Shown: positions 1 through 64,000 of the stretch, in pieces
Layout: each line of letters opens with the position of its first letter
Position numbering within the stretch: position 1 is the first letter of the stretch
Origin: Candidatus Woesearchaeota archaeon
GTDB lineage: Archaea > Nanobdellota > Nanobdellia > Woesearchaeales > JAZDKJ01
Assembly (NCBI GenBank): GCA_043803105.1
Contig: JAZDKJ010000006.1
Span: forward strand, 352,001 to 416,000
Length of the DNA stretch: 64,000 nucleotides
Direction of reading: 5' to 3'
The notes under the pieces: generated by a model
What the model saw: only the letters and a program-made list of their open reading frames with translations
What the model was told of the DNA's origin: nothing
Database searches by the model: none
Position numbers and translations under genes: made by a program

Positions 1-307
1 CTGCCTTCTGCTCCTGCTTCATCTCCTCAACCTTTGACCTTCGCTGCACCTCAGAGACCCTTCGAAGCGAGAGGTCTATCTGTCCCCTTTCCCTATTGAC
101 TCTTAGCACTTTGCAGACAACAACCTTGCCTTCCTTCACAAAATCCCTGATGTTTCTTATCCTTCCAGGGCTTATCTCAGAGATGTGTATCATTCCCTGC
201 TTTTGGAATTCGTCCAGATTGACAAAAACAGAATTAAACTGCACTTTTGCCACAGTGCACATCACAAGCTCGTTCTCTTCCGGATAACCTTCCTTTTTGA
301 AAAGCAT
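1..307 (-). CDS. eif2a: Translation initiation factor aIF2 alpha, N-terminal part (runs off window start)
   Basis: Manual translation MLFKKEGYPEENELVMCTV...GMIHISEISPGRIRNIRDFVKEG...IDLSLRRV (S1 domain); follows L44e-S27e as in the conserved archaeal operon. Confidence 0.93.
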   Translation of the reverse strand, partial: MLFKKEGYPEENELVMCTVAKVQFNSVFVNLDEFQKQGMIHISEISPGRIRNIRDFVKEGKVVVCKVLRVNRERGQIDLSLRRVSEVQRRSKVEEMKQEQKA

Positions 308-493
308 TTATTCTAGTACCTCAAGGATCCTTGCCTTGACCTTTGATTTTCCGCCTGATGGTTCTGAGAGTACCTTTCCGCAGACCAGGCACTTTACTAT
401 TGTTGATGCCTTCCCGAACACAATCTGCTCGTTCTTGCACTTTGGGCATCTTACTTTGATAAACTTGCTTTCCGGCTCTTGTATCATTTCCAT
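308..493 (-). CDS. rps27e: 30S ribosomal protein S27e
   Basis: SKFIKVRCPKCKNEQIVF...CLVCG zinc ribbon; start moved to ATG 493. Confidence 0.95.
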   Translation of the reverse strand: MEMIQEPESKFIKVRCPKCKNEQIVFGKASTIVKCLVCGKVLSEPSGGKSKVKARILEVLE

Positions 494-801
494 TATTTGA
501 ACTCCACCTTCTTGGTTCTGATGTTTTTCCTTTGAACATGAGTCTTCTTGCACTCCTTGCACTCAAGCCTGAAGTCAGTCTTCTTGCTCTGCTTCTTTCC
601 AGTCATCTTGAATTGTGATATGGCTGGCTTTGAATACCTGCCCATGTTACCCATTCCTCGCGATGCACCCCTCCTTCTTGCCCTTACTTTAGATCCATAG
701 CTAAGAGTGCTTGCAGCCCTTTTCTTTGTCTGCGTAAGCTTGTGCTCAGTGTGCTTCTTGCAAAATGGGCAGTATCTCTTGACTGCTTTTGGTACTTTCA
801 T
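493..801 (-). CDS. rpl44e: 50S ribosomal protein L44e
   Basis: MKVPK..YCPFCKKHTEH...LECKECKK. Confidence 0.95.
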   Translation of the reverse strand: MKVPKAVKRYCPFCKKHTEHKLTQTKKRAASTLSYGSKVRARRRGASRGMGNMGRYSKPAISQFKMTGKKQSKKTDFRLECKECKKTHVQRKNIRTKKVEFK

Positions 802-906
802 AAGCTCTGAGGATTCGAGGGCGCTTTATAAATGTTTCTGCCCACATTGGAGAGTTTATTTTACCGGTCTGGAACATGCCATTGTAGCATACCCTTAACG
901 TATCTT

Positions 907-1257
907 ATGAATTTGCGACAGTCAATACGAAGGATGACAATTTGGTTGATGAATTATTTTTTAAGGGCTAATGGAATCCCTGCCACCACATATAATAGGG
1001 ATATGGAAAACTTTATTGTTCTGCGAAGACTTTTATCAGAAATTTTTGGAAAGGACATTTATGCTTCTCCAACAGAAATGGGGATAAACTTCATTAAGGA
1101 AAGTATAACGGATGACAATACAGTAAGGCAGGCCTCGCTCGAAGAAATTAAGAGAAGGTTTTGCATTTACAGGGAGAGGTCTGGATTGGGTAAAAAGGAC
1201 TATGAGCACTTCCTGTGGGCAAAGGAATTGGTGGCCAAACACAAGCTCGCTTTGTGA
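907..1257 (+). CDS. Short DUF1846/UPF0371-like protein (fragment-sized; start uncertain)
   Basis: YNRDMENF..LRRLL...YASPTEMGINF...ITDD..VRQASLEEIKRR resembles the YNRD...SPTDMGVN...ITDD segment of UPF0371. Confidence 0.55.
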   Translation: MNLRQSIRRMTIWLMNYFLRANGIPATTYNRDMENFIVLRRLLSEIFGKDIYASPTEMGINFIKESITDDNTVRQASLEEIKRRFCIYRERSGLGKKDYEHFLWAKELVAKHKLAL

Positions 1258-1303
1258 TACTTACAGAACATTATTTAAGTAGGTATATTCTGTTTTTGAT
1301 CAG

Positions 1304-1762
1304 ATGAGAAGAATACAGGTTGAATGCATTGCATTCAGGAAAAAGTCGGGAGTTTATGAGTTTCTTCTGCTTAAAAGGATTCCAAAGAAGGGAGGATTCT
1401 GGCAACCACCCGGCGGCGGGTTTGAGGAAGGGGATGCAACAATCTTGGATGCAGCGTACAGAGAACTTTGGGAGGAGACTGGTATCACAAAAGAAAAAGT
1501 CATGCGCATAATCAAGGATGTTCACAAGTTTGAAGTTAAGAAGCATTACCTCACTGGGGCAACAATCCCAACCATTACTGAACATGTTTATGGATTTGAA
1601 GTACGTAAAGATATTAGAATCTCAATAGACAGCGACACGGAAAAGGAACATGTTACATTTCGATGGGCAACCCTGGAACAAGCCCTTAACCTTCTAAAGT
1701 GGGAAAATAACAAAACAGCATTCAAGAAACTTTATGATATCCTGAACGCTGAGACTTCGTGA
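1304..1762 (+). CDS. NUDIX hydrolase
   Basis: Nudix box GGFEEGDATILDAAYRELWEETG; FWQ motif. Confidence 0.9.
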   Translation: MRRIQVECIAFRKKSGVYEFLLLKRIPKKGGFWQPPGGGFEEGDATILDAAYRELWEETGITKEKVMRIIKDVHKFEVKKHYLTGATIPTITEHVYGFEVRKDIRISIDSDTEKEHVTFRWATLEQALNLLKWENNKTAFKKLYDILNAETS

Positions 1763-1994
1763 AGATATTAATCAGGAAGAATATCAGAAGCCCCAAAAAG
1801 ATAGTCTTGTTACAATAATCAGGGCATCGCTTTCTGAAAAAGCTGCTTTCATAGGTTCTGAGGATTCGAGGATGGTTTATAAATGTTTCCTCCCTAGTTT
1901 TCACAGTCAATTCCATCACTCAGGCAATTATTTATAACTGTTAAGTAGTTACAAAACCGTTAAATTTATATATTAGTTATTGTTACCACTTCTT

Positions 1995-2477
1995 ATGGCA
2001 CCAAAAATCTCACGCAGGGATTTTCTAAAAAATATAGTGAAAGCTGCGGTAGTAGTTCCACCTTCTTATGTAATTGGTACTAGCGTTGCTCATGCAGCCA
2101 GCAAAAAGCCACTCTTTGAAGGTACGATAGAAGGAAAGCTTGTCTCATACTACACTGGAACTACTGGTTGGATCTCAAACGACCCTGACAGGATGGAAAT
2201 CCGCAGCAACGATTTGCATGAGATTATCGAAGATTATGATAGGAACGAGAACATTGGCGACCACCCTGACGACAAGCTGACTGTCAATAATTGTAACGGC
2301 AAATTCACTTACACAAAGAATTTTATGATTGACAACCAGGGCAACAAGTATGCTGACGAAGGCATGATTGGATCAAAGGTTATGTGCGAGGCAAGGCGCA
2401 AGCTTTGCGATGCAAACAATGAGTACAGGCACCTAAAGTGTGTCATCGCCCAGATTATTGCAGACCGCGTTCGTTAG
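1995..2477 (+). CDS. Hypothetical protein with twin-arginine-like signal
   Basis: MAPKISRRDFLK + hydrophobic stretch + AHA; TATA-like TTTATATA upstream. Confidence 0.6.
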   Translation: MAPKISRRDFLKNIVKAAVVVPPSYVIGTSVAHAASKKPLFEGTIEGKLVSYYTGTTGWISNDPDRMEIRSNDLHEIIEDYDRNENIGDHPDDKLTVNNCNGKFTYTKNFMIDNQGNKYADEGMIGSKVMCEARRKLCDANNEYRHLKCVIAQIIADRVR

Positions 2478-2764
2478 TGACGAATTCTTTCTTATAAAAT
2501 TTTTAGCCAATCTTACGCTCGCATGATTGGCATTTTCATCAAGATGCTGGTTTCTAGTCAAATCTGAGAATAGTTATAAGCTTTAAAAAAAGGTAGATAA
2601 TTGCTTTGGAATATAAATGAGGGATAATATGGCTAGATGAGACCTTAAGGGAAAAAACGTTACAGAATATCTTGGAAATATTCCACCAGCAATTCTGGAT
2701 AGTAAAATTGGAATGGAAGATTATATCTTTTGAAGACAGCAACAATATTTCAATATGAAATTGC

Positions 2765-3220
2765 CTATTCCATGCCTTGTTCTTTTGTAGGCGCAAGTAT
2801 CTTGTATTTGAAAACATTTTCTATAATTCCTTTCTGCTTTACCACTGCGTTAAAGGTAACGGCAAGTTTTTCGTCGCAAACAGACGCGCACAGGTCACTC
2901 AATTCTGCTTTTAGGTTTACTCTTAATCCACGAGACAGCTCCAAATCAGGTTCAGGTTTCAGTAATATTCTGATTCTGTCAAATGTTGAATCATATGATA
3001 CATCTGCCTGCACTGTAGCATCAACACCGGCAGTTTCCATGGTCCCGATATATCCAGAGTTATTCAGCTGTACAATACCATCAACAACCTGTTTCAAATC
3101 TTTCAAGGAATATGGTTCAAAAGAATCTGTTTCAAATCTTGGAGCAATTTTTATGGTCGCCATAAGAATGATAATCGCCTTACCTCTTAAAAAGCTTTCC
3201 CTTACTTGCTTTGTGTTCAT
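2765..3220 (-). CDS. Hypothetical protein
   Basis: 151-aa ORF with protein-like composition; start could be the internal MATIK. Confidence 0.5.
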   Translation of the reverse strand: MNTKQVRESFLRGKAIIILMATIKIAPRFETDSFEPYSLKDLKQVVDGIVQLNNSGYIGTMETAGVDATVQADVSYDSTFDRIRILLKPEPDLELSRGLRVNLKAELSDLCASVCDEKLAVTFNAVVKQKGIIENVFKYKILAPTKEQGME

Positions 3221-3320
3221 TCATGCCAAGAATTCGGATGTTCCGAAAACAACGGATTATGATCCCTTCCGGTTGAAACCAGTTATAAATGTTATGCTTC
3301 CAGCTTTTTTTCCCGAAGTC

Positions 3321-3464
3321 TCATCCAGGATAACGATACAAGAACATCGCAGCGGTTATGACCATCACCGGAATTAGTATCCATAAAGTGACCCTAAAGG
3401 CAATCAGCCATATTACTGCGAATAGCATAATATATCTTGCCACAATGAACGCTTCTTTTTTCAT
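3321..3464 (-). CDS. Small membrane protein (47 aa), not in ORF track
   Basis: MKKEAFIVARYIMLFAVIWLIAFRVTLWILIPVMVITAAMFLYRYPG; ATGA overlap with GINS stop. Confidence 0.55.
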   Translation of the reverse strand: MKKEAFIVARYIMLFAVIWLIAFRVTLWILIPVMVITAAMFLYRYPG

Positions 3465-4039
3465 TCCATCGCCTGCGCCCTGCCTTTTGTAATTAGGACA
3501 TCTGCTATGGCAGTCGGCAGGTTTGCAACATCCTCTTCTTCGAATGGGCCATAGACCTCTAGTTGTTCTCCAACGAATTTTGGCACAGGTGTGAGAAAGC
3601 GCACAAGCCTTGTCTCCTTCCTTATTTCTTCTTCAGGCTTTGCCTGATAGCCTTCCAGAAGAGGTTTCAGTATTGTTTCCCTGGACTTGTCAAGGAGACC
3701 GACCATCTGGTCGAAGAATTCTTTTTCATGTTTTAACAGCGCTGAGGTGTCGATGATGCTCGAGCCAGTCCTTGACTTGTTTACAGCAAGTGATATTATC
3801 TTTCTCTCCCTTAGCTCGTAGAGCTGCCTTGTCAGGCCTTTGACTTGTTCGAGCAGGTTCTTGTCCCTGTCGCTCACGAACATTCCTCCCTGCGAGAGCA
3901 CAATCTGTTTTTCATTGATGTATTTTGCCAGGTCATCAAGAAATGTGCTGCTTAAAGTTTGGAGCTCTTCCCTGTTCTTCTCAAGCCTTCTTAGCTCGAA
4001 GAGAGTCTCATATGTGATTGTTATCTCTGGATCTTGCAT
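3461..4039 (-). CDS. GINS complex subunit (Gins15/51-like)
   Basis: Helical A domain (LRERKIISLA..EKEFF) and B domain VRFLTPVPKFVG..YGPF..EDVANLP..A.VLI.KG.A. Confidence 0.88.
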   Translation of the reverse strand: MQDPEITITYETLFELRRLEKNREELQTLSSTFLDDLAKYINEKQIVLSQGGMFVSDRDKNLLEQVKGLTRQLYELRERKIISLAVNKSRTGSSIIDTSALLKHEKEFFDQMVGLLDKSRETILKPLLEGYQAKPEEEIRKETRLVRFLTPVPKFVGEQLEVYGPFEEEDVANLPTAIADVLITKGRAQAME

Positions 4040-4120
4040 GTTCCCCCTGCCTTTTCGAAACCTGTTTTGTATTTAATGATTTCGGAAATCTTTAATAACC
4101 TTCAGCTCTTCTGCCAGTTA

Positions 4121-5305
4121 ATGGCTAAATTGACTTTCCAGGACCTTAAATTTGAAGAGAAAAAAGATTCATTAAGAGTCTGGTTTCTTAGGATATTTTA
4201 CTTCGACCTGGAAAAGCCTGTCTTAGGTGATGCCAAAGCATCAGAGCATTCTATTGAATTTCCTGGGCTTGATGAATCTTCTGCCAGGAGAAGGTTCGAT
4301 TCTCTAATGAGCCTTGGCTTTGCAGGATTGAAGAACAGTCTGACAGGAAAGCCGACCATCTACATACATAAGAACAGCGGAATCCCGCTCATCGGCAATA
4401 TCAGTTTTGGTATCATCGACAGGAACAGCTCACTAATCGAGGTGAAGCCAATAACAGGATGCAATCTCAAATGCATCTTCTGCTCTGTTGACCAGGACAA
4501 ACGCCTTTATGATTTTGTTGTGGAGAAGGATTATCTTGTACAAGAGCTAAGAAAACTTGTGGAAATGAAGCAGCAAAAAGGTTTGGAGATCCACATAAAT
4601 TCCCACGGAGAGCCATCGTATTATGCACCCTTGAGAGAGTTCGTACAAGAAGTTTCAAAATGGCCTGAAATCCAGACCATCTCAATTGATACAAACGCCA
4701 CTCTCCTCACAGAAATAGTTGTAGACAATTTGGCAAAGGCAGGTCTAACAAGATTCAATGTATCCCTCAACGCGATTGACAGCGAGACAGCAAGAAAAAT
4801 GGCTGGTTGTAACTACGACGTAAGTAAGATCAAGAATATTTGTAAACACATAACTAAGGTATCACAATTGCTTATTGCCCCTGTGCTCGTGCCAGGCTTC
4901 AATGAAGATGAAATGCCAAAGCTGATTGAATTTGCAGACAGCTTGAAATCAAAGATAGGCATCCAGAACTTCCTGAGCTACAAGACAGGCAAGCACCCGG
5001 GAAAGCCTTACCAGATGAAAAAGTTCTTTGAGATCTTAAAAAATCTACAAGAAGCAACCAATATCAAGCTCATCTTTGACGAGAATGATTTCAGCATAAA
5101 GAGAACAAAGCCCCTTCCCAAGCCCTTCAAGAAGGGTCAGAAGATTGAAGCTGTTTTGCTCTGTCCAGGTAGACTTGCTCATGAGATGATTGCTGCTGCA
5201 AAAGGCAGGAACATTACCATAAAGGACACTGATAGGATAGGGATTGCAACAATAAGAATCACAGGAGACAAGCACAATATTTTCTACGGTTCAGTCTCTA
5301 AGTGA
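4121..5305 (+). CDS. Radical SAM Fe-S protein with C-terminal TRAM-like domain
   Basis: CNLKCIFC motif, HGEP, IPLIG..FGIIDR; start moved to ATG 4121. Confidence 0.85.
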   Translation: MAKLTFQDLKFEEKKDSLRVWFLRIFYFDLEKPVLGDAKASEHSIEFPGLDESSARRRFDSLMSLGFAGLKNSLTGKPTIYIHKNSGIPLIGNISFGIIDRNSSLIEVKPITGCNLKCIFCSVDQDKRLYDFVVEKDYLVQELRKLVEMKQQKGLEIHINSHGEPSYYAPLREFVQEVSKWPEIQTISIDTNATLLTEIVVDNLAKAGLTRFNVSLNAIDSETARKMAGCNYDVSKIKNICKHITKVSQLLIAPVLVPGFNEDEMPKLIEFADSLKSKIGIQNFLSYKTGKHPGKPYQMKKFFEILKNLQEATNIKLIFDENDFSIKRTKPLPKPFKKGQKIEAVLLCPGRLAHEMIAAAKGRNITIKDTDRIGIATIRITGDKHNIFYGSVSK

Positions 5306-5882
5306 TTATGCTTTCGCCATAGTCAACCCCATTGTACTGCGCTTCATACAATTGCCCGCTTCCGGTTCTCGTGAAGCTTATTCCTATTATGCCGGGGTTT
5401 GGCTTCTTTACATTCAGATAATCCTTGGTTGATTGTATGTCCTTCCAAAAGATTGTTATTGGCTTTGGACCGCAATCAGCGAGCACATTTTCCTTTTTTA
5501 CATAGAAGCTTCTTTGCAGTAGTGTGTAATCTCTCGCTTTAGGCTTGTCTTCCTTTCCAGAATATATGCCTACCATTATGTTTCCTTCAACAGGGATTAT
5601 GTTGCCTTGGTCGTCTGTGGGTAGCACCCTGAAGCTGAATCCCTCTGCTGTCTTGTTTATATGAGTGTCAAACAGCGTGACATGTATCTTTGTTATGTCC
5701 TGAGGCTGTAACGTGCTCGTACATTCCTTTGGCACCTCAGCAGGCTTCTGGTCAGGTATTGTCTCCTTTGTCACAACATTCTGCCTTGCGTTTGGTATTA
5801 CCTGCTGTAATACCGGCTTGTCTGTTGTGCAGCCAATTACCAGCACTAAGAACAAAAGCAGTGCAAAAACAATCTTACGCAT
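5298..5882 (-). CDS. Putative lipoprotein
   Basis: Signal peptide ending LVIGC. Confidence 0.65.
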   Translation of the reverse strand: MRKIVFALLLFLVLVIGCTTDKPVLQQVIPNARQNVVTKETIPDQKPAEVPKECTSTLQPQDITKIHVTLFDTHINKTAEGFSFRVLPTDDQGNIIPVEGNIMVGIYSGKEDKPKARDYTLLQRSFYVKKENVLADCGPKPITIFWKDIQSTKDYLNVKKPNPGIIGISFTRTGSGQLYEAQYNGVDYGESIIT

Positions 5883-5894
5883 GGTCTCCCCCCT

Positions 5895-6431
5895 TTATGC
5901 TACCTTTTTTATGTACACTTCTTTGGAGCTGGTGCCAGATACCTCGATTTCAGTTCCCTTGAACTGGTCCTTGTAAGAGGTAAAGTCTGCCATTATTCTG
6001 CAAGCCCTTCTTGTATCTTGGGCATTGAGCCCAGCTACAATTATTGATATCGATTTAGGAGTCTCAAAAAGCTTTACCATTGCAGTTCCTGGCTTGAATC
6101 CTTCCATGCAGTCTGCTGGAAAGCCCATTAGTTTGGCTGCTACAGGGTTTGCGCACGGCCCTCCCACTACTATCATGTTCTGTGATCCAACGTCTGTTAT
6201 TTCAGAAGCAAGCATTGATGCGCTCTCAATCCGTTTCGCGCTATAGAACTGCAGGCTTGTTGCTATGTCAACCGCGCCTATGGCATCAGCTATGTCTGCA
6301 TTATCACCGATAACGAAAGTGACGTCTACCACTCCTGCATTTGTGAGGAATGTTGGGTAATCGGAAAAGTCTGCAGCACAAGCAATATTTGCGGCGAGAA
6401 TAAGGACGATAATCACTGCAATCATGTTCAT
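5895..6431 (-). CDS. Miniature S-layer-like protein (only N- and C-terminal anchor segments)
   Basis: VIGDNADIADAIGAVDIATSLQ joined directly to LASEITD..QNMIVVGGPCAN; paralogous to both ends of 6508-8934. Confidence 0.8.
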   Translation of the reverse strand: MNMIAVIIVLILAANIACAADFSDYPTFLTNAGVVDVTFVIGDNADIADAIGAVDIATSLQFYSAKRIESASMLASEITDVGSQNMIVVGGPCANPVAAKLMGFPADCMEGFKPGTAMVKLFETPKSISIIVAGLNAQDTRRACRIMADFTSYKDQFKGTEIEVSGTSSKEVYIKKVA

Positions 6432-6507
6432 ATGTCGATTCTTATCGCTCTTACTATATAATTTTTTCGCATTAAAGAAAAAATAAAAAAAAAGAAAAAA
6501 AAGCCGT

Positions 6508-8934
6508 TTAGGCTACAGCCGTAACTGTTATATCAGTCAAGCTTGTTCCGCTAACCTGCACTTCGGTTCCAGTGAGCTTATACTGGGCATAGTTTGCCAG
6601 CACTCTGCTCGCCCTATGGGTGTCAAGCGCTGTTCCACCTGCTACAAGCATGGCAACCTTTGTGCCCTCCTCGTAGAGCTTGAGCATTGCTTTGCCTTCG
6701 CTAAAGCCTGCCAAGCATGCCGGTACAGCCTGCTCCACTCCCATGACCTTTGCTGCTATTGCGTTTGCGCAAGGTCCGCCAACCACAATCATGTTCTGCG
6801 CTGTGATATCGCTCACTTCTGATGCGAGTTTCGCAGTGCCGACCTGTATTGGGGTATAGGTCGTGGTGGTTCCAGCGCCTGTTCCAGCCTGGACTACTGT
6901 TGTCACTCCAGATGTCACGAATGCGTTGGCAACTGCCTCCTGACCAGGGTAGCTTATGCTAATTGTGTGCTGGTCTGGGTTTGAGTCAAACTCTACGTAT
7001 GAGCCAAAGCTCGTGTACGCGGTCTGGAAGTTGTTCTTGCTGTCCCATGTTTGTAGGCTGAAGTATGTGTCACCGCTTGTTGGTGTTCCTGCCTGCAATG
7101 GTGTGCTTGAGGTTGTTCCCGAGCGCGAGACGTTCACAGTTATTGCTTTTACAGCACTTGTTGAGTCGTCTCTTGACCTTCCTGGGTACTCAGTCACGTT
7201 AAAGATGCAAGAGCTTCCAGCATCTTTTATCTGGACCTTTGCTTCTCCCGGCGTGTACAGTACTGCTCCATCATCTCCCATTGAGGTTGTGATGTTCAGC
7301 CTGCTGTTGGTGTAGTCAGCCTTGAAGTCATAGGCATACCCGTCCAGGTAGAATGTTCCTGCACCTGATGTTGTTGACACTTCGAAGCTGTCTCCTGTGC
7401 CCAGGTCCTTGAACTTGACCTTGTTGGTTGTTCCTGTCGTGAAGCTGTCCACTTCTAACAAGTGGCTGAACCTGTTGCTGCTCACGATGAACTGGTCGTT
7501 CTGTCGGATAGGTGTTGCAATTGCCGTTATTATCTTGTGGCTATCGTCCTTTCCTAGGTTGCATGCTACAGCGTCTGTGTTTGTGTAGAATGCATAGAAG
7601 TTCAGATCTCCACCTGTCTTTGTTGGCATTTGGACCCTATACTTGGTTGTTGCTCCAGACCTCAGGTTGATTGCTTCCGGTGTTCCGAAATCAACGCCCG
7701 CTAGCTCAAAGTCAAGGTTTTGCAAGAAGAGTTTTCCCTTCTCATCGCTCGTTAGCCTGTCAGACAACTTTCCACTAGCTGGGACAAACACGTTGTCTGT
7801 GGCATTCCACATGACTTCGATCTTGCTGATTCTTATCTCAGCTGCGCTTGTGGTGGCAACAATGTCCGCCTTGACGCCGCTGACTTCTTCAGAGCCAACA
7901 GTCAGTGTTCCTTGGTTTGTGCCTCCTGCGCCAAACTTGCTGTCTGCTATCTCGACTTTTGACGCACCGAGATAGAATTCAACAAGCCTTGAGCCTCCTG
8001 CGAAGTCCTGTGACAAGAGTGTCTTGACACCGATTTCAGTGCCGTCCTTCAGCTTGAAGGTTGTTCCTTCTTGCAGCTTGTCTGTTACCTCGCCGTTGAC
8101 TTTGAAGAGTACGTCACTGCCTGTTATGATAGTGACTTCAACCTCGTAGTCAACTCCGTTGATGGTATAGGTTTTTGTTTCCCCTTCACTTAGTGTGTCA
8201 AGGATTGCCCCTCCCATCAAGGTTAAGGTTCCTGTGCTATTGTCTGTGCTTATTACTGTATATTCTTTGCCCATCAAGGTCATTTTCTTGTTGTCCAGGT
8301 CTTTCCAGTGATCCACATTGGCTGCTGTTGAGGTTGTCACAATGTCAGACCGAAGCGCTGTCGGGAATGACAGCCTATAAGTGTATACCTTGTAGTTGTC
8401 GAGGAACTCAAGGTATAAGGCTGGGTCATCCGCTTGGTCGCTGTCTATTGTATAGACCACAGACGAATTGTCAGGCATATCAATGTACTGGTTGTAGGTA
8501 AAGGTTCCTTTTGCGTTTGTGATGACTCCATCAGCAAGTGCTTTCAGGTCACTTTTATCAACAACGGTTACAGGGCCTCCCCTGCTTCCTGCTCCCGAGA
8601 GTTGTTCTCCTAGGTTCAGCTTGTCGCCTGATTTCTCAACTTTGAAGGCGTCCCCTTCAACAGTCGTAGTTACCCCTGTGCTTCCTGTCACTGTGGTGCT
8701 TGTCTTGGATGCTTGTTGCAAAGATACTGCGATGTCTATAGCACCTACAACATCTTCACCAGCAGCCTGGTCGCCAACTACAATAATACCATCAAACTTC
8801 CCTTCCTTAATGAAAAGGGGGCTTGGGTACTGGCTCAAATCAGCCGCTGCGAGTGCACCCAAAAGAGTTGCTCCTACCATGGTTACTCCTGTTCCTAGAG
8901 CAACTACTTTCTTCATCACTCTTTTTATTTTCAT
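6508..8934 (-). CDS. S-layer protein (Methanococcales/Thermococcales S_layer_N/C type)
   Basis: Signal peptide, DLSQYP..IVVGDQAAGEDVVGAIDIA, C-terminal NMIVVGGPCAN; SD GGAGGTG at 8940-8946. Confidence 0.88.
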   Translation of the reverse strand: MKIKRVMKKVVALGTGVTMVGATLLGALAAADLSQYPSPLFIKEGKFDGIIVVGDQAAGEDVVGAIDIAVSLQQASKTSTTVTGSTGVTTTVEGDAFKVEKSGDKLNLGEQLSGAGSRGGPVTVVDKSDLKALADGVITNAKGTFTYNQYIDMPDNSSVVYTIDSDQADDPALYLEFLDNYKVYTYRLSFPTALRSDIVTTSTAANVDHWKDLDNKKMTLMGKEYTVISTDNSTGTLTLMGGAILDTLSEGETKTYTINGVDYEVEVTIITGSDVLFKVNGEVTDKLQEGTTFKLKDGTEIGVKTLLSQDFAGGSRLVEFYLGASKVEIADSKFGAGGTNQGTLTVGSEEVSGVKADIVATTSAAEIRISKIEVMWNATDNVFVPASGKLSDRLTSDEKGKLFLQNLDFELAGVDFGTPEAINLRSGATTKYRVQMPTKTGGDLNFYAFYTNTDAVACNLGKDDSHKIITAIATPIRQNDQFIVSSNRFSHLLEVDSFTTGTTNKVKFKDLGTGDSFEVSTTSGAGTFYLDGYAYDFKADYTNSRLNITTSMGDDGAVLYTPGEAKVQIKDAGSSCIFNVTEYPGRSRDDSTSAVKAITVNVSRSGTTSSTPLQAGTPTSGDTYFSLQTWDSKNNFQTAYTSFGSYVEFDSNPDQHTISISYPGQEAVANAFVTSGVTTVVQAGTGAGTTTTYTPIQVGTAKLASEVSDITAQNMIVVGGPCANAIAAKVMGVEQAVPACLAGFSEGKAMLKLYEEGTKVAMLVAGGTALDTHRASRVLANYAQYKLTGTEVQVSGTSLTDITVTAVA

Positions 8935-9089
8935 CTAAACACCTCCGTGTTTATATTTTGGCTATCTTTACCTTGTAATAAGGCAAGTTCCTCCCAAAAC
9001 CTTGGCCTTGGTAACACTCTCACACACCTTTAGTCTTGCTACCAAACCCTATAGTTATGGTTGGGTTCTCAGTACTAGAACGCCACTGC

Positions 9090-9104
9090 TTTATAAAATT
9101 TTCG
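9090..9104 (-). promoter_or_regulatory. BRE/TATA promoter of the S-layer gene, implying a ~130-nt 5' UTR
   Basis: Minus strand CGAAAA-TTTTATAAA about 155 nt upstream of the ATG. Confidence 0.55.
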
Positions 9105-9324
9105 CAAGAATGTCGTCAAGAAAACCGTACCAAATGGGGTTATAGCCCTTCTAGAGCCATAATCCTGAGGTTTCAGCATGTTATTACTATAAAATGGTCT
9201 GACAGGCCTTTACAGCGTATTTTTGACTGATTTTACATATGGATAGGCTGACTGGCTAAGAACCCAAAAAAATGGCTTTGTAGGCTGTCTCCGGCCTTGT
9301 GAAATCAGTGCCTTTCCAAAAATG

Positions 9325-9486
9325 TCAGGATTTTCCATCCAGTCTCTGACTGGTGGCAAGCAAGGCTTGCAATGGGCAGCACCAATCCAGAAAATCCTGA
9401 GCACTAAGAACCGCCAGAAAGTTAGTTTGCAGCAAAGTGACCAATCGCCTAGGAATCCCGCCAGTCTATGAGTGGCGGTTCTTTAG
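9325..9486. repeat. Two adjacent inverted-repeat-bounded multi-hairpin elements
   Basis: TCAGGATTTTC(9325-9335)/GAAAATCCTGA(9390-9400); AAGAACCGCCA(9406-9416)/TGGCGGTTCTT(9473-9483). Confidence 0.6.
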
Positions 9487-9487
9487 T

Positions 9488-10009
9488 TTAGTTGATTCTG
9501 TTCAAGGTGTTGATGTATGGGCACTTTAAGGAAATCTTGTGGATTCGTTTCTTTATGTGGTCATAGTAATATGCCTTGATTGAAATCGTGTAGTCACTGC
9601 CTATGCTTCCAGAAATCTTCTTTTCCTGGGCTTTATACTGCCATTTGCGTTCTTTTCTTGCTTTTTTTATCAAGATAAGCAATGAAACTCCTTCTCCATC
9701 AATTTTCAACGATTTTTTGTCGCAATCAGTCAAACCATCCAGTTTTCCTATGTGTGAATGATAATCTCCCACTCTGCTATATTTTGATATCAGGCAATTA
9801 GTTCTGTTTATCCTTTTCTCATATTTGTCATCAACTGTTATCTCCTTCTTCTTGCGCTCTGCTGTCTGATGTGTTATGGCATACTTTATCACGTACGAGT
9901 TACCCTTTCTTCTGCCTATCAGAATTCCGCAGGTCTCTTTGTCATAGACCTCTACTGCACTCGTTAGTATCCCTAAAAGTGCACCCTCTTCTATCACCAC
10001 GCTGCGCAT
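9488..10009 (-). CDS. JAB/MPN (JAMM) metalloprotease-like protein
   Basis: ETCGILIG...VGDYHSH......TDCD. Confidence 0.8.
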   Translation of the reverse strand: MRSVVIEEGALLGILTSAVEVYDKETCGILIGRRKGNSYVIKYAITHQTAERKKKEITVDDKYEKRINRTNCLISKYSRVGDYHSHIGKLDGLTDCDKKSLKIDGEGVSLLILIKKARKERKWQYKAQEKKISGSIGSDYTISIKAYYYDHIKKRIHKISLKCPYINTLNRIN

Positions 10010-10096
10010 CCTTCCTAAAGAAATTTCAGAGGATTTTAAGCATTGCGCTTTTGTGAGTGAAAATCTCAGAATTATATATGAAAATAATTGGTTGTT

Positions 10097-10693
10097 TTAC
10101 CTTGAGCTATCTGCCTGTCTTTCCAATTCGTTCTTTTTGGCTATTGCTGCAGAGTTTGGGCTCAGGTGGTATGCATTAACAATCTCTTCAGTGAGCGCCA
10201 TTACAATGCTTTTCTTGGAATTAAAGGATTTTACATATGCCCCTTGTGTCATGTATCTTAAGGCTATGTCCACCCTTCTTTGCGGCGCGCACTCAACTGC
10301 CTTTGGATACCTTGCGCCCCCGTATTCTATTGTTACTATCTCTTCTCTTGGTGCAGCATTCTCCAGCGCCTTGACAAACACCTCAATGGGGTTCTTCTTT
10401 GTCTGTTTCTCAATTTCCTGGAACGCGTCCTGGACTATGTTGTACGCTGTATGTGCCTTTCCGGTAATATGGCTGCTTGACTTGTGGTGCTTTTTTCCCT
10501 TATGGCCTGGAATCATTATCTTGTTTATCAGCCTCTCAACGATTAGCACCCTTGATTTGTGGAATCTTGCAGTAGCATATCTTGCCCCTGTCTTTGGGAC
10601 ATACTTTGGCTCTAGCGCTATGTATCCCTGTAAGCCTTGGTCCCCTACCTTGATGCCTTCAGTGCCCCACTTGTTGAAAAGCTTAACTTCCAT
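10097..10693 (-). CDS. rps7: 30S ribosomal protein S7
   Basis: IVERLINK, NPIEVFVKALENAAPREE, ERQADSSR. Confidence 0.97.
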   Translation of the reverse strand: MEVKLFNKWGTEGIKVGDQGLQGYIALEPKYVPKTGARYATARFHKSRVLIVERLINKIMIPGHKGKKHHKSSSHITGKAHTAYNIVQDAFQEIEKQTKKNPIEVFVKALENAAPREEIVTIEYGGARYPKAVECAPQRRVDIALRYMTQGAYVKSFNSKKSIVMALTEEIVNAYHLSPNSAAIAKKNELERQADSSR

Positions 10694-10694
10694 T

Positions 10695-11132
10695 TTACTT
10701 TCTTGCCTTCTCTATCCTGCCCTGCAATAATGCTAGGAGTGATTGGTCGTTTATCTTGATGACTTGCCACCTTACCCCAGGTATGTCTCCCTTCGCTCTT
10801 CCCATCTTTCCGCCGATGCACTCAATGAGCACCTCGTCGTGCTCGTCAAGCATCTTTGATGCAGCATCTCCTGGAACAAATGCTGTGACCTGCCTTCCGT
10901 TCTTGATTAGCTGTACCCTTACGCATTTTCTCATGGCTGAGTTTGGCTGTTTTGCCTCAAGCTGGATCTTTTCCAGCACTATTCCCTTTGCCTGGCTTGC
11001 TCCCTGCAATGGGTCTGACTTCTTCTTGAGGTTGAGCGCTCTCTTTATGTATCTCCTGCTTGACCAGCGTGACTTCTTTCTTCGTTTTACAAGCTTTTTT
11101 GCGCTGTTTATTCCTGATGGTTTTTTTCCCAT
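10695..11132 (-). CDS. rps12: 30S ribosomal protein S12
   Basis: [28 protein letters not shown]. Confidence 0.97.
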
Positions 11133-11133
11133 T

Positions 11134-11559
11134 TTATATGATCTTAACCTCTGTTATTGGAAAGTGCCTTTTGATTATCCCTTCGAATGCCCTTAGCTGC
11201 TTGGCACTTCTTCCTATGAGATAACCCCTTGTCTGCAAGTCAGGAGAAGTTATTATGATTTTGCCGTCCTGCTCGCTTATCTCCTTCGCCTTGAGCGGAT
11301 GTATCAGATTTCTCGTGAATTGCTTGACATCGGAGTTAAATTCAACTATTTTAAGCTTTCTGTTGAGTGCCTGCTCTATCCGTCGTGCTGTTGAGCCCTT
11401 TGGGCCTATTGCCCGGCTCGCTTCTCCTTCTGCAACCACCACTGTTATCCGGTCAGGTTCAGCGATGCAGTCCTTTACACTGACCATTGTAATGCTCTGG
11501 AAAATGGAGATTATCTTCATGAGGTCAGTGTCAAATTTTATCCTATTCATTCTTTGCAC
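11134..11559 (-). CDS. nusA: Archaeal NusA (KH domains)
   Basis: AIGPKG and LIGR KH motifs; between L30e and S12. Confidence 0.9.
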
Positions 11560-11824
11560 TCAAGACAGAAATAGAGAATGGTTTCTTGCATATGACACCA
11601 AGATCGGTCGATGCAAAACCCAGCTCCTCACAAGCCACCTTTCCGATTGAACAATAGTATTGTAAGCTCTTTCTTGTCCTTTCAGGGCAGTTTGATGACA
11701 CATAAACTTTCTTTATTGTGCCTAGTTTTATCCCCTTGATTGCCCTGTCTGTTCCAATCACAGCCTTCTTGGTGCTCATCAATAGCTGCAGTTCCTTCTT
11801 GATGTCTGTTTCTTTGCGTGCCAT
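11543..11824 (-). CDS. rpl30e: 50S ribosomal protein L30e
   Basis: VIG..RAIK..VSSNCP..LGVICKKPF. Confidence 0.93.
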   Translation of the reverse strand: MARKETDIKKELQLLMSTKKAVIGTDRAIKGIKLGTIKKVYVSSNCPERTRKSLQYYCSIGKVACEELGFASTDLGVICKKPFSISVLSAKNE

Positions 11825-11825
11825 A

Positions 11826-12959
11826 TTACTTCTTTTCCTTTGTCAATAATCCCGGCAGCCCAGTTCCCACAGGTACTGGCTGGTTGAGCATCACGTTCTC
11901 CACTACTGAGTTGAGCTGGTCTGACTCGCCTGTGAGCGCTGCATTGACAATATGCCTTATAGGGGTCTCAAATGACGCCCTTGCTAGCACGCTTGCTTTC
12001 TCACCCACAACTCCGTAGCGGGTTATTCCCTTGATCTCTCCGCTCCAGCACATTGTGTCTGTGACGAGCATCACGTGTCGTATATCGATATTTAAGCCTT
12101 GTGCCTCAATGACCCTGTAAACCTCGTCTATGACAGCCTGTCTTGCTGCTTCGATTCCCAGCACCTCCGCTATTTCGTGGATGTTGTTGCAAATTGTCCT
12201 TGTCTGGTCAACCCAGCTAAGCTCAAGAACTGTCCTTAGGTTTGTTCCTGCAGTGATTATTATGAACTCCGCACCCCTTTTTACTGGAAGCACCTGCCTT
12301 ATGCCTTTTACTCCCTTGATATATGCCTCCTTTACCTTCTCTTTTATCTTGTATACCTCGTTCAGGTTCTCGTTCTTTTTCTTGGCTTTGACAATTATTC
12401 CGTCTTTTGCAGCCTTGACTGTTCCTTCCTTTAGGCTTTTCTCAAGTACTTTTGTGACCATGCCAAGGTTTAGTCCAAGAATCGACATTTTTTCCTTGCT
12501 AAGTTTCACTTCTATTGTTGATTCTATGACATTGATTAGGAACTCCGATGCTATGTCCTTTAATTTTGTCTCTTTAAGTGAAAGCGCCAGCTCTCTTATG
12601 TCCTTGCCCTTGTTGTATGGTGGTTTCAGATAGACTTCCATCATCGGCGTATCAAGCTCTTTTCTTCCGTCGAGAATCTCAATTATTCTTGGCAGGCCCA
12701 TTGTGACGTTCATCTCTGCAACTCCAGCAAAGTGGAAGGTGTTGAGTGTCATCTGGGTTCCAGGTTCTCCAATCGACTCAGCCGCAATGATGCCCACGCA
12801 TTCTCCTGCGTGAATCTTGGACTGCTCGTACTCCTGGTAAGTGCGCTCCACAATTTTCTTGATCCGTGCCTCGCTTGCGCCTCGCGGCATTTTCTCTTCC
12901 AGTTCCTGCAATATCTTTGGTGGAAGTTTTCCGACATATCTTTTTAGTATTGGGTTCAT
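11826..12959 (-). CDS. rpoA2: RNA polymerase subunit A''
   Basis: [25 protein letters not shown]. Confidence 0.97.
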
Positions 12960-12961
12960 TT

Positions 12962-15601
12962 TCAGGTGTTGTCTATTATGCTCTGGACGTTTAACTTACC
13001 TCCCTCTGATTTTGATACGTCCATGCTGTCTTCTCCGTAAAGGAATTGTATGATCTTTCCTGAAGCATCCCGCACAGTGTTGTCATACTCCACCTTCAGG
13101 TCCTGCATCGCGTTTGCCAGCCTTCTATAGAGGTATCCTGATTTTGGGGTCCTCAATGCTGTGTCCATGAGTGAATCCCTTCCGGTCATTGAGCCGAAGA
13201 AGAATTCTGCTGGGCTTAGCCCTTTCTTGAATCCATCCCTGATAAATCCGTGCGCGCTTGATCCCAGATCTCCTTTCTTGAAGTGGCTGATAGTCCTTCC
13301 CTGGTAGCCCTTGTCAATCCTCTTTCCCCTCATTGCCTGCTGGCCTACGCATGCTGCCATCTGGGCAAGGTTTAGGGGCGTACCGCGTGCTCCTGATTCT
13401 GCCATGATTATCGTGTGAGTTTTCTTGTCAGCGAATTCTGCCACTATCTCTCCTGTCCTGTTCCTGGTCTTGTTGAGTAGCTCCAATATCTTCAATTCAA
13501 GCGTCTCTTTGAGAGTCCTCCCTGGGAATGTCTCCAGTTTTCCGTCGCGATAGAGCGCAATCAATTGATTTACGTCCTCATCTGCCTTGTTGAGTTCTTG
13601 CTCTATCATCTGCCTTGCGTTCTCTGGCAGGTCAGTATCTGATATTGCAGTTGTGAATCCTCGCTTTGAAAGGACTGCTATTCCAAGCCTGAAGATGTTT
13701 TCAAGGATCTTTATTGTCTCATAAGGTCCATACTTCTTATGGAATTTCCTGAGCAAGAGTCCTGATCCCTCGCCAAGATTGCTTCTGTCCATCACTCCCT
13801 TTGTTAGCTGCCCTTTGCGTATCGTAACAACGTTGCTTCCATCCAGGTCTTTGGACTTTGATTTTCCGTCAAAATCGAAGTCATCCGGTAAGAGCACTGA
13901 GAACATCTCTTTTCCTGTCACCTTTTGCCTGCTTGGTAGCTTCGAGAGGTCTGAGATGCCAATTGAAATCATTAGCTCAACCGCTTGCGTTCTTGGCATT
14001 TCCATGAATTTTGTGAGTAGATAATTGCCTGAGATTGAGTCCTGGATGCAGCCTATCACAGATAGCCCGTATCTTGGGCTTATGAGCTGGGTCGGGACTG
14101 ACATAAGTATCTCTGCCTCAGCCCTTGCTTCCTCTGTCTGAGGTATGTGGAGGTTCATTTCGTCTCCGTCAAAGTCTGCGTTGTATGGATGGCACACTGC
14201 TGGATTCAGCCTAAGCGTCTTTCCAGGCAAGACCCTGACTTGATGGCACATCATGCTCATCCTGTGCAGGCTTGGCTGCCTGTTGAATATTGCGACGTCC
14301 CCATCAAGAAGATGCCTTTCAACAGAATAACCTGGCTGAAGTTCTTCCAGGCTTGCTTCTTTTGTCTCGTCTGTAATTTTCTTTTTCTTGCCGTCAGGCC
14401 TTATGATATAGTTTGCTCCAGGATATGTTCCGGGGCCCCTCTCTACAAATTTCTTGAGGTAGGCCATATTCCAAGAGTTTACGATTTCAGGCACTGTGAG
14501 TTTCATTGCTATTTCCTTTGGCACCCCGACCTCGCTTAAGTTTAGCATTGGGTCTGGGCTGATCACTGTCCTTGCGCAGAAGTTTGTTCTCTTTCCTGCA
14601 AGGTTATGTCGTATCCTTCCTTCCTTGCTCTTGATTCGCTCAGTGATTGTCTTGAGCGGCTGTCCGCTTCGATGCCTTGCCGGTGGCAATTGTGCTATGT
14701 TATTGTCAAAGAATGTGGTGACATGGTATTGAAGCAGGTCCCATAGGTCCTCGATAATTATTTCTGGTGCTCCTGCATTTATGTTTTCGAACAGTCTCTG
14801 ATTGATTCTGACAATGTCTCCCAATTTGTGTGTGAGATCGTCTTCAGAGCGCTCTCCAGACTCCAGAGTGATTGAGGGTCTCATCGTGACTGGTGGTATT
14901 GGCAGGAGTGTTAGCACCATCCATTCTGGTCTTACAGCCTTGGGATTTATTCCGAAAAGGTCAGCATCATCATCGGGAATCCTCTCCAATCTTGTCCTTA
15001 CCTCTATCGGATTCAGCCTTCGCTCGTTTTCCATGAAGGTTGTTGGTTTCTCGAGCAAAACCTTGTGTTGTCGTGCCTTGCAATAAGGGCACTTGTTTGC
15101 TGTCTTTAGGCTGTTCACAATTTCTTTGATGGCCTTTCTGCGTCCCTCTACGCCAGATTCCTTTTCCACTTTCGCGAGCTGGTCTTGGTAGTATTCAATC
15201 TTGTTTTTTGGGATAAGAACTCTTCCGCAATCCCTGCATGTGCACTTGAGGAGCGTTAGAATCACTCCCACAAACTTCACGTGCATTATCGGCCTTGCAA
15301 GTTCTATATAACCGAAGTGTCCTATGCACTCCTTTAATTTTGATCCGCATGTCTTGCACTTGAGTCCTGGATCAATGACTCCTAGCCTGATATCCATTAG
15401 CCCACCGTCAACAGGATAACCCTCCTTGTCATAAAGCTCAGGCGTGACTATCTTTGCCGAGGCCATCTGCTTTACCATCTTTGGGCTTAGCACTCCAAAT
15501 ACTATGCTGCTTACCTGCTTGTAAATATATTGCACAGGCTCTTCAGCTAGTTCCACGACCTCTTTTGTTAGTTCAGCTGCTGCTGGTGTTTCGTCTGCCA
15601 T
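12962..15601 (-). CDS. rpoA1: RNA polymerase subunit A'
   Basis: [11 protein letters not shown] catalytic motif. Confidence 0.98.
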
Positions 15602-15605
15602 TTTC

Positions 15606-17408
15606 TCAATATTTGTTTTTCAATACAAGTTTAGGGTAGATGCATAGTGACTTGAATTCGTCGAGCATCAATTTGAACGCATAGCTCAATTCGATATTGT
15701 TTATCTCCACATTCTCTCCGCAGACAGGGCAGTACTTCTTGTCCTTGTATGCGTCGTATATTGCAATTATTCCGCAGTTCTCGCAGACTGGTACGACTGT
15801 CTTGTCTGAGTCGAACCTTTCTTTGAGGAGTAATGATGCTCCGTGAGCCACAAAGGTGTCCTTTTCCATTTCTCCAAGCCTTAGGCCTCCCTCTTTTGCT
15901 CTTCCCTCTGTTGGCTGTCTTGTGAGCAGTTGTATTGGTCCCCTTGCTCTCGAGTGTATCTTGTTTGCAACCATGTGCCTTAGCTTGAGATAATACATGT
16001 TACCGATGAATATCTTTGCCTCGAACCTCTCTCCAGTCTCCCCATTGTACATGGTCTCTGTCCCATTCTCCCTGAAGCCAAGCCCGAGCAACTCCTTTCT
16101 TATGTCTGACTCTTTTTCTGAGCTGAATGTTGTTCCGTCTACGTATCTTCCTGCCAGTGCTGCAGTTTTTCCTGCCACTAGCTCAAGCAGGTGCGCTATT
16201 GTCATTCTGCTCGGTATTCCGTGCGGTGAGAATAATAGGTCTGGCACTATTCCTGATGCGCTGAATGGCATGTCAGCATGAGGCACGATTAGTCCGATTA
16301 CCCCCTTCTGTCCATGTCTTGATGTGAACTTGTCGCCTATCTCGGGTATTCTCTGGTCTCTTACCCTTACCTGCATGAGTTTGTTTCCCTCTTCGTTTTC
16401 TGTTATCAATACAAAGTCCACTATTCCCTGCTCACCGTGCTTTAACGCCACTGAGCTCTCCCTTCTTGTGTTTGACGCTAAGCTATACTCATCCATGCCT
16501 GAGAGGAATCTTGGTGGGCTGGTCTTTCCTATGACAACGTCCTCTTCCTTGACTGGCGCTTCAGGGTATACTATTCCGTCAGGCTCAAGGAGCCTATAAT
16601 CTCTCTCGCTCTTATAGCCCTTTACATCTTTGTTTGGTATGCAGACATCGTCCATTAGTCCGCCCGAATACCTGAGCTCTTCCGTTATTGATGGTCGATA
16701 ATATGTGCTTCTTCCCATGCCCCTGTCTATCGATCCCTTGTTGATTATAATCGCGTCTTCCATGTTATAGCCCTTGTAGCTCATAACCGCAACAACAAGG
16801 TTTTGTCCTGCAGGGTGCTTGTCGTAGTCAGATATTTCGTGGATTATTGATTGCACGAGTGGCATCTGTGGTGTGTGCAGGAGGCTCACGTCCATGTCCA
16901 TCCTTATGTCAAAGTTGGCAGCGTACAACCCTATTGCCTGCTTTTGGTTCTTGCTTCCCATGTTCAGCCTTGCTCCCTGGGTAAAGTTACCGAAGGGCAC
17001 AAGCGCAACTGTTAGTCCGCACATTGCCAAGGGTGTTATCTCCAGGTGGGTGTGTTCTGCTGTTACGTCCTCTGGCGTGAAGGCAACAAGGGTGTTCTCT
17101 TCCTCCATTGCATCCAGGTATTCTATTACTCCTTGCTCTACAAGTTCCTTCCAGCCTATCTCCCCTTTCTGCAGCTGCTTGATGTGTTTTTCAGTTATGA
17201 GCGCTACTCCGTCCTTTACCACGATTAGCGGCCTTCTTACCCTGCCCCTAAGGCTTTCTATTCTTACCTCGTCGATTTTGTCATTGTAGTATACGTTTAC
17301 TGAGTCTGAGAGGACTCCCTTTCTTCTCTCTGCCTTTACCTGCTTTACAAAGTCCTCAGGATTATCGATTGTTCCCACATATTTGCCATTCAAAAAAACT
17401 TCGCTCAT
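15606..17408 (-). CDS. rpoB1: RNA polymerase subunit B'
   Basis: GDKFTSRHGQKG, GLRLGEME. Confidence 0.98.
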   Translation of the reverse strand: MSEVFLNGKYVGTIDNPEDFVKQVKAERRKGVLSDSVNVYYNDKIDEVRIESLRGRVRRPLIVVKDGVALITEKHIKQLQKGEIGWKELVEQGVIEYLDAMEEENTLVAFTPEDVTAEHTHLEITPLAMCGLTVALVPFGNFTQGARLNMGSKNQKQAIGLYAANFDIRMDMDVSLLHTPQMPLVQSIIHEISDYDKHPAGQNLVVAVMSYKGYNMEDAIIINKGSIDRGMGRSTYYRPSITEELRYSGGLMDDVCIPNKDVKGYKSERDYRLLEPDGIVYPEAPVKEEDVVIGKTSPPRFLSGMDEYSLASNTRRESSVALKHGEQGIVDFVLITENEEGNKLMQVRVRDQRIPEIGDKFTSRHGQKGVIGLIVPHADMPFSASGIVPDLLFSPHGIPSRMTIAHLLELVAGKTAALAGRYVDGTTFSSEKESDIRKELLGLGFRENGTETMYNGETGERFEAKIFIGNMYYLKLRHMVANKIHSRARGPIQLLTRQPTEGRAKEGGLRLGEMEKDTFVAHGASLLLKERFDSDKTVVPVCENCGIIAIYDAYKDKKYCPVCGENVEINNIELSYAFKLMLDEFKSLCIYPKLVLKNKY

Positions 17409-18892
17409 TTGATTACCTTCAGCCCCAAGCCTTTGAGTGCCTTGAGCACCTCTTCCTCGTTTGTGTCTGCCGAGACGCTTGCGAGTAGCGCAAGGTTCTT
17501 TCTTAACCCTATATTTGTTCCTTCAGGTGTCTCGATAGGGCATAGCCTTCCAAGGTGGGTGCTGTGCAGCTCCCTTGCCGCAAAGTTCTCCTGCGAGGCT
17601 GAGAGCGGGCTCACCACCCTTTGCAGGTGCGAGACTGTCTCCAGGAAGTTTAGCCTCTGAATTCTTTGGCTGATTCCCTTCCTGCCGCCTACCCAGGCTC
17701 CTGTTGCCATCGAGCTGTATATCCTCTGGGTTAATAGCTTGTCCCTGATTATCACTTTGATGCTTGGGAATTTTCCCCTCTTTACTATTCTCTGGAAATT
17801 GTATAGTAGGTCTCCGATCAGCACTTTAAGGTTTACCCTGAATAGGTCTGCCAATAGGTCTCCTGAGCACTTGAGCCTCTTGTTCTTGTAGTGGTCCTTG
17901 TCGTCTTCCTCTACCTCTCCGTTTGACACAAGGATATATTTCTTGAGCATCTTGCAAAGGTTGTATGCTTTGTATATTCTCTCTTCTTTTTTCATTCCGA
18001 TATGGGGCATCAGGTAGCGGTCAATTATCTCGGTTGTTCTTTCGATCCTGATTTCCTTTGCTTGTGTTATGCCTATCCTTTTTGCTATGAAGTCTAATGC
18101 GTCTTCACTCGTCTTTATATCTGCGAAGCTGTATAGGTTCACGACCACCTCATCGAATTGCCTCTCCTTGGATACTGACTTCATTATATCTTCATCGTTC
18201 AGGAGGCCAAGTGATTTTATGACGATTATTAACGGAATTCTCTTAACTCTTGTAAAGGACAAATAGAAGATTCCATCCTTCATCTTTTCCAGTGTATGAG
18301 GTATCTTGTAATACCCATGCTCTGAGAATAGCTTGCCTGTGTATTCCGAAACCCCAATGTTTTGCTTCTCCACCAAAAGTTGGTTTGATGCGAGGTCTTC
18401 GACATCGATTAGTACCTTTTCTGTTCCGTTGATTATGAAATATCCTCCTGGGTCATCAGGGTCTTCACCCTTTTCTATAATCTCGTCCCTTGACATGTTG
18501 TGCAGGTGGCAAAACTTGCTCCTCAGCATGATTGGTATTGAGCCAACCTGGGTTACAAATGATTCTCTCTGCACATCATTGATATGGGCGCTTACCTCGA
18601 TGAAGCATGGGCTTGCATAAGTTATCTTTCTTAGTCTTGCTTCAACAGGGTATATTGCCCTCCTTGAGCCGTCTGCTTCTGTTATCTCCGGCTTTGTGAG
18701 CCATATCTTGTCAAGCCTTATCTTGAACTTGTCGACATTGCTTGGGATTATTGTGGGCTCTATATCTTTGTTTTCTTCTATAATCTTCTGCAGCTCGTGC
18801 TCTATAAAATAATTGTAGGACTCTATGTCTGACTTTATGAGGGAATAGCTTTCAAAATATTTTTGTATCAGCAATTTTGCAGTGTTAACCAT
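17405..18892 (-). CDS. rpoB2: RNA polymerase subunit B''
   Basis: GGYFIINGTEKV, CPIETPEG.NIGL. Confidence 0.97.
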   Translation of the reverse strand: MVNTAKLLIQKYFESYSLIKSDIESYNYFIEHELQKIIEENKDIEPTIIPSNVDKFKIRLDKIWLTKPEITEADGSRRAIYPVEARLRKITYASPCFIEVSAHINDVQRESFVTQVGSIPIMLRSKFCHLHNMSRDEIIEKGEDPDDPGGYFIINGTEKVLIDVEDLASNQLLVEKQNIGVSEYTGKLFSEHGYYKIPHTLEKMKDGIFYLSFTRVKRIPLIIVIKSLGLLNDEDIMKSVSKERQFDEVVVNLYSFADIKTSEDALDFIAKRIGITQAKEIRIERTTEIIDRYLMPHIGMKKEERIYKAYNLCKMLKKYILVSNGEVEEDDKDHYKNKRLKCSGDLLADLFRVNLKVLIGDLLYNFQRIVKRGKFPSIKVIIRDKLLTQRIYSSMATGAWVGGRKGISQRIQRLNFLETVSHLQRVVSPLSASQENFAARELHSTHLGRLCPIETPEGTNIGLRKNLALLASVSADTNEEEVLKALKGLGLKVIK

Positions 18893-19127
18893 TTATCGCA
18901 CATCTGTAATAGTATGATTCTCCTGCAGTGCTGCTCTTTCGCGTTATCTTGACGACATCTCTCGGCTTTAGCTTTAGATCAATTACCGCAGGATCCTTGA
19001 TAAGTAGTTTTGGTAGTTCGTTCTCAGTAATGTGGAAATGCTCGAGCAGCTGTTTTTTTTCAGCCTCGCTAAGTTTTTTATGCTTAGGCACAAGAATGTG
19101 TTTGCTTATGTTGAATGATGGCTTCAT
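18885..19127 (-). CDS. rpoH: RNA polymerase subunit H
   Basis: HILVPKH...LPKL..DP...KITRKS.TAG; start moved to ATG 19127 because the longer ORF overlaps tRNA-Lys. Confidence 0.95.
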   Translation of the reverse strand: MKPSFNISKHILVPKHKKLSEAEKKQLLEHFHITENELPKLLIKDPAVIDLKLKPRDVVKITRKSSTAGESYYYRCAING

Positions 19128-19138
19128 TTTAGATTGAA

Positions 19139-19265
19139 TGGGCCGGACGAGATTTTCTTTGTTTTTTTTTCCAAGTTGCATTCGAACTCGCGACCACCTG
19201 ATTGCTTTGCAGCTTAAAAGTCAGGTGCTCTATTGCCCTTATACTCCAGGCTGAGCTACCGGCCC
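19139..19265 (-). tRNA. tRNA-Lys(TTT) with three introns (D-loop ~13, anticodon loop ~12, T-loop ~28 nt)
   Basis: GGGCCGGTAGCTCAGCCTGG[..]TAGAGCACCTGACTTTTA[..]ATCAGGTGGTCGCGAGTTCGAA[..]TCTCGTCCGGCCCA gives a complete cloverleaf. Confidence 0.9.
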
Positions 19266-19280
19266 ATCGTGATTGAAAAA

Positions 19281-19446
19281 CGCCCTGGTCGGGACTTCCA
19301 ACAACAGACATGCCGTATGACATTTTCAGCTGATTTGAACCCGAGTCGAAGCCTTTTTGCGGTAGCAAACAGTAATTCAACCCTCCCTCTGGTTGAAAAG
19401 CCACCTCGACAGGGCTTCATGATAGGCCAGACTACACTACCAGGGC
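19281..19446 (-). tRNA. tRNA-Asp(GTC) with two introns (~52 nt anticodon loop, ~39 nt T-loop)
   Basis: GCCCTGGTAGTGTAGTCTGGCCTATCATGAAGCCCTGTCG[..]AGGCTTCGACTCGGGTTCAAA[..]TCCCGACCAGGGCG. Confidence 0.9.
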
Positions 19447-19653
19447 TTTGACCTAGTTAAGCCTAATTTAAGCTTTCTAGCCACCAAGCAGTCCACATAG
19501 GTCTTCTTAAGCGCATAGAAAGATTGAATTGGCATGGCCCACCTATCTTCACACCTGTTTATAAAGCTTGTGGTTTTTTCCTGACTTATTCAGGTCTGCT
19601 TGAACTTTTGCTTGATTACTTTCAAATGTTCTGCTCGAATTAAAGCGAGAATA

Positions 19654-19780
19654 TCCCCGAGGCCGGAGTCGAACCAGCAACCTTTCGGTAACGGCTGAGT
19701 GTTTTTCACATTCTGCACTGAGTGCAATATCAAAACACTATCCCTACAGCCGAACGCTCTAGCCATTGAGCTACTCGGGG
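19654..19780 (-). tRNA. tRNA-Tyr(GTA) with ~54-nt canonical intron
   Basis: CCCCGAG...TTCGGCTGTAG[..]ACCGAA...CTCGGGGA; C1-G72 and A73 typical of archaeal tRNA-Tyr. Confidence 0.93.
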
Positions 19781-19900
19781 AAGCTTTTTTCCTTAGGAAA
19801 AAACCTTGGAAAATATGTTTTTGCCAAGGCAAAAACGCTGCCTTTAAGGCAGCTAAAGTTGCGAGCTGACTTTTCAGCTCAGCTATTGAGCTACTCAGGG
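19781..19900 (-). repeat. Duplicated tRNA-Tyr 5' end plus four-hairpin leader
   Basis: 19881-19900 matches tRNA nt 1-20 at 18/20; followed by GAGCTGAAAAGTCAGCTCGCAACTTTA and three more palindromes. Confidence 0.8.
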
Positions 19901-19998
19901 ATAATTCAATGAATAACAAACAAGGGTCTTTTTATAAACATTTCTTATCTCTGTGTGTGCTTCTTTCTTCGGAACGACTCAGAATTTTGCTATTGCTA

Positions 19999-20358
19999 TT
20001 AGTGTACAATTCTCATTTTTCCAGCCATGACTAAATTGTGCTCAATCTCTAGCTTGTTGAATCTTTTTTCCATCGCTAGGATCTTATCGACTTTTTGCTC
20101 TGTTTGCTCTACACCGTTCTTTATCTTACCTAATTTGTATGCTCCCCCGAGAATCGAAATGCCTCCTCCAAGATATGGTATCATCTCTACCCACACTGGA
20201 GAGCGCACAATTCCAAAAACCTTAAGCAGCGCCCACAGGAGTATTGCCAGTGCTCCTATGACAATCAGGGAATCCCAGAGGTCAAAACTTGCGTTGAAGA
20301 GTTTTTTTAGCTTTTGAATTGTCCTCATGCTGGCAGCAATAATAAAAAGGTCGTTCAT
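19999..20358 (-). CDS. Small two-TM membrane protein with C-terminal coiled coil
   Basis: Two hydrophobic segments; start uncertain. Confidence 0.6.
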   Translation of the reverse strand: MNDLFIIAASMRTIQKLKKLFNASFDLWDSLIVIGALAILLWALLKVFGIVRSPVWVEMIPYLGGGISILGGAYKLGKIKNGVEQTEQKVDKILAMEKRFNKLEIEHNLVMAGKMRIVH

Positions 20359-20425
20359 AAACTTTTGTCTTCGATAAATCCAGATTGTATGAATGAGCCG
20401 TAAATCTTCCGAAAGTCACAACATC

Positions 20426-22375
20426 TTATTTCTGCGGTTCGCTCGATGTCCAGTCCTGCTTGCACATGTTGTCGATTGCAGAGTATGCAAAGCTGCCCAG
20501 AGTATAGTCGAGAAGTTTCCATGTCAAATCTCCTGCCAGGGCCTTGTTTGCCTGCTGTTGGGCTTCCCTCTCTGCTATTGCTTTTTGCTCGGCAGGGTCA
20601 TTGTATGCTCCTGCAGTCTTCGCACTCAACACACTGGCGTATACTATTCCATCCGTACCGAGCACTGTTTTTTCCCCACTTAGTGCTATCCTTTCAGACC
20701 TGATTGGCCCACCCTCATCAAATGTGTACTCTGTAACCATGGCCCCTGCTTGTGCAATATAGGTGCTTGATATTGCTCGTGTTGGAGGTGGAAAACTTTG
20801 TGGTGTACACACAGTGGGAGGAAATCCCTGCTTGACATATGCACCGTAAGGATACTCACTGTTAGGTTCTTGGTATTGGTAGTCCTGTTGTGCAAAATAG
20901 ACTTGGGTGAGTGTAGGATCCTGCGCAGCTTGGCTGGCGCTTATGTCTATGATATTTATATCCGGATATATTGTGCTTTTCCAGCAGTTGCAGTTTGTAT
21001 TGAAATGGTAAGAACCTTCTGATGCTATGCTTGATATCTTCCCGTTATACCCGTTTTGGGTTAGGTCAGTTTGGAGTGTAAGATAGCTCATCCCTGATTT
21101 TAGGAGAGGGGTGTTGCCCCCAGCCACAATATAGTAACTGTATTTACCTTCCTTGTCAGTTGCAGATTGGCTATCAATTTTGCTTATTATTATCTGCCCC
21201 TTGTTCCCGTCAAAAACAACCCCTGCCTTCACATCATCAACCGTAACTGAAGGTTTGACTACCTGTCCGTTCTTCGCTACCCCATCATACATTTTGTCTC
21301 CATTCTTGTCAACCAATCTGTAATTATAGGGCACGGGTCTTCCAGACAACCTGTTCTTTATGTCCTCAAAGTGCAGGTCAGTGCATGTTGGTTCATTAAA
21401 GCTCGTTGACATCCAGTTCCATGACTCTGTTACCTGTGATATCATTCCAGGAATGTTGGTGAGCTCCATCAATTTCAATACGCATTTTGGTATGGCTGCC
21501 TGCTTGATGATTTCTCCCAGCTGGCTTGCAAGGTATTTTGCCAGGATTGACATAAGTATCTTAGCCACAGTCTTTAGTATAGAACCTTTCCAGTACATGC
21601 ACAGCGCTTCATCTAGTTGTTTCTCGCATGCCTCTGTTGATATTCCTGCGGTGCACGCCTGTTCGATGCAGCAATTATACACCTGGTAGATTGTCTTGAG
21701 CTTTCTTATGTTAAATAGTATTGCAACTGGGCACAGGCAGTAAGTTGCAGTGTAGATGTTCTCATAAGGATTCAGGTGGAAATCTCCGATAGCCAGGTTT
21801 CCGTACCCTCCGCCTGTTGTTGTCTTTCCAACTCCAACCGTGTTGCTCAGGCTTTCAGAGTTCTGTCCTAGCACCGGCACGTTCTTCACTATTCCTCCGC
21901 ATCCAAACTTTCCTGTGCACCAGCCGCAGCTTACAAGACAGCACAATCCCTGCACTACCGGCAATTTGTACACGCTAGACCATGCCTTAAACACTTTTTG
22001 CATTGCTATGCAAAGTTTGGTGCCAGTGAGTAGTCCAAGCAGGCAGCAGTCCCCTGCCTCGTCTCCTGAGAACCCTATTAAGCTTGATATTGCCGATAGC
22101 ACGATGTCTATGGCGCTCATTACAGTGCATATCATGAGCATTATTGACGCTACGCTCTCAAGCGTTCCTATTACTCCATTGTCAAGCGAGTCAGCTATGC
22201 CTGAGCTTTTCTTGTGCTTCTCAATGCACTGCTGTCCAGCCTCAAGGTCTGTTGTGCCAGTTTCCTCTGTTGCCTTACCAGTAACTGGATTTACCTCTGC
22301 AAATGCGATTGAAGTGCAAAATGGGATGCTGATTATGAGAAAGATTAGGATTTTGGCTACTTGCTGTTTTATCAT
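20426..22375 (-). CDS. Large Cys-rich secreted/membrane protein
   Basis: Signal peptide; many Cys (CC, CxC, CGWC) and amphipathic helices in the N-terminal half. Confidence 0.7.
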   Translation of the reverse strand: MIKQQVAKILIFLIISIPFCTSIAFAEVNPVTGKATEETGTTDLEAGQQCIEKHKKSSGIADSLDNGVIGTLESVASIMLMICTVMSAIDIVLSAISSLIGFSGDEAGDCCLLGLLTGTKLCIAMQKVFKAWSSVYKLPVVQGLCCLVSCGWCTGKFGCGGIVKNVPVLGQNSESLSNTVGVGKTTTGGGYGNLAIGDFHLNPYENIYTATYCLCPVAILFNIRKLKTIYQVYNCCIEQACTAGISTEACEKQLDEALCMYWKGSILKTVAKILMSILAKYLASQLGEIIKQAAIPKCVLKLMELTNIPGMISQVTESWNWMSTSFNEPTCTDLHFEDIKNRLSGRPVPYNYRLVDKNGDKMYDGVAKNGQVVKPSVTVDDVKAGVVFDGNKGQIIISKIDSQSATDKEGKYSYYIVAGGNTPLLKSGMSYLTLQTDLTQNGYNGKISSIASEGSYHFNTNCNCWKSTIYPDINIIDISASQAAQDPTLTQVYFAQQDYQYQEPNSEYPYGAYVKQGFPPTVCTPQSFPPPTRAISSTYIAQAGAMVTEYTFDEGGPIRSERIALSGEKTVLGTDGIVYASVLSAKTAGAYNDPAEQKAIAEREAQQQANKALAGDLTWKLLDYTLGSFAYSAIDNMCKQDWTSSEPQK

Positions 22376-22377
22376 TT

Positions 22378-24549
22378 CTAACTTACCTCTGGCGCAACAA
22401 ACTGTGAATAATCGTTAACTGTGTAATCTACCTGTTTTGTCTTGCCGTCGCAGTTATCATCGACAGTGATCTTTCCGCTTAGCCTGCTGCCATCAATGAC
22501 TGTCTCAGTGATGCTGTTTACCTCAAGGTTCTGGTCTGAGAGGAAATCCACCATGCAGTAGAATTTTATTTTGCTGCCCCTTAGGCTGGTTGCTTTCCAT
22601 CCAAAGTTCCCGTTGCCAATTATCCAAGGTCCTTCGTAGTTGGAATGCGTCAAGGGATTGTTGTCAAAGTCCACTGTCACTGTGTTGTCTCCTTCTTTAT
22701 AGGTTGAGGGCTTTATGACCACGTTGCCTTTGGCCAGCATTCCCACCCGATAGTTTCCGCTTCCTATTATCATGCTCTTCATTGTTGGGTATAGGACAGT
22801 AGGGTTTGCAGACGCCCCGTTTATTGATATTGTTATCTCGTCTTTTGGCCTTGGCTGGTAGCGTGTTTCCTGCAACATTTCTTCAGGTGTTTTTCCGCAG
22901 CTGCTTCGTAAATATCCATTTGTCAGATAATAGTTCTCCAGGAATTTTCTTGCAAGCACAAGCTCCACTTCAATGCTGTAATTCTTCAGTTTCTCCAGTT
23001 TGTATTCGCTTTTTACAGCATCAACAATCGTGCTGTAACCTGCCTTCTGCAACTTAAGCTGGAGCCCTGCGCATTTCGGCAGCTTTAAGGAGGCTCTGCC
23101 GCTGGAGGCTGTCTCTCCTGCATCGCATTCGTTGATTGTGTTGTTGCATTGGAATCTGACACCAACTCCAGGCAATAATCCTGTTTCATTCGTTGTGACT
23201 ACACTAGCCTGCGTGCTTACGTTGTTGCAGTCAAAGACACTTTTCATGGTCTCGCTTCCGAAAAATGCTGTCAGGTTCACTTCGCTATATGGATTCTGTC
23301 CAGTGCACTGCCTGTTCTGGTTTCCGCACAGGAAGAGTTGCATCGGGAAATAAAACGAGAAGCCCTGTTTTTCCTGCACCAAATTACCAATAATCTTGGC
23401 AGAATCGCTGTCTGTGATTTTTATCACCACAGGATGTGTCAAGAAGTACTTGAACCTGTAATCATAAATGCAGAAGCTTGGGAGGAATGGTATGCTTGTC
23501 TGCGATTCCTTGTCCGGGCTAATCACGTTGCCGCTTGTGGGTTTGATGTCAAATTTGTTATCTGATTGTGCAGGGTAACTGAATTCTACGCTTATTGAGC
23601 TAAGATTTTCGAAATAATTCCTGATAAAGCTGTCATAAACTCCCTGGACTGAAGCGTCGTTTGAAATCACTCTTTCAAACTTTGTTCCGGCCATCTTTAG
23701 GTATGGAAAATTTTTTGAAAGTATGCCTTCAAGATTTTCCTTGACTTCATCTTTCGTCCATGTTACGTATTTGCAATCTGTGCTTGAGTCAGAGAAGCTG
23801 AACGGCGGAAGGTCTTTTGCTCCCTTTTCTGCCCCGGTATAGCTGTACAGAGAAATCAGTGACTTTGCGTGGTCTTCAAGATAAGTGTCTGCAAACTCTC
23901 TTGTGACTAATTCCATAGCTATCTCATGGATCAGCGCCAGGTTTACATCCACCTGATAATTGTAGTTGTCCACTTCATACTGTTTTTCGTTCTGTGTGAT
24001 CTGGATTGGCCAGTGAAGATCAATTGTTGCCTGTTTGCCGAACCTCACTGTGGTGTTTATTGTTCCAGTCTTGATAACATAACTTTTTTTTCTGAAGACC
24101 TCAAAGTCCGTGCATCTCGGCAGGTTTTCTGTGATGTATCTAGCTAGCTCATTTTGCATGTAATCTGTTGAAGGTACAGAAATCGAATCTTCGGTGATCC
24201 AGTAAGGGACCTTGTTCTTTCCTGTGGCGTCAATAACCTGAATCATGCTCCCAGTTTTAACCACAGTCCTATCGCCGCTTATGCCTGTTGTTTGTAGCTC
24301 GGTAGGAATGTATATGAACCCCGCCTGAAGCCCAAGGATTTCTATTCCTGAATTTGCATAATCACTTAGACACTGTTCCACATATGTCTTAACCTGTTGA
24401 GCAGGCTCTGCAAGTTGTAATGCCCTTACCTGTTCGACCTGGATTGGCTGCTCTGTTGTTCTTGCCCAGCTAAAGTAGAAGATTGCCGCAGCTATCAGCA
24501 TGATTATTCCGATGATTATGAATATGGTTATCTGTCCTCTTTTTTCCAT
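22378..24549 (-). CDS. Large extracellular protein with class III (prepilin-type) signal peptide
   Basis: MEKRG|QITIFIIIGIIMLI; VKTYVEQCL...LGLQAG. Confidence 0.75.
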   Translation of the reverse strand: MEKRGQITIFIIIGIIMLIAAAIFYFSWARTTEQPIQVEQVRALQLAEPAQQVKTYVEQCLSDYANSGIEILGLQAGFIYIPTELQTTGISGDRTVVKTGSMIQVIDATGKNKVPYWITEDSISVPSTDYMQNELARYITENLPRCTDFEVFRKKSYVIKTGTINTTVRFGKQATIDLHWPIQITQNEKQYEVDNYNYQVDVNLALIHEIAMELVTREFADTYLEDHAKSLISLYSYTGAEKGAKDLPPFSFSDSSTDCKYVTWTKDEVKENLEGILSKNFPYLKMAGTKFERVISNDASVQGVYDSFIRNYFENLSSISVEFSYPAQSDNKFDIKPTSGNVISPDKESQTSIPFLPSFCIYDYRFKYFLTHPVVIKITDSDSAKIIGNLVQEKQGFSFYFPMQLFLCGNQNRQCTGQNPYSEVNLTAFFGSETMKSVFDCNNVSTQASVVTTNETGLLPGVGVRFQCNNTINECDAGETASSGRASLKLPKCAGLQLKLQKAGYSTIVDAVKSEYKLEKLKNYSIEVELVLARKFLENYYLTNGYLRSSCGKTPEEMLQETRYQPRPKDEITISINGASANPTVLYPTMKSMIIGSGNYRVGMLAKGNVVIKPSTYKEGDNTVTVDFDNNPLTHSNYEGPWIIGNGNFGWKATSLRGSKIKFYCMVDFLSDQNLEVNSITETVIDGSRLSGKITVDDNCDGKTKQVDYTVNDYSQFVAPEVS

Positions 24550-25271
24550 ATGAACCTCTCTGTGTAATGAGCATAATAGTTTCGTGCCCAGCTGATTAGT
24601 GGCAGTGCTATCATAACCATCACTAACAGCTTGAAGAACTGGTCTAATCTAGGGAGCACAAGAAATCGCAATATCACAACCATGAATCCTATCACCGCGT
24701 AGGGAACCACAAATTTATGGAACCTGCATCCAGTCCAGAAAAGCGCCTTGATGGATTTTTTTATGCTCCGCGTTCTGGCATAAGAGAAAAGTATAATGGT
24801 GTTGAAGTGCAATGTAGCCATCCCAATGATGACAAACAGGACATTATTATTCAGTTTGATTATTGAAAACAAGGCAATTACGATTGCGACACATAACAGG
24901 CCATAGTTGAGCAACGCCATTTGCCAGAAGTCTTTCAAGGAAAATCTCGTGCCAACCAGCCTGCTCCATATAATCCCTTTGAAGAGGCTAAACTCCGCTA
25001 TTGCTGCCACAAAGAACAATCCTATCAAAATGAACAGCGTCGAAAGAAAACCTGCCAGCATATGTAACTGTTCCTGCGCATGGGCTGGGTCAATTGCTGC
25101 ATTTAGGTTTACCGGCGTGGTTGCCCTGACTGTCAATGCCCACACAAGAAAGGTGCAGAATAGCGTAGCATAGAAAAGCAGGTCATAGCCATAGGCCACT
25201 AGAATCTTCTTGACTTCAAGACTTTGCAGAAGAACCTTAAGTTCCTGCTTAAAATACCCTCTTTCAGTCAC
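24528..25271 (-). CDS. Polytopic membrane protein
   Basis: About six hydrophobic segments. Confidence 0.65.
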   Translation of the reverse strand: MTERGYFKQELKVLLQSLEVKKILVAYGYDLLFYATLFCTFLVWALTVRATTPVNLNAAIDPAHAQEQLHMLAGFLSTLFILIGLFFVAAIAEFSLFKGIIWSRLVGTRFSLKDFWQMALLNYGLLCVAIVIALFSIIKLNNNVLFVIIGMATLHFNTIILFSYARTRSIKKSIKALFWTGCRFHKFVVPYAVIGFMVVILRFLVLPRLDQFFKLLVMVMIALPLISWARNYYAHYTERFIWKKEDR

Positions 25272-25297
25272 AGATCTTTCTCAGACTGCAGCCCTAT

Positions 25298-26005
25298 TTA
25301 TATCTTTTTATGGATGTCCTTTACCTTGCCGAAATCCAATATTTCTCCATCAGAGACCACATAGGCCTCAAAGTCCCGGATTTTATTGTATGGTCCTAAC
25401 AAATCATCGCTTGTGATGTCAGTTCCGTAGCTGGCTGAGCTGAATGATGGCATCACTATCAAGTCTGCCTTGCCATATTTTCCCTTCAGAAAACACTTGT
25501 AAGTCTCTGCCCTGGCCCCTTCCCTGATGGTTATTGCAGGATGCATATGCCCGATTATTATTGTCTTTGCTTTCTTTGGAATCTTCTGCTCGACATGCCC
25601 ATGCATGAGAAAGACATCATCTATCATTATGTTGTCCACTATCCGTACATTCTTTTTCTTTGCTATTGGTTCGAGTATGATGTCATGGTTGCCCTTGATT
25701 AGCGTGACTTTTGCTGACTTGCTTAAAAGATCAAGCACCTTCATTGTCTCTCTCCATTCCTGGCTAGACACCTCTCCAAATTCGTGCTTGACGTCGCCAT
25801 TTATGATGATATGTTCTGGTTTTGTTTTTGCCATTATCTTTTCGAGTTGTTTCAATAATTCGCGGAGCTGAAACCTAGGTATGAAGAAGCCCTGCTTGTT
25901 CAATGCCTCCTCAAAGCCAATGTGCAGGTCAGAAATGACCAGTGTCTTACATTTCTTAAGGTGCAAGGCAAGGTCGATTATCTCGATTCCAGGATGTATT
26001 TCCAT
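25298..26005 (-). CDS. Metallophosphoesterase (calcineurin-like, Lhr-associated type)
   Basis: SDLHIG, GDVKH, KGNHD, MHGH, GHMHP, MPSF. Confidence 0.9.
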   Translation of the reverse strand: MEIHPGIEIIDLALHLKKCKTLVISDLHIGFEEALNKQGFFIPRFQLRELLKQLEKIMAKTKPEHIIINGDVKHEFGEVSSQEWRETMKVLDLLSKSAKVTLIKGNHDIILEPIAKKKNVRIVDNIMIDDVFLMHGHVEQKIPKKAKTIIIGHMHPAITIREGARAETYKCFLKGKYGKADLIVMPSFSSASYGTDITSDDLLGPYNKIRDFEAYVVSDGEILDFGKVKDIHKKI

Positions 26006-26076
26006 GAGCTGTGCAAAACCAGGTGGCTATAAAAGCTTTAGTAAAAAATATAAACCCTGATTGCCCGCCTTGTATT

Positions 26077-26433
26077 ATGAGAGAAACACAGGAGATAATA
26101 AAGAAATTCAATGATGAGCGGGCTTGGAGCACCCCACACAGCATCAAGGACCTGATGCTTAACATGAACGAGGAGATCGGCGAGTTCTGGACCTTGATAA
26201 AATAGGTTGACATCCCAACTCAGCAGAGGCTCATAAAAGAGAACAAAGCTGAGGTCGAGAATTTTGTTGGTGACATGATTTATCTCATCCTCAAGATAGC
26301 CTATCTTTGCGAAATAGATTCCAAAAAGGCCATTGATGATGTAATGCAGGAATATGAGATGCGCTTCCCAAAGGAGCAGACTAAGGGCAGGCACGGCAAC
26401 AAGCTTGCAGGCGGCATCGACCTTAAAGAATAA
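26077..26433 (+). pseudogene. MazG-like/dCTP pyrophosphatase interrupted by in-frame TAG at 26203-26205
   Basis: KFNDERAW..EEIGEFWTLIK*VDI...EVENFVGDMIYL...EYEMRFP continues in frame to TAA 26431-26433. Confidence 0.75.
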
Positions 26434-26435
26434 AT

Positions 26436-26567
26436 TTATTCCAGCACAAAGCCGCACTTCTTGCAGAACAATTCATCATTTTCAAAGACTACGCTGTCGC
26501 TTCCGCACTCAGGGCAGGTCTTCTCCTTGTCCTCGTTCTTCAAGTCATTAAGTGAGTGCTCATTCAT
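26436..26567 (-). CDS. TFIIB-type zinc-ribbon microprotein (43 aa), not in ORF track
   Basis: ..KTCPECGSDSVVFENDELFCKKCGFVLE; ATGA coupling to the upstream gene. Confidence 0.75.
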   Translation of the reverse strand: MNEHSLNDLKNEDKEKTCPECGSDSVVFENDELFCKKCGFVLE

Positions 26568-26737
26568 TGCTCTTCCTCTTCAAGCATTTTTTTAACCCTT
26601 CGTGCCTTTTCTTCGACTTTTTCCAGGAGCTCAAGGTCGCTGAAATTCTCTTTTGCACAGCTGTCGCAATAATAGTCAGAAGTGTCCTTTATCTGGAACT
26701 GGGCATCGGTGCCGCAGATGATGCATTTCTTGGGCAT
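26564..26737 (-). CDS. Small zinc-finger protein
   Basis: MPKKCIICG...YYCDSCA; start moved to ATG 26737. Confidence 0.7.
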   Translation of the reverse strand: MPKKCIICGTDAQFQIKDTSDYYCDSCAKENFSDLELLEKVEEKARRVKKMLEEEEQ

Positions 26738-26807
26738 GAGATTCTTACAATGTTTGTGCTGCTTAAAAAGGTTTTGGTTTTGCTTTTGCGGTTTTAAGTC
26801 GACAGAA

Positions 26808-27083
26808 TCATTCAAGCCCAAAGGATTCGACAAACTCTGTGATCAGTTTGTACTTGTTCAGGTATTCGTATCCCTTTTCGGTTAGCGAGTAGGTTCTTCC
26901 GTCCTTTGTGGTGTGCTGTACCATGAATCCTTTTCCCATGAGTTCAGTCAGGTACTCGTCCATCATGACATGGGAAAGGTTTGATTTGTAGAGTATGTGT
27001 GTGGGCTTTATTCTGCCGTCTCTCTCCCTTATGGCATTCAGGATGTCATGTATTACCTGAAGCCTGTCCCGCTTCTTGCTCAT
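26808..27083 (-). CDS. Winged-helix transcription regulator
   Basis: KRDRLQVIHDIL..PTHILYKSNLS..YL..L..Y.LTEKG. Confidence 0.85.
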   Translation of the reverse strand: MSKKRDRLQVIHDILNAIRERDGRIKPTHILYKSNLSHVMMDEYLTELMGKGFMVQHTTKDGRTYSLTEKGYEYLNKYKLITEFVESFGLE

Positions 27084-27742
27084 TTTTTTACAATCAAAAT
27101 AAGATCTATAAGTATCAAGATATATGCTATCATCTCAAGGCCGTGCGCGATGAAGTAAAAAACTGCGTGGTTGACCGAGAAAATAAAGTGTATGCTTCCA
27201 AACAGGAGGAATGTAAACGCAACAAATACCATCAAGGTTTTTCCTTGCTTGTTTCCAAGAAAATTCATAAGGTAGTGTGATGTCACAAATATCAGAAGTA
27301 TGCTTGAAATGATGTAGTATGCATACAGTTTGTTTGCACTGAGCAGAAGCGCAAAAAGGGAGAGCAGGAACACCAAATACCAGAGCTTCGGGCCTCTTGT
27401 TTTGAATGACATGTAGACAAGAGTGACAAGCGCTGTTATGAACAGTAGGATATGCGTGTAAATGCCCACAAAATTGAGAATTGCAACATTGTTCAGCTGT
27501 ATGAGCCTTGAGATGCCTTCGTTTAGCTCGGTCATGACTGCGTAATTCATTGCAGATTGCACAAAATACGCAATTGAAAACAGCAAGAACGCTATTCCAA
27601 AAAGCCTGGATTGTTTTTGGTCGGAAAGCTTGTACACCTTAAAGGCAAAGATACTTACTGCCATGGTGATGATAGCAAAAGTGAACTGCAGCGCAACATC
27701 GTAACCAAGAAACCAGGCCGGTATTAGGTAAATATGAGGCAT
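27080..27742 (-). CDS. Seven-TM membrane protein
   Basis: About seven hydrophobic helices; stop overlaps the wHTH start. Confidence 0.7.
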   Translation of the reverse strand: MPHIYLIPAWFLGYDVALQFTFAIITMAVSIFAFKVYKLSDQKQSRLFGIAFLLFSIAYFVQSAMNYAVMTELNEGISRLIQLNNVAILNFVGIYTHILLFITALVTLVYMSFKTRGPKLWYLVFLLSLFALLLSANKLYAYYIISSILLIFVTSHYLMNFLGNKQGKTLMVFVAFTFLLFGSIHFIFSVNHAVFYFIAHGLEMIAYILILIDLILIVKK

Positions 27743-27879
27743 TTATCCTTGATAAACAGTCTGCCTTTTTTAAGGTTTATGGAACATTCTTTCAGAATAA
27801 TCTTCAGTATAACTCTTTAACAACGAATAAATAAAAGCCTTTGCTATTGATTTCTAACAGCTAAATGGAGGTGGGTGTA

Positions 27880-27999
27880 ATGAAAACCCGTCAAGACTAT
27901 ACGCATGAATTGAAGGCCAAGGAGGCAAGGATATCTGCATATGAGCCTGACTACATCAGGACAATTTATGACTTTGACTTTGAGGAGGTGCAAGCATGA
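27880..27999 (+). CDS. 39-aa small ORF
   Basis: SD GGAGGTG upstream; MKTRQDYTHELKAKEARISAYEPDYIRTIYDFDFEEVQA. Confidence 0.55.
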   Translation: MKTRQDYTHELKAKEARISAYEPDYIRTIYDFDFEEVQA

Positions 28000-28115
28000 G
28001 GGTCGAGGATTATGAGTTCCTGCTTGTGGGCGACATATACCATTGGCAGCTGGATGGGCAGGGCCGCATTATGATTATGGAGAACGTCAGCCAAAAGCCT
28101 GCTACGTCTTATTAA
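27996..28115 (+). CDS. 39-aa small ORF
   Basis: SD GGAGGTG and ATGA overlap; MRVEDYEFLLVGDIYHWQLDGQGRIMIMENVSQKPATSY. Confidence 0.55.
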   Translation: MRVEDYEFLLVGDIYHWQLDGQGRIMIMENVSQKPATSY

Positions 28116-28185
28116 AATTTTATTTTTATTGTTCAAACAAAGGCTTATCTATTTGATAAGGTCAAATTGTAGTTGAGGTGAAAAT

Positions 28186-28416
28186 ATGCCTATGATGTAT
28201 GATTATGGTTACGGCCATGGATGGGGATCCTTCGGAGCCTTTTGGATGATAGTCTTTTGGGCTGCATTGATTTGGTTTATTGTCTGGCTCGTAAGGAGGA
28301 GCGATTGGCACTCGATGCGCGGCACAGAATCCTTAGAGATTGTAAGGCAAAGATACGCAAAAGGAGATATAACCAAGAAGCAGTTTGATGAGATGAAAAA
28401 GGACCTTAATGGTTAA
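28186..28416 (+). CDS. SHOCT-domain small membrane protein
   Basis: One TM then LEIVRQRYAKGDITKKQFDEMKKDL. Confidence 0.85.
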   Translation: MPMMYDYGYGHGWGSFGAFWMIVFWAALIWFIVWLVRRSDWHSMRGTESLEIVRQRYAKGDITKKQFDEMKKDLNG

Positions 28417-31270
28417 TTCTTTGCTTGACCAGTTCTGATAACTCTTTCGGCCATTTTTCAATCTCAGATTTTTTCTTTCTTAAGAATTCAATAAATCCAT
28501 CTTTAACTTCCCTTCCTTCTATCATTTCTGCCAATTGTTCCTTCTCTGTTATTGAAAGCCCCTCGATGTTCCATGCTTGCATCTTAAGGCTGTCGATTTT
28601 GTCTTCTTTTTCTGCCTCAAGTTTTTCTTCCTGCTCTATCCAAAGCTCTTCATAGCTCTTGATTTTGTTCTCTGGCTGCTTCTTTCCCTGTTTCAAAGAT
28701 ATTTTTGCCAGTACCATCTCGTGCATTCTTTTCAGGAACTCCATCCTGTCCTCGATTTTCAACAGGTCTGTGTAGCCCTGCACTATGAGGTTGAAGGCGA
28801 ACGGGCTTGGCACTGTTGTTGCGTATTGCTGGATCTTTATCTTGCCATCTTCGATTTGCTTTAGCACAATGCTTGCGCTTTTTTCGTCCATCAGGTCTTC
28901 AAGCACCTCTCTTCGTGCCTCTTCGAGTATCGGAAATCTTGGGTTTATCCTCCTTACAGCGCTTATAAGTATTGTGGATGATACTTGCTGTCTCCCCACC
29001 CTTTGCGTCCTTCCCTTATATTGCCTTAGTATCATTAATGCCCTTGTTGCGCAGTGCCTAAACCTTCTTTTCAGTACCTCGCTCGTTTCTATTGCGTTTC
29101 TTAACACCAGGTCCAGCTTTTCTGATTTCAATAGCTCAAAGGCCTTCATCACATTGACCTTCTGATTGGTCATCAGGTAGAATCCATTGTCGTTGATTCC
29201 TACTGAAACATCCCTGTGGCTAACCCTTGATACTGCAAATCCTACCGCCCTTGATAGTGCGTCGTTTACCCTTCTCCCAAACAGGCTGTGCAGCAGGTAG
29301 TATGTTTGCTTGCCGTCGTTGTAGGTTTCCATGATTATTGACTTGTCTGTTGGTATTTCCAGGTACTCTGCCTGTTCTTTGAAATAATTGTATAATGCTT
29401 TCGCTGCTTTGCTGTCCACGTAAAGGTACTGGTTGATGAAGCCCATAACCTCTTCCTCGTTCTGCCTGGCTGAAAATTTCTCTTTGATTAATCTCCTGAA
29501 TCTGCCTATTTCTAAAGCAAGGTCAAAGCTTAATGGCAGCATCTCTGAGAACCATGATGGTATTGTTGGCGGCCTATACACTGATGTTCTCACGTACGCA
29601 ACCATGCCCTTTGCGTACAGGAACTCATATTTTTCCCCTCCCAAGACAAATACGTCTCCCTTTTTTAGCCTTTCAAGGAAAGCCTCGTCTATCTGTCCTA
29701 TTGCCTGCTCACCTATCTTCACTGTTATGTACATCTCGTCTGGTATCGTTCCTATGTTTGTCATGTAGATTACCCTGCCGAGCCTTCCTTTTTTCCCTAT
29801 CATATTGCTTTCAGGGTCATACCATATCTTTGCGTAGATGTGCCTGTCTTCGAGCGATGTGAACTTTCCCGCAAGGTATTGGAGTATATCGATGTAGTCC
29901 TTTCTTTGCAGGTCTTTGAACGGGTAGCTCTGCTTGATTATTTTGAAAAGCTCGTCAACATTCCATTTCTGCTCTAAGGCAAAACCATCTATCTGCTGTG
30001 CAAGCACGTCAAGGCAGTTTGTTGGCAGGTGTATCTTGTCAATCTTTTTCTCTATTGCGCACTTTAGCAATACTGAGCATTCCACCAGGTCGTCCCTGTC
30101 AAGCACTATTATCCTTGCCTTGACCTTGTCGTGCAGTTTGTGTCCTGACCTTCCTGCTCTCTGAAGAAATCTTGCTACTGACTTTGGCGAGCCAAGGCAG
30201 ATTACAAGGTCTATGTATCCTATGTCTATGCCAAGCTCCAGGGAGGTGCTTGACACAATGACCTTGAGCTCTCCATTTCTTAGTCTGGTTTCTATGTCAT
30301 GCCTGAGTGTTTTCGACAATGACCCATGGTGCGCTCCTATGTTTGAGGTGTACTTTTGCGGCCACCTGTCCTTGAGATGGTCGATTACTCTCTCTGTTGC
30401 CGACCTTGTGTTTGTAAATATGAGTGTTGTCCTATGGCTTTGCACCAGGTTGTCTATGAGCTCATACATTTTCTGGTGCATTACGCTGTGAGGCGTGCTT
30501 ATCAGGTCTTCAACTGGTGACATTACTTTCAGGTCCATTTCCTTTAGGAATTGCACGTCTGCTATTTTGCAGTCTCTTGGTTTATCATCCTTGAAGCCTA
30601 CCAGGAACAATGCAATCTCTTCTAATGGTGCGATTGTTGCGGAGAGGCCTATCCTTGTCATGTGCGGAGATAAGTAGTCAAGCCTTTCCAAAGACAATGA
30701 TAAATGAACACCCCTCTTGTTCTCCGCTAACGCATGTATTTCGTCTACTACACACCACTCCACTGCCTTGAGGTGGTCCCTAAACTTAGGTGAGGTCAGC
30801 ATGATGGCAAGGCTTTCAGGTGTTGTGATCAATATGTGCGGCGGCTTCCTTAGCATCTTTTGCTTTTCCGCTGTCGTTGTGTCTCCTGTCCTGACCCCTA
30901 CTCTTATCCCAAGCTTTTTTCCTGCAGCCTCTTCCATTTCTTTCAAAGGTTCCACAAGGTTGTGCTGGATGTCGTTTCCGAGTGCCTTTAGCGGGCTCAC
31001 GTAAACGCAGTAGATTTTATCCTGCAAAATTTCCTTTTGGGAGGAGTCTATTAGCTCGTTCAGAATCGATAGAAATGCTGTAAGTGTCTTTGTCGCTCCT
31101 GTCGGAGCGCTGACTAGGATGTTTGCCCTGGAGTGTATCTCCATCACCCCAAAGAGCTGCGGCAGTGAGAACTTCTCGAATTTCTTGAAGAACCATTCCT
31201 TAACGATTGGATTGAGGATTTGTTTCAGTTCTTCTTCAGTATTGGCTTTAACCTTATGCTCTATCATCAA
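28406..31270 (-). CDS. lhr: Lhr-like ATP-dependent SF2 helicase
   Basis: APTGATKT, SPLKAL, TTPESL, DEIH, LSAT, HHGSLS, SLELGID, QRAGRSGH. Confidence 0.93.
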   Translation of the reverse strand: MMIEHKVKANTEEELKQILNPIVKEWFFKKFEKFSLPQLFGVMEIHSRANILVSAPTGATKTLTAFLSILNELIDSSQKEILQDKIYCVYVSPLKALGNDIQHNLVEPLKEMEEAAGKKLGIRVGVRTGDTTTAEKQKMLRKPPHILITTPESLAIMLTSPKFRDHLKAVEWCVVDEIHALAENKRGVHLSLSLERLDYLSPHMTRIGLSATIAPLEEIALFLVGFKDDKPRDCKIADVQFLKEMDLKVMSPVEDLISTPHSVMHQKMYELIDNLVQSHRTTLIFTNTRSATERVIDHLKDRWPQKYTSNIGAHHGSLSKTLRHDIETRLRNGELKVIVSSTSLELGIDIGYIDLVICLGSPKSVARFLQRAGRSGHKLHDKVKARIIVLDRDDLVECSVLLKCAIEKKIDKIHLPTNCLDVLAQQIDGFALEQKWNVDELFKIIKQSYPFKDLQRKDYIDILQYLAGKFTSLEDRHIYAKIWYDPESNMIGKKGRLGRVIYMTNIGTIPDEMYITVKIGEQAIGQIDEAFLERLKKGDVFVLGGEKYEFLYAKGMVAYVRTSVYRPPTIPSWFSEMLPLSFDLALEIGRFRRLIKEKFSARQNEEEVMGFINQYLYVDSKAAKALYNYFKEQAEYLEIPTDKSIIMETYNDGKQTYYLLHSLFGRRVNDALSRAVGFAVSRVSHRDVSVGINDNGFYLMTNQKVNVMKAFELLKSEKLDLVLRNAIETSEVLKRRFRHCATRALMILRQYKGRTQRVGRQQVSSTILISAVRRINPRFPILEEARREVLEDLMDEKSASIVLKQIEDGKIKIQQYATTVPSPFAFNLIVQGYTDLLKIEDRMEFLKRMHEMVLAKISLKQGKKQPENKIKSYEELWIEQEEKLEAEKEDKIDSLKMQAWNIEGLSITEKEQLAEMIEGREVKDGFIEFLRKKKSEIEKWPKELSELVKQRINH

Positions 31271-31379
31271 ATACTCAAGAAATTCTGTTGTTTAAAAAGG
31301 TTGGTTTCAATTGGTAATCCACAAACTGACTCAAAGTTATGAAAACTTATATATACTGATCATTTGATATAACAAAACC

Positions 31380-31631
31380 ATGAAGAAGGCAATAATCATT
31401 TCAATAATGCTGTTGGTAATGCTGGTTGCCGGATGCAAAGAAAAAACATTAGAAACTGGACCTGAAACACCTTGCACAACTGACAATGACTGCTGGTGTA
31501 GGTCTTATACCGGCCTAGGTTTTATAGCAGGGAAGGGTCCAAGCAGATGTTGCACAGAAGAACTACAAGAAAATATGAACCAAAAAATCTGTCCTGCTGT
31601 CAACAAATGCAAGCGATGTTTATATCAATAA
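31380..31631 (+). CDS. Small Cys-rich lipoprotein
   Basis: LVAGC lipobox; eight further Cys. Confidence 0.65.
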   Translation: MKKAIIISIMLLVMLVAGCKEKTLETGPETPCTTDNDCWCRSYTGLGFIAGKGPSRCCTEELQENMNQKICPAVNKCKRCLYQ

Positions 31632-31650
31632 TGCTCCTTGGCATCACTTT

Positions 31651-32613
31651 TCACACCAACTCACTTTGCAGTATATTTAACAGATACCCAGTAAAGATTA
31701 TTGCCAGAGTTGTTATTCCAAAAAATATTCCTATCAATTTTAGATTCATAGCCCTTCTAAGCATGATTGCTTCAGGCAGGCTTAAGGCAGCTACCGCCAT
31801 CATGAAAGCCAATGCAGTCCCCAAAGGGATTCCTTTTTGGAAGAGCACCACTGCAATCGGGACGATTGCTGCACAGCTGCCATACATTGGAACTCCTATC
31901 AACGTGGCTATTGGTACTGAAAAAATGCCTCCCTTGCTTATCAATCCTTGAATCAATTCAGAAGGCACATAGTTGTGGATTGCCGCTCCGACCCCTACTC
32001 CAACCAGCACCCATATCCATAATTTCTTGGCAATTGATACGGATTCATTGAACCCGAATTGCACTCTTTTTTTGATAGAATCATAATTAATTTCTTTGAT
32101 ATGTTTAGAGTTTGTAGATATAAGATCTTTAACAAGATGTTTGTCCAATTTCATGCCGCCAAGTATTAATCCGGATACAACTCCTATCAGAATGCCGCTT
32201 AATACATATGCCATAGTGATTTTCCATCCAAAGAACCCGAGCATTAGGACTACCAAATATTCGTTTATCAGTGGGGAAGTTATTAAGAAGGAAAAAGTCA
32301 CTCCTAAAGGGATTCCTGCCTCAAGAAAACTTATGAAAATGGGAATTGAAGAGCATGAACAGAAAGGTGTTATAGCCCCAAACAATGAAGCCAGTACGTT
32401 TCCGATGCCTTTTTTCTTTCCGCTTAGCCATTGCTTGACTTTATTTTGGGGAATGTATGTTCTGATGAAGCCTATTGCAAGGATCATGAAGAACAGAAGG
32501 AAGAGTATTTTGATAGAATCATAAACAAAATAATTAATGGATTGGATCAGCCTTGAAGAAGAATCAAGTCCTAAAAGGTTGTACAGGATCCAATCAACAA
32601 TCACTTGCAGCAT
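31651..32613 (-). CDS. ArsP/DUF318 family permease
   Basis: [27 protein letters not shown]. Confidence 0.88.
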
Positions 32614-32714
32614 GAGTCATCGCAGCAGCATTTTTTCTCTTTGGATTTCTTTTTGAGTTTCTTGTCCATTTTATCAATAATTTTTCCAATAAAATTCTTC
32701 TTCTTTTCGGTCAT
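32601..32714 (-). CDS. 37-aa Lys-rich peptide with Cys-rich tail, not in ORF track
   Basis: [37 protein letters not shown]; SD AGGTGA; between arsR and permease. Confidence 0.65.
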
Positions 32715-32723
32715 GTTTATCAC

Positions 32724-33011
32724 CTAGCATACAGTTTTCGTGGTTTTATTCTTGCCAATTCCCAGCAATTTGCAGATAGAGTATACCCTCTTGTCCTTAA
32801 TTGAGTAGAAAATATTCCTGCCTTTTCTTCTGGATTTCAGGATATTTTCTTTTTCCAGGTCATTCAAGTGTGTTGAGACTGTTGATTGCGCTCTCCCTGT
32901 AACCGAAATAAACTCGCATGAGCACACTTCGCCCTTAAGGAGATGCCTTATTATCTTGAGTTTTGTCTCATCACCCAAGATTCTCAAGAATACAGCACTT
33001 TCCTTTAGCAT
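32724..33011 (-). CDS. arsR: ArsR/SmtB family regulator
   Basis: LGDETKLKII..L..GEVCSCE...QSTVSTHL..L...R.GR.IFY; start moved to ATG 33011. Confidence 0.88.
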   Translation of the reverse strand: MLKESAVFLRILGDETKLKIIRHLLKGEVCSCEFISVTGRAQSTVSTHLNDLEKENILKSRRKGRNIFYSIKDKRVYSICKLLGIGKNKTTKTVC

Positions 33012-33160
33012 AAATATCGATAAATGTAGATATATAAATAATTTTCGGATGGACAGCACTTATGTTCCCTCTCAGGTTCCTTTTATAAACTGAAGTCGCC
33101 CCGAATGTAAGAACGGACAGAACAATAATCTTTATATATCACTTTAGAGTTACTATTGGA

Positions 33161-33412
33161 ATGCAGCACCAAGTTAACGTGTTTTATGATCCGAAAACAA
33201 TGGATATAGGTTTGTTGCAGAAGTTTTACTCAGCGTACGGTCTCGCTTCCCCGTCAGAAGACGCGTTAAGATTTCCTCTGTTTCGCCGCAACGGCGATGG
33301 ATTGGAAACAGCCCTGGCAAAATATGAGTTCTTGACAAAGGCTCAAGCTATGGAATTGATAAGTGCTGTTAGTGATTTCAAGAATATCCAAACAGAGATG
33401 TCTGACCTTTAG
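33161..33412 (+). CDS. Hypothetical protein
   Basis: ORF preceded by TTTATATA. Confidence 0.5.
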   Translation: MQHQVNVFYDPKTMDIGLLQKFYSAYGLASPSEDALRFPLFRRNGDGLETALAKYEFLTKAQAMELISAVSDFKNIQTEMSDL

Positions 33413-33493
33413 TGCTTCACCTAATTTTATATTGTAATTCTTCACCAATTTCTCATATAACTGTCTCTTGTATGAGCTTTATAGAATTCCAAC

Positions 33494-34039
33494 TTATTTC
33501 TTCCTTACCTTTTCCGGATTCAACTTCTTGTATCCCATCCATATAAGTATTGCCAGAGTCAAGCCTAAAATTATGACCCTGAGATAGTTTGAGGCATTGC
33601 TCCAGTACCTTATGATGCCATATATTATTGATATTACTCCTCCACCCATCAGCCCTGAGGAAACGCTCTCAAGCTTGAGGATAAATCCTCCTAAGGCCAC
33701 TGCTATTAACCCTAATATTGTTGCTGCAATGAATACATTTTTTGTATAGCCTTTGTCTGCATCCTCGTATTGTTTTTGACATTTTGAATACATGTCGCAA
33801 AAACCCTGTGGGCACTCAATTACTCCAGGTTCGCACTTCTGCTTACTTGGATATGGGTTCCAAACCCCTCCTGTTGCATTGCAGGCTGCCTCAGTCATTG
33901 TTGGTGGTGTTGCAACATTCTTGCAATAGTCATTATATTCTGGTCCTGGTTTGACAGCATGAATTGAGAATCCTACGAAAAGCGCAAGCACGATCGCTAT
34001 CGCGACCCCAAGGATTGTTTGCTTGACTTTGGATACCAT
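33494..34039 (-). CDS. Four-TM membrane protein with Cys-rich loop
   Basis: TM, P.PEY.DYC...C...GG.W loop, three TMs. Confidence 0.7.
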   Translation of the reverse strand: MVSKVKQTILGVAIAIVLALFVGFSIHAVKPGPEYNDYCKNVATPPTMTEAACNATGGVWNPYPSKQKCEPGVIECPQGFCDMYSKCQKQYEDADKGYTKNVFIAATILGLIAVALGGFILKLESVSSGLMGGGVISIIYGIIRYWSNASNYLRVIILGLTLAILIWMGYKKLNPEKVRKK

Positions 34040-34128
34040 ACATCTGCCTAAGGTTGCCTATTATTTAAATTTATTGATTTGAGGCAGTTATGTAGGTAAT
34101 CAAAGAATCTTGTTTCCATGAATTGCCC

Positions 34129-34875
34129 CTACCTTTTAGTCCTGTAAAAACATGCGTGGTCAAAATCCCCTGGCACGATCTTTGCTGTATGGTCAGTAGC
34201 CACTTGAAGAAAAAACATCTTCCTGAATGCGTCTGAATGACTGCCTTTTTCATTGTGTCTGCCGATTCTGACAGACCATTCCTGTTTGTTATCTTCATAT
34301 TTGTGGTACAGCTGGTCAAGTTTTTCCATATAATGCAAGAATACTTGCTTAATCTCTTGACCGTTTTTGAAAGCCTTGAAGTCTTCTCTTGGGCGTATAT
34401 CCCTTACCAGGTAGCGTCCTCCTTCAGTAAGGTTGGGCATGATCATAAAGGTTCCGTGAGTGCTCGGGTACCATTGGGCTTTACCCTCTTTGTTCTTTAA
34501 GCACCCAGAAATTGCGGGTATATCAAACCCAAATTCTTGATATAGGAAGGTCATCATATCGTGCTGCTTTGGCGTATAGTTCGGCGACAAGTGCATCACA
34601 TAATATTTCTTGAACTTGAAATGGTTGGCCGCTTTCGCCACCCAGCGATCATCAAGCTTGATAACCAACTGTCCCTCACCGCGATTTAAGTATCGCCTTG
34701 AGTCAGTGCGGAGGTAGAACTCATCGCTTAGAAAGTCTTCAATGAGGTCAGTTGTGTCGCACCCGCATGCCGCGCACCATTCTGCATGAAACTTTCTTCT
34801 GGCAGCAACTATTTCTTCAGTCCTGTTCTGCGCTATTATCTCTTCGAGTTTTCCTATTTGTTCTGTAAAGGGCAT
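34129..34875 (-). CDS. Hypothetical protein (possible degenerate kinase-like fold)
   Basis: GEG..VIK...WVAK and C-terminal GDFD. Confidence 0.5.
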   Translation of the reverse strand: MPFTEQIGKLEEIIAQNRTEEIVAARRKFHAEWCAACGCDTTDLIEDFLSDEFYLRTDSRRYLNRGEGQLVIKLDDRWVAKAANHFKFKKYYVMHLSPNYTPKQHDMMTFLYQEFGFDIPAISGCLKNKEGKAQWYPSTHGTFMIMPNLTEGGRYLVRDIRPREDFKAFKNGQEIKQVFLHYMEKLDQLYHKYEDNKQEWSVRIGRHNEKGSHSDAFRKMFFLQVATDHTAKIVPGDFDHACFYRTKR

Positions 34876-34978
34876 TAGTAGGTGCAGTTGCTTCTGGATT
34901 CTTAAGATTAATGGCTGCTAGCGCCTCACTCCTGATCCATCTGAAAGGATTAAATACTTGGAAAACAATCTGTGCCCT

Positions 34979-35353
34979 GTGAAACCATTCATTATCATCT
35001 TACTGATTATATTCTTGCCCATTCTGGCCTGCTCTCAACAGCAAGGCATCATTCAAGGTAAGGTTAGCATCGGCCCTTTGTGCCCTGTTGAGAGAAATCC
35101 TCCTGACCCAAATTGTCAGCCTACTCTTGAGACCTTTCGCAATTGGCCTATTGGGGTTTATTCAGAAAACACAAAGGTAGGTGATATCATGCCTGATTCA
35201 AGCGGTACATACACTCTTGATTTGAACCCTGGTGTCTACACAGTCAAGCTTGAGCTAAACCAGGGCATAGGTCGCAACCTGCCGATGGAAATTGTTGTGA
35301 AATCTGGCGAGACAACATCCCTTGATGTGAATATCGATACTGGCATCAGATGA
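34979..35353 (+). CDS. Secreted/lipoprotein with transthyretin-like beta-sandwich
   Basis: ILAC lipobox, IGPLCPVER, G.Y...L.PG.Y.V. Confidence 0.65.
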   Translation: MKPFIIILLIIFLPILACSQQQGIIQGKVSIGPLCPVERNPPDPNCQPTLETFRNWPIGVYSENTKVGDIMPDSSGTYTLDLNPGVYTVKLELNQGIGRNLPMEIVVKSGETTSLDVNIDTGIR

Positions 35354-35414
35354 ATTTACACTATTTCTTTTCCATATGGAAAACTATTTAAATGCCCGAC
35401 CCTGACCAAACCAC

Positions 35415-35732
35415 ATGCCCCGAGGTCGTCCTGTTTATAGTGAAGTCCGCCAGAACATGGTTGAGATTCTTGCAGCCCTAAAAAAAGGGTGCGGTTATGA
35501 CATCTATAGAGTGTACCGCAATATCTATCCCAAGATTACTCTGCGCCTTGTTTACTACCATTTGAAGAAGGGCGTTGTTCTGGGTGAGTTCAAGGTCCAC
35601 ACTGTTGTATCTGAAAAGGGTGATTACAGCTGGGGTCCAGAAGCTCAGAAGATTTATTATTCGCTTGGGGAAAAAGCCACTCCTAAAGGAGATCCCAGAG
35701 TGACCAAATATATAGACAGAAAAACAAAGTAA
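35415..35732 (+). CDS. Winged-helix-like conserved protein
   Basis: MPRGRP..RQNMVEIL..GYDIY..Y...TLRLVYYHL.KG..YSWG. Confidence 0.7.
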   Translation: MPRGRPVYSEVRQNMVEILAALKKGCGYDIYRVYRNIYPKITLRLVYYHLKKGVVLGEFKVHTVVSEKGDYSWGPEAQKIYYSLGEKATPKGDPRVTKYIDRKTK

Positions 35733-35999
35733 CTATCTTTTCTTTGCGCTTAAAGAGGTTAGCTTATGCACAACCTGTTTCAGGCTCTCTATGTCCTTTC
35801 TCACTTCAACCAAGTCAAAGAACTTGATGTATTTCAGGTAAGGAAGGAGCATTAAGACAAAGATTAAGCTGACCATGAAGAATGCGAACTTGTCTGTCTT
35901 CAGTGGCATAACATCAAATACGTGAAGGATCATCAGAACATAAAGCGTGAAAACGAGCAAGATAAACGGCAGCGGGTTCTTGGCTATCTTGTCTTCCAT
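35733..35999 (-). CDS. Small two-TM membrane protein
   Basis: Two hydrophobic segments. Confidence 0.6.
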   Translation of the reverse strand: MEDKIAKNPLPFILLVFTLYVLMILHVFDVMPLKTDKFAFFMVSLIFVLMLLPYLKYIKFFDLVEVRKDIESLKQVVHKLTSLSAKKR

Positions 36000-36034
36000 G
36001 GTATTGCCCCCTCTTTGGAACTTTATAATTGTTT

Positions 36035-36271
36035 CTATTTGTGCATCCCTTCAATCATTTTCTTCTCAAGAAATCTTGACATGTTGATGTTCTTCTCTGT
36101 GCAATACGCCTTGAACCTTCTAAGTACATTCTCGTCAATCGTTATATTGAGCCTCTTCCTCCTGTAAAGTTTTGGAAGTTTTTTGGTTCTCTCATACTCC
36201 AGGAGACTCTCAAATACTTCGGGATATTTGCGTATTATTTCCAGTCCTTTTGCTACTTCCCGTTTTCCCAT
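36035..36271 (-). CDS. Ribbon-helix-helix DNA-binding protein
   Basis: KRLNITIDENVLRRFKAYC...NMSRFLE. Confidence 0.7.
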   Translation of the reverse strand: MGKREVAKGLEIIRKYPEVFESLLEYERTKKLPKLYRRKRLNITIDENVLRRFKAYCTEKNINMSRFLEKKMIEGMHK

Positions 36272-36327
36272 TTGACTGTTGGCTTCATACGTACATATAC
36301 GTATAAATATTTAAGCCTTATGATTTA

Positions 36328-37011
36328 TTATTTAATCCGCTTAAAGAACCCAAAGAGCGCAAAAGCCTCTCTTTTGGTTAGGAAGCTCTTATTAAGAATT
36401 CGTTTCCATACCTTTCTCTGTGTTTCCTTTTTTTCTTTTGTAGGGAATTTCATCTTGCCGAGCACCTTGTCCACAAGCTTTAGCAGCAAGTCCTTTTCTT
36501 TCTTTGTTGCCAGCACAAATTTTTCTTCAGTCTGCTTTTCTGATTCCGCCCTTCTTAGTTCATAAAGCAATATTGCCACTGCGTGGCTTATGTTTAGTGT
36601 CGGATGCTTAGAGGCAGTTGGTATGTGCACAATGAAATCACAGTCCTGCACTTCTTTGTTTGTCAGCCCTATTCCTTCTCTCCCGAACAGTAGCGCAATC
36701 CTTGTCTTGCGCGGAATTACGCTTGCGAGTTGTCTCGGTGTTATCGGGCTCCTTGGAAGGTTGTAGTCAGTACCCAATCGTGCAGTTGTTCCAATGATAT
36801 AGTCATATTCCTTCAGAAGTCTCTTTTTCCCAATAATTGCGTTAGCCAATATCCTGTTTCCGAACTTTGAGCGCGCAATCGCCTCAGAACTTTTGATGTC
36901 GCACTTTGGGTCAATCAGAACAAGTCTTCCATATCTAAAATTGTGTAAAACCCTTGCTATCGCTCCAACATTGCCTGCGTTCTCCGGCTGCATAAGCACA
37001 ATGTCTATCAT
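36328..37011 (-). CDS. trmJ: TrmJ/SpoU family RNA methyltransferase
   Basis: PENAGNVGAIAR, LFGREGIGLTN.E, LNISHAVAILLYE; start moved to ATG 37011. Confidence 0.9.
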   Translation of the reverse strand: MIDIVLMQPENAGNVGAIARVLHNFRYGRLVLIDPKCDIKSSEAIARSKFGNRILANAIIGKKRLLKEYDYIIGTTARLGTDYNLPRSPITPRQLASVIPRKTRIALLFGREGIGLTNKEVQDCDFIVHIPTASKHPTLNISHAVAILLYELRRAESEKQTEEKFVLATKKEKDLLLKLVDKVLGKMKFPTKEKKETQRKVWKRILNKSFLTKREAFALFGFFKRIK

Positions 37012-37049
37012 GCTAACAATGGATTGTATGGCGAATTTAAAGCTTTTTG

Positions 37050-38234
37050 TTATCTTGTGAATCCAAAGAAGACATTGACTAAGATAAGCGTAATGAAAAA
37101 TGCGCTGATAAGCATCCAATAGAATCTTGCCTTTTTCTGGTCGAAGTATTTCTCAAGGGTTGTGAGCATCATTCTGCCTCCATCCACCGGTCCTAAAGGC
37201 AGCAGGTTGAACAGCCCTATTCCAACACTTAGAAGGTAAAGCCAATAAAGTAATCCTAGCAACCAGACTATTGCCTCAGGTAGGAACCCCCCTATAGAGT
37301 TCTGCACTCCTGGCTTCAGTATGCTGTTCTGTCGGACGAATATCCCGAGGTATGGGGCGCTAAGGTTTGATGGGTTTGCTGCCAAGATCATATCATATCC
37401 TGTTTTATTGGTTGTGATATGCAGGTTCTCACCAGGTGTTTTCATCTTGAGTGCCTGCACAAAGCTTTCAATATCTGTGATGGAGTTATTATCAAGTCCT
37501 GTAACTATCTCCCCTGGCTTTATCCCTGATGTCTCTGCAGGGAATTTGGCTGTTGAGTTGATGAAGCCAGTTACCTGAACCCCGTTGTATTGGTATAATG
37601 CCCCAGTTATCGGACCGGCAAACGCGAAAAGCAGCAACAGCGCAATTGCCCCTAGTATAATGTTCGAAAATGGGCCTGCTGCAAAGACCGATAGTTGCTG
37701 CTTGACTTTTCTTTTTGACACCTCTTTTTCATCTGGCTCAACAAAGGCCGCTGGTAGTATAGGAATAATAATTCCGAGAAATGCGATTCCGCTGGATTTT
37801 ATCTTCATCTTGTATGCCCTGGCGATTAGCCCATGTGAGAATTCGTGCACTGCTGCGATGATCATGATTGAGATAATCCAGTAAAAGAACGGCACATAAA
37901 ATGTTCCCGGTACCTTTACAGGAAGCACGAGCTGTACCCCAGGCAATGCGGTTGGGTTGGTCAGAAGTTTTACCAGGTTTTGCACCAGCGCAAACGCTAT
38001 AAGTGCCATCCCAAGAAAACCGATAAAAATGCCTGCTGTTGCAAGCCATTTCAGCAGTTTTGGCAACCTGGATGCCCAGCTGTCCATTGCTTTTAAGCCT
38101 ACTTTGGAACGGTACATCAGCACGTACAGCACTGGGAAGAAGATTTTCTGCAACCTTAGCCTGTCTCTCCTTGCGTACAAGAAAACTCCCAAAAGAACAA
38201 CAAAGAGAATGGCACTTGTTGTCTGGAAATCCAT
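37050..38234 (-). CDS. Site-2 protease (M50) with PDZ domain
   Basis: HEFSH, AFVEPD, AGPFSN, NLLPLGPVDGG. Confidence 0.92.
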   Translation of the reverse strand: MDFQTTSAILFVVLLGVFLYARRDRLRLQKIFFPVLYVLMYRSKVGLKAMDSWASRLPKLLKWLATAGIFIGFLGMALIAFALVQNLVKLLTNPTALPGVQLVLPVKVPGTFYVPFFYWIISIMIIAAVHEFSHGLIARAYKMKIKSSGIAFLGIIIPILPAAFVEPDEKEVSKRKVKQQLSVFAAGPFSNIILGAIALLLLFAFAGPITGALYQYNGVQVTGFINSTAKFPAETSGIKPGEIVTGLDNNSITDIESFVQALKMKTPGENLHITTNKTGYDMILAANPSNLSAPYLGIFVRQNSILKPGVQNSIGGFLPEAIVWLLGLLYWLYLLSVGIGLFNLLPLGPVDGGRMMLTTLEKYFDQKKARFYWMLISAFFITLILVNVFFGFTR

Positions 38235-38236
38235 TT

Positions 38237-38398
38237 TTACTTCTTTCTAACAGGCCTAAGTGCTTTGCTCCCGCACTTTCTGCAGCTGATCCTTTTTTGG
38301 ATCACTGCCATTGAAGGTGCTTTCACAACAGTCTTGCACTTTCTGCAGACAAAATGATTTTTGAACATTCGCGCTTCTGCTTCTGGGAATTTAACCAT
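38237..38398 (-). CDS. rpl40e: 50S ribosomal protein L40e, not in ORF track
   Basis: MVKFPEAEAR..VCRKC...CRKCGSKALRPVRKK. Confidence 0.9.
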   Translation of the reverse strand: MVKFPEAEARMFKNHFVCRKCKTVVKAPSMAVIQKRISCRKCGSKALRPVRKK

Positions 38399-38407
38399 TT
38401 CTCACAC

Positions 38408-38809
38408 CTAATCAGGTTTAATCTGTTTCATTATCTTGTCATTCAGCACTACCCAATACAAGATAATTTTTCCTTCCTTTAATTCTGCTTTCAATTCATC
38501 TGGAATCTTTAGGTCAAAGGTCTCGTATGTCTGGCTGTCCATCACGTTTGCCATTTCTCCGGTTATTGATAGCACTTGTGCGTCTCTTTTCTCGATTATG
38601 GGGACTTCCACAGTGTCGTGTCCTGGCATGACCACTTCCCTTTTCTTGTCATCGATCATGCCTATGCCCACAATCCTGACCTTTGCGTGTCCGTGCTTTC
38701 CAGGTCTTGATATTTGTAGGTCACTTACAACGCAAGCTGCTCCGTCCATTACTAGGTAGCTTCCTTTCTTGAGGGTACCTGCACTTGCGTTTTTTGTCTC
38801 TCCCATCAA
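38408..38809 (-). CDS. eif5a: Translation factor aIF5A
   Basis: SRPGKHGHAK hypusine motif. Confidence 0.96.
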   Translation of the reverse strand: MMGETKNASAGTLKKGSYLVMDGAACVVSDLQISRPGKHGHAKVRIVGIGMIDDKKREVVMPGHDTVEVPIIEKRDAQVLSITGEMANVMDSQTYETFDLKIPDELKAELKEGKIILYWVVLNDKIMKQIKPD

Positions 38810-38893
38810 ATCACCGTGATTATCAGAGACTATAGGCTATTTATAAAGGTTATGGTGGCATGCTGCCTTAGACAATTAGTTTTTTAAGGCGCA

Positions 38894-39880
38894 TTGTATT
38901 TGCAGCTGGGTATGGATGCGTCAAACGAATACTATGCTTTTGTTATCACTTCATGCCGTGGCAATCGCCTCAAGGAGTTTTGCCTGACACCTGCGAAGCG
39001 CCTTGTCACCTCACGCGTTTGTGTCAAAGCAAGCTTGGTTGACTACCAACATAAGCTTGCAGCTCGAGCTGTCTATAATTATAGGGTCGGAGATTCTGTT
39101 CTTGTACCGAGTGCAAGCATAGACAGTTTGACTGACGTTGTCAGCGAGTCCTGGGATGAATTCGTTGTGAATCTTGGGCCATGTTTGAAAAAGGGTGACC
39201 ATGTCCAGGCGCCAGGGCATAAAACTTCTCGTGGTTACCATCAGAGCAATTCAGACATAAAGTCAGTTTTTCACACCTCGGTTTCGTTTGGTGGCCTTGA
39301 TTTGTACTGCAGTCTTTTGCTCAAGAATACAAAGATTACAGAGGTCATCGAGACTAGGCAGCCCTTCGATTGCCGAGTTAAGAAAGTGGCTAAGTCAAAG
39401 AACATCGAGCACGGCACAGTTGTTGTTGCAGAGCCTGTTGACGAGAACCTCAAATACAAGGGCAATGAAGTTTTTGTCGCGAATATGGGAGGTTTTTTCG
39501 TGCGTGATGGCAAGGCTTATAATGGCTTGGCGGAATCGCTGACTCCTACCTTTTTGCATATGAAATACCCTGCCCTTGAAAGAGTCAACACTTATGTTCT
39601 TGTTGATAAAGAAGATGACTCCGCATTCCATGCGGCAAAAGGGGTCTATATTCTTGAGAATTGTGGGGTCACAGTGCTCAAGGAAAATTTAAACGATGAG
39701 GAACTGAGATATTTTTTGCATTTTTTGCAGGAGATGTTTACCTTGCACAAAGGAAGGGATCATCCGTTTGTTGTGGTGCGTAACTGTCCAGCATACAAGG
39801 AGCCTGAACATCTCTTGGAGCATTTTGGTTTTGATGCAGTGCGGCTGAGCCCGACCAAGTATTCTGATGTGTTCTATTAG
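38894..39880 (+). CDS. Hypothetical protein
   Basis: 328-aa ORF, beta-rich N-terminal part; no recognised motif. Confidence 0.55.
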   Translation: MYLQLGMDASNEYYAFVITSCRGNRLKEFCLTPAKRLVTSRVCVKASLVDYQHKLAARAVYNYRVGDSVLVPSASIDSLTDVVSESWDEFVVNLGPCLKKGDHVQAPGHKTSRGYHQSNSDIKSVFHTSVSFGGLDLYCSLLLKNTKITEVIETRQPFDCRVKKVAKSKNIEHGTVVVAEPVDENLKYKGNEVFVANMGGFFVRDGKAYNGLAESLTPTFLHMKYPALERVNTYVLVDKEDDSAFHAAKGVYILENCGVTVLKENLNDEELRYFLHFLQEMFTLHKGRDHPFVVVRNCPAYKEPEHLLEHFGFDAVRLSPTKYSDVFY

Positions 39881-39902
39881 CCAGTCAATTTGATGACTGG
39901 CT
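39879..39902. terminator. Hairpin between convergent genes
   Basis: AGCCAGTCA-ATTTGA-TGACTGGCT. Confidence 0.4.
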
Positions 39903-39938
39903 GCAGTGTATCGAATCCTGGGTTAAATTGTTGAATAA

Positions 39939-40592
39939 TCAACCGAAGAAATCTATAATGCTCTTGCGTGTTATCCTTCTTATCTTCCTTTCTATCTCCT
40001 CAGCATTTTCAAATTCCTTTTCCTTTTCCTTGAAAACCCTTGAGTGATAGAGGTTGCTCTTGGTGTTTGCCTTGTATTGCAGCTTCTTATGCAATAGTTC
40101 GTGATACATTACATAATCAATTGCATCATCCCCGACCTTTCTCAGTATAGGACTTATGCTTATAGTGTTTGTGTGAAAGTTATAGCTACCCAATGTTCTC
40201 CTTGAGCCTTTTCCGAACAAGAGATTTGGTGCCTCCATCAATCCATAGAAATACTTTTTGTTAACCCGAAAGAAAGAATCAACCAATATTGGGTCCATCC
40301 GTGTTGCCGGAACCACTGTTCCAAGGTTTTTGATAAAGTGGTGATACAAGTCGATGTTAGTGCTTTTTGCAGGCTTTTTGAAAACCTTCACGAGCAGGCT
40401 CTGTACCAACCCTATCTGGATGTCTTCGCTCACAGTCTTCCATTTCGAGCTCAATTGCATACTCAAGCTGCTTCTAGAAAATCTTACCCTTGCATTGTAC
40501 GCCTTAAGCCGTCCGTATTCAAGCTTTGTTTCATAACCGGCAAGCTCTTTGTGATAGAGTCCTGAAAATGCTGCTTTGATTAGGTCGCTCAT
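39939..40592 (-). CDS. SprT/YgjP-like zinc metalloprotease
   Basis: DYVMYHELLH...HSRVF. Confidence 0.8.
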   Translation of the reverse strand: MSDLIKAAFSGLYHKELAGYETKLEYGRLKAYNARVRFSRSSLSMQLSSKWKTVSEDIQIGLVQSLLVKVFKKPAKSTNIDLYHHFIKNLGTVVPATRMDPILVDSFFRVNKKYFYGLMEAPNLLFGKGSRRTLGSYNFHTNTISISPILRKVGDDAIDYVMYHELLHKKLQYKANTKSNLYHSRVFKEKEKEFENAEEIERKIRRITRKSIIDFFG

Positions 40593-41689
40593 CCCTGCAA
40601 TTCATACCTTAGGATTGCTGCCACTTTGCCAAGGTCTCGCAATTGTACCCCTTCTCTTGTCTCTGTGGAGATTATCTTTACTTCGCTTCCCATCTCCTGC
40701 GCCTTTTTGTCTAGTTCTGTCACAGTGTTCTCGTCAAGCGCGTCTGACACAAGTAGTGTGTTTACCATCCCTATCTCCAGGGCATGGCGTACTTCCTTTA
40801 GCCCATAGGCGACCATTCCTTGCTTTGTTGCTAGTAATTCAAAGAACCTTGCCATTATCTTTTTCTCGTCAGCTATTTCCTCATTTGCTAGCACATCCTG
40901 GCTTTTGTCAAGAAGTTCCTGAAGCCCGAAATCCCCAGTATAGGATAAGTCCTTTATAGCGATTATCTTTTTCTTCACCTCGTTTGTGATAAAATCTCCG
41001 TCAACAAACTCATATTTTGTTGGCCCAGGCCCTCCCACAAGTATTCCCTTTATTTCGCTCTTCCCAAGGAATGCGTCTTTTGCCATCTCCCCAATCTTTT
41101 GGTAGAATTCCTTCGCTGAATCCTCCCTTATCCTCATGAATCTTGCTGCTGATTGCCCTCCTGCCCTTGTCTTTCCAGGAACGTTTGATTTGGCAGAAGC
41201 GATTGGTATTATGCTTTTTCCTTTGAGCATTGCCACATCTCCATCGCGCCTATCCAAGACTATCATACCGAAAGCGTCCTTGATATCAGTCATGTCCCTC
41301 AGCAAGTCAAGCACGAATTCCTTGTCGCACCTGTAAATCCTTGTTTTAAGCGGCTCTGGGGGCTCAATGCTCCACACCCTGAAATCTTGCCCTCCCTCCC
41401 GTTCTGATACGTTTCCGGAAAAAACCGCCAATCCATCGGGAGGTGTTCTCTTGAAAAGCTTAAGGTGCTGTATCATTTTTTCCAGCGCATCCTGCACATT
41501 CTTGCGTGTTGCTGAAGACTTTATGTTTGACGCAGTGCCCTGCTCCTGAGAAAGATGGTTTATTATCTTGTTCAAGTCATAGTCTGCTGGCACGTAAACG
41601 CTCACAAGCTCAGTGTGCCTACCCTTGTATTTTTCCAGTTCCTTCACAAACTTCTGAAGGTCATATCTTTGTTTTGCAGTTAATGTCAT
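40589..41689 (-). CDS. prf1: Peptide chain release factor aRF1
   Basis: ASNIKS, YRCD, GGQSAARF. Confidence 0.97.
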   Translation of the reverse strand: MTLTAKQRYDLQKFVKELEKYKGRHTELVSVYVPADYDLNKIINHLSQEQGTASNIKSSATRKNVQDALEKMIQHLKLFKRTPPDGLAVFSGNVSEREGGQDFRVWSIEPPEPLKTRIYRCDKEFVLDLLRDMTDIKDAFGMIVLDRRDGDVAMLKGKSIIPIASAKSNVPGKTRAGGQSAARFMRIREDSAKEFYQKIGEMAKDAFLGKSEIKGILVGGPGPTKYEFVDGDFITNEVKKKIIAIKDLSYTGDFGLQELLDKSQDVLANEEIADEKKIMARFFELLATKQGMVAYGLKEVRHALEIGMVNTLLVSDALDENTVTELDKKAQEMGSEVKIISTETREGVQLRDLGKVAAILRYELQG

Positions 41690-41849
41690 GATTCAAACTA
41701 ACTTATCAGGGTATTTAAAAATTGTGTTGTGTTCATGCCTGCAAAAAGCTGCCTTGCCAGTCAGATTGACAGGCTCAGGCAAAAAGCATTAACTTTATAA
41801 ATCACTGGTCGGCTCTGTACAATAATCAAGGAGCAGTACACTTGACCTT

Positions 41850-41931
41850 ACAATCATTGGGGCTGCGGGGGAGCTGCGAAGTCAGCTCGCACCTTCGTGG
41901 GACATAAAGTCCCCCTGACATCACAATCAAT
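41850..41931 (+). repeat. Duplicated tRNA-Pro(TGG) 5' end plus hairpin leader
   Basis: 41850-41870 vs 41923-41943 19/21 identical; GAGCTGCGAAGTCAGCTCGCACCTT; GGGAC-ATAAA-GTCCC. Confidence 0.8.
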
Positions 41932-42048
41932 GGGGCTGTGGGGTAGCTTGGTCTAGCCTATCTGGTTTGGGGCAATGCAAAAAACCAGATGACCCCGGTT
42001 CGAAAGTTTTATAAAAGGCTGATTAACTCGAAAATCCGGGCAGCCCCA
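41932..42048 (+). tRNA. tRNA-Pro(TGG) with two introns (~12 nt anticodon loop, ~30 nt T-loop)
   Basis: GGGGCTG...TCTGGTTTGGG[..]ACCAGATGACCCCGGTTCGAA[..]TCCGGGCAGCCCCA. Confidence 0.92.
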
Positions 42049-42052
42049 CTCA

Positions 42053-42146
42053 TGTTCGTGGTTGGTCTTCCCAATGGGAAGACGCACCCTTTAGGGTGCC
42101 GATGCAGTCAACAGGCATTTCTGTTGATCCGGGCCGCCCCCACTCA
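42053..42146 (+). repeat. Hairpin trailer plus duplicated tRNA-Pro 3' end
   Basis: ATCCGGGCCGCCCCCACTCA (42127-42146) vs ATCCGGGCAGCCCCACTCA (42034-42052), three palindromes between. Confidence 0.75.
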
Positions 42147-42198
42147 GTTTTGTTGGCTAAAAACATGGGAAAACGCTGCACAAAGGGCAATTCGCAAA

Positions 42199-42507
42199 AT
42201 GGGAGAAAAACAATTCGGTTCAATCAAGAGGTTTGGAGCAAGGTACGGTCGTACTGTCAAACATAACCTCGCAAAGATAGAGGAAGGATTAAGGAATTTC
42301 CAGAAGTGCCCGTACTGTTTTGCAGTCAAGGTCAAGAGAGTATCTTCTGGAGTGTGGCATTGCCGCAAGTGCGATGCCAAGTTTACAGGCAAGGCATATA
42401 TTGTTTCAGGCAAGCTAAAACCTATTGTCCTTGCAAAACCTATCGAGGAAGTTGATGAGGAGATGTCTTTAGGGAAAAAGAAGGAAAAGGTTTCTGAGGA
42501 AGAATGA
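42199..42507 (+). CDS. rpl37ae: 50S ribosomal protein L37Ae
   Basis: RFGARYG..CPYC..VKR..GVWHCRKC..FTGKAY; start moved to ATG 42199. Confidence 0.95.
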   Translation: MGEKQFGSIKRFGARYGRTVKHNLAKIEEGLRNFQKCPYCFAVKVKRVSSGVWHCRKCDAKFTGKAYIVSGKLKPIVLAKPIEEVDEEMSLGKKKEKVSEEE

Positions 42508-42641
42508 CAAAATACAAGTGTTTTAATTGCAATAAAAGGGTGAGCGAGGAGTATGTAGGCAAAAGGGTTAGATGCCCTTATTGCGGAAGCAAGATGCTGT
42601 TTAAGCCTCGCAGCGTGCTGACCAAGGTCAAAGCCCGATAA
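42504..42641 (+). CDS. rpoP: RNA polymerase subunit P, not in ORF track
   Basis: MTKYKCFNC...RVRCPYCGSKMLFKPR...VKAR; conserved position after L37Ae. Confidence 0.92.
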   Translation: MTKYKCFNCNKRVSEEYVGKRVRCPYCGSKMLFKPRSVLTKVKAR

Positions 42642-42988
42642 TGAAAATTGACAAGGATGTTGAGCAGAAGATTAAGCGCCTTCAGCTCTATGAACAAAAC
42701 ATGCAGGCGCTTGCTTCACAAAAGCAGCAGTTCCAAAACCAGCTTGTTGAGATTGAATCAGCATTGGCTGAGCTGGAAACCGCAGAAGTCTCGTACAAAA
42801 TCATAGCAAATATCATGGTGAAGTCAGAGAAGCCCGCATTGAAGGCTGAGCTGGAGCAGAAAAAGGAGATGCTCGAGCTTCACATCAAGACCCTGGACAA
42901 ACAAGAGTCCAGCATTCGCGACAAGTCAAAGCAGATTCAGCAGGAAGTTCTAGGCACGATCAAAAATGAAGAAGACAAACCCAAGTGA
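42641..42988 (+). CDS. pfdB: Prefoldin beta subunit
   Basis: Coiled coils around ALAELE...YKIIANIMVK hairpin; conserved synteny. Confidence 0.9.
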   Translation: MKIDKDVEQKIKRLQLYEQNMQALASQKQQFQNQLVEIESALAELETAEVSYKIIANIMVKSEKPALKAELEQKKEMLELHIKTLDKQESSIRDKSKQIQQEVLGTIKNEEDKPK

Positions 42989-43220
42989 TCTGGAGCTCAT
43001 TTTCTTAGCACTCCAAGAGTTGATTGATGATACAACTGTTCCCAGGAACGTTAAGTCAAAGGTTGAGGCAGTGCAAAAGATTTTGAAGGAAGAATGCGGG
43101 CTGTCCACCCGAGTAAACAAGGCCTTGAACGAGCTGGAGGAGATTGCTAACGACACGAACATGCAGGCTTACACAAGAACCCAGCTCTGGAATGTTGTCA
43201 GCCTTCTTGAAAAGCTTTAG
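42966..43220 (+). CDS. UPF0147 family protein
   Basis: DTTVPRNV...LEEIANDTNM..YTRTQLWNVVSLLE. Confidence 0.88.
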   Translation: MKKTNPSDLELIFLALQELIDDTTVPRNVKSKVEAVQKILKEECGLSTRVNKALNELEEIANDTNMQAYTRTQLWNVVSLLEKL

Positions 43221-43752
43221 ATAATGTAGCGTTCGGAACATAAATCTTATCTCCAGTTTCTGTTTCTATGAGTGTCTCTGTCATTCCTATGTGCTCAAGC
43301 CTTCCGTGCAATCCCTTGAGCCTTAGCCTTTTGCCTTTGGCTGGATATTTCTTCTTGAGTTTAAACCCTGCTACCAGGTTTGGAAAAAAACTTCTTAGTC
43401 CAAGGAATGTTGAGATGATTAAGATTATCAGGAGTGCTGAGGCGCTCAAGAACAATACCGGCCTTGTCAGGCCTAACTGGTTTAATGCTGCTATGATTGC
43501 AATGAAGTAAATGGTTAAGGTGCACAATGTTCCTATGAGAGCATCTGGCGCCACCTTCAGGTGCATTTTCTTCGACAATGTTTTCAGCTCTGCCTCTTTG
43601 AGTATCCTTTGTACAAGCCTTCCCACCACCTTGCCTACTATGATGCCTATAAGTATTATGAGCACAGCAAGGACCATTCGTGCTAAAATGCCCGAGAATA
43701 TTCTTGTGACCCATGGAAACTGGGTTATTGCAAGGAGTTCAGCTTCTGCCAT
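43198..43752 (-). CDS. Short MscS-like mechanosensitive channel protein
   Basis: TM helices, NLVAG, G....IG...T.I....G..IYVPN. Confidence 0.75.
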   Translation of the reverse strand: MAEAELLAITQFPWVTRIFSGILARMVLAVLIILIGIIVGKVVGRLVQRILKEAELKTLSKKMHLKVAPDALIGTLCTLTIYFIAIIAALNQLGLTRPVLFLSASALLIILIISTFLGLRSFFPNLVAGFKLKKKYPAKGKRLRLKGLHGRLEHIGMTETLIETETGDKIYVPNATLSKAFQEG

Positions 43753-43834
43753 GCCTGTTCAAAGCATTTCAAGATTATTTAAAACTTGTGTTGAGACCAA
43801 AACATTTTAATTCTTCGCTGTTAAACTGTGGCTA

Positions 43835-44929
43835 ATGGATGAAATCTCCAGGAATATCCTGCCTCAGAAGATAAAGGAGTTGGAAGACGAGCTCGCCAAG
43901 ACCAAGTACAACAAGCGAACACAGCATGCCATTGGGCTCCTCAAGGCAAAGATTGCCTTATTGAAGGAGAAGCATGAGCAAAAGTCAAAGAAGGGCGGCC
44001 CACTCTATGGCTTTGCTGTAAAGAAGACTGGCGACGCTACCGTAGTTTTTTTCGGCTATCCCTCTGTCGGCAAAAGCACTCTTCTCAATAGGTTGACAAA
44101 CGCAAAGTCAGCTGTTGCAGGTTATGCCTTTACCACAGTATCAGTCATTCCAGGATTGATGGATTACAACAACACCAAGATCCAGCTTCTTGACATCCCG
44201 GGCATTATTGCTGGCGCTGCCACAGGTTCTGGCCGCGGTAGGGAAGTTCTTGCCATTGTCAGGAATGCTGACCTTCTTGTCATTATTGTTGAAGCACTTC
44301 ACACTGAGCAAATCAATATACTAAAGGATGAGTTGTACAGGTCAGGCGTACGGATAAATCAAAAACCTCCTCAAGTGAAGATTACTAATACCATGCAAGG
44401 TGGTATAGTGGTGGATTCTACAATCAAGCTCTCAAAGCTAGGTCGTGATACAATAAGGGATATATTGAGGGAATTCAGGATAATGAACGGACATGTGCTC
44501 ATAAGGGAGGACATCTCTACTGACCAGTTGATTGATGTGCTTACAGCCAATTGCAAATATCTTCCCTGCATCGTTGTGGCAAACAAGAGCGACCTTCTCA
44601 GTCAAAAGCAGCACATCAAGGGTTGCGACCTCATGATTTCTGCAAAGCATGACCCTAGTCTGGAAGAGCTGCGCAAGCTGATTTTTCTAAGACTCGAACT
44701 TATTCGCGTTTTCTGCAAAGAGGCTGGCAAGCCTGCAGATATGCAGGTTCCGCTGATTCTGAAGAAAGGCAGCAATGTTGAGGATGTTTGCCTCAAGCTT
44801 CACAGGGATTTTGTGCCCAGGTTCAAGATTGCCAAGGTCTGGGGGAAGAGCGCTAAGTTCCCTGGCCAGCAGCTTGGTATAAATCATGTTGTGCAAGATA
44901 TGGACATAGTTGAGCTTCATCTGCACTAG
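43835..44929 (+). CDS. DRG/Rbg1 family GTPase with TGS domain
   Basis: GYPSVGKS, YAFTT, DIPG, NKSD, VWGKSAKFPGQ. Confidence 0.93.
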   Translation: MDEISRNILPQKIKELEDELAKTKYNKRTQHAIGLLKAKIALLKEKHEQKSKKGGPLYGFAVKKTGDATVVFFGYPSVGKSTLLNRLTNAKSAVAGYAFTTVSVIPGLMDYNNTKIQLLDIPGIIAGAATGSGRGREVLAIVRNADLLVIIVEALHTEQINILKDELYRSGVRINQKPPQVKITNTMQGGIVVDSTIKLSKLGRDTIRDILREFRIMNGHVLIREDISTDQLIDVLTANCKYLPCIVVANKSDLLSQKQHIKGCDLMISAKHDPSLEELRKLIFLRLELIRVFCKEAGKPADMQVPLILKKGSNVEDVCLKLHRDFVPRFKIAKVWGKSAKFPGQQLGINHVVQDMDIVELHLH

Positions 44930-44959
44930 CTTTAAATACATCCTGCAAACTGCAAAGAC

Positions 44960-46261
44960 TTGATGAAACCAATAACCATAATTGCATTATTGTGCCTTTT
45001 CCTTGTTGCCTGCTCCGTCCAACAGCCTGTACAATCTCCTACAGCCAAGGACCTTGGAGAAAGGCAAGTTAAGACCACCATTCCTGATAAGCAAACTATT
45101 CCCGAAAAGCAGACCATCGTTGCCCTTCCAAACACAAATTTCTCTCTTAGGCAAATTGAGTCTTTGATTTACTCTCTCTCAGCCGTGGACTATGAGTTCA
45201 GCCAAGACCTTACTGATGAGCCAATCGTTTCAGAACTAAGAAAAAAACAGCAATTCCTCGCAATGTCCGAAAATACAAACAAGTTTTTTGTTGTCCAACA
45301 GCTCAAGCAAGGCAAGCTACAGACACTCTCAGATTTCTATAACTTCGAGAAGAGTCCGGATTGGCAGCTTTGGCGTTATTATATTAATGAGACAAAGTGG
45401 CACTGGGCTTACAAGCCACTCAGCCAGAAAGAACTTGCTAGGTTGCTTCCAGGTTATTCCTATTTGTCTTATACTGCTCCCGACTCTGATTGGATTGATG
45501 TGGATATTTTCGAGCAGCCGGTCATGACAAGCCTTGGCCCGATCCTGGAGTACAGGATGTTCTTGACAAAGTATAACCAGTTTGGTTTTGCCCAGGATGA
45601 GTGGCAGCCTGCAGTGATTTTATATAAGGTTCCGTGCTCAGAATCAACAGTCTTTTACCTGAGGCCAAAAAGAGGCCTTGACTTTGGTTATGCTGTGCAG
45701 CTTAACCAGAAAAAGTCTGATTATCTTCACAACTGGGACAGGGAAATCTTAAAAAAACAGCCATTGATGATAAATTATAGTGAATCAATAATGCGTGCCT
45801 GCGGCTTAAACAGATCATCCTTCACCTCCGCAAATCCATCAACTTATGAGGACCATTTTAGTTTGGTAGTGAACAACAAGGTCTATTTCAAGAAGTTGTT
45901 CAATTTTTCAATGGATGCTAGGGTCTCGCTCAGGGAAAAGCCGCCTTATGATGCTTATCACATTGAAGACCTCAATCTGAGTTTTGTCTATTCAGACAAG
46001 TTCATGAGGATCACCGATTATCATGTGAGCGTGAAGATTTTGATCAATGATTCAGGATGGATTAAGGACTATGCTGAGTACCAGATTGTTGGTGACCCTG
46101 TTCCTTTCGGTAGGCAGGTCCAGAGGAATTTCAGTGTCTTCAAGGACATCACTTTTGGCCCTAACGCAACCATTATACTGATTCCCTATCTTGGCACAGT
46201 GGACACTTTTGAGGCATGGCGCTATTATATTGGTGAGCCTATAGCCAGGAAGATAAGCTGA
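44960..46261 (+). CDS. Putative lipoprotein
   Basis: LVAC lipobox; 433 aa. Confidence 0.65.
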   Translation: MMKPITIIALLCLFLVACSVQQPVQSPTAKDLGERQVKTTIPDKQTIPEKQTIVALPNTNFSLRQIESLIYSLSAVDYEFSQDLTDEPIVSELRKKQQFLAMSENTNKFFVVQQLKQGKLQTLSDFYNFEKSPDWQLWRYYINETKWHWAYKPLSQKELARLLPGYSYLSYTAPDSDWIDVDIFEQPVMTSLGPILEYRMFLTKYNQFGFAQDEWQPAVILYKVPCSESTVFYLRPKRGLDFGYAVQLNQKKSDYLHNWDREILKKQPLMINYSESIMRACGLNRSSFTSANPSTYEDHFSLVVNNKVYFKKLFNFSMDARVSLREKPPYDAYHIEDLNLSFVYSDKFMRITDYHVSVKILINDSGWIKDYAEYQIVGDPVPFGRQVQRNFSVFKDITFGPNATIILIPYLGTVDTFEAWRYYIGEPIARKIS

Positions 46262-46309
46262 CGAAAGCATTAAATACGAACCAAGAAACAAGGTTCAAAG
46301 GTGAGATTT

Positions 46310-46537
46310 ATGGCAAAGAAGAATGAATCAAGCAATGACGAGCAAATCGGTTTTCACAAGGGTGCCCTTTCCACACTCGCAAAGGAGCGTGAGGAGATGG
46401 CAAAGATTCTGTCCATTGTCGAGCAGCTTATGCAGATGCACGTCAAGGCTCTAAAGGAACTTGGTGTTGACCTTGCTGCCCAGGCAAAGGAGTTTGAGGC
46501 AAAGCAGAAATCCAAGAAGATTGATGATATGTTATGA
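46310..46537 (+). CDS. Conserved small helical protein
   Basis: EQIGFHKGALSTLAKEREE...H.KAL.ELG; SD GGTGA. Confidence 0.65.
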   Translation: MAKKNESSNDEQIGFHKGALSTLAKEREEMAKILSIVEQLMQMHVKALKELGVDLAAQAKEFEAKQKSKKIDDML

Positions 46538-46923
46538 AGGTTTCTTTTTCTGCTTTTGGCCATCCCAACATCACTGCAACCCACAAGACCACTTTAGAGA
46601 TAACAAGCGATTCTGAAGTCTCAGCTTCAGGAACGTGCATTATCGGAGTTAGGGCAAAGATTCCTGACCTGAGATGTTTTCTTGACAAGCCCTCGATTAT
46701 CATATTGCTCAAGGTAGCTGGACTGGAGGACAAGATAAGATGTGTGCCGAACCCCTCGTTTCAAAGTGATAAAGAGCTGGTTGTTAGGATGGGAGAATTC
46801 AAGTCACCAAGGACATTTGGGTTAAGGGCTGACAAGGCTTCAAGACACATTGACCGGAGGATTGCGCAATTGCTCAAGGATAGTTCAATGCGCCTTCAAA
46901 TTGAGGTGACTGATGAGGCGTAA
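46534..46923 (+). CDS. DUF371 family protein
   Basis: GHPNITATHKTTLEIT...GTCIIGVRA...ADKAS. Confidence 0.88.
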   Translation: MKVSFSAFGHPNITATHKTTLEITSDSEVSASGTCIIGVRAKIPDLRCFLDKPSIIILLKVAGLEDKIRCVPNPSFQSDKELVVRMGEFKSPRTFGLRADKASRHIDRRIAQLLKDSSMRLQIEVTDEA

Positions 46924-47371
46924 GCAGCTCAGTAAGGCAGAGATAAAGGAGTTCGCAGATAAGCTCTGTGCCCTATACCCTGGTTATCAGCTTTCAAAAA
47001 AAGACCAGGTCGAGTTGGTTGACGAGAAGATCATTCTTATCAACAGGCAATCCTCTTTCTTCCTGCGTGAAGGCGTTCCTGTTCCAACTCTCAGGCTGCT
47101 TTTGAAGAATCAATTTCTTAAGACCTTAGTGGTTGATATGGGCGCTGTTGGGTTTGTTGCCGAAGGCGCTGATGTGATGCGGCCAGGAATAGTTGGTTTC
47201 GACAATGACATAACTGAAGGCGAGTTTGTTGCAGTCGTTGACTTGCAGAACCGAAAACCGCTTGCTGTTTGCCAGGCTGTTATGTCCTCAGAACAATTGA
47301 AGTCGACCGGCTCGGGCAAGTCGTGCAAGAACCTGCATCATGTAGGGGATGAGATCTGGTCCGTTACTTGA
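46913..47371 (+). CDS. PUA-domain RNA-binding protein (Tma20/DUF1947-like)
   Basis: PTLRLL, VVDMGA..FV..GADVMRPGI, NLHHVGD.IW. Confidence 0.88.
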   Translation: MRRKQLSKAEIKEFADKLCALYPGYQLSKKDQVELVDEKIILINRQSSFFLREGVPVPTLRLLLKNQFLKTLVVDMGAVGFVAEGADVMRPGIVGFDNDITEGEFVAVVDLQNRKPLAVCQAVMSSEQLKSTGSGKSCKNLHHVGDEIWSVT

Positions 47372-47807
47372 TGCGTCTTGTCTTTGGCACATAGTTCAAT
47401 ATCCTTCCCTGTCTTGCGCTTCCGCAGCCAAGATAATGTTCCTTATGTTTCACGATCACAAATCCGTCCTGGCATTCCTTTTCTAAGTCAAAGCCTTTCA
47501 GCCAGCTCATTTCTTCCTGTTCATTCACTTCAACAATATTTTTTGTTGCGCCTGGGCCTATGATTTGGCTTCCTTCCATTGACAGCCTAAGCCTTTCGTG
47601 TGTTATCTCTCCGAAATAAAGCCCTACAGAATTGATTCGTAGCGCCTTTAGCTCTATCAACCCAAAATCCCGAGTGGTTAGGAAAATCCTTGACTTGTTG
47701 TTCATCAGGAATACGTACTCAAGTTTTGCCTTGAATCCCCATTGGTCTTCAAGGAGCACAGCTATCTTCTTTATTTCATGGGTGTTTAATATACTAAGGT
47801 TGTCCAT
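47364..47807 (-). CDS. NIP7/RsmF C-terminal PUA-like protein
   Basis: SVGLYFG...LRLSMEGSQ.IG..A.KN...LGCG...NYVPK.RR. Confidence 0.7.
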   Translation of the reverse strand: MDNLSILNTHEIKKIAVLLEDQWGFKAKLEYVFLMNNKSRIFLTTRDFGLIELKALRINSVGLYFGEITHERLRLSMEGSQIIGPGATKNIVEVNEQEEMSWLKGFDLEKECQDGFVIVKHKEHYLGCGSARQGRILNYVPKTRRIK

Positions 47808-47811
47808 AATT

Positions 47812-48012
47812 CTATGAGTTTAGCATTCCATCCATTGTGTCATGTACAACTTCCTTGAAAGTCCTGTACTCGTTAGGGTCTATAGCCTTCTGATAGAGCG
47901 CTTCAAGCACAGCACAACCCACAGACATCCCATATTTAATGCTACCTGCTTCAGGAAGCGCTGCCAGCACAGCCACTGAGTTCACTATTGCTGCTTCAAG
48001 GTTTACATCCAT
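47812..48012 (-). CDS. Hypothetical protein
   Basis: 66-aa ORF with upstream TTTAAATA. Confidence 0.4.
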   Translation of the reverse strand: MDVNLEAAIVNSVAVLAALPEAGSIKYGMSVGCAVLEALYQKAIDPNEYRTFKEVVHDTMDGMLNS

Positions 48013-48098
48013 ACAAACCTTTCTCTCAGTGTGATATTTAAATATTTAGTTTCATTCAAACATAAAAGCTTAAATATCCATTTTAACAGTATATCCTT

Positions 48099-48716
48099 AT
48101 GAAGAAGCTGGTTGCCTTTGCCTTTCTCCTTGTCCTTTTGGCCTGCGTTGTGAAAGCTGCAGGAATCTCAGTCACTTATGCCTATATCGAGCTGAACGTG
48201 ACTAATGAGCCTCCGAGCATTGTCTCTCTATCTGTTGGAGACCCTGTGGTGTACGAGGACTCGGAAATTGTCTGCAACGCCACGGCTTTAGACAGGGAAA
48301 ATAATGATATCAATTATCATTATTCTTGGTCTATAAACAATCAGCCTGTTGCAGAAACCGGCCGCGTGTTTCATACCGGAGCGTTAAAGCCAGGCGATTC
48401 TGTGAGTTGCATTGCTGTTCCTTTTGACATGTTTGCAAACGGCACTTCTGCTGTTGCCTCAACAACAATCCAAGACATGCCTGTCGCAGTGAGGGCAGTT
48501 AAGCAAGGTCTCTCCCTTGTTGGAGTTGACGCAAAAGCACAAGCAATCTCTGGAGCTACACAAAGAGGCCTGCTCGCCACAACCGGTTTTGTTGCTGGAC
48601 AGGTTTCTTCAAGCACTGCCGGCTCTGTTGGTTTGCTCCTTGCCATTGTTGCTTTTCTTGTTTTCCTGAACCTTAACCTTGCCCTAAGGTTGAAAAAGAA
48701 GCTTTCTCGGGGTTAG
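48099..48716 (+). CDS. Membrane-anchored Ig-like surface protein
   Basis: Signal peptide, NEPP..C.AT..D....Y.YSW, TG-motif and C-terminal TM. Confidence 0.65.
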   Translation: MKKLVAFAFLLVLLACVVKAAGISVTYAYIELNVTNEPPSIVSLSVGDPVVYEDSEIVCNATALDRENNDINYHYSWSINNQPVAETGRVFHTGALKPGDSVSCIAVPFDMFANGTSAVASTTIQDMPVAVRAVKQGLSLVGVDAKAQAISGATQRGLLATTGFVAGQVSSSTAGSVGLLLAIVAFLVFLNLNLALRLKKKLSRG

Positions 48717-48747
48717 CTTTATAACAACAAGCGCACTGCCAAGATTC

Positions 48748-49095
48748 ATGGGTATCGATAATATTGCAAACGAGATTATGAAATCACACTTTACAGTTAT
48801 TGACCTTGGCAAGGAAACTGATATCTCAAAACTCTGGGAAACACTTCTTATCATAGCTGCTTCTAAAAAACCTGTTTATATCCTCAAAGAAGCAGGCTTT
48901 GAAGGAGCAATTCCAGGCGGCTTGCTTATCAAGCGCATGATTACCTATGAGGGTCCCGAAGACTCGGCATCACATAAAGAAGCTAGCAGGCAGCTCGAGT
49001 CATGGGCAAGGATAGAGACCAATGCAGAACCTATCAGGGAATTGTTTGACCATTTCCCTGCATGCCTGTTGCACAAAAAGCTTATATACCATTAG
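48748..49095 (+). CDS. Hypothetical protein
   Basis: 115-aa ORF with upstream TTTATAA. Confidence 0.5.
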   Translation: MGIDNIANEIMKSHFTVIDLGKETDISKLWETLLIIAASKKPVYILKEAGFEGAIPGGLLIKRMITYEGPEDSASHKEASRQLESWARIETNAEPIRELFDHFPACLLHKKLIYH

Positions 49096-49110
49096 GCTTT
49101 TTGTTCTGCC

Positions 49111-49422
49111 ATGGCGATTTCTTACAAGCAAAGATGCATGCGGTGCAAAAAGAATATGGTCATGGTGACTTCAAGGACTTTTTTCCCAGTCTGTTACGAT
49201 TGTGAAAAGAATGATTTGCATGGTCTGGTCAAGAACCCTAAGATGAAAAAGCTCTTTAATATTCCAGAATCCTTCTATGTAGAGAATACTTTCCTGCGCT
49301 CAATAAAGATCAATTACCTGAAGTTTGGCAGCCTCTCAGAAAAGCAGATTGCAAGCTTCAAGAAGACTGTGGAAGAGTTAAAGAAAAAACCCGTAAGCCT
49401 CATACCCCCCAGACAGGGTTAG
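49111..49422 (+). CDS. Conserved zinc-finger protein
   Basis: CMRC...CYDC; FLRSIK.NY...G.LSEKQ. Confidence 0.65.
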   Translation: MAISYKQRCMRCKKNMVMVTSRTFFPVCYDCEKNDLHGLVKNPKMKKLFNIPESFYVENTFLRSIKINYLKFGSLSEKQIASFKKTVEELKKKPVSLIPPRQG

Positions 49423-51163
49423 ATTTTCTCATTATTATGGCTATCTCTTTCAAGACCTCAGTCTCTTCACGGCCAAGAAGCTTCCTGTACTCCTTTAGTT
49501 TTCGGAAATCATCCTCAGGCACCGAGCTGTAAAGTGTGTCTCCTTCTTTTATCTGTCTTCCAACAGTGAGGTGCTCAAGGCTCACCGCAACCTGCTTTCC
49601 CCGCTCAGCTTTCTCAAGGTTTTCCTGCTCTGCTTGTATGCTTTTTATCCTGCTAATCTCCTTGCCTTGCGCGTTCATTACAGGCATTCCTGTTCTTATT
49701 GTCCCTGCCTCCACCTCTACTCCTACTACTGCAGGATTGTTTTGCCTGAAAACATAGCCTTTCATGAGTTTGAATTTTGCCGGCCTGACCACCTTGTCCA
49801 GTTCTCCCAGCTCTTGTTTCTTTGACATCTCCTGTTTCCATGCCTCAAGGTCTTCCAGCAGTTTATAGATTATGTCGTGGACTATCACCTTCACATGGTC
49901 CAGGCACAACCCTGATTCGTCCTTGACATTGAACCCGAGCACCACTGCCATCAGCGGATCTTTTTCATAGTTGCTTTCCGCTTCCATAAGGTCTTTTCTC
50001 GTTATCGGCCCAACCCCTGCCTTTCTTATCTCGACTCCGCCGTCCTTCAGGAGCTTGACCATAGCCTCCATGCTGCCAAGCGTGTCTGCCTTTACTATTA
50101 TTCCTTCCTTGTTTGTTTCAATTAGTGCCTCGCTTATCTCGCGCATTATTTCTCTGCTGGTTTTCTCCAGGTTCTGCTGGCTTGTTGCCCTGATTGGCAT
50201 TCCTGCTATCGCTGTCTCAATGTCCGGTGCAGCAATCTTTACCCCTGTCGCTGCAACTGCTTTTCTGACCTTTGTGTATTTTGCCTTTTTGTCTCGCATC
50301 TCTTCAAGTGGCAATGGTTCAAGAAGAGCCTTAACTTTTGTTATGATGGGTTTCTCTATGCCCCCAATTACTATGATATCATTTACCTTGAGGATCCCAT
50401 CGTATATGATCACATCGATTGTTGTACCAAAACCACGTTCCTCCTTCACCTCGAGGATTGTTCCCTTGGCTGGTCCGCTTGCATCAATTTTTAGGTTGGT
50501 TTCAAGGTATCTTTGAGCTAGGCCTGTTAGCATTACGAGGAGTTCTGGTATGCCCTCTCCTGTTTTTGCAGATACTGGGACGATGATTATTTGTTTTGTA
50601 AAGTCCTCTACTCTGTCATATCTTTCAGAATTAAGGCCGAGCTTGCTTAATTCTCCCAGTATCTGATAGACTCTCTTGTCAAGCTGCTCTTGCACTGAAC
50701 TGCTCTGCTTGCTTATGTTCTCCAGCAAATGCTCTGCCTTATGCTGCCAGCCTGCAATTAAGTCTATCTTGTTCGCAGCGACAATAAATGGTGTCTTGCT
50801 ATGCTTGAGTATCTCTATTGCCTCGACTGTCTGTGGCTTGAATCCCTCGTTGACATCGATAACCACAATTGCGATGTCAGCTAGGCTGCCTCCTCTCTTT
50901 CTTAGGCTTGTGAATGCAGCATGCCCTGGAGTGTCAATGAAAAGAAGGCCTGGTATCGTGAATTTTGTGTTGAGCGCTTCCAGCAATGGGCCGCATATCT
51001 TCTTTATGACTTCAAGCGGTATTATTGAAGCGCCTATTGCCTGTGTTATCCTTCCCGCTTCTGTCTCAACTATGGCAGTGCCCCTGATCTTGTCTAGCAG
51101 GCTTGATTTTCCATGGTCCACATGCCCAAGCACTGTGCATATTGGGCTTCTTATCTCTGGCAT
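49400..51163 (-). CDS. infB: Translation initiation factor aIF5B (IF-2)
   Basis: GHVDHGKS, DTPGH, NKID, KADTLGSMEA. Confidence 0.97.
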   Translation of the reverse strand: MPEIRSPICTVLGHVDHGKSSLLDKIRGTAIVETEAGRITQAIGASIIPLEVIKKICGPLLEALNTKFTIPGLLFIDTPGHAAFTSLRKRGGSLADIAIVVIDVNEGFKPQTVEAIEILKHSKTPFIVAANKIDLIAGWQHKAEHLLENISKQSSSVQEQLDKRVYQILGELSKLGLNSERYDRVEDFTKQIIIVPVSAKTGEGIPELLVMLTGLAQRYLETNLKIDASGPAKGTILEVKEERGFGTTIDVIIYDGILKVNDIIVIGGIEKPIITKVKALLEPLPLEEMRDKKAKYTKVRKAVAATGVKIAAPDIETAIAGMPIRATSQQNLEKTSREIMREISEALIETNKEGIIVKADTLGSMEAMVKLLKDGGVEIRKAGVGPITRKDLMEAESNYEKDPLMAVVLGFNVKDESGLCLDHVKVIVHDIIYKLLEDLEAWKQEMSKKQELGELDKVVRPAKFKLMKGYVFRQNNPAVVGVEVEAGTIRTGMPVMNAQGKEISRIKSIQAEQENLEKAERGKQVAVSLEHLTVGRQIKEGDTLYSSVPEDDFRKLKEYRKLLGREETEVLKEIAIIMRKSNPVWGV

Positions 51164-51309
51164 ATTCTCTGCATATTTTGGGCTGTATTTAAAGGTTTTC
51201 AGGATACAAGGAAAGTTAGGATTTCATGTCCTTTTGTAATTTCTTCAGAAGGCAATCCACACCTTGTAATATATTATCTTCTTGAGGTTTTCAATATCGA
51301 TAAATTTTG

Positions 51310-51463
51310 CGCCCGGTCAGGGATTTTCACTTGATGAGATTTGAACTGTCAGAAATTCACTGAATTTCTGAGCATGCTCGGAAACATAGTTTCCGACACC
51401 TGGAGACCTGTGATGGTCAATTGCTTTTCAGGCAACCGCGATACCCGATTACGCTAGCCCGGC
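51310..51463 (-). pseudogene. tRNA-like gene: Ser-type body (long variable arm, G73) with GAA anticodon, mismatched acceptor stem, 52-nt T-stem insertion and ~16-nt T-loop intron
   Basis: GCCGGGC-TAGCGTAATCGGGTATCGCG-GTTGC-CTGAAAA-GCAAT-TGACCATCACAGGTCTC-CAGG[52]GTTCAAA[16]TCCCTG-ACCGGGC-G. Confidence 0.7.
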
Positions 51464-51673
51464 CTCGCACATTTCTAAATTGACCTGAACCTTAATATGT
51501 TCAATTGAGAATTTTCCGTAAGTTCTGCGACAAAACCGAGCAAAATCTTATATACCAGAATGCTTACAAACTTTATGACCTGCGATTTAATTACCTGATT
51601 ACGCGAGCCCTTTTTATATAGTATTTTCTGTAGATTTGACCAATGGCTCAAGTAGCCTTGGCCAGAAATAAAA

Positions 51674-51875
51674 TGGGGCTGCTGGGATTTCCATGCTTCT
51701 AGGACGGTCTTTTGGCATCAGCCAAAAGCCTTTTCCCAGGTTTTTGCATATTGCAAAAAGCTGTTTGGACCCAGATTAGGAGGTTTTCCGCTGAAAACCT
51801 TAGGTCAAATGCCCCGAACCTCCAGTGATAGTTTCTCGAAGAGTTTCTCTCTTCTCCAAGTTACACTACAGCCCC
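51674..51875 (-). tRNA. tRNA-Pro(CGG) with three introns (~24, ~28, ~76 nt)
   Basis: GGGGCTGTAGTGTAACTTGG[..]CTATCACTGGAGGTTCGGG[..]ACCTCCTAATCTGGGTCCAAA[..]TCCCAGCAGCCCCA; T-loop reads TCC instead of TTC. Confidence 0.85.
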
Positions 51876-52076
51876 ATAGGTTGAACTGGAAAGCCACACT
51901 GTTGTATGACCTTCCTATAACTGCTAAACAGCAGGGTGTTAAAAAGGTTGCGATGGAACGTAACGATGTGATATATTAGAATTTTATGTGCCTCTTACCC
52001 TTCAGCAATGTGCAGATTCTGCTAATTAAATTTATATATAAAGAACTGTTTTATTGTTGCAATCGCTTGCATCACT

Positions 52077-53210
52077 ATGGATAACAGAGCAAAATTTGAA
52101 CTTATAACGAGAAATTTAGAAGAAGTACTAACACCTGCAGATTTAATGAAACTCATTGAAAATGATGAGCCTTTAAAGCATTATATTGGTTTTGAAATAA
52201 GTGGTAAGGTGCATCTTGGAACTGGACTTATGTGTATGTCCAAAATTAAAGACTTCATGGATGCAGGTGCGGATGTTTCTGTGTTTCTTGCTGACTGGCA
52301 TAGTTGGATTAATGATAAACTTGGTGGAGACAGAGAAGTTATCAAAAAAATTGCCGTCGGATATTTCAAAGAAGCGATGAAGGCTAGCCTTCTTTGTCTT
52401 GGTGGTAATCCTGAAAAAATAAGATTTGTACTTGGTACAGAACTTTATCACAATAATGACGATTATTGGGCAACCATGATTGATGTAAGTAAAAATACGA
52501 CTCTAGGCAGGATGACTCGGAGCATTACAATCCTTGGAAGAAAAGAAGGGGAGGGAGTTGATTTTGCAAAATTGATCTATCCTGCAATGCAGGTTTCAGA
52601 TATTTTTGTTCAGAAATTGAACATACCTCATGCAGGAATTGATCAAAGGAAAGCGCAAGTTATTGCAAGAGAAGTTGCTTTAAAAATGAAAGTAAGTCAA
52701 ATTACTGATAAAGAGGGTAATAAAATTAAACCCGTTGCCCTGCATCATCATCTGTTACTAGGTCTTGGCAAACCCCCGGTATGGCCTGTTCCTCAAGATA
52801 AATTACAGGATTTATGGTCATCAATGAAGATGAGCAAGTCCAAGCCGGACACTTGTGTTTTTGTTCACGATAGTCCTGATGAAATTAAAAGAAAGATTGC
52901 AAAGGCATTCTGCCCTGAAGGTGAAACTGTGTTCAATCCAGTACTTGATTGGGCTAAATATTTATTGTTCAGAGAGACGACTGATGAACTTATAGTAAAA
53001 AGGCCTGAAAAATTCGGTGGAACTGTTATATATACAACTTACGAAAAACTTGAAAAAGATTTTGCAGACAAAAAAGTTCATCCAATGGACCTTAAAGATT
53101 CAGTTGCTGAAAGTTTAATTAAACTACTTGAACCTGCAAGAATCCATTTTGAAAAACCTGAAATCAAAAAGACGTTGGATCAGCTTAACAAGCTCATAAC
53201 CACAAGGTGA
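52077..53210 (+). CDS. tyrS: Tyrosyl-tRNA synthetase
   Basis: YIGFEISGKVHLGT, LADWH, IYPAMQVSD, GIDQRK, KMSKS, HPMDLK. Confidence 0.95.
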   Translation: MDNRAKFELITRNLEEVLTPADLMKLIENDEPLKHYIGFEISGKVHLGTGLMCMSKIKDFMDAGADVSVFLADWHSWINDKLGGDREVIKKIAVGYFKEAMKASLLCLGGNPEKIRFVLGTELYHNNDDYWATMIDVSKNTTLGRMTRSITILGRKEGEGVDFAKLIYPAMQVSDIFVQKLNIPHAGIDQRKAQVIAREVALKMKVSQITDKEGNKIKPVALHHHLLLGLGKPPVWPVPQDKLQDLWSSMKMSKSKPDTCVFVHDSPDEIKRKIAKAFCPEGETVFNPVLDWAKYLLFRETTDELIVKRPEKFGGTVIYTTYEKLEKDFADKKVHPMDLKDSVAESLIKLLEPARIHFEKPEIKKTLDQLNKLITTR

Positions 53211-53296
53211 TTTTATTCCTTTTTGTATGTTTATTCTAGATAGTTAATATTAGAATACAAAATTTCAGGATTAGCCTAAAATGTTTTATGCTTCTT

Positions 53297-53317
53297 TTCG
53301 AATTCCGGTCGGACGCA
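53297..53317 (+). other. Isolated tRNA 3'-end-like fragment
   Basis: TTCGAATTCCGGTCGGACGCA resembles a T-loop plus acceptor 3' strand; no matching 5' part nearby. Confidence 0.4.
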
Positions 53318-53340
53318 TTCTGGTTTCATCCTCAAGCGTA

Positions 53341-53404
53341 AGTGATAGTTGCTTCAGGCAACCGAGCGAACTGGTTGGCGCTGGCCAAGTTACACTACAG
53401 CCCC
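53341..53404 (-). pseudogene. 5' fragment of tRNA-Pro with a different 36-nt D-loop intron
   Basis: GGGGCTGTAGTGTAACTTGG[36 nt]CTATCACT; both exon pieces identical to tRNA-Pro(CGG) at 51674-51875. Confidence 0.8.
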
Positions 53405-53551
53405 GTTGATTGTTATTGTTTCGCGAAGCTCACAAGAAACCTGATAGTTTCTTGGGAGTCCCAAAAAACTTCAAGTTTTTTGTGACGAAAGGCGACTGAA
53501 AGGAGTGTAAAGGTGCCAGCTGACTTCTCAGCTGAGTAGCACTACAGCCCC
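53405..53551 (-). repeat. Further tRNA-Pro 5'-end copy (12 nt) plus hairpin leader
   Basis: GGGGCTGTAGTG at 53540-53551, then CAGCTGAGAAGTCAGCTGGCACCTTTA and a four-way palindrome at 53430-53485. Confidence 0.75.
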
Positions 53552-53634
53552 AATTACTCAAACCAATTCGGTCGATTGCTTAAAAAATTTGTGCTTTGCC
53601 AAGCTTTTTAAGGGTTTTAGATACTCCGTCCTGC

Positions 53635-54141
53635 ATGGAGAGGGCACCACAGCAAAAACCTAGCCGTGAGTTGTTGATAGAAAAATTCCTCCAGGACAAC
53701 CAGTTTAATCTCGAAGATGTGATATCCAAGGACGAGATTTTCCAAAGCGCGAATGACCTTGCTTCAGCTATATACAAGAAGAGACCATCATACATAACCT
53801 TCAAGGATTATAATTTAGGTATAACAAGCAGGTTTCCACAGACACCAGAATTTGAGGTCATGATGCTTTACCAGGTCCACGAGACTGCTTTGAAGTTCAA
53901 GCAGCAAGGATACAACGAACTTAGCTGGAACCAGCTTAAATCAGCATACCTAAAAGTCCACTTACAATCAAGGCATGACGCTGCTGGACGCCATGCCAGG
54001 TACAACTCACATTTTCCAAAAGCCCCAAAAGAGTTTGTTAGAGGCAAACATCCTGTGCACAGCATGCTGCTTACCTTGGACAGCATGGCTGTAGATATAC
54101 TCCTCCATTATGCCACTTTGCGAATATACAAGAAAAGATAG
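53635..54141 (+). CDS. Hypothetical protein
   Basis: ORF from ATG 53635. Confidence 0.5.
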   Translation: MERAPQQKPSRELLIEKFLQDNQFNLEDVISKDEIFQSANDLASAIYKKRPSYITFKDYNLGITSRFPQTPEFEVMMLYQVHETALKFKQQGYNELSWNQLKSAYLKVHLQSRHDAAGRHARYNSHFPKAPKEFVRGKHPVHSMLLTLDSMAVDILLHYATLRIYKKR

Positions 54142-54195
54142 AAAATATTGGTCTGGCAGAAAATATTAAATAGTTGCGTTTCAGGTTCATTGTTT

Positions 54196-54750
54196 ATGGA
54201 CAAGCTGGAACAGGCAGGTTTCTTCCAGGCAGCGCTTATCAATCTATTGCTTGGAAACTTTATACTTGGCGGGCTTCTGGCGTCGATTTTCTTTCTTTTC
54301 TTTGAAGCTATTATTGTGCAATTTATTTGTATAGCATTAGTTGGCTTATACAGTGGTTGGCTGACAATCTCTGTGATGGCCGGCTTTGAAATGAACTCAA
54401 GCCAAAAAGTCCTTGCAGGAGCGCTTTGCCCTATTCCTGTTGTTTGCCTGTTATTTGTCGAGCAATTCATTTTCAGCAGGCTTGGAGCACAGCTTCAGAT
54501 GCTTGGAGCCCCTGTGCAGAGCACTGCTGCATCAATTTCGAATATTTTTGGCCATCCCTCTCTGCAGGTCACCATTATCTTCATTTCTGTCTACTATCTT
54601 GCATTCAATTTCTTTGCGATACGGGAGATTGACCGAGCAAAACAATTCAGTTCTTTAGGTTGGTACTCATTCGGCTTGATTTTGTTGACATTGATTGTTC
54701 TATTAGCAAGGTTCCTGGCTGCATCAGTCACCGGTGCCAAAGTGTCCTGA
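54196..54750 (+). CDS. Polytopic membrane protein
   Basis: About five hydrophobic segments; start uncertain. Confidence 0.55.
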   Translation: MDKLEQAGFFQAALINLLLGNFILGGLLASIFFLFFEAIIVQFICIALVGLYSGWLTISVMAGFEMNSSQKVLAGALCPIPVVCLLFVEQFIFSRLGAQLQMLGAPVQSTAASISNIFGHPSLQVTIIFISVYYLAFNFFAIREIDRAKQFSSLGWYSFGLILLTLIVLLARFLAASVTGAKVS

Positions 54751-54790
54751 TTTGGCAACTTTTATATATTGAAGTTTGTGATAATGTGTT

Positions 54791-55342
54791 GTGCCAAGAA
54801 AAAAGAGGGTTGTTCAGCATAATGTGCTTGAGTACCTATACATGATGATATTTATTGCCTCTGTTGCGCTGGTGGTATTTATCCTTTTTTCTGGAGGTCT
54901 TAGAGCAAAGTCAGAGGAGCTTCGCAGGCTTAAGGTGATTGATGATTTCAAGACCTCGCTTAACCTTGAGAGGCAGGCTTGCGGTTATAAGTGCGACACA
55001 GCCTGGTCTTCTGGCTGCGAAGAAGATTCTGTTGCCCAGTTCTGTTTAATTTCAGTAGAGCTCGATGTTGAGCACAATGGAAAGTTTGACTACAGTGAAA
55101 ATATTATCCCGGGAACAGGCGTTTGCGAAGACAAGGTCTTTTGCTCCCAGCTTGTCAGTTGCGATTGTGTCCAAGGGATGAGAGAATGCATTGATTTCCT
55201 GTGCCATTACTGGAAGGAGAGAGACATGGACGGTTCCAAGGCATTGAACATGAACCTTGTTCCTGGCTCATGCGATTACCTTAACGAGCCTTTGCATTGG
55301 TACAATCAATTGAGAACCTCTGAAGGCTTGGCCTGCAGTTAA
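54791..55342 (+). CDS. Cys-rich membrane-anchored, pilin-like-leader protein
   Basis: Basic N-terminus, LEY + TM, many Cys. Confidence 0.55.
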   Translation: MPRKKRVVQHNVLEYLYMMIFIASVALVVFILFSGGLRAKSEELRRLKVIDDFKTSLNLERQACGYKCDTAWSSGCEEDSVAQFCLISVELDVEHNGKFDYSENIIPGTGVCEDKVFCSQLVSCDCVQGMRECIDFLCHYWKERDMDGSKALNMNLVPGSCDYLNEPLHWYNQLRTSEGLACS

Positions 55343-55677
55343 CGCTTCTGTTCCCTTAAGAGCCGCACAGTGTCCCTTAGTGCTGCAGTAAGTTCGTCTT
55401 TTCCACTGGATTTATCGAACACAACTGACTCTCTCATCTCTCTGATGATATCATTTCTTGCTGCCCTGATGGCATTTACTGCTTCTCCCTGCTGCCCTGT
55501 CTGCTGGAGTATGTTCGTAACCTTCTCTTCAAAATCCTTCAGCGCCTTGAAGATGTAGCTGTGCTGGCTATGTATCAGCTGGTGAGTGCTATTTAGGTCA
55601 AGCTTGTCTATCTTGTGGTGCAATGCCTCTATGCTTCTAGAGAGGTTTGCGATTTGTTCCTCAACCGCTAATGGCAT
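55339..55677 (-). CDS. Coiled-coil hypothetical protein
   Basis: SD AGGAGG; heptad pattern. Confidence 0.55.
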   Translation of the reverse strand: MPLAVEEQIANLSRSIEALHHKIDKLDLNSTHQLIHSQHSYIFKALKDFEEKVTNILQQTGQQGEAVNAIRAARNDIIREMRESVVFDKSSGKDELTAALRDTVRLLREQKR

Positions 55678-55724
55678 GTGCGCTCCTCCTGTTTGCGCTT
55701 ATATAAACTTTTGTAATCACTTCT

Positions 55725-56252
55725 CTAAGGTATTCTTCTCAATTGCCTGACAAGGTAATTTTGCGAGTCATCAGGCAGCTTATGTCTTGCCTCTTCCTGC
55801 ACAATTGGCTTTGCCTCTTCTTTTTTGGCGAACGGATTCTCTGCCAAGGGCTTGAGGATAAGTTCTACAGTTGACATTTCCTCTTCGCTTAGCTGTTTCG
55901 TCTTCCACTCAAGGTTAAGGCCGTCGTTCTCCATCCTTGGTATTATCTGGATCGTGAAATGTGCGTACATTTGTCCAGCAGCAACTCCATTGTTGACAAG
56001 GATATTTGTGCCGTGCATGCCCAGGCTTTCGAACACTGAGGTTGATATCTTGTTTGCCATAACAAAGAGTTTTTCGAGCTCGTCGTCCGGCACCTGTTCG
56101 AGTATTGTATAATGCTTTTTCGGGAAGAGAAGTACCTGGCCTGGAGTGCTCGGTTTGTCATGGAGCACCGCCTTCATCATGTCATCTTCATAGACAGTGA
56201 ATTCTGCCCTGCCCAAGGCAAGGTTGCATATTGTACAATCTTCTTTGTTCAT
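55725..56252 (-). CDS. HIT-family protein, degenerate motif
   Basis: CTIC, PGQVLLFPKKH, GTNILVNNG..AGQ..HFTIQIIPR. Confidence 0.85.
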   Translation of the reverse strand: MNKEDCTICNLALGRAEFTVYEDDMMKAVLHDKPSTPGQVLLFPKKHYTILEQVPDDELEKLFVMANKISTSVFESLGMHGTNILVNNGVAAGQMYAHFTIQIIPRMENDGLNLEWKTKQLSEEEMSTVELILKPLAENPFAKKEEAKPIVQEEARHKLPDDSQNYLVRQLRRIP

Positions 56253-56878
56253 TTGAATAGTCTGCTTATTGAGTCAAGGTCTGTTTGCCCGGCATCTGTT
56301 TTAGCAGGTTTTTCTGCAGGTTTTTTCTCTTCTACATGGCTCGTTTCTCTTTTTGCAGGCAGTTCCTCAGTTACCATATCCTTCACTCCCAAGATTTCAT
56401 AGAGCCGCTTCTTTATCCTTTTCTGCACTTCATGCATGTCGTTTGCAGTCATCTGCTTTGCGGGAAGCTTGAACTCGATTCCATCGTCTGCCATTCTCGG
56501 TATGACATGCATCATGAAGTGCTGCGCCTTCTGGCCTGCCACTAATCCGTTGGCAATAAATACTGTGGTTCCTCCTGCCTTAAGGCCTTTCAAGATTGCG
56601 TTTGACAATCCCTTGGCTACTCTGGAGAGTTTTCCAGTAGTCTTGTCTGGGATCAAGGGCATTATTGCGTAATGCTCGTTTGGTAATAGCAAGATGTGTC
56701 CAGGATTTGCAGGATTGATGTCAAGGACTGCAGTGCAGTCATCGTCTGAGAAAAGCTTTCTTGATTGTACCTTGCTGGAAATTATTTGGCAGAAAATGCA
56801 TTGCTTTTTTTGGAACTCCTTGAGCTCTTCTGGAGACATGTTCTTGATTTTTTCCTCATACTCCTGCTGCGGGTCCAT
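56249..56878 (-). CDS. HIT-family protein, degenerate motif
   Basis: CIFCQI, LDINPANPGHILLLP.EH, NG..AGQ..HFMMHVIPR; start moved to ATG 56878. Confidence 0.85.
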   Translation of the reverse strand: MDPQQEYEEKIKNMSPEELKEFQKKQCIFCQIISSKVQSRKLFSDDDCTAVLDINPANPGHILLLPNEHYAIMPLIPDKTTGKLSRVAKGLSNAILKGLKAGGTTVFIANGLVAGQKAQHFMMHVIPRMADDGIEFKLPAKQMTANDMHEVQKRIKKRLYEILGVKDMVTEELPAKRETSHVEEKKPAEKPAKTDAGQTDLDSISRLFK

Positions 56879-56954
56879 TATTCTTTTGTCTTCCGAAGAA
56901 ACTATAAAAATGTTTCCAGAAAGAATTAAATAGGTGGATTCCGATTTTCGGGTT

Positions 56955-57725
56955 ATGGTTGAAATAAAGCTTGACCTGCGAAAATCGGTTGAAGAGAACG
57001 CTGGGCTACATTTTGAGAAAGCGAAAAAGCTAAAGAAAAAACTTGTTGGTGCAAAGGCAACAGTTGAGCGCGTCAGAAAAGAGCTTGATAGGTTTGAGAA
57101 AAAGGAGCTGGCTGCTGTTGAGCTGCCTAAGGTCGACAGGAGAAAACAATGGTTCGAAAAGTTCCGCTGGTTCTTGAGTTCAGAGGGTTTTCTTGTGGTT
57201 GGCGGCCGCGACGCAACTACCAACGAAATAATAATCAAGAAGCACACGGAGCCTGAAGACCTTGTTTTTCATACTGACATGTCAGGCTCTCCTTTTTTCG
57301 TTGTTAAGGCTGATGGAAAACAACCTGGTGTCCAGACCTTAAGGGAGGCTGCAGACGCCACTTTTTCTTTTAGTCGCAGCTCAAAGACAGGTATGACCAC
57401 TTCTCCTGTTTTTTACGTTACGCCTGCTCAGGTCTCAAGGACTCCTAATCCTGGTGAGTCATTGCCTAAAGGCGCTTTCATCATTCGTGGCAAGACCAAT
57501 TACATAGAAAACAAGTTTAATGTTGCTGTCGGTATCTATAAGGGAGCTGTTATGGCTGGCCCGCTTGAAGCAGTGCAGAAGCATTGCGAAAAATATCTCC
57601 AATTGATTCCTGGGGAAAAAAAGCCTTCTGACATTGCAAAGATGGTTAGGAAGCTTATTGGTGGAGAGCTTGATGAGATAATTAGGGCTCTCCCCAGTGG
57701 CAACTGTGACCTGAAGAAACCTTAA
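56955..57725 (+). CDS. Short NFACT/Rqc2-like protein (coiled coil + NFACT-R)
   Basis: LDLRKSVEENA..FEKAKK, WFEKFRWF.SS.G.LVVGGRDA..NE, GE.LPKGAF.IRG. Confidence 0.85.
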   Translation: MVEIKLDLRKSVEENAGLHFEKAKKLKKKLVGAKATVERVRKELDRFEKKELAAVELPKVDRRKQWFEKFRWFLSSEGFLVVGGRDATTNEIIIKKHTEPEDLVFHTDMSGSPFFVVKADGKQPGVQTLREAADATFSFSRSSKTGMTTSPVFYVTPAQVSRTPNPGESLPKGAFIIRGKTNYIENKFNVAVGIYKGAVMAGPLEAVQKHCEKYLQLIPGEKKPSDIAKMVRKLIGGELDEIIRALPSGNCDLKKP

Positions 57726-58284
57726 CACTATCTCCTTTTCTTGCAATATAATGGTAGTTCACATAGAGTTCAACGTTCGTTGCATTCACACCGAGGCCGT
57801 TGTGCACCATGATTAATCCACTCTTCTCGATTTCTCGCCTTAACGTTCTTGCTTGCCCAAGGTAGGAGGGAATATCAATTGCAAGCTTTAAGAGTCTTCC
57901 CCTTTCTCTGAATTCTCTCATTGGTCTCATTGGAACGTCTCCGACAAGGTAGCCTCCCGGTTTCAGCACTCGTGCTGTCTCTGTAAAAAGCATGTTCCTG
58001 TCATGAACCAGGTCTGCAAGATATCCCTGAACCACAACGTCGATGCACTCATCCCTAAAGGGGAGGCGCAGCGCATCTCCTGCAACCGCATCCTTTACAA
58101 GCAGTGGTTTTTGCTCTCTGTAGCAAAGGTCGAGTGCGATAGTCTGTCCTGATGAAGCCAAGTGAAGCGAGCTGTCCAAGGCAAAATATCCAGCTCCAAG
58201 GTCAAGCATGCTCTTTGATTCTAGTTCAGGCACAAATGCCAGAAGCGTCCTGTGGTCATACAAAATCATGCCATGTTGTTCCAT
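57682..58284 (-). CDS. Class I SAM-dependent methyltransferase
   Basis: LDLGAG, GDALRLPF.D..D, RVLKPGG. Confidence 0.85.
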   Translation of the reverse strand: MEQHGMILYDHRTLLAFVPELESKSMLDLGAGYFALDSSLHLASSGQTIALDLCYREQKPLLVKDAVAGDALRLPFRDECIDVVVQGYLADLVHDRNMLFTETARVLKPGGYLVGDVPMRPMREFRERGRLLKLAIDIPSYLGQARTLRREIEKSGLIMVHNGLGVNATNVELYVNYHYIARKGDSVKVSSGHSCHWGEP

Positions 58285-58427
58285 ATATCACTTTTAAAGC
58301 TTGCTGCTGACATCTCGTGCCAGAGCAATATCATATATCAAAATGTTACTATTCCAGAATAGAAATGCTTTAATAAGGGGCGTCTAAGGTTCTTTGCAGG
58401 GTGTTTAGAGAAAAGCGAGGTGTCTAG

Positions 58428-59732
58428 ATGAAAGTCCTTATTGTAGGTTCAGGAGGTCGGGAGCATGCTCTGGCCTGGAAAATAGCCAAAAGTCCGCTGG
58501 TTTCTAAGGTATATTGTGCTCCAGGTAATGACGGAATTTTGCAGACGCCAAAGGCAGATTGTTTCTCAGAAATCAAGGCAACAGATATTGAAGGCCTTGT
58601 TTCCCTGGCGAAAAAGAAAGGTGTTGATTTCACTCTTTTTGGTCCTGAAGATTCTTTGGTCAACGGCGCCTATGACAGGTTCAGGAAAGAAGGCCGTCTT
58701 GCTTTAGGCCCTGATAGCTGGGGAGCTGATATTGAAGGCAGCAAAGCCTGGACAAAGGACTTGATGCAAAACTATGGTATACCTACTGCCTTTGGCCAGT
58801 CAACCTCAAGGATTTCACAAGCTAAGGATATTGCCAAGGAATTTGTGCAGCATTATGGTGGTGTAGTTGTCAAGGCAGATGGGCCTTGTGGCGGAAAGGG
58901 AGTTTTTGTATGCAGAACCTTGCTTGAAGCCATTTTAGCCATAGACCGGATTATGGTCAAGCGAGTCTTTGGCCCTGCTGGAAAGCGAGTTGTCTTGGAA
59001 GAACTGCTTGTTGGCGAGGAAGCATCATTCATGGCATTGGTAAACAGCGTCGAAGATTATATCTTGCCTTTTGCTTCATCGCAAGACCATAAGAGGCGTG
59101 ATGATGGAGATAAAGGCCCAATGACCGGCGGCATGGGTGCTTATTCGCCTGCGCCTGTAGTAACACCTGTAATTCATAAAATGATAATGAAAGACACCTT
59201 GTACCAGACTATGCGCGCTATGGCTCAGGAAGGCAGGCCTTATGTTGGGGTCATGTATGCTGGCCTAATGATAGTTAAAGGAAAACCAAAGGTGCTGGAA
59301 TTCAACTGCCGCTTCGGAGACCCAGAGATCCAGCCAATACTAATGAGGATGAAACCTGACATTATGCCTTTGCTCATTGGCTGTGCAGAAGGCAACCTCA
59401 GAAAACAGACGGTTGAATGGTACGACGACGCTGCGGTCTGCGTAGTTATGGCCTCAAAAGGTTATCCTGAATCAGAGCAATTGAGAGGCCAGCAGATTCA
59501 CGGCCTTGAGGATGTTACACACATGGAAAATGTCTATGCCTTCCATGCAGGCACTGCTTACAAGAATGGTGTTTGGACTAATAAGGGTGGCCGTGTCTTA
59601 GGTGTAACTGGCAGAGCGCCCACCATAAAGGAGGCACAAGACCTTGCCTATGAAGCAGCCAAAATGATTACATTCAATGGTGCTCATTATCGCACTGACA
59701 TAGGCAATAAAGCAATCCAGAAAACAGTCTAG
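58428..59732 (+). CDS. purD: Phosphoribosylamine-glycine ligase
   Basis: MKVLIVGSGGREHALAW, QDHKR..DGD.GP.TGGMGAYSP, EFNCRFGDPE. Confidence 0.97.
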   Translation: MKVLIVGSGGREHALAWKIAKSPLVSKVYCAPGNDGILQTPKADCFSEIKATDIEGLVSLAKKKGVDFTLFGPEDSLVNGAYDRFRKEGRLALGPDSWGADIEGSKAWTKDLMQNYGIPTAFGQSTSRISQAKDIAKEFVQHYGGVVVKADGPCGGKGVFVCRTLLEAILAIDRIMVKRVFGPAGKRVVLEELLVGEEASFMALVNSVEDYILPFASSQDHKRRDDGDKGPMTGGMGAYSPAPVVTPVIHKMIMKDTLYQTMRAMAQEGRPYVGVMYAGLMIVKGKPKVLEFNCRFGDPEIQPILMRMKPDIMPLLIGCAEGNLRKQTVEWYDDAAVCVVMASKGYPESEQLRGQQIHGLEDVTHMENVYAFHAGTAYKNGVWTNKGGRVLGVTGRAPTIKEAQDLAYEAAKMITFNGAHYRTDIGNKAIQKTV

Positions 59733-59771
59733 TATTGCGAATAACAGAAAAGCAAGTTAGAGGTATCTCAA

Positions 59772-60725
59772 GTGTCTGATAAACTGTTGCTGATTGGTAT
59801 GGGTTCGCCTAGTGATTTGAAGCATTTTGAAAAGCCTTATGCAAGCCTTGACGGCACCATCCCGGAATATCTCTTAAAAAAGGGTGTGAGACTATATTTG
59901 AGCCCTGGCACAGGAAAGCCTCTTGTTACCTCAATACATCGCACCACTGATACAGCAATGAAATTTGCAGATTCTCTTGATAGCTTGGTTGCTATAGAAG
60001 GAAGAAATGACAGGTTTGTTGCCTTATTGTTTGGCGGGCTTGCTTTTCATCTTGGTGGGGCTTTTGCTGGAAAGAATCCTGCAATACCGACGATTGTAGC
60101 TGCGATGGATGAGCATGCCTTCATGAGCGCCTATGCTATGCCTAAAGGAACTCCGGTTGGATTGGTTGGAGTCAACCAGCTTGACAAGGCTGTGATGATG
60201 GCAACTAAGATTCTTGACTATAACGATTCTAACCGAGCATGGATCATACACCATCATTTCACCAATCCTCCATCGACTGATAGGGAGCATCTCGTAAAGT
60301 CTTCATATGATGCTGCCACTCAGCTTCTGCAAAAGTGCAATGTTTTGTCTTGGGCAGTTGAATTTATTTTTGTCGCGCAGAAGAAATATAAAGGTGTTTC
60401 ATTAAGCCTGCCAGCGCTGCCACAAACCGCAATAGAAATGGACAAGAGGTTAATTTTGGGTTCTGTTTCGTTTGTCAATCCTGCTGCGTTAAGTCCTTGC
60501 ACCACAGGTCAGTATCAGACCCTCATGGATGTTGCTGGTCAGCTCAAGAACTCTTTGCTGGTCCATGACCCTTACAACGCAGCCCTTTTTACAATCCAGG
60601 TTATCGCAAACAAGTATCCAGACTTACGTCTTGGGCTTGACAGGATAAAGGAAGAATCGAGGCTGCCGACTGCGAAGGGTGGGTATTCTCAGTTTTTGCC
60701 AATAAAAAAGGATGATTTCAAGTGA
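59772..60725 (+). CDS. purE: PurE-like AIR carboxylase/N5-CAIR mutase with duplicated degenerate domain
   Basis: MGSPSDL, SIHRT, GLAFHLGG, MPKGTPV; second half ends NAALFTIQVIA..YPDL. Confidence 0.72.
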   Translation: MSDKLLLIGMGSPSDLKHFEKPYASLDGTIPEYLLKKGVRLYLSPGTGKPLVTSIHRTTDTAMKFADSLDSLVAIEGRNDRFVALLFGGLAFHLGGAFAGKNPAIPTIVAAMDEHAFMSAYAMPKGTPVGLVGVNQLDKAVMMATKILDYNDSNRAWIIHHHFTNPPSTDREHLVKSSYDAATQLLQKCNVLSWAVEFIFVAQKKYKGVSLSLPALPQTAIEMDKRLILGSVSFVNPAALSPCTTGQYQTLMDVAGQLKNSLLVHDPYNAALFTIQVIANKYPDLRLGLDRIKEESRLPTAKGGYSQFLPIKKDDFK

Positions 60726-60736
60726 GGTGAAATAAC

Positions 60737-62017
60737 GTGGGCAGTACAAAAGATTTGGTTACTACAGGAAAGCTTGGTGAGCAATGGTATGCGCCTCCAA
60801 CCGCTGTCAAGTTTGGTTATGGACCAATGCAGGTAAAAGGAACCTTCTCTGTGGCAGACTTAAAGAAGCTTATTCCTGAGTCTATCATAAAAAACAAGGC
60901 AGAAGCCCTTGCCATGCAGCAGGCAGCATTTGCAGAGTATCTGCAATATAATCACCCTGAGATCCCAAATTCCTATTATGGTATATTGGACAAAGATTTC
61001 AAACGTACTGACGTTCAGCACTTGTTGTCTAAGGGAGAAACATCGAGCATCGTAGTCATGAAGCTTGCCCACACGCCAGATAGCTTTTGCGAAGGTAACC
61101 TTGATAAATATCGGGCTGCCCTGCAATCAGGAGAATTACAGTGCGGCGTTGCAGACGTGGAGTCAATCTTCAGGCTGGGCTTTCCGCTCGGCAGCTCGAC
61201 TTTCGAGGATATTTTCAAGGCTGTCAGGTTAGGAGAAAAGTACGAGCATTTAGCCACTTACAATGAGACTGCGGCCGAACTCGACAAAATCAGGGCTATG
61301 GTTTCCGAGCAAGGTCTTGACATCTTCGAAGGTTTGGAGGAATTGCTTCAAAAAAAAGGCCTGGGCACCACTATTCCGAATCCAGGATTTGTCCTCAAGC
61401 ATTTTGTTTATGATACAACCACAAAATTCGTGAGTTACGGCGACCTTAAGATATCTGAGGAAGATGCTGAGAAACTTAGCGGCCTAAGCCATGAGAGTTA
61501 TCAGCTCTGGAAGAATGACATGTTCCCGAAGATTGCTGCTGCGCAGATAAAATTTTGCATGGAAAGGAACATATTCAATATTGATGGCAAGAGTGAAATC
61601 GTGGCATACCATCGCATGCCAGTTGTTGCCGACTTCCAATGCACTGTTGACGAAAACAGGGAAATGATAGTTGTGGCGGTTGACGGGGTTGAATGGCTGA
61701 TTCCCAGCAATAAGGAAATACAGCGGGCGATTTTCAGAAAAGAGGGAGTTTATGCAGCAAAGGCTGAGGCTTTAAGGCGGTCAGTAAAAGACAAAGGAGT
61801 CTTTGACCATTGGAAGGAGTATTTTCCGGCTGTCATCAAGGAGCGAAAGATTGATTTGGTGGGTGTTACAGAATTCTCGTGTGATTTGATGGCAAATGCA
61901 ATCATGGAAGTTGCCAACCGGACTCTCGGCCATAGGGTGTTTGATGCAAAGCCGCTTGACTCGTGGGTTAGAGACTTTGTTCCTTATGCTAGTAAGTTAC
62001 AAAGGCAAGGTGATTAA
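60737..62017 (+). CDS. purC: SAICAR synthetase, long divergent form
   Basis: GSTKDL, ESIFR...GSS, TTKF, DGKSE, AD..TVDENR, NKEIQR; operon context. Confidence 0.78.
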   Translation: MGSTKDLVTTGKLGEQWYAPPTAVKFGYGPMQVKGTFSVADLKKLIPESIIKNKAEALAMQQAAFAEYLQYNHPEIPNSYYGILDKDFKRTDVQHLLSKGETSSIVVMKLAHTPDSFCEGNLDKYRAALQSGELQCGVADVESIFRLGFPLGSSTFEDIFKAVRLGEKYEHLATYNETAAELDKIRAMVSEQGLDIFEGLEELLQKKGLGTTIPNPGFVLKHFVYDTTTKFVSYGDLKISEEDAEKLSGLSHESYQLWKNDMFPKIAAAQIKFCMERNIFNIDGKSEIVAYHRMPVVADFQCTVDENREMIVVAVDGVEWLIPSNKEIQRAIFRKEGVYAAKAEALRRSVKDKGVFDHWKEYFPAVIKERKIDLVGVTEFSCDLMANAIMEVANRTLGHRVFDAKPLDSWVRDFVPYASKLQRQGD

Positions 62018-62019
62018 GA

Positions 62020-63972
62020 ATGGGGCATGTTTTGTTCGGTCGTTATCCAAGCAAGGAGATGAAGGAAATCATCGGTCCTCAACCCAAGGATTACAGGACG
62101 CTTTGCTCTCCTGATATGGAAAATATTTTCTCCAAGGAGTCAAAACATAATGGTTGGGATGACGTTTGGTATGCCCATATGAAAGCACAAAAAGAAACAG
62201 GCCTGCCAATACCGCAGGAGCATTTGGATGCCTTCCAAGTTATTCTACACAAGATTAATTATCAACGCATGGATGAGATTGAACGAATCCTGAAGCATGA
62301 TGTTGATTCTGGCAGGAAGCATCGTGCTGAAGAATTGGAGAAGGTGTTGGAAGGCTCTTCCGCATGGCTGCATGCTGGTGCAACTAGCTGCACGGTCACA
62401 GATAATCAGGAGCTTACTGCAATGTATAACGGCTTGCAGCTCTTGGCAGACAAAGGATACAATCTCCTTAACAAGCTTGAGCGTTTTGATTCTGGTCTGA
62501 TTGTTAACCAGCACAAGTCAGATCTAGAATATGCCTTGAATATATTAGACAGCAGGATCAACAACTTCAAGATAAGAGGTGCAAAAGGCACCACAGGCAC
62601 CCAGGCAAGCTATCTCGAGCTGTTTGATGGCAATGCAGAAAAGGTCAGCGCTTTCGAACAAGCCTTCATCCAAAGACTTGGGTTTGGTAGGGCATTCACG
62701 ATAACCGGTCAGACCTATCCACGGATTGCGGATTACCAGCTCGTATCAACCTTGGGCGTGCTTGCGACTGCGCTTTCAAACATTGCAGAGTACTCAGTCA
62801 GCTTTTCCGAAGAATTAGCTCATCCTTTGTCTGATGTGAAGAGCTTTGCAAAAAGCGCTGCGCACATGGCATCCAAGCAGTGGTTGGAGCGAACACTAGA
62901 TGACTCTGCCCAGAGACGGATTATCATCGAAGATTCCTTCAAGGCAGTTGAGTATGTTCTGGATAGGCTGAACTCTGCAGAAATTAACCCGATAGAGATA
63001 AGGGACCCTGACTTTCAGCTAAGCCAGCCATTGTCAGAAACGCTTGAAGGCACTACAGGCAAGGCTCTTGAGCTGTTGCGTGACAAGACTGTGAATACAA
63101 TTTTCAGAATTCACACATTTGCAGAGAAGTTCAAGGACCAGCCTTGCATGGCATACACTCATTATCAGGTTGCCCAGCCTACAACTGTAGGCAAGCGGCT
63201 TGACCTTTGGGCCTATAATTATGTTTTGGCACTTCAGGACATTGAAGACTTTTTGGAGTCTGACAAGAACCTTGAAGTAAGCCAGAATATTGTTGAATAT
63301 CGCATCGCCACACTGTTAACACAGATTGCGGTTGCTGCCCATAAGCAAGCCGCAGATGTCAGGTTGTGCCAGCATGACGGGATAATGACTGAGCCTTTTG
63401 CAATTGGCCAAAAAGGTTCAAGTGCTATGCCTCATAAGCGCAATCCTATGAAGAATGAGCGCATCTGTTCTCTATCTACAGAGTTGATTCAGTATGCTGA
63501 TTCCAATAATGCCAACCCTTATAGCTTTTTGCTAGCTGACTCAGTCTTGAATCTTGCAATGGCTGTTTTTGTTGAGGATACTCCTAAACAAAAGGGCTTT
63601 ACTGTTAACCCAGAGGTTATTGCAAAGAATTTCAGGGAATTTCTGCCATATATCTGCCTAGAGCAACTGGTTAACAAAGTGCTCAAGACAGGAAAATACA
63701 AGCGCGAGGAGCTGTATGACATCGCTTACAATTGCTCAATACAGGCCCGAACCAATGTCGAGGTACACGGCAAGGCAAACAACACGCTTGAATTAGTGTG
63801 CGAATACCCTCAATTTGGGCTCACTCCAGAAATGATTCCTGCGATGCTTGATCCTATGCTCTATATCGGTCTAGCGTCAAAACAGGTAGAATTGTTTGGA
63901 AGGGTGCATGTGGACCCCTTGAAAGAGAAGTACAAATCTGTTCAGGCGTTAGAGTCTGACGTGAAAGTTTAA
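62020..63972 (+). CDS. purB: Adenylosuccinate lyase, internally duplicated form
   Basis: HDV, HAGATS, KGTTGTQAS, GQTYPR, QWLERTLDDSA, THYQVAQPTTVGKR, SSAMPHKRNP. Confidence 0.9.
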   Translation: MGHVLFGRYPSKEMKEIIGPQPKDYRTLCSPDMENIFSKESKHNGWDDVWYAHMKAQKETGLPIPQEHLDAFQVILHKINYQRMDEIERILKHDVDSGRKHRAEELEKVLEGSSAWLHAGATSCTVTDNQELTAMYNGLQLLADKGYNLLNKLERFDSGLIVNQHKSDLEYALNILDSRINNFKIRGAKGTTGTQASYLELFDGNAEKVSAFEQAFIQRLGFGRAFTITGQTYPRIADYQLVSTLGVLATALSNIAEYSVSFSEELAHPLSDVKSFAKSAAHMASKQWLERTLDDSAQRRIIIEDSFKAVEYVLDRLNSAEINPIEIRDPDFQLSQPLSETLEGTTGKALELLRDKTVNTIFRIHTFAEKFKDQPCMAYTHYQVAQPTTVGKRLDLWAYNYVLALQDIEDFLESDKNLEVSQNIVEYRIATLLTQIAVAAHKQAADVRLCQHDGIMTEPFAIGQKGSSAMPHKRNPMKNERICSLSTELIQYADSNNANPYSFLLADSVLNLAMAVFVEDTPKQKGFTVNPEVIAKNFREFLPYICLEQLVNKVLKTGKYKREELYDIAYNCSIQARTNVEVHGKANNTLELVCEYPQFGLTPEMIPAMLDPMLYIGLASKQVELFGRVHVDPLKEKYKSVQALESDVKV

Positions 63973-64000
63973 TGCGACCACTAAAAAACGAGCCTTCAAG

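Follow-up and report, generated by a model that had tools for sequence, protein, structure and literature searches.

We analyzed a stretch of 64,000 nt from a Candidatus Woesearchaeota genome (G000; contig JAZDKJ010000006.1, positions 352,001 to 416,000; hereafter the window), in which a sequence-only reading had described one motif at three tRNA loci: tRNA-Tyr, tRNA-Pro(TGG) and a tRNA-Pro fragment. The motif indeed occurs at all three, with AGCTGNNNAGTCAGCTNGCANCTT matching with 0 mismatches at 19856-19879(-), 41872-41895(+) and 53510-53533(-); chance matches averaged 0.04 in 100 dinucleotide-preserving shuffles, none of which reached three. This motif is the 5′-terminal hairpin of a short, non-coding, hairpin-only module, which we named family A. 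The features of the window are listed below; only 6 tRNAs of this genome passed the Rfam cut-off, and two of those listed were read by hand.

19654..19780, minus: tRNA-Tyr(GTA) with a 57-nt anticodon-loop insertion (Rfam RF00005, 54.6 bits; sequence); its nt 1-20 form the inner copy of the Tyr duplication
19781..19816, plus: family-B-like piece in reversed direction, reading AAGCTTTTTTCCTTAGGAAAAAACCTTGGAAAATAT and abutting tRNA-Tyr nt 1; assigned by eye against the listed family-B starts
19817..19880, minus: family-A module of tRNA-Tyr (covariance-model match, E=2.6e-7; fold)
19881..19900, minus: outer copy of tRNA-Tyr nt 1-20, with the changes C4 to T and G18 to A
19928-19939, minus: TATA-like box of tRNA-Tyr, GTTTATAAAAAG, ~30 nt upstream of the outer copy (by eye)
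41793-41803, plus: TATA-like box of tRNA-Pro(TGG), ~56 nt upstream of the outer copy (by eye)
41841..41870, plus: outer copy for tRNA-Pro(TGG), 18 nt of flank and nt 1-12, carrying U8 to C
41871..41913, plus: minimal family-A module of tRNA-Pro(TGG) (covariance model, E=8.8e-9)
41932..42048, plus: tRNA-Pro(TGG) with a 12-nt anticodon-loop intron and a T-loop intron at 59/60 (by hand)
42057..42126, minus: hairpin spacer between the tRNA-Pro(TGG) 3′-end copies, starting CAACAG-AAATGC-CTGTTG, then two hairpins
42127..42149, plus: outer degenerate copy of the tRNA-Pro(TGG) 3′ end and trailer
51674..51875, minus: tRNA-Pro(CGG) with three insertions (read by hand)
53297..53404, minus: tRNA-Pro(GGG)-like 5′ fragment ending in the T-loop (TTCGAA; sequence)
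53405..53534, minus: family-A module of the tRNA-Pro fragment (covariance model, E=5.9e-8)
53535..53551, minus: outer copy of the fragment's 5′ end, GGGGCTGTAGTG (+CTACT)
53578-53589, minus: TATA-like box of the tRNA-Pro fragment, ~27 nt upstream of the outer copy (by eye)

At each of the three sites, the motif is flanked by a degenerate outer copy and by the real copy of the tRNA 5′ end, as had been claimed. The 20-nt copy at tRNA-Tyr (19881-19900(-)) is 18/20 identical to tRNA nt 1-20, and the 12-nt copy at the fragment, GGGGCTGTAGTG at 53540-53551(-), is 12/12 identical to 53393-53404(-). The 21-nt copy described for tRNA-Pro(TGG), including 9 nt of flank, holds as the core of a duplication whose full extent is 30 nt (41841-41870 vs 41914-41943, where the inner copy with flank begins; 25/30 identical). 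Further palindromes follow the motif at 3/3 sites: the Tyr module opens with GAGCTG-AAAAGT-CAGCTC (19863-19880), followed by GCAACTT and two more perfect hairpins; the Pro(TGG) module runs from GAGCTG-CGAAGT-CAGCTC through GCACCTTCGT to hairpin 2, GGGAC-ATAAA-GTCCC; and in the Pro-fragment module CAGCTG-AGAAGT-CAGCTG precedes GCACCTTTA and more palindromes. TATA-like boxes could be seen by eye upstream of all three outer copies, so that the 5′ modules, lying between box and tRNA, are probably transcribed.

The third tRNA is a fragment, as first read: its sequence breaks off within the T-loop (53297), and no 3′ acceptor strand to match it lies within 500 nt. Its intact paralogue lies on contig C7, where a fragment at C7:11479 shares 26/27 nt with the outer copy at 53535..53551 when 4 nt of flank are included. 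The family-B-like piece abutting tRNA-Tyr nt 1 represents an arrangement that recurs at tRNA-Met (C8:119662). Two features had gone unremarked: the association of modules extends beyond 5′ ends, and the 3′ end of tRNA-Pro(TGG) is duplicated too (42034-42056 vs 42127-42149), around a 70-nt hairpin spacer that is family-A-like in architecture yet has no match to the family-A model.

The family-A core consists of hairpin 1 (a 6-bp stem with the loop NRAAGT), GCAMCTT and hairpin 2, spanning ~45–62 nt; extra hairpins are often added, giving modules of roughly 45–100 nt and inserts of 45–130 nt. This genome holds 8 pattern matches and 9 covariance-model matches, and a reversed-pattern control returned 0 matches in it. 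Using the covariance model, we found family A in 21 of 151 genomes of the order. Hairpin 1 was paired in 99.1% of cells (38 distinct copies, 21 genomes), and 4/6 of its pairs were changed on both sides (21 cells) with no G-U intermediates, a covariation score reached by 0/500 shuffles; the covariation first noticed in the closing pair is thus borne out and wider. Neither strand of the module folds better than the other (n = 37, Wilcoxon p = 0.14), and modules resemble each other more within a genome than between orthologous sites. The proposed single element turned out to be one of at least three hairpin families in this genome that are alike in behaviour, the others being B, which begins CAGCTTTTTT and contains AAAACCTGGGAAAA, and C, which begins ACAGAAC-N3-GTTCTGT-RGTCRC; end duplications were seen for both as for family A.

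A search for the motif in this and related genomes recovered the predicted tRNA association, not confined to 5′ ends. Among ~39 family-A loci whose contexts were classed by eye, nine are sense modules at tRNA 5′ ends and 11 are antisense modules at tRNA 3′ ends, G132 (an unpublished genome) supplying two of the latter; four are tRNA introns, three are protein-gene sites with a duplication, and ~12 are intergenic or of unclear context. One family-A copy sits inside an intein reading frame. Specificity for the D-arm or 5′ end therefore falls with the 11/20 tRNA-end cases found at 3′ ends, and tRNA 5′ ends are not the sole target, given the introns, the sites in or beside protein genes and the intergenic copies. 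The order is fixed in the module's direction: a truncated gene end, the module, then a second copy fused to the intact gene, with the fuller copy on the hairpin-2 side in 22/22 end duplications (by eye). These duplications range from 12 to ~135 nt, some taking in an intron (G008 L019, ~70 nt), and tandem module arrays occur in G009, G119, G129 and at C6:3038xx.

Family-A modules also form bulge-helix-bulge (BHB) introns, at 59/60 of T-loops (tRNA-His of this genome, G098 and G018) and at 37/38 of the anticodon loop (tRNA-Gly(CCC) of G070). For each of these copies, a BHB solution exists that gives back a canonical 7-nt loop, with the motif beginning at one of intron nt 1–3. Across the 12 tRNAs of G000 with strict T-loop BHB introns, five introns start CAGCTTTTT and three start GAGCTGA. 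In the window, the T-loop BHB of tRNA-Pro(TGG) reads CCCGG-TTCG-AA|A ... CGAA-AA|T-CCGGG, and the T-loop intron of tRNA-Pro(CGG) (51688-51763) is a family-B module beginning CAGCTTTTT, whose 3′ end TGGA matches that gene's unusual T-loop TCCA. For non-palindromic loops (UUCC, UUCA, UCCA), the intron 3′ end is complementary to the loop and not its repeat; simple target duplication therefore cannot explain the spliceability of the intron copies. Processing of the modules is feasible, since RNase P RNA and a splicing endonuclease are both present.

Comparison of orthologous loci, proposed earlier as a check for empty sites, uncovered such sites in the same-genus genome G001. There, tRNA-Pro(TGG) and tRNA-Tyr have no module at either end and a TATA-like box ~30 nt upstream, and the ORF next to the tRNA-Pro orthologue begins 7 nt past the tRNA, without the 3′ hairpin spacer. 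The reverse holds for tRNA-Lys, filled in G001 and empty in G000 (C6:335475). The tRNA-Tyr of G008 carries an insert at the same D-loop position, though one of that genome's own module subtype.

We also searched for an enzyme that might act on the modules. As stated before, the window holds no transposase or integrase (no RVT_1, Phage_integrase or Y1_Tnp match inside). None of 52 motif loci has an integrase-like ORF within 1.5 kb, and reverse transcriptase (RVT_1) is absent from this genome, which is 96% complete. Y1_Tnp occurs in 56/151 genomes of the order and is missing from module-rich G008, G001 and G009 and from single-contig G017; there is no link between modules and Y1 transposase. The integrases of G000 are three of 413–431 aa, one of which adjoins tRNA-Leu, and one of 275 aa that is XerA-like by length only. 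On C7, a tRNA-Pro 5′ fragment with a TATA-like box lies 1.5 kb from the intact tRNA-Pro(GGG), the stretch between them holding a toxin-antitoxin-like pair and a 66-aa ORF that resembles an integrase N-terminus (by eye); no family-A hairpin was found at this junction by the model, the best match (E=0.18) lying elsewhere.

What we observed is a family with a covarying hairpin, a fixed layout, intron copies, and presence or absence between two same-genus genomes. The reading to which we incline, with reserve, is that families A–C are non-autonomous insertion modules that persist either as introns or by target duplication. The modules would be DNA insertions, mostly into tRNA genes, acting in trans because they encode nothing. 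Inserted in a T-loop (59/60) or anticodon loop (37/38) and bounded by a BHB, a module would be an ordinary archaeal intron. Where a module landed near a gene end, everything between a point just beyond the gene and the insertion site would occur twice: the gene would stay intact 3′ of the module, and what is left 5′ of it would be a fragment in decay that retains the former promoter or terminator. Insertion would create or bring this duplication, perhaps through fill-in of breaks with a wide stagger, or through a small circle that bears a copy of the target end and recombines in the Campbell manner; the putative enzyme may be host- or virus-encoded. At 5′ ends, RNase P may cut off the module along with the leader, or transcription from an internal promoter may bypass it. 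The mini-element of the sequence-only reading thus survives as something small, without coding capacity, inserted in tRNA genes and keeping an intact 5′ end, and loses its 5′/D-arm specificity. Against the insertion-module reading, the search yielded no enzyme, and the duplications vary in length, whereas known transposases make target-site duplications of a set size. Within-genome copies are diverged, so no recent jump was caught.

The modules could instead be integrase scars, which we consider unlikely: elements of SSV/pNOB8 type would have integrated into tRNA ends, duplicating the att core, and later lost their interior, leaving the module as a remnant of conserved termini, or else the module would be a minimal attP that an integrase mobilizes in trans. 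The hallmark of such integration is a tRNA 5′ or 3′ end directly repeated around an insert, the intact gene being proximal and the fragment distal; the three larger integrases of G000, the fragment/intact pair on C7 and the tandem arrays, which fit repeated integration, point the same way. So does an 86-nt duplication in G137, whose copies are 50/50 identical beside the module and ~64% identical in the far 36 nt, and still encode similar peptides; from the sequences, recombination with a diverged copy would fit better than duplication followed by drift. However, 0/52 loci have an integrase nearby, the C7 junction lacks the family-A hairpin by model, and a deletion would have to leave an identical 45–60 nt each time. 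Tyrosine integrases are site-specific, whereas ~9 targets with different duplicated sequences are used in one genome. The module moreover forms T-loop and anticodon-loop introns with little or no repeat, and the stem covariation within one genome argues for a folded single strand, not a fixed protein-binding palindrome.

Selection for RNA structure is improbable in our estimation, whether the modules served as processing leaders or trailers, or the outer copy and module were spliced to the tRNA body as an alternative exon, the duplication being needed to form the splice motif. Covarying hairpins, real introns elsewhere and the position of 5′ modules behind TATA-like boxes suit this explanation, and the acceptor strands of outer copies may have kept the ability to pair with the 3′ end (in Tyr, replacing C4 by T produces a G-U pair). 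Yet orientation to the tRNA is mixed (9 sense vs 11 antisense), both strands fold equally well, and the outer copies have lost tRNA positions that are conserved (in Pro, U8 has become C; in Tyr, G18 has become A); on the same three grounds, the structured leader or decoy suggested earlier has no support. Hairpin 1 also has no G-U pairs. In addition, a strict BHB search at tRNA-Tyr found no motif linking outer to inner copy, same-genus orthologues manage without a module, and the Tyr module contains T5–T6 runs, which would probably stop archaeal transcription.

We give little credence, too, to local rearrangement without mobile DNA, in which hairpin-rich spacers would stall replication and cause template switching by highly expressed tRNA genes, the shared motif coming from common descent of spacers or gene conversion. 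Variable duplication length, tandem arrays and perfect palindromes resemble slippage products, and the within-genome likeness of modules is as expected from gene conversion, but the same 45–60 nt core recurs at unrelated loci in 21 genomes belonging to many families, as well as in T-loops and an intein reading frame, with strict polarity (22/22) and clean empty sites. Finally, while these genomes are metagenome-assembled and repeats of 12–30 nt can mislead assemblers, duplications born of assembly are scarcely credible, as at least 11 genomes from independent assemblies show the fragment-module-gene layout, at different genes, with spacers of unique sequence and with differences between the two copies.

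Read as insertion modules, families A–C share features with several known systems. Like MITEs and IS200/IS605 hairpin elements (PATE/REP-like), they are short, non-coding, multi-copy, palindrome-rich and, if moved at all, moved in trans. MITEs have a fixed duplication length and IS200/IS605 elements make no duplication, whereas duplication length here is variable; the modules as a rule also lack terminal inverted repeats, do not co-occur with Y1 transposase and are strongly biased to tRNA genes. Target-primed insertion of the SINE/LINE type offers target duplications of variable length and a similar polarity, with the 3′ end joining an AT-rich site outside the gene, the 5′ end at a variable distance, and flank that seems to travel with the 3′ side (the Pro-fragment module bears flank resembling that of Pro(TGG)); unlike such insertions, the modules come with no reverse transcriptase in the 96% complete genome and no A-tail, and their 5′ ends are exact, not truncated.

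SSV/pNOB8-type integration and the Caldiarchaeum tRNA-Thr model, as outlined in PMC3293823, share the direct repetition of one tRNA end, 5′ or 3′ (a 44-bp repeat is cited there for SSV1), with the fragment distal to the insert and the reconstituted gene proximal. Also shared are an intron gain tied to the event and a scattering of tRNA fragments; the source names one 5′ fragment tRNA-Thr-F. The inserts of those systems span kilobases and include an integrase, whereas the modules are 45–130 nt long and carry nothing, use many targets per genome and can themselves be the intron. Another parallel is found in the transposed tRNA introns of Thermoproteales (Fujishima et al. 2010, as cited in PMC4090602), which are BHB-bounded like the family-A introns and whose movement is thought to occur at the DNA level, by a mechanism still unknown according to that review. 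Set against the account in the review, the modules also occur beyond the mature tRNA, next to its 5′ or 3′ end and flanked by a duplicated gene end, as well as in protein genes and intergenic DNA, belong to a DPANN lineage, and have clean empty sites in a same-genus genome. A hairpin-only module repeatedly inserted in tRNA genes may show how archaeal tRNA introns arrive.

Three loci of the window carry the same motif with 0 mismatches (shuffled sequence gives 0.04). Ahead of each motif lies a degenerate duplicate of sequence from the downstream tRNA gene, namely of its 5′ end. We refer to this truncated, degenerate duplicate as the outer copy and to the one joined to the intact gene as the inner copy. 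ARAGORN called 0 tRNAs in the window, and the sole tRNA match in Rfam was tRNA-Tyr; because the remaining tRNA genes contain several insertions each, they had to be read by hand.

Loci of the window.
19654-19780 (-): tRNA-Tyr, with an anticodon-loop insertion of 57 nt
19856-19879 (-): motif at tRNA-Tyr; outer 5′ copy 18/20 identical
41872-41895 (+): motif at tRNA-Pro(TGG); outer 5′ copy 25/30 identical, 18 nt of flank included
42034-42056 and 42127-42149: 3′ end of tRNA-Pro(TGG), also doubled, with a 70-nt hairpin spacer between
51674-51875 (-): tRNA-Pro(CGG)
52077-53210 (+): class-I aminoacyl-tRNA synthetase gene
53510-53533 (-): motif at the third locus, a tRNA-Pro fragment; outer 5′ copy 12/12 identical

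The sequence-only reading had reported this arrangement, and all of its observations were borne out, including the incompleteness of the third tRNA, which is Pro(GGG)-like and ends within its T-loop. Its interpretation, a tRNA-targeting mini-element, was broadly right but too narrow, the finding being larger than reported; the alternative it offered, a structured leader or decoy for tRNA processing, was unsupported.

The motif belongs to a hairpin-led non-coding module, hereafter family A, whose core consists of hairpin 1 (6-bp stem, loop NRAAGT), GCAMCTT and hairpin 2, the latter often GTGGGTTTC-(small hairpin)-TCAAGCCCAC and, in the genome that contains the window (G000), often GGGAC-ATAAA-GTCCC. 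The family-A pattern had 8 matches in G000 and 0 in the reversed control, and 7 of 61 relatives carry it. From 18 copies a covariance model was built that covers hairpin 1 and GCACCTT; it found 9 copies in G000 and, of 151 genomes in the order, matched 21, which are spread across many families. Across 38 distinct copies of hairpin 1, 99.1% of cells pair and 4 of the 6 pairs have changed on both sides, with no G-U intermediate, and shuffles and slid registers all fall far short. A known RNA family was sought in Rfam, for the window at the gathering threshold and for 8 loci at E ≤ 1, and only tRNA-Tyr matched; a strand preference of a module RNA was likewise dropped, as neither strand folds better than the other. 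Further copies were sought with a looser hairpin+GCA scan, which gave 85 matches versus 16 in the reversed control, and the AAGT loop occurred in none beyond the copies already known. In G001, a genome of the same genus, two loci (L014, L018) have a second, small hairpin with a similar loop, ACGG-CAAAGT-CCGT, ahead of the CAGCTG hairpin, and the minus strand of a tRNA 3′ spacer in G000 (C12:77168-77241) begins AACGG-CCAAGT-CCGTT; what is really conserved may be the loop NNAAGT.

Contexts of family-A modules (~39 loci, classed by eye).
tRNA 5′ ends, module in tRNA sense: 9 (G000 Tyr, Pro(TGG), Pro fragment, Met, C6:316718 and C12:115179, the last a tRNA-like, uncertain target; G001 Lys; G008 Tyr; G108)
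tRNA 3′ ends, module antisense: 11 (G000 C6:533671; G008, two; G009; G051; G111; G104; G028; G119; G132, an unpublished genome, two)
tRNA introns: 4
Protein-gene sites with duplication: 3
Intergenic or unclear: ~12

At 22 of 22 duplicated sites the order in module direction was the same, i.e., truncated copy, module, and a second copy continuous with the gene. The gap between truncated copy and module was 0–8 nt (17 nt in G001), and that between module and second copy 0–17 nt (58 nt once). The duplicated stretch, of 12 to ~135 nt, starts a few nucleotides beyond the gene end and extends into the gene; its inner limit is in the D-arm where a tRNA 5′ end is duplicated and, in most cases, in the T-arm where a 3′ end is. 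In G008, from another family, one duplicated stretch takes in a T-loop intron (L019) and another comprises the final 31 codons of a protein gene together with its 3′ flank (L015). In G137, another genome of the order, the module and 86 nt, 48 codons in total, lie in frame within an intein-like segment.

Comparison within the genus indicates that the modules at tRNA ends are the product of insertion and not of ancestry. The G001 orthologue of tRNA-Pro(TGG) has a TATA-like box ~30 nt upstream and the next ORF 7 nt downstream, and both of its ends lack a module; tRNA-Tyr of G001 is likewise empty. Reciprocally, tRNA-Lys(CTT) carries a module and a 13-nt duplication in G001, and its G000 orthologue is empty. 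In tRNA-Tyr of G008, the same D-loop position is filled with a module subtype found elsewhere in that genome.

The same module also lies within tRNA loops, with little or no flanking repeat, in four genes: tRNA-His of G000, a tRNA of G098, tRNA-Met of G018, and tRNA-Gly(CCC) of G070. The motif begins within the first 3 nt of the insert in all four, and removal of the insert restores a canonical 7-nt loop, the T-loop TTCAAAT in the first three and the anticodon loop TTCCCAA in the fourth. Each copy can form a bulge-helix-bulge (BHB), the archaeal tRNA intron splice motif, with an outer helix h of 5–6 bp, a 4-bp helix H (TTCA/TGAA or TTCC/GGAA) and two bulges of 3 nt; the inner helix h′ is weak or offset, and the relaxed search also yields chance solutions. 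In position and motif the loop copies thus correspond to archaeal BHB tRNA introns, and they are predicted from sequence to be spliced. A splicing endonuclease gene is found in G000 (C4:37141-37398). A strict T-loop intron scan of that genome returned 13 matches, 12 of which are tRNA genes; three of the introns begin GAGCTGA and five begin CAGCTTTTT. Most tRNA genes of G000 have 2–3 insertions, in the D-loop, anticodon loop and T-loop, and only 6 score above the Rfam cut-off in this 96.5% complete genome; with so many insertions per gene, most tRNAs would look missing in standard annotation.

Two further hairpin families share these habits. Family B (CAGCTTTTTT...AAAACCTGGGAAAA, often with CAGAAAACC-N3-GGTTTTCTG-GCACGCC) occurs as T-loop introns of Leu, of the window's Pro(CGG) and of others, and also forms end duplications, namely a tRNA 3′ end in three copies (C6:3038xx-3040xx), a 27-nt duplication at C12:123975, and on C13 one of 45 nt from a Gly-like 5′ part. 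At tRNA-Tyr and tRNA-Met the spacer consists of a family-A module, then a family-B piece in the opposite direction. A family-B module at C8:150831 of G000 directly follows ...GGATTAGATA, which we take to be a conserved 16S rRNA stretch, and may thus also be an rRNA intron. Three tRNAs have a duplicated 5′ end followed by family C (ACAGAAC-N3-GTTCTGT-RGTCRC), at the same D-loop position. Local direct repeats, listed without bias, numbered 139, most within repetitive protein genes; reading this list together with the sites described here gave at least 15 tRNA loci of G000 with a duplicated end.

Some further observations concern targets and neighbors of the modules. The G137 module and its 86-nt duplication are translated inside the intein-like segment (Cys start, ...HNFIANDIIAHN end) of a long ORF of 761+ aa (L023, G137:C68, 750-3032(+)), the interior of which is an open frame while its opposite strand carries a pair of genes, PIN-like and antitoxin-like (all names by eye). 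At C12:115179 (L006) the target is an RNA gene unrecognised by Rfam, with acceptor-like ends GCGGAGG ... CCTCCGC, several insertions, and a 3′ end doubled 22 nt apart. G008 holds at least 8 copies of a ~200-nt rod-like RNA gene, GGCTCTGTCCGGAATCT...CCGGACAGAGCC (L072 and L074 on C2, L069 on C8), each preceded by a TATA-like box and followed by a T-run, and 3 of them hold a family-A module; these three contig-end copies, considered as possible ends of a large element, are in fact insertions without duplication in that gene. Within the window, the synthetase gene has a KMSKS motif, is of Tyr/Trp type by eye, and is 94% identical in nucleotide sequence to that of a closer relative (L077). Only this gene is common to the two, and L077 shares neither flank, the tRNA-Pro fragment and tRNA-Pro(CGG) included; it was therefore set aside as an empty-site comparison for the third locus. 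Finally, tRNA-Pro(CGG) and the tRNA-Pro(GGG) of G000 C7:13023-13290 share ~100 nt of near-identical upstream flank on different contigs: either the genes were duplicated together with their flank, or the flank is part of an inserted element.

The modules combine a lack of coding capacity with a polar layout, a variable duplication and clean empty sites. We infer a DNA-level insertion that would create, or bring along, a copy of the target end. This could proceed by fill-in of widely staggered breaks, or by Campbell-type recombination of a small circle bearing the module and a copy of the target. The latter route, or a secondary spread by recombination, is favored by the G137 duplication, which is identical at 50/50 positions beside 64% and still coding, and by the inner flank of the Pro fragment, which resembles the flank of Pro(TGG). 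For the intron copies, simple duplication is disfavored because the 3′ end of the intron is complementary to non-palindromic loops (GGAA for UUCC, UGGA for UCCA).

Among known systems, the closest cases are intron transposition in Thermoproteales, the mechanism of which is called unknown in a review (PMC4090602), and the model for Caldiarchaeum in which integration accounts for tRNA fragments and intron gain (PMC3293823). The modules differ from both in being tiny and non-coding, in having many targets within one genome, and in occurring both as introns and as end insertions. An arrangement that may be a classical decayed integrated element of the Caldiarchaeum kind lies on C7 of G000 (L068, C7:10800-14000; 684-2490 of that locus), where a Pro 5′ fragment with a TATA-like box is separated from the intact tRNA-Pro(GGG) by 1.5 kb, in which lie a RelE-like/antitoxin-like pair and an ORF of 66 aa like an integrase N-terminal domain (names by eye). 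A family-A hairpin at the junction of this fragment was considered, and the covariance model gives no match there.

With integrative elements of the SSV/pNOB8 type the modules share a tRNA-end direct repeat flanking the insert, in 20 tRNA-end cases, but the tyrosine-recombinase gene that such elements have in or beside the insert is absent from the modules, whose inserts measure 45–130 nt. G000 carries four tyrosine recombinases, alongside the splicing endonuclease and RNase P RNA; tblastn of the four integrases against 52 loci gave no match, and no integrase lay within 1.5 kb. The integrase regions of G000 have nothing in common beyond the integrase and a single 42-nt hairpin match, and no second tRNA-Leu 3′ end was found near the integrase at C6:520267. 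A target-primed retroelement would need an available reverse transcriptase, and no RVT_1 match was found in G000 at its 96.5% completeness; such an enzyme could come from an unassembled virus or plasmid. Hairpin elements derived from IS200/IS605 co-occur with a Y1 (HUH) transposase and make no target duplication. The modules make duplications and show no co-distribution with Y1_Tnp, found in ~7 of 21 module-positive genomes versus 56 of 151 overall, and in neither G008, with its 7 module copies, nor G017. The terminal inverted repeats and fixed-length target duplication of a MITE do not fit either, as duplications range from 12 to ~135 nt and inverted ends are seen only in some intron copies, there forming the intron helix. 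Splicing of the outer to the inner copy was set aside after a strict BHB scan of the tRNA-Tyr locus, the only end locus scanned, returned no motif joining the two, a conservative scan that also missed the Tyr anticodon intron, a relaxed-motif fold.

We tentatively propose, at somewhat less than an even chance, that these hairpin-led modules are the vehicle of archaeal tRNA (and rRNA) intron gain that has long been looked for. A module would become a BHB intron where a splice motif can form in a loop, and elsewhere would be tolerated only with the target end duplicated; the duplications would then be the footprints of a polar, target-primed or Campbell-like, reverse-transcriptase-free reaction that prefers tRNA genes. 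In titles and abstracts, a literature search found no description of such modules, and end duplications may be tabulated in the supplementary material to Fujishima 2010 and to Sugahara 2012.

The finding itself is real. The insertions explain the near-absence of tRNA calls by standard tools (ARAGORN in the window, Rfam across G000), and the tRNA fragments flagged here could enter annotation wrongly as genes or split halves. By what route archaeal tRNA introns arrive is an open question, and is described as such in the abstract of a 2026 preprint (10.64898/2026.10.13.758758), which deals with Asgard tRNA genes. Here, one sequence family occurs in three states, as spliceable introns, as target-duplicating end insertions, and as absences from orthologous sites within the same genus, and it therefore offers a concrete, testable system for intron gain.

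Follow-up and report, generated by a model that had tools for sequence, protein, structure and literature searches.

How does the same 33-base hairpin come to head an intron in one tRNA gene and to lie, inverted, against the 5' end of another? Both sequences occur in a single 64,000-nt stretch of a Woesearchaeota genome (the window), one opening the T-loop intron of tRNA-Pro(CGG) and the other adjoining tRNA-Tyr(GUA) (Table 1). The case bears on how archaeal tRNA genes gain non-canonical introns, and makes that question directly testable. In the part cited here, a 2026 census of Asgard introns finds no general arrival route and calls the question open. We estimate a probability of about 0.65 that the Pro and Tyr sequences belong to a single family of small DNA elements, non-coding and rich in hairpins, which spreads at the DNA level, here and in some relatives.

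Table 1. Features of the tRNA-Pro(CGG) and tRNA-Tyr(GUA) loci in the window.
Feature	Position	Strand	Details
tRNA-Pro(CGG) gene	51674..51875	-	four exons: 51875-51856, 51830-51813, 51784-51764, 51687-51674
tRNA-Pro(CGG) introns	51855-51831; 51812-51785; 51763-51688	-	D-loop (25 nt); anticodon loop (28 nt); T-loop (76 nt)
hp1 module, sense	51731..51763	-	exactly the first 33 nt of the T-loop intron; Infernal R1 54.5 bits; layout CAG, C, TTTTTGCA, loop ATA, TGCAAAAA, C, CTG, then GGAAAA
hp2 in T-loop intron	51709..51730	-	GGCTTTTGGC TGAT GCCAAAAG
3' part of T-loop intron	51688..51708	-	MFE fold; strict h-B-H search
tRNA-Tyr(GUA) gene	19654..19780	-	one anticodon-loop intron; Rfam RF00005 54.6 bits, model 1-71; aragorn tRNA-Tyr(gta)
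hp1 module, antisense	19781..19813	+	abuts tRNA-Tyr 5' end; Infernal R1 50.2 bits; layout AAG, C, TTTTTTCC, loop TTA, GGAAAAAA, C, CTT, then GGAAAA
Four-hairpin insert (100 nt)	19781..19880	+	hp1 19781-19813, hp2 19818-19835, hp3 19838-19852, AAAGTTGC spacer, hp4 19863-19880
Stub, decayed duplicate of tRNA-Tyr -1 to 20	19881..19901	-	18/20 tRNA positions identical
TATA-like box TTTATAAAAA	19929..19938	-	29-38 nt upstream of the stub; read from sequence

The Pro and Tyr hairpins are related

The initial annotation had pointed out that the two 33-base sequences match at 26 ungapped positions, that their orientations relative to transcription are opposite and that A/T runs inflate the identity. 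All of this holds. The Pro module is sense within a minus-strand gene, and the Tyr module is antisense to a minus-strand gene; since tRNA-Tyr(GUA) lies on the minus strand, the plus-strand copy is its 5' leader read in antisense. Between 10 and 12 of the 26 matches fall in A/T runs. Two compensated stem pairs had also been claimed (G-C for T-A and A-T for C-G). Both are present, but the count was one short: a third pair, formed by the first base and the N of CCTNGG, is C...G in Pro and A...T in Tyr. These three compensated pairs account for six of the seven differences between the modules; the remaining one is a loop position. Each module is followed by a second TTTT-G/C-AAAA hairpin, as had been described.

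With so many matches in A/T runs, chance likeness between two A/T-rich palindromes has to be considered. However, the genome has 10 places that match the Pro module at 26 or more of the 33 positions (ungapped, both strands, itself counted), and each of five first-order Markov genomes has none; the same test with the Tyr module gives 8 places in the real genome and 0 in the simulated ones. Moreover, an HMM trained on 11 other copies, with Pro, Tyr and a copy identical to Pro left out, finds the Tyr copy (E 5e-8) and the Pro copy (E 5.6e-8) in the window on the correct strands, the next-best match reaching only E 0.2. Conservation extends to the asymmetric flanks, NAGC and CCTNGGAAAA. The simulated-genome control and the independent HMM therefore refute chance, whose probability is practically negligible. 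Comparison with shuffled A/T-rich hairpins had been proposed as a check; here the real genome exceeds the simulated ones, and further copies exist.

The shared module is a 12-bp hairpin with a 3-bp base (NAG/CTN'), a conserved C.C mismatch, an A/T stem and a variable G/C top. GGAAAA follows directly 3' of it, usually with further hairpins after that; hairpins homologous to hp2 follow the module in at least seven other copies, with changed stems. Across the aligned copies, all 135 of 135 cells are paired over the 12 pairs, and five pairs vary on both sides. A covariation test of the kind suggested in the initial annotation bears this out: none of 500 shuffles matches the paired fraction or the covariation score, and slid controls pair at no more than 65%. 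Even the basal pair varies, being C-G, A-T or G-C in this genome and T-A in a relative (L033). Rfam holds no family for the module context at an intergenic copy (C5) or at a second locus (L020), and its sole match in the window is tRNA-Tyr; no tandem repeats were found in the window. T5-T7 runs within the module would be expected to impede transcription in archaea, which is puzzling for single-copy tRNA genes.

The tRNA-Pro insert folds as a bulge-helix-bulge intron

Cutting the three introns out of tRNA-Pro(CGG) in silico leaves a 73-nt tRNA-Pro(cgg) that aragorn accepts. The spliced exons align to the intron-less T-arm of the gene in a congener, with a mature T-loop of TCCAAAT against TTCAAAT there. 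The minimum free energy fold of the pre-tRNA is of the hBHBh' type: a 5-bp T-stem, an AAU bulge, the central 4-bp helix H (UCCA/UGGA), an AACA bulge and helix h' (GCUU.../...AAGC). Helix H pairs TGGA with the exon TCCA. Helix h' forms between AGAAGC of the 3' part of the intron and GCTTTT of the module itself. The final two bases of the intron, AA, lie within the 3' bulge, which at 4 nt is one above canonical. A strict h-B-H search recovers the 76-nt intron at position 59/60. The insert thus shows two features used to recognize bulge-helix-bulge (BHB) introns, a canonical tRNA on removal and a two-bulge fold, and the genome encodes one EndA homologue, at C4:37141-37398. We infer from the modeled fold that the insert is probably spliced, with the splicing endonuclease cutting at 59/60.

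The tRNA-Tyr copy lies between a decayed stub and the working gene

At tRNA-Tyr the module is the inner, gene-side end of an insert that folds into four hairpins (z = -4.6) and separates the working gene from a decayed stub of its own 5' end. A full-length homologue of this insert, with compensated stems, occurs at C8:119662-119764. The stub lies 120 nt from its counterpart in the gene, and each version is single in the genome. In the same-genus genome, a TATA-like TTTATTAA stands directly upstream of an intact tRNA-Tyr at a distance similar to that between the box listed in Table 1 and the stub, and this box is probably the original tRNA-Tyr promoter. Stub, antisense insert and intact gene would then presumably be co-transcribed from the promoter side, and the leader presumably trimmed by RNase P. 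In its inverted orientation, the Tyr copy is not itself intron material.

A leader that resembles an intron recalls split tRNA genes, whose leaders resemble introns in Nanoarchaeum and Caldivirga according to the part of PMC4033280 cited here; there, too, a tRNA-flanking sequence is like the intron of another tRNA gene. The inverted copies might accordingly act as leaders, joining sense copies by base pairing in trans so that split or permuted tRNAs are put together. Indeed, at several loci inverted modules lie immediately 5' of tRNA 3' fragments, and the antisense copy before a tRNA-Thr 3' fragment is fully complementary over 33 nt to the module that follows the 5' part of tRNA-Pro(CGG). However, exons joined in that way would mismatch (Thr vs Pro), and the sole two tRNA-like 5'-half candidates with the acceptor strand required by the Thr fragment sit inside long ORFs of 422 and 638 codons. 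The adjoining genes are complete and the fragments are decayed duplicates of these neighbours; tRNA-Tyr itself is complete, with an inverted leader copy for which no partner half turned up, unlike the split genes as far as that source describes them. We rejected this reading as highly improbable.

Module copies occupy introns, gene edges and unrelated sites

The genome carries about 22 module copies (contexts read by eye). Fifteen full copies have Infernal R1 E values of 6.9e-8 or below, and there are weaker and split copies besides; nhmmer returned the same set. Ten sense copies open T-arm inserts, in tRNA-Pro CGG, Pro GGG, Leu UAA, Ser GGA, Ser UGA and five others, and one sense copy heads an insert in 16S rRNA. 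Outside tRNA genes there are three sense and six antisense copies, and a further two copies occupy non-tRNA sites. The family is therefore dispersed and multi-copy in both orientations, as transposable elements are. In addition, the Pro module is identical at 33/33 positions to C12:123943-123975, an antisense trailer copy beside tRNA-Thr; near-identical copies are thus found in such unlike contexts as a sense intron and an antisense trailer.

All 18 of the 18 intronic hp1 copies read here and in relatives are sense and extragenic ones occur either way, so strand matters for intron function. Intronic modules begin 0 or 1 nt past the 5' splice site. The T-loop inserts are homologous lengthwise between tRNA species; Pro CGG and Leu UAA, for example, are identical in 66 of 74 columns of a gap-lenient alignment. 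Different isotypes within one genome thus share an intron, with the module controlled against simulated genomes. The strict pattern of T-stem, bulge and 4-bp helix at 59/60 is present in 10/16 T-arm copies; the other six, the two Ser tRNAs among them, fail the strict BHB test.

The tRNA finders recover only nine (aragorn) or six (Rfam, above threshold) tRNA genes from this genome, which is 96% complete.

Extragenic copies are flanked by target repeats, and three sites are empty in a congener

Extragenic copies are flanked by direct repeats. At tRNA-Tyr and at C6:187 these comprise tRNA positions -1 to 20; they measure ~14 nt at C10, ~31 nt at C13, ~28 nt at the 3' end of tRNA-Thr, 28 and ~17 nt at tRNA-Ala, and 26 nt at the intergenic C5 copy. 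An exact 14-bp repeat occurs at a protein-gene start in a relative (L032). The repeats mostly stop 0-3 nt from a tRNA terminus; that at C8:119 reaches at least 10 nt past the tRNA 5' end, and that at C12:115 ~9 nt past the 3' end. There is no fixed short target-site duplication: lengths run from 14 to ~31 bp, more variable than for any transposase we know of. No flanking direct repeats were found at intronic copies, where, by eye, the gene-specific T-stem is not repeated at the 3' ends of T-loop introns and only a 4-nt loop complement is present. Repeats that end near tRNA termini are explained equally well by insertion, by recombination of the att type and by rescue through a processed copy.

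We also considered the C5 copy as a CRISPR spacer and rejected this, as it has only two flanking repeats.

A same-genus genome, G001, has no insert at any of the three orthologous loci examined. Its tRNA-Pro(CGG) carries an anticodon-loop intron only, without the T-loop and D-loop introns; its tRNA-Tyr has neither insert nor stub; and its C5 locus has a single copy of the repeat and no module. An Infernal R1 search of the 84% complete G001 assembly gave no module match. G001 is in 240 contigs and distant (72% identity in one flanking gene), so its "empty" sites could also mean loss, and absence of the family could be partly an assembly effect. Of 60 other genomes sampled from the order, 10 carry the module, as do 12 of 150 in a phylum-wide sample, which makes 22 module-bearing genomes among about 210. 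The 16S insert, like some T-loop inserts in relatives, is enclosed by a 9-bp inverted repeat, CAGCTTTTT/AAAAAGCTG; at the end of the Tyr-type insert stands another hairpin, hp4.

Spread of the module at the DNA level is well supported, because it is multi-copy in both orientations, is flanked by target repeats, occurs as an intron copy in 16S rRNA and is absent from three sites in the congener. To that extent, the earlier suggestion that palindromic modules move at the DNA level stands; a direction from extragenic copies into introns, and intron gain by insertion alone, are a proposal only. The copies were probably made by insertion rather than by other recombination.

The same evidence bears on whether the module is instead an immobile host signal for processing pre-tRNA and rRNA, such as a protein-binding hairpin, kept by descent and selection. 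Strong covariation speaks for such a signal, as does the placement of the intronic copies, which are without exception in sense orientation and start 0-1 nt past the 5' splice site. G.U pairs in sense introns (C.A on the other strand), at C12:115068 and at the CAG/TTG base in L022 and L023, also speak for it. But antisense and non-genic copies carry target duplications, the congener's orthologues look functional without the module, and only 10/60 and 12/150 sampled relatives have it. We regard an immobile host signal as very unlikely.

Nearby tyrosine recombinases do not track the module

Three large tyrosine recombinases, at C7:31119, C10:28787 and C6:521256, are each encoded on the same strand as a module-bearing tRNA gene and 14-320 nt downstream of it. 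They are all the large tyrosine recombinases there are, and this arrangement has been described for pNOB8-type elements (Sugahara 2012, PMC3293823, in the part cited). The extragenic copies might then be integrase att scars (attL/attR), with the module part of the att region and the introns derived from an intron-bearing tRNA-mimic attP. The model for this is Caldiarchaeum subterraneum, where, in the same part of that paper, disruption of a tRNA gene by an integrating 1.8-kb element that encodes a recombinase is linked to intron gain. The likeness includes a partial tRNA end, inserted DNA and a complete gene in succession, introns or fragments tied to mobile DNA, and same-strand integrases adjoining tRNAs. 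Like att identity blocks, most of our repeats also extend from inside the tRNA to the gene end, give or take 0-3 nt.

However, what lies between the repeats is only 40-140 nt of non-coding hairpins with no gene, in about 22 copies, unlike the recombinase-encoding 1.8 kb reported in that account, and the recombinases sit outside the tRNA-end repeats rather than between them. The module adjoins at least nine tRNA species, and in each case the repeat matches that particular tRNA; the att reading would therefore call for a separate attP per target. Copies also lie at a protein-gene start and at an intergenic site. Searches of 4 kb, 16 kb and 21 kb downstream of these recombinases revealed no second repeat of a tRNA end. 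Finally, recombinase and module do not co-occur across 60 relatives: none of the nine genomes that match the recombinase at E 1.8e-45 or below carries the module, and only one of the ten module-bearing genomes has even a moderate recombinase match. The att reading is thus unlikely.

The tyrosine recombinase family was rejected as the mobilizer for want of co-occurrence. A single Y1 transposase gene, at C6:210483, has no module match nearby. No partner transposase for the module was found.

Alternatively, the extragenic copies could be former introns. An intron-less copy, either a processed tRNA or a paralogue, would have replaced part of an intron-bearing gene, so that its former terminal exon and intron survive as a relic of stub and hairpins beside a complete gene, and no transposition would be needed. 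The repeats do begin or end at about the mature tRNA termini, with inner ends in the D-loop or T-arm, the usual intron sites, and three sense extragenic copies (C6:187406, C10:28531 and C13:409) come right after a 5' stub that ends in the D-loop, as the beginning of an intron would. Read in the tRNA sense, the Tyr stub is followed by hp4, as is a T-loop exon at C12:74583. Against this, no reverse transcriptase was found in the 96% complete genome, six extragenic hp1 copies are antisense where every intronic one is sense, copies at non-tRNA sites carry repeats too, and the repeats at C8:119 and C12:115 overrun the tRNA ends. Moreover, the congener's tRNA-Tyr and tRNA-Pro have no intron at those sites. 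We consider this account quite unlikely.

A proposed route from mobile hairpin to intron

We propose that what becomes of a copy of the DNA element depends on where it lands and how it is oriented. Within a tRNA gene, AGCTTTT of a sense copy would pair with AGAAGC/AAAAGCT near the far end of the insert to form helix h'. The four bases before the 3' splice site would pair with the exon, as TTCG/CGAA in most T-loops and TCCA/TGGA in tRNA-Pro(CGG), and T-stem, H and h' together would make a bulge-helix-bulge, the substrate shape of the archaeal splicing endonuclease. Because that shape would be cut by the endonuclease, the insert could be tolerated as an intron at 59/60. At a gene edge, 14-31 bp of target would be duplicated; one duplicate would stay in the working gene and the other would decay to a stub, as may have happened at tRNA-Tyr.

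Eukaryotic introners are spliceosomal introns derived from transposons, DNA elements that can multiply because they are spliced out. A more specific and tentative reading, to which we give clearly less than even odds, is that the module is their archaeal counterpart. Its own ends would pair as the outer BHB helix, so that a copy would be spliceable at once wherever it entered a tRNA gene at the near-palindromic T-loop (TTCGAA), or an rRNA gene at a suitable site; landings elsewhere would persist only at gene edges, with the target duplicated. The likeness is functional only: here a protein endonuclease would act at a BHB in place of the spliceosome, and no transposase is known. If true, this reading would offer a concrete, testable route to non-canonical archaeal tRNA introns.

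Prokaryotic MITEs and REP/PATE-type elements are short, non-coding, multi-copy palindromes. Our family resembles them, as generally known rather than by library comparison, in being short and non-coding, in occurring in both orientations and patchily among relatives, and in having direct repeats of target. Unlike MITEs, it has long and variable repeats (14-31 bp) and no partner transposase that we could find, and its extragenic copies have short terminal inverted repeats or none (those of the 16S insert measure 9 bp). Its major niche, moreover, is inside structural RNA genes, as a predicted spliced intron.

The closest archaeal precedent is in the Thermoproteales, where introns common to different tRNA species were ascribed to "large-scale intron transposition" (Fujishima 2010, via PMC4033280, in the part cited). 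There as here, similar introns occupy non-canonical BHB positions in different tRNA species of one genome, and the cited text reads this as copying between genes. In contrast, the present unit is also extragenic, in both orientations and with target duplications, and occurs in 16S rRNA as well as at sites other than tRNA genes; the host is a small-genome archaeon and not a crenarchaeon. Extragenic copies go unmentioned in the cited parts of two accounts of the Thermoproteales introns (PMC4033280 and the 2026 Asgard preprint). No hairpin element of this kind in DPANN or Woesearchaeota turned up in the main texts of open-access papers. One short family is seen here in all the relevant states: as the head of spliceable introns in tRNAs and 16S, inverted and unspliceable beside genes whose ends are duplicated, at sites outside RNA genes, and absent from the corresponding sites of a congener.

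The initial annotation had further suggested that the modules could expand intron sequence as well as supply it. This fits six "long" copies, in which two additional hairpins are nested within the module.

Two copies of a hairpin module at tRNA genes

The initial annotation had matched a 33-nt stretch in the T-loop intron of tRNA-Pro(CGG) (51731-51763, minus strand) to one in the leader of tRNA-Tyr (19781-19813, plus strand). The sequences are as it gave them and agree at 26 of 33 positions without a gap. Each copy continues into a second hairpin, and the two are indeed opposite relative to transcription: the Pro copy lies within an intron and, since tRNA-Tyr is on the minus strand, the plus-strand copy is antisense to that gene and abuts its 5' end. 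Compensatory stem changes between the two also hold up, although in three pairs rather than the two claimed (six of the seven differences). As it stands, tRNA-Pro(CGG) is missed by standard tools, Rfam and aragorn among them. Removing three inserts in silico leaves a 73-nt tRNA-Pro(cgg) that aragorn accepts, a check that covers the Pro gene only among the T-arm copies. The first 33 nt of its T-loop insert are exactly the module. The spliced T-loop would read TCCAAAT (51764-51769 plus 51687, minus strand), with C at the normally invariant U55; relative to TTCAAAT in the congener, this change turns a U.G pair with the intron's TGGA into C-G.

Chance does not account for the resemblance. On the two strands of the complete 1.56-Mb genome, 10 ungapped stretches match the Pro module at 26/33 or better and 8 match the Tyr module; five first-order Markov genomes of matching composition contain none for either. 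It had been cautioned that A/T runs inflate the identity. These runs are insufficient to explain the match, since a profile HMM of 11 other copies, with Pro, Tyr and a copy identical to Pro left out, recovers both on the right strands (E 5e-8 and 5.6e-8; next match in the window, E 0.2).

Module anatomy and contexts

Alignment of 14 copies shows a longer hairpin than had been annotated. Its base is the 3-bp NAG/CTN', above which come a C.C mismatch kept in every copy and 8-9 bp of T/A whose G/C top varies; GGAAAA follows the hairpin. Standard pairs fill 135/135 cells at the 12 paired positions, five of which change on both sides. None of 500 shuffles attained the observed pairing or covariation, and slid controls paired at no more than 65%. 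The basal pair is C-G, A-T or G-C in the source genome and T-A in a relative (locus L033). Six long variants have two further hairpins nested after the first one and before CCTGGGAAAA; their stems are compensated between copies, so that the family is modular or nested. These extra hairpins are GCTCAGAAAACC...GGTTTTCTGGCAC and one that is G/C-rich.

Searches with nhmmer and R1, a covariance model of the module, found 15 full copies at E <=6.9e-8, plus split or "long" forms. The contexts of 22 copies were classified by eye. Ten are sense, at the 5' edge of tRNA T-arm inserts (Pro CGG, Pro GGG, Leu UAA, Ser GGA, Ser UGA and five more), and one, also sense, starts an insert in the 16S rRNA gene. 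Three are sense and extragenic, immediately after a tRNA 5' stub (a decayed duplicate of the tRNA end), six lie outside tRNA genes in antisense orientation (Tyr, C8:119662, C8:7981, Thr and two at Ala), and two occupy non-tRNA sites. With relatives included, all 18 intronic copies are sense; extragenic copies occur in both orientations. In gap-lenient alignments, the T-loop inserts of one tRNA species resemble those of another along their full length (Pro CGG versus Leu UAA, 66/74 aligned columns; Pro GGG versus the gene at C12:181546, 85/92). The 16S insert is bounded, in its fold, by a 9-bp terminal inverted repeat, CAGCTTTTT/AAAAAGCTG, and the Rfam SSU match to this gene covers 1598 nt against a 1478-position model. 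Its TTAG/CTAA could form the central 4-bp helix of a bulge-helix-bulge (BHB).

Features of the module family (window positions for tRNA-Tyr and tRNA-Pro; otherwise contig:position in the source genome)
Feature	Location	Strand	Note
tRNA-Tyr(GUA)	19654-19780	minus	Rfam 54.6 bits; aragorn
tRNA-Pro(CGG) D-loop insert	51855-51831	minus	in-silico splicing
tRNA-Pro(CGG) anticodon-loop insert	51812-51785	minus	in-silico splicing
tRNA-Pro(CGG) T-loop insert	51763-51688	minus	76 nt; in-silico splicing
Long variants	C8:7981-8063, C6:521388-521476, C6:303870-303953, C6:36784-36870, C7:13127-13218, C13:409-500		
16S rRNA insert	C8:150831-150983 (extracted locus L041, about 1332-1484)		~150 nt, after GGATTAGATA; headed by module with longer hairpin top
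Target duplicate	C6:187		tRNA -1 to 20
Target duplicate	C10		about 14 nt
Target duplicate	C13		about 31 nt
Target duplicate	tRNA-Thr 3' end		about 28 nt
Target duplicates	tRNA-Ala 3' end		28 nt (perfect) and about 17 nt
Target duplicate	C12:115		3' end, about 23 nt
Bracketing repeat	intergenic C5 copy		26 nt
Large tyrosine-recombinase gene	C7:31119-32375	plus	
Large tyrosine-recombinase gene	C10:28787-30073	plus	
Large tyrosine-recombinase gene	C6:519961-521256	minus	

Target duplications outside genes

The module is a conserved hairpin unit that has been copied to many places, in both orientations and, outside genes, with target duplications. At tRNA-Tyr, a four-hairpin insert of 100 nt (19781-19880; fold z = -4.6) has the module at its inner end. 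On the far side of this insert, 20 nt (19900-19881) repeat tRNA-Tyr positions 1-20 but for two changes, and a TATA-like box is found 29-38 nt past this stub. A full-length homologue at C8:119662, with the stems of every hairpin compensated, has the same arrangement by another tRNA gene. Other extragenic copies are likewise bracketed by the working gene end on one side and a decayed duplicate on the other. We know of no mechanism that matches duplication lengths of 14-31 bp. The final hairpin in the Tyr-type insert (GAGCTGACTTTTCAGCTC, 19863-19880) also occurs, on the other strand, at C12:74583-74596, directly 3' of a tRNA gene's T-loop exon TTCAAAG; thus an intron can start with either end of the element, in the orientation proper to that end.

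The strongest rival is that the extragenic copies arose from integrase-att events. The repeats mostly finish near tRNA termini, and each of the three large tyrosine-recombinase genes sits shortly 3' of a tRNA gene that bears the module and shares its strand, the layout of the pNOB8-type elements described in Sugahara 2012 (PMC3293823). However, the repeats enclose only hairpins, and the copies involve at least nine tRNA species as well as two non-tRNA sites. Nor does the distribution of the integrase family follow that of the module: the module is present in 0/9 genomes with an integrase match at E <=1.8e-45, and only one of ten module-bearing genomes has even a moderate integrase match. No far-end tRNA repeat was found downstream of the three recombinase genes (4 kb, 16 kb and 21 kb searched). 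Descent of the extragenic copies from former introns beside a rescued gene would explain where the repeats end but leaves the antisense copies unaccounted for, and a search of the source genome for a reverse transcriptase was negative. A split-tRNA reading fails, as partner halves were not found.

Predicted splicing of intronic copies

A sense module in a T-loop gives a predicted BHB fold. A strict test, which demands a T-stem of 5 bp, a helix of 4 bp and splice sites two bases past that helix, is passed by 10 of 16 T-arm copies, 5/10 in the source genome and 5/6 in relatives; the six that fail include both Ser genes. In all ten passing copies the 5' splice site falls 0 or 1 nt ahead of the module. 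The minimum-free-energy fold of Pro has the T-stem, an AAU bulge, UCCA/UGGA, an AACA bulge, and GCUU... paired with ...AAGC near the insert's 3' end. The insert's own ends would thus supply the outer helix, the loop would pair with the four bases ahead of the 3' splice site (as TTCG/CGAA in most genes but TCCA/TGGA in Pro), and the splicing endonuclease, for which the genome has one EndA homologue, would then excise the insert. The inverted insert at tRNA-Tyr would not be spliceable, and probably persists because the duplicated 5' end leaves tRNA-Tyr whole; the stub would mark where the gene formerly met its promoter. Runs of T5-T7, as in the module, ought to impede archaeal transcription.

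Intron sharing and element-linked intron gain are already known: intron sequences common to different tRNA species are described in Thermoproteales (Fujishima 2010), intron gain is tied to an integrating 1.8-kb element at one Caldiarchaeum locus (Sugahara 2012), and a 2026 Asgard intron census leaves the arrival route open in its conclusion. A full-text literature search, with subscription papers and supplements outside its reach, found no description of a short hairpin element serving as both intron head and extragenic insertion with target duplications.

Relatives and empty sites

Among 60 further genomes of the same order, R1 detects the module in 10, all from different families. In a phylum-wide sample of 150 other genomes it is present in 12, four of these in another order of the class. 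Eighteen loci in relatives were read. Seven are sense inserts, six in T-loops and one in a D-loop. At two loci the module immediately follows the 3' end of a tRNA gene, and at two more the order is stub, module, complete gene, with this gene on the opposite strand. One is a protein-gene start, and six are other or unresolved sites, one a probable false match in a coding region. The protein-gene locus (L032, G057:C71:5271-5385) has an exact 14-bp repeat, ATGCCACACCAATG, that includes the start codon of a gene for a small Cys-rich protein. Its insert, a module copy plus 54 nt, carries a TAA that ends the upstream frame and an AAGGAGG set 9 nt before the second ATG. At two loci (L035, G034:C48:17300-17570; L030, G056:C12:9507-9635) module-like units recur two to three times within 130-260 nt, one series beginning right after a tRNA-Leu 3' end.

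In the only same-genus genome, G001 (84% complete, 240 contigs), R1 finds no module, and all three sites examined are empty. Its tRNA-Pro(CGG) has the same exons without D-loop or T-loop inserts and with T-loop TTCAAAT, its tRNA-Tyr directly adjoins an upstream region with a TATA-like box, lacking insert and stub, and its C5 locus has a single copy of the repeat. With 72% identity in a flanking gene, G001 is no close relative, and so these empty sites may reflect loss there. The Pro copy is identical (33/33) to the antisense copy beside tRNA-Thr, which argues for recent copying in the source lineage. Were the module a host signal, the antisense and non-genic copies and its absence from the congener would be left unexplained.

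Assembly breaks within the tRNA-Tyr anticodon-loop intron on two G001 contigs (C38 and C30; L037, L038) hint that the assembler failed to get across a repeat at this point. A non-coding stretch 3' of the intergenic C5 module copy (C5:47146-47300, and L020 in a relative, G014), with the GGGAAAAAGAGGTGAT motif twice, is conserved in G001 and G014. No Rfam family matches this stretch, which may therefore be an unknown small RNA. tRNA-Thr(CGT) (C12:123849-123921), tRNA-Ala(CGC) (C6:303770-303841) and a second tRNA-Thr (C6:525422) have D-loop AGTAGC without the usual GG, and the first two have T-loops TGCAACT/TGCGACT rather than TTCRAAT. Because these three are the top-scoring tRNAs of the genome, their odd loops may be a lineage trait.

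Follow-up and report, generated by a model that had tools for sequence, protein, structure and literature searches.

In the aspartase/fumarase superfamily, three subunits contribute to every active site, and for this reason its enzymes are obligate homotetramers. Canonical adenylosuccinate lyase (PurB) is a tetramer of D2 symmetry with four active sites, in which the subunits pack antiparallel with domains 1 and 3 (D1 and D3) at opposite ends; to our knowledge, all known adenylosuccinate lyases use four chains. How could an active site of this kind be assembled from a chain that carries the helical domain twice, with the catalytic motifs divided between the two copies? The question is raised by one gene in a 64,000-nucleotide stretch of DNA from a Candidatus Woesearchaeota archaeon (termed here the window), for which the initial annotation had proposed a tandem duplication of the PurB helical domain followed by reciprocal motif loss, and a dimer of pseudo-dimers with two active sites. 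The gene, its parts and its upstream neighbors are listed in Table 1.

Table 1. Positions in the window of the duplicated-domain purB gene, the parts of its product and the purine genes upstream.
Feature	Position	Strand	Basis or remark
purD, first gene of the same-strand purine cluster	58428..59732	+	GARS_N, GARS_A and GARS_C domains
purE-like gene, 317 aa	59772..60725	+	AIRC domain on aa 8-154 only
purC-like gene, 426 aa	60737..62017	+	weak NCBIfam PurC matches (E 3e-7 and 6.9e-7)
Whole ORF, duplicated-domain adenylosuccinate lyase (PurB)	62020..63972	+	650 aa plus stop
Domain 1 (aa 1-112), with R8-Y9 and H93-D94	62020..62355	+	AlphaFold2 helices; VIA superposition
Helical domain copy a (aa 113-319)	62356..62976	+	hhalign, AlphaFold2, VIA, MAFFT
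Linker joining both helical domains (aa 320-344)	62977..63051	+	family alignment; low pLDDT
Helical domain copy b (aa 345-516)	63052..63567	+	hhalign, AlphaFold2, VIA, MAFFT
Domain 3 (aa 517-650), ADSL C-terminal domain	63568..63969	+	PF10397 ADSL_C, aa 560-624; VIA

All motifs occur exactly once, in the parts to which they had been assigned: the first part (motif span nt 62038-62907) has GRYPS (residues 7-11), KHDV (92-95), GATS (120-123), KGTTGT (189-194), GQTYPR (230-235) and ERTLDDS (290-296), and the second (nt 63157-63447) has THYQ (380-383) and SSAMPHKRNP (467-476), such that the order along the chain is A-C-E and then B-D-F, over two helical domains. The first part is without THxQ and the SS loop at their usual places (hhalign against 24 canonical PurBs; MAFFT), and the second is without KGxxGT, GQTY and ERTLDDS (hhalign against 24 canonical PurBs; MAFFT occupancy map). 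In the AlphaFold2 model, copy a is made up of helices at residues 123-154, 160-181, 236-256, 264-285 and 295-319, with turns at 155-159 and 257-263 standing in for the THxQ hairpin and the SS loop. Copy b, with helices at 345-370, 390-412, 422-452, 477-494 and 500-516, keeps the THYQ hairpin and the stretch from SSAMPHKRNP to E480 (467-480), and has turns at 413-421 and 495-499 in place of the KGTTGT..GQTY region and ERTLDDS. The linker between the copies varies in length and sequence across the family alignment.

Both halves align to the helical domain of PurB (hhalign, probability 100 % for each), residues 1-330 being collinear with canonical positions 1-349 (E 1.4e-94) and residues 331-650 corresponding to positions 111-480 (E 2e-101), and the deletions in the two halves are complementary: in the MAFFT map, half a occupies canonical positions 1-130, 167-254 and 295-349, and half b occupies positions 108-184, 232-298, 306-317 and 334-480. 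The best sequence match among PDB chains (phmmer, E 7.7e-61) is human ADSL, which is matched in six interleaved stretches, covering in order its chain residues 24-146, 195-262 and 323-359, and then 130-190, 252-315 and 363-483. Because collinearity is broken in this way, the NCBIfam purB model (TIGR00928) reaches 217 bits in 5 stretches, below its equivalog curated cut-off of 326.2 bits; Pfam Lyase_1 (PF00206, the aspartase/fumarase superfamily) is matched in 2 stretches at 57.3 bits, against a gathering cut-off of 27. Direct comparison of one half with the other is not significant (hhalign, probability 0.8 %, E 0.066), with 18 % identity over 102 shared columns, and a tree on those columns, in which the halves do not group together, is as uninformative as the direct hhalign comparison.

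The predicted monomer (AlphaFold2; pLDDT 89.4, pTM 0.92) consists of two five-helix bundles, with ten long helices and turns of 5-9 residues at the four deletion points; pLDDT is about 62 at linker residues 321-330. Two rigid bodies were resolved by VIA-align and not by Foldseek: residues 16-331 of the model superpose on D1+D2 of ADSL (Z 26.7, rmsd 2.9 Å over 312 residues), and residues 332-639 superpose on D2+D3 of delta-crystallin (Z 17.6, rmsd 3.2 Å over 287 residues). The three-domain fold D1-D2-D3 with its five-helix D2 is present, and D2 occurs twice. Foldseek against the PDB returned forced sequential alignments only (TM 0.31, rmsd about 30 Å), and alignments forced over both halves have an rmsd of about 30-32 Å; the cross-half value of about 32 Å indicates that D1 and D3 are not placed as in the canonical monomer. 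Judging from the pTM, the rmsd of 30-32 Å and the inter-chain contacts described below, copy a would pack against copy b within one chain. End-to-end stacking, with the two parts forming the lower and the upper half of a single bundle, was rejected because each half contains the full set of five helices, 17-32 residues in length, and matches an entire D2 in superposition.

The duplicated architecture is not a chance arrangement but a rare conserved family. BLASTP recovered 19 further proteins of 603-698 aa that align with the query over 96 % or more of its length and are 33-48 % identical to it, and 12 one-stretch representatives of the architecture were present among 11,369 matches; the names of the relatives at their source are 'lyase family protein' or 'hypothetical protein'. 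When motif patterns were counted in 23 members, the motifs were found in their own half in 23 of 23 and in the other half in 0 of 23, with the SS-loop pattern (regular expression) in 22 of the 23 second halves (the exception, P0010, has GSA for GSS). In an alignment of 20 members, every catalytic or ligand-binding residue occurs once and is either invariant or conserved in at least 90 % of them, and the catalytic ones do not vary in any of the 20; the residues scored were R-Y, H-D, the T/S of GATS, the KGxxGT loop, the Q of GQTY, the His of THxQ, the SS-loop Ser, K-x-N, Glu, and the S and R of ERTLDDS..RR, whose correspondence to S. aureus PurB residues was drawn by motif from the portion of PMC2917274 consulted; R8 and Y9 are at least 90 % conserved, and H93 is invariant. 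The duplication of the helical domain, the division of the motifs and the reciprocal nature of their loss, all proposed from the one sequence, are borne out by these alignments, superpositions and counts, and homologues with the same motif order, which the initial annotation had suggested seeking, exist.

The long form was not found in the other genomes sampled: 0 of 400 other genomes of the phylum contained a match at E <= 1e-50, and among 40 relatives of the same order, three contain a PurB match, the open frames being 479-487 aa long, and the remaining 37 have no match to this query. A profile scan of genome contigs with two peptide patterns common to canonical PurB returned at least 80 loci with matches of about 1.1-1.5 kb, which is the length of the canonical gene, and nothing on the long form. 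A literature search, judged partly from titles and listings, found no published description of a duplicated PurB architecture.

Both halves derive from one canonical lineage. In separate trees, the a halves are monophyletic (support 0.96), as are the b halves (1.0), and the sister of both is the same clade of 7 canonical PurBs (P0021-P0026 and P0124, 463-511 aa; supports of 0.97 for a and 1.0 for b), which is what a duplication internal to the lineage predicts; the next-outer clade in the a-half tree holds same-order relatives and a record named Aenigmatarchaeota. The event was probably one tandem duplication as opposed to the fusion of two paralogues. Fusion of two specialised paralogous genes (for the a-type and b-type subunits of a heterotetramer), with no single tandem duplication, seems to us unlikely: the trees give the common canonical lineage of the halves and not the order of events, and a singleton a-type-like protein of 282 aa (P0242) occurs elsewhere, but the nearest relatives of that protein are planctomycete PurBs at about 50 % identity and not the duplicated family, no stand-alone a-type or b-type relatives of the family were seen, and the short one-stretch matches P0125, P0232 and P0235 resemble fragments of fused members. 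Among the matches listed, the search for shorter homologues yielded only proteins of 28-35 % identity and no stand-alone half of the family. Several shorter homologues are named at their source as partial adenylosuccinate lyase. An altogether different account, in which an assembly error or the spurious joining of two gene fragments created the reading frame as an artefact, is refuted by the homologues and retains next to no probability: reads of one DNA run, in which 0.11 of the sampled words were present, gave a single 256-nt contig (62290-62545) that stops short of the junction, but 22 other full-length proteins from several independent sources (33-48 % identical to the query for the 19 with a listed value) have the same architecture end to end, no stop interrupts the 650 codons, and the predicted fold reaches a pTM of 0.92.

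In S. aureus PurB, according to the consulted portion of PMC2917274, one subunit supplies His68/Asp69, Ser94/Thr95, Gln212, the Gly182-185 loop, Ser306 and Arg310, a second subunit supplies His141, and a third supplies Asn276, with a His-Glu pairing across subunits that is cited there from Toth and Yeates. The assignment of one subunit's residues to the first copy and those of the other two to the second, made in the initial annotation, agrees with this division. In the same portion of PMC2917274, Arg4 and Tyr5 are labelled as belonging to the same third subunit as Asn276, at odds with the attachment of R8-Y9 to domain a in the present protein; this label is hard to square with the geometry of a subunit, which has D1 at one end and the SS loop at the other.

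The sequence permits at most one full motif set per chain. For complex prediction, we used two copies of residues 110-525, leaving out D1 and D3. The two-copy core scored 0.50, 0.39 and 0.45 (median 0.45), compared with 0.00 for the best of 3 controls; in calibration, 20 of 30 proteins with a solved structure as one-chain pairs attained this mark, against 1 of 23 with a single-chain structure, counts that are only rough with a user alignment, and a pass may reflect memory of solved complexes of the family. The three core-dimer runs agree in at least 74 % of contacts, with a partner pLDDT of at least 72. The predicted contacts 381:475', 381:480' and 452:452' place His381 adjacent to Asn475 and Glu480 of the other chain, matching the cross-subunit His-Glu pairing in the portion of PMC2917274 consulted, and the h4a-h4b' contacts in the predicted core dimer are antiparallel (correlation -0.74). 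As to the proposed dimer of pseudo-dimers, the pairing of two cores gains support from this prediction, and we infer the oligomeric state and the number of sites.

Taken with its anatomy, the protein is likely a working adenylosuccinate lyase of the form D1-a-linker-b-D3 that would act as an obligate C2 dimer mimicking the canonical tetramer, with two sites at one pole. The five-helix domain of a canonical archaeal PurB would have been duplicated inside the gene, after which domain a would have retained one subunit's share of the site (R-Y, H-D, GATS, KGTTGT, GQTY and ERTLDDS, together with D1), and domain b the share of two other subunits (the THxQ acid and the SS-loop base with K-x-N..E, together with D3). 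Because canonical subunits are antiparallel and carry D1 at one end and D3 at the other, every lost piece maps to one pole, and the lost pole of the 20-helix core would comprise the top of a, the bottom of b, the D3 of a and the D1 of b. Two chains would join about a twofold axis parallel to the helices, rebuilding the core from a, b, a' and b' and forming two complete active sites at one pole, each composed of domain a of one chain, the THxQ of one b and the SS loop of the second b; short turns and the a-to-b linker would cap the opposite, stripped pole. Since one chain on its own would have only two of the three contributions, the dimer should be obligate. With less assurance, we lean toward regarding this as a natural, hard-wired form of intragenic complementation, in which a D2 tetramer became a polar C2 dimer by duplication and reciprocal segment loss, the deleted pole amounting to two sites, two D1 and two D3 domains. 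That the stripped pole offers a new free surface, which might dock the atypical PurC-like and PurE-like proteins encoded upstream, is pure conjecture. The duplicated form would have 650 residues per active site against roughly 480 in the canonical enzyme, so no obvious economy explains it.

Other arrangements of the same chain can be weighed against the dimer. A monomer might work alone if the THxQ hairpin and the SS loop of its own chain both reached a single site on domain a, which would suit the presence of every catalytic motif exactly once per chain and the compact, confident monomer model (pTM 0.92). We hold this to be improbable: canonical PurB draws the acid from one subunit and the SS-loop side from another (PMC2917274, in the portion consulted), so that an a-b pair of canonical type could provide just one of the two, and the predicted homodimer sets His381 beside Asn475 and Glu480 of the other chain (median score 0.45, compared with 0.00 for the best of 3 controls). 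Nor do we expect that, in place of a closed C2 dimer, the chains build some bigger or open-ended complex, such as a fused-chain tetramer or an array of domain-swapped chains. Tandem pseudo-dimers can swap when their linker is flexible, as the low confidence here (pLDDT about 62 at residues 321-330) would suggest, and the assembly prediction covered two copies of the core only; however, the monomer model packs a against b in one chain (pTM 0.92), the three dimer runs share at least 74 % of their contacts, and a closed 20-helix core uses all four bundles. Farther from the evidence lies the suggestion that the protein is no longer an adenylosuccinate lyase, being either a pseudoenzyme or a lyase with another substrate, which we regard as very unlikely. 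The purB score below the cut-off (217 against 326.2 bits) and the source names of the relatives might be read in its favor, but the low score follows from broken collinearity, the ligand-contacting and catalytic residues given in the consulted portion of PMC2917274 all have counterparts that are invariant or at least 90 % conserved, the gene sits between the purC-like gene and guaB-purA, and the search of the genome turned up no second PurB candidate.

The genomic context is that of purine synthesis. The start codon (ATG) of purB lies 2 nt past the stop of the purC-like gene, and the cluster runs in the order purD, purE-like, purC-like, purB, guaB, purA, purO, AICARFT (purH) and an AIRS-family gene; Pfam found nothing credible on the C-terminal part of the purE-like protein or on either half of the purC-like protein. 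The reading frame is the sole PurB candidate found in this 96 %-complete genome, whose other Lyase_1 gene is argH. The cluster context, with the purC-like gene upstream and purA downstream, and the lack of another PurB candidate support cleavage of both SAICAR and adenylosuccinate as the probable activity of the protein.

In its D1, D2 and D3 folds, catalytic motifs and purine-operon context, the protein resembles canonical PurB/ADSL (PF00206 and PF10397, TIGR00928), but it has two helical domains per chain with partitioned motifs, is 650 rather than about 480 aa long, and is predicted to form a C2 dimer with two sites instead of a D2 tetramer with four. Where known enzymes need four chains, the duplicated form probably manages with two. 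Intragenic complementation reportedly also occurs in hybrid tetramers of inactive B. subtilis ADSL mutants. In human argininosuccinate lyase (ASL), where complementation has been described as 'variant sequestration' in the homotetramer, defects in shared sites are likewise gathered in some sites while others are complete, with two mutant alleles of a normal subunit being mixed in an assembly that is statistical (PMC12818424, in the portion consulted). In the duplicated PurB, unlike ASL, the complementary defects are deletions of whole segments, built permanently into a single natural polypeptide and conserved across its family, and every assembly would therefore have the same two good sites. 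Also within purine synthesis, large PurL, which has a PurM-like duplicated core, is a pseudo-dimer with one degenerate site: there too a homo-oligomeric ancestor became a single-chain pseudo-oligomer in which one site decayed. The PurL fold is different, however, and in the duplicated PurB decay is reciprocal over both copies and would have removed a whole pole of the assembly, because the sites are shared between three domains.

If this account is true, the family represents a different natural solution to building a shared active site, with two complementarily degenerate copies of the core domain per chain, and offers a parallel from nature to the intragenic complementation that has been investigated in deficiency of human ASL and ADSL. 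It would also be a datable case of symmetric homomers becoming asymmetric pseudo-heteromers. Mechanistic studies would gain a simplified scaffold, in which a single type of chain forms two identical sites at one pole. Finally, it would explain why such proteins are automatically annotated as 'lyase family' or 'hypothetical', a gap that bears on whether small DPANN-type genomes are credited with complete purine synthesis.

The open frame at 62020..63972 (+ strand), whose ATG follows the stop codon of the upstream gene by 2 nt, encodes a protein of 650 aa in which each PurB motif named in the initial annotation occurs once, the set being divided between two parts of the chain as described there. 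Matches to family models are fragmented: Lyase_1 (Pfam) is found in 2 stretches (57.3 bits), ADSL_C (Pfam) falls below threshold, and the NCBIfam purB model TIGR00928 matches in 5 stretches with 217 bits, below its cut-off of 326.2. In a phmmer search of PDB chains, 5nx8_A (human ADSL; E 7.7e-61) aligned as six stretches whose order is interleaved.

Features of the 650-aa PurB, and coordinates of other genes discussed
Feature	Location	Details
GRYPS	residues 7-11	first part
KHDV	residues 92-95	first part
GATS	residues 120-123	first part
KGTTGT	residues 189-194	first part
GQTYPR	residues 230-235	first part
ERTLDDS	residues 290-296	first part
THYQ	residues 380-383	second part
SSAMPHKRNP	residues 467-476	second part
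Half 1 (domain a), profile comparison	residues 1-330	canonical 1-349 of 480; probability 100 %, E 1.4e-94; missing: THxQ hairpin plus the adjoining parts of helices 1 (end) and 2 (start), SS loop
Half 2 (domain b), profile comparison	residues 331-650	canonical 111-480; probability 100 %, E 2e-101; missing: KGTTGT..GQTY region, ERTLDDS turn
phmmer stretches, first three	residues 28-154, 182-249, 282-318	5nx8_A 24-146, 195-262, 323-359
phmmer stretches, last three	residues 349-409, 427-490, 525-646	5nx8_A 130-190, 252-315, 363-483
Long helices, first half	residues 123-154, 160-181, 236-256, 264-285, 295-319	AlphaFold2 model
Long helices, second half	residues 345-370, 390-412, 422-452, 477-494, 500-516	AlphaFold2 model
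Predicted dimer interface	residues 275-298, 379-383, 448-452, 473-491	two-copy prediction
HIT-domain genes, adjacent	window 55725-57247 (-)	174 and 331 aa
purE-like gene	window 59772-60725 (+)	317 aa
purC-like gene	window 60737-62017 (+)	426 aa
argH	L003:1261-2436 (G000:C6:219229-220404)	391 aa
AICARFT gene	L100:17-1480 (G000:C6); with the next ORF, about 4-7 kb past window end	487 aa
Second AICARFT-like ORF	L100:1483-2439	318 aa

Profiles of 20 long-form family members were compared with those of 24 canonical PurBs, and an independent MAFFT map agrees with the result: half a covers canonical positions 1-130, 167-254 and 295-349, and half b covers 108-184, 232-298, 306-317 and 334-480, with 102 columns in common. 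Over these shared columns identity between a and b is 18 %, and identity to the nearest canonical clade is 35 % for a and 30 % for b; direct comparison of the two half profiles gave no significant likeness (probability 0.8 %, E 0.066). The proposal that copies of the helical domain had lost motifs reciprocally is borne out by the alignment of both halves to PurB with complementary deletions, and we consider duplication with reciprocal loss very highly probable.

The same arrangement occurs in other genomes. A word-indexed search yielded 19 further proteins of 603-698 aa (at least 96 % query coverage, 33-48 % identity in the BLASTP column), which, where their sources name them, are assigned to Aenigmatarchaeota, Nanoarchaeota or Woesearchaeota and called 'adenylosuccinate lyase', 'lyase family protein' or 'hypothetical protein'; from the canonical-length protein P0021 onward, matches were 463-511 aa long with 39-53 % query coverage. 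Scanning 1.84 billion representatives exhaustively with the profile (E <= 0.001) returned 11,369 matches, and among the best 150 of these listed, 12 proteins of 603-698 aa and four shorter ones aligned as one collinear stretch, the rest being split into between 2 and 7 stretches, usually 6. GATS, KGxxGT, QTxPR and ERxxDDS are each present in all 23 a halves and in none of the 23 b halves; THxQ is confined to b halves (23/23, 0/23 in a), as is the SS-loop pattern (22/23, 0/23 in a), the exception being the homologue P0010, with GSA. The suggested search for homologues of like motif order thus found the same partition in 23 of 23 members, and catalytic residues are invariant throughout the 20-member alignment. 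The 650-aa PurB thus belongs to a genuine but rare family. Among its taxonomic relatives, 400 further genomes sampled from the phylum yielded no long form at E <= 1e-50, and with the 650-aa PurB as query, 37 of 40 same-order genomes gave no match and three gave PurB matches in open frames of 479-487 aa.

An assembly artefact at the junction between the halves is excluded by the long-form homologues. As to how the halves were joined, FastTree trees (LG+gamma, midpoint root) of 23 family members together with 193 proteins of 430-520 aa, all of them retained, recovered the a halves as monophyletic (support 0.96, 279 columns) and likewise the b halves (1.0, 296 columns), the fragment P0125 included. 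Both trees place one set of seven canonical proteins (P0021-P0026 and P0124) as the sister group (0.97 and 1.0), which indicates that both halves descend from one canonical lineage. With four canonical frames added, the next-outer clade of the a-half tree (0.98) included two relatives from the same order plus one record bearing the name Aenigmatarchaeota; the parent lineage was probably archaeal. A tree on the 102 shared columns did not join a and b and was uninformative; the data are compatible with either a single tandem duplication or the fusion of two paralogues. Stand-alone halves of the long-form family were seen neither among the best 150 of the 11,369 profile matches listed nor in a search for shorter homologues.

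A stand-alone, a-type-like PurB half of 282 aa, the singleton P0242, lies on a 35,215-nt contig outside the window. It has D1, GATS, KGxTGT, GQTY and ERTLDDS, lacks THxQ and the SS loop, and, at about 50 % identity, is nearest to canonical Planctomycetaceae PurBs; it might have arisen independently or be a paralogue in decay.

The AlphaFold2 model built on the 20-member alignment (mean pLDDT 89.4, pTM 0.92) places the four deletion points in turns of 5-9 residues each. With VIA-align, residues 16-331 superpose on C. elegans ADSL 2-365 (Z 26.7, rmsd 2.9 A, 312 residues) and residues 332-639 on goose delta-crystallin 112-464 (Z 17.6, rmsd 3.2 A, 287 residues), the rmsd rising to near 32 A once the alignment spans both halves (about 30 A with Foldseek). 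Separate superposition and the large rmsd across both halves imply a chain ordered D1-D2a-linker-D2b-D3, with D1 and D3 placed otherwise than in the canonical monomer; from the model we infer that a packs against b within one chain.

If the helical bundle runs up-down-up-down-up, as we read the architecture of the family, the active-site set of one subunit (A) would lie at the D1 end and the sets of the two others at the D3 end. In the sections on S. aureus PurB used here (PMC2917274), the helical domain is flanked by D1 and D3, one at either end, the dimer is antiparallel, and three subunits contribute to each of four sites: subunit A gives Arg67/Asp69, Ser94/Thr95, Gln212, the Gly182-185 loop, Ser306 and Arg310, subunit B gives His141 and a third subunit Asn276, a His141-Glu275 pairing also being cited. 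By motif correspondence with those sections, domain a retains exactly the subunit-A set and D1, and domain b the His141 set, the SS-loop/Glu set and D3. R8-Y9 lies on D1 of domain a, whereas these sections assign Arg4/Tyr5 to the Asn276 subunit, a label that we could not reconcile with the domain layout stated there. All lost segments would map to one pole (top of a, bottom of b, D3 of a, D1 of b). If, under 222 symmetry, a-type domains took positions A and D and b-type domains B and C, sites A and D would be complete and sites B and C would be without all three contributions, a two-site pattern that the kept and lost motifs appear to fit with no remainder.

When residues 110-525 were predicted as a pair from the family alignment, the runs gave scores of 0.50, 0.39 and 0.45 (median 0.45), and the best of 3 controls stayed at 0.00. 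The tool's verdict, 'supports binding', is in keeping with the dimer of pseudo-dimers initially proposed; by the tool's own warning, such a pass may stem from the predictor's memory where complexes of the family have already been solved. Of 30 proteins whose solved structures are pairs of one chain, 20 attain this mark, as does 1 of 23 whose solved structures are single chains; these counts apply only roughly to a user alignment. Across runs at least 74 % of contacts agreed, with a partner pLDDT of at least 72. The fourth helices of a and b' are packed antiparallel (correlation -0.74, 11 listed pairs), and 452 contacts 452', so that the predicted interface is what the polar-dimer model requires. 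A monomer whose single chain supplied all three contributions is argued against by the predicted contacts of His381 with Asn475 and Glu480 of the other chain. We regard the full polar-dimer mechanism as reasonably likely.

The source genome (1.56 Mb, 13 contigs, 96.5 % complete) has one other Lyase_1-type gene, argH, adjoining argG; its product matches positions 6-388 of the 455-position argH model and appears to be missing much of its C-terminal domain. The PurB frame is fourth in a same-strand cluster, after purD, a purE-like and a purC-like gene, and just past the window end follow guaB, purA, purO, an AICARFT gene, a second AICARFT-like ORF and an AIRS-family gene; with purC-like and purA genes present, the enzymes making both ADSL substrates are encoded beside it. 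The purE-like protein is about twice the usual length, with an AIRC domain at aa 8-154 only and no credible Pfam match for aa 155-317. Pfam gave nothing credible for the purC-like protein, intact or split in two, and NCBIfam PurC models match it only weakly (E 3e-7 and 6.9e-7); it may be a SAICAR synthetase that has diverged strongly or become enlarged. Directly after the AICARFT gene, the second ORF has a weak AICARFT match (E 2.6e-7), and the two may form another duplicated, diverged pair in the operon. Within the window, the longer of the two HIT-domain proteins has its HIT domain at aa 159-251.

The division of motifs first reported is thus confirmed and its interpretation supported. No published description of a duplicated-domain adenylosuccinate lyase was found in the literature covered, which leaves out most subscription journals. 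The 650-aa protein appears to descend from canonical PurB and to work like it, but misses the curated score cut-off and is predicted not to form the tetramer; we would place it among the adenylosuccinate lyases as a new architectural variant. Its closest parallel in concept is the intragenic complementation of human ASL, which works by variant sequestration (PMC12818424), a logic that in the 650-aa PurB would be fixed within one natural chain.
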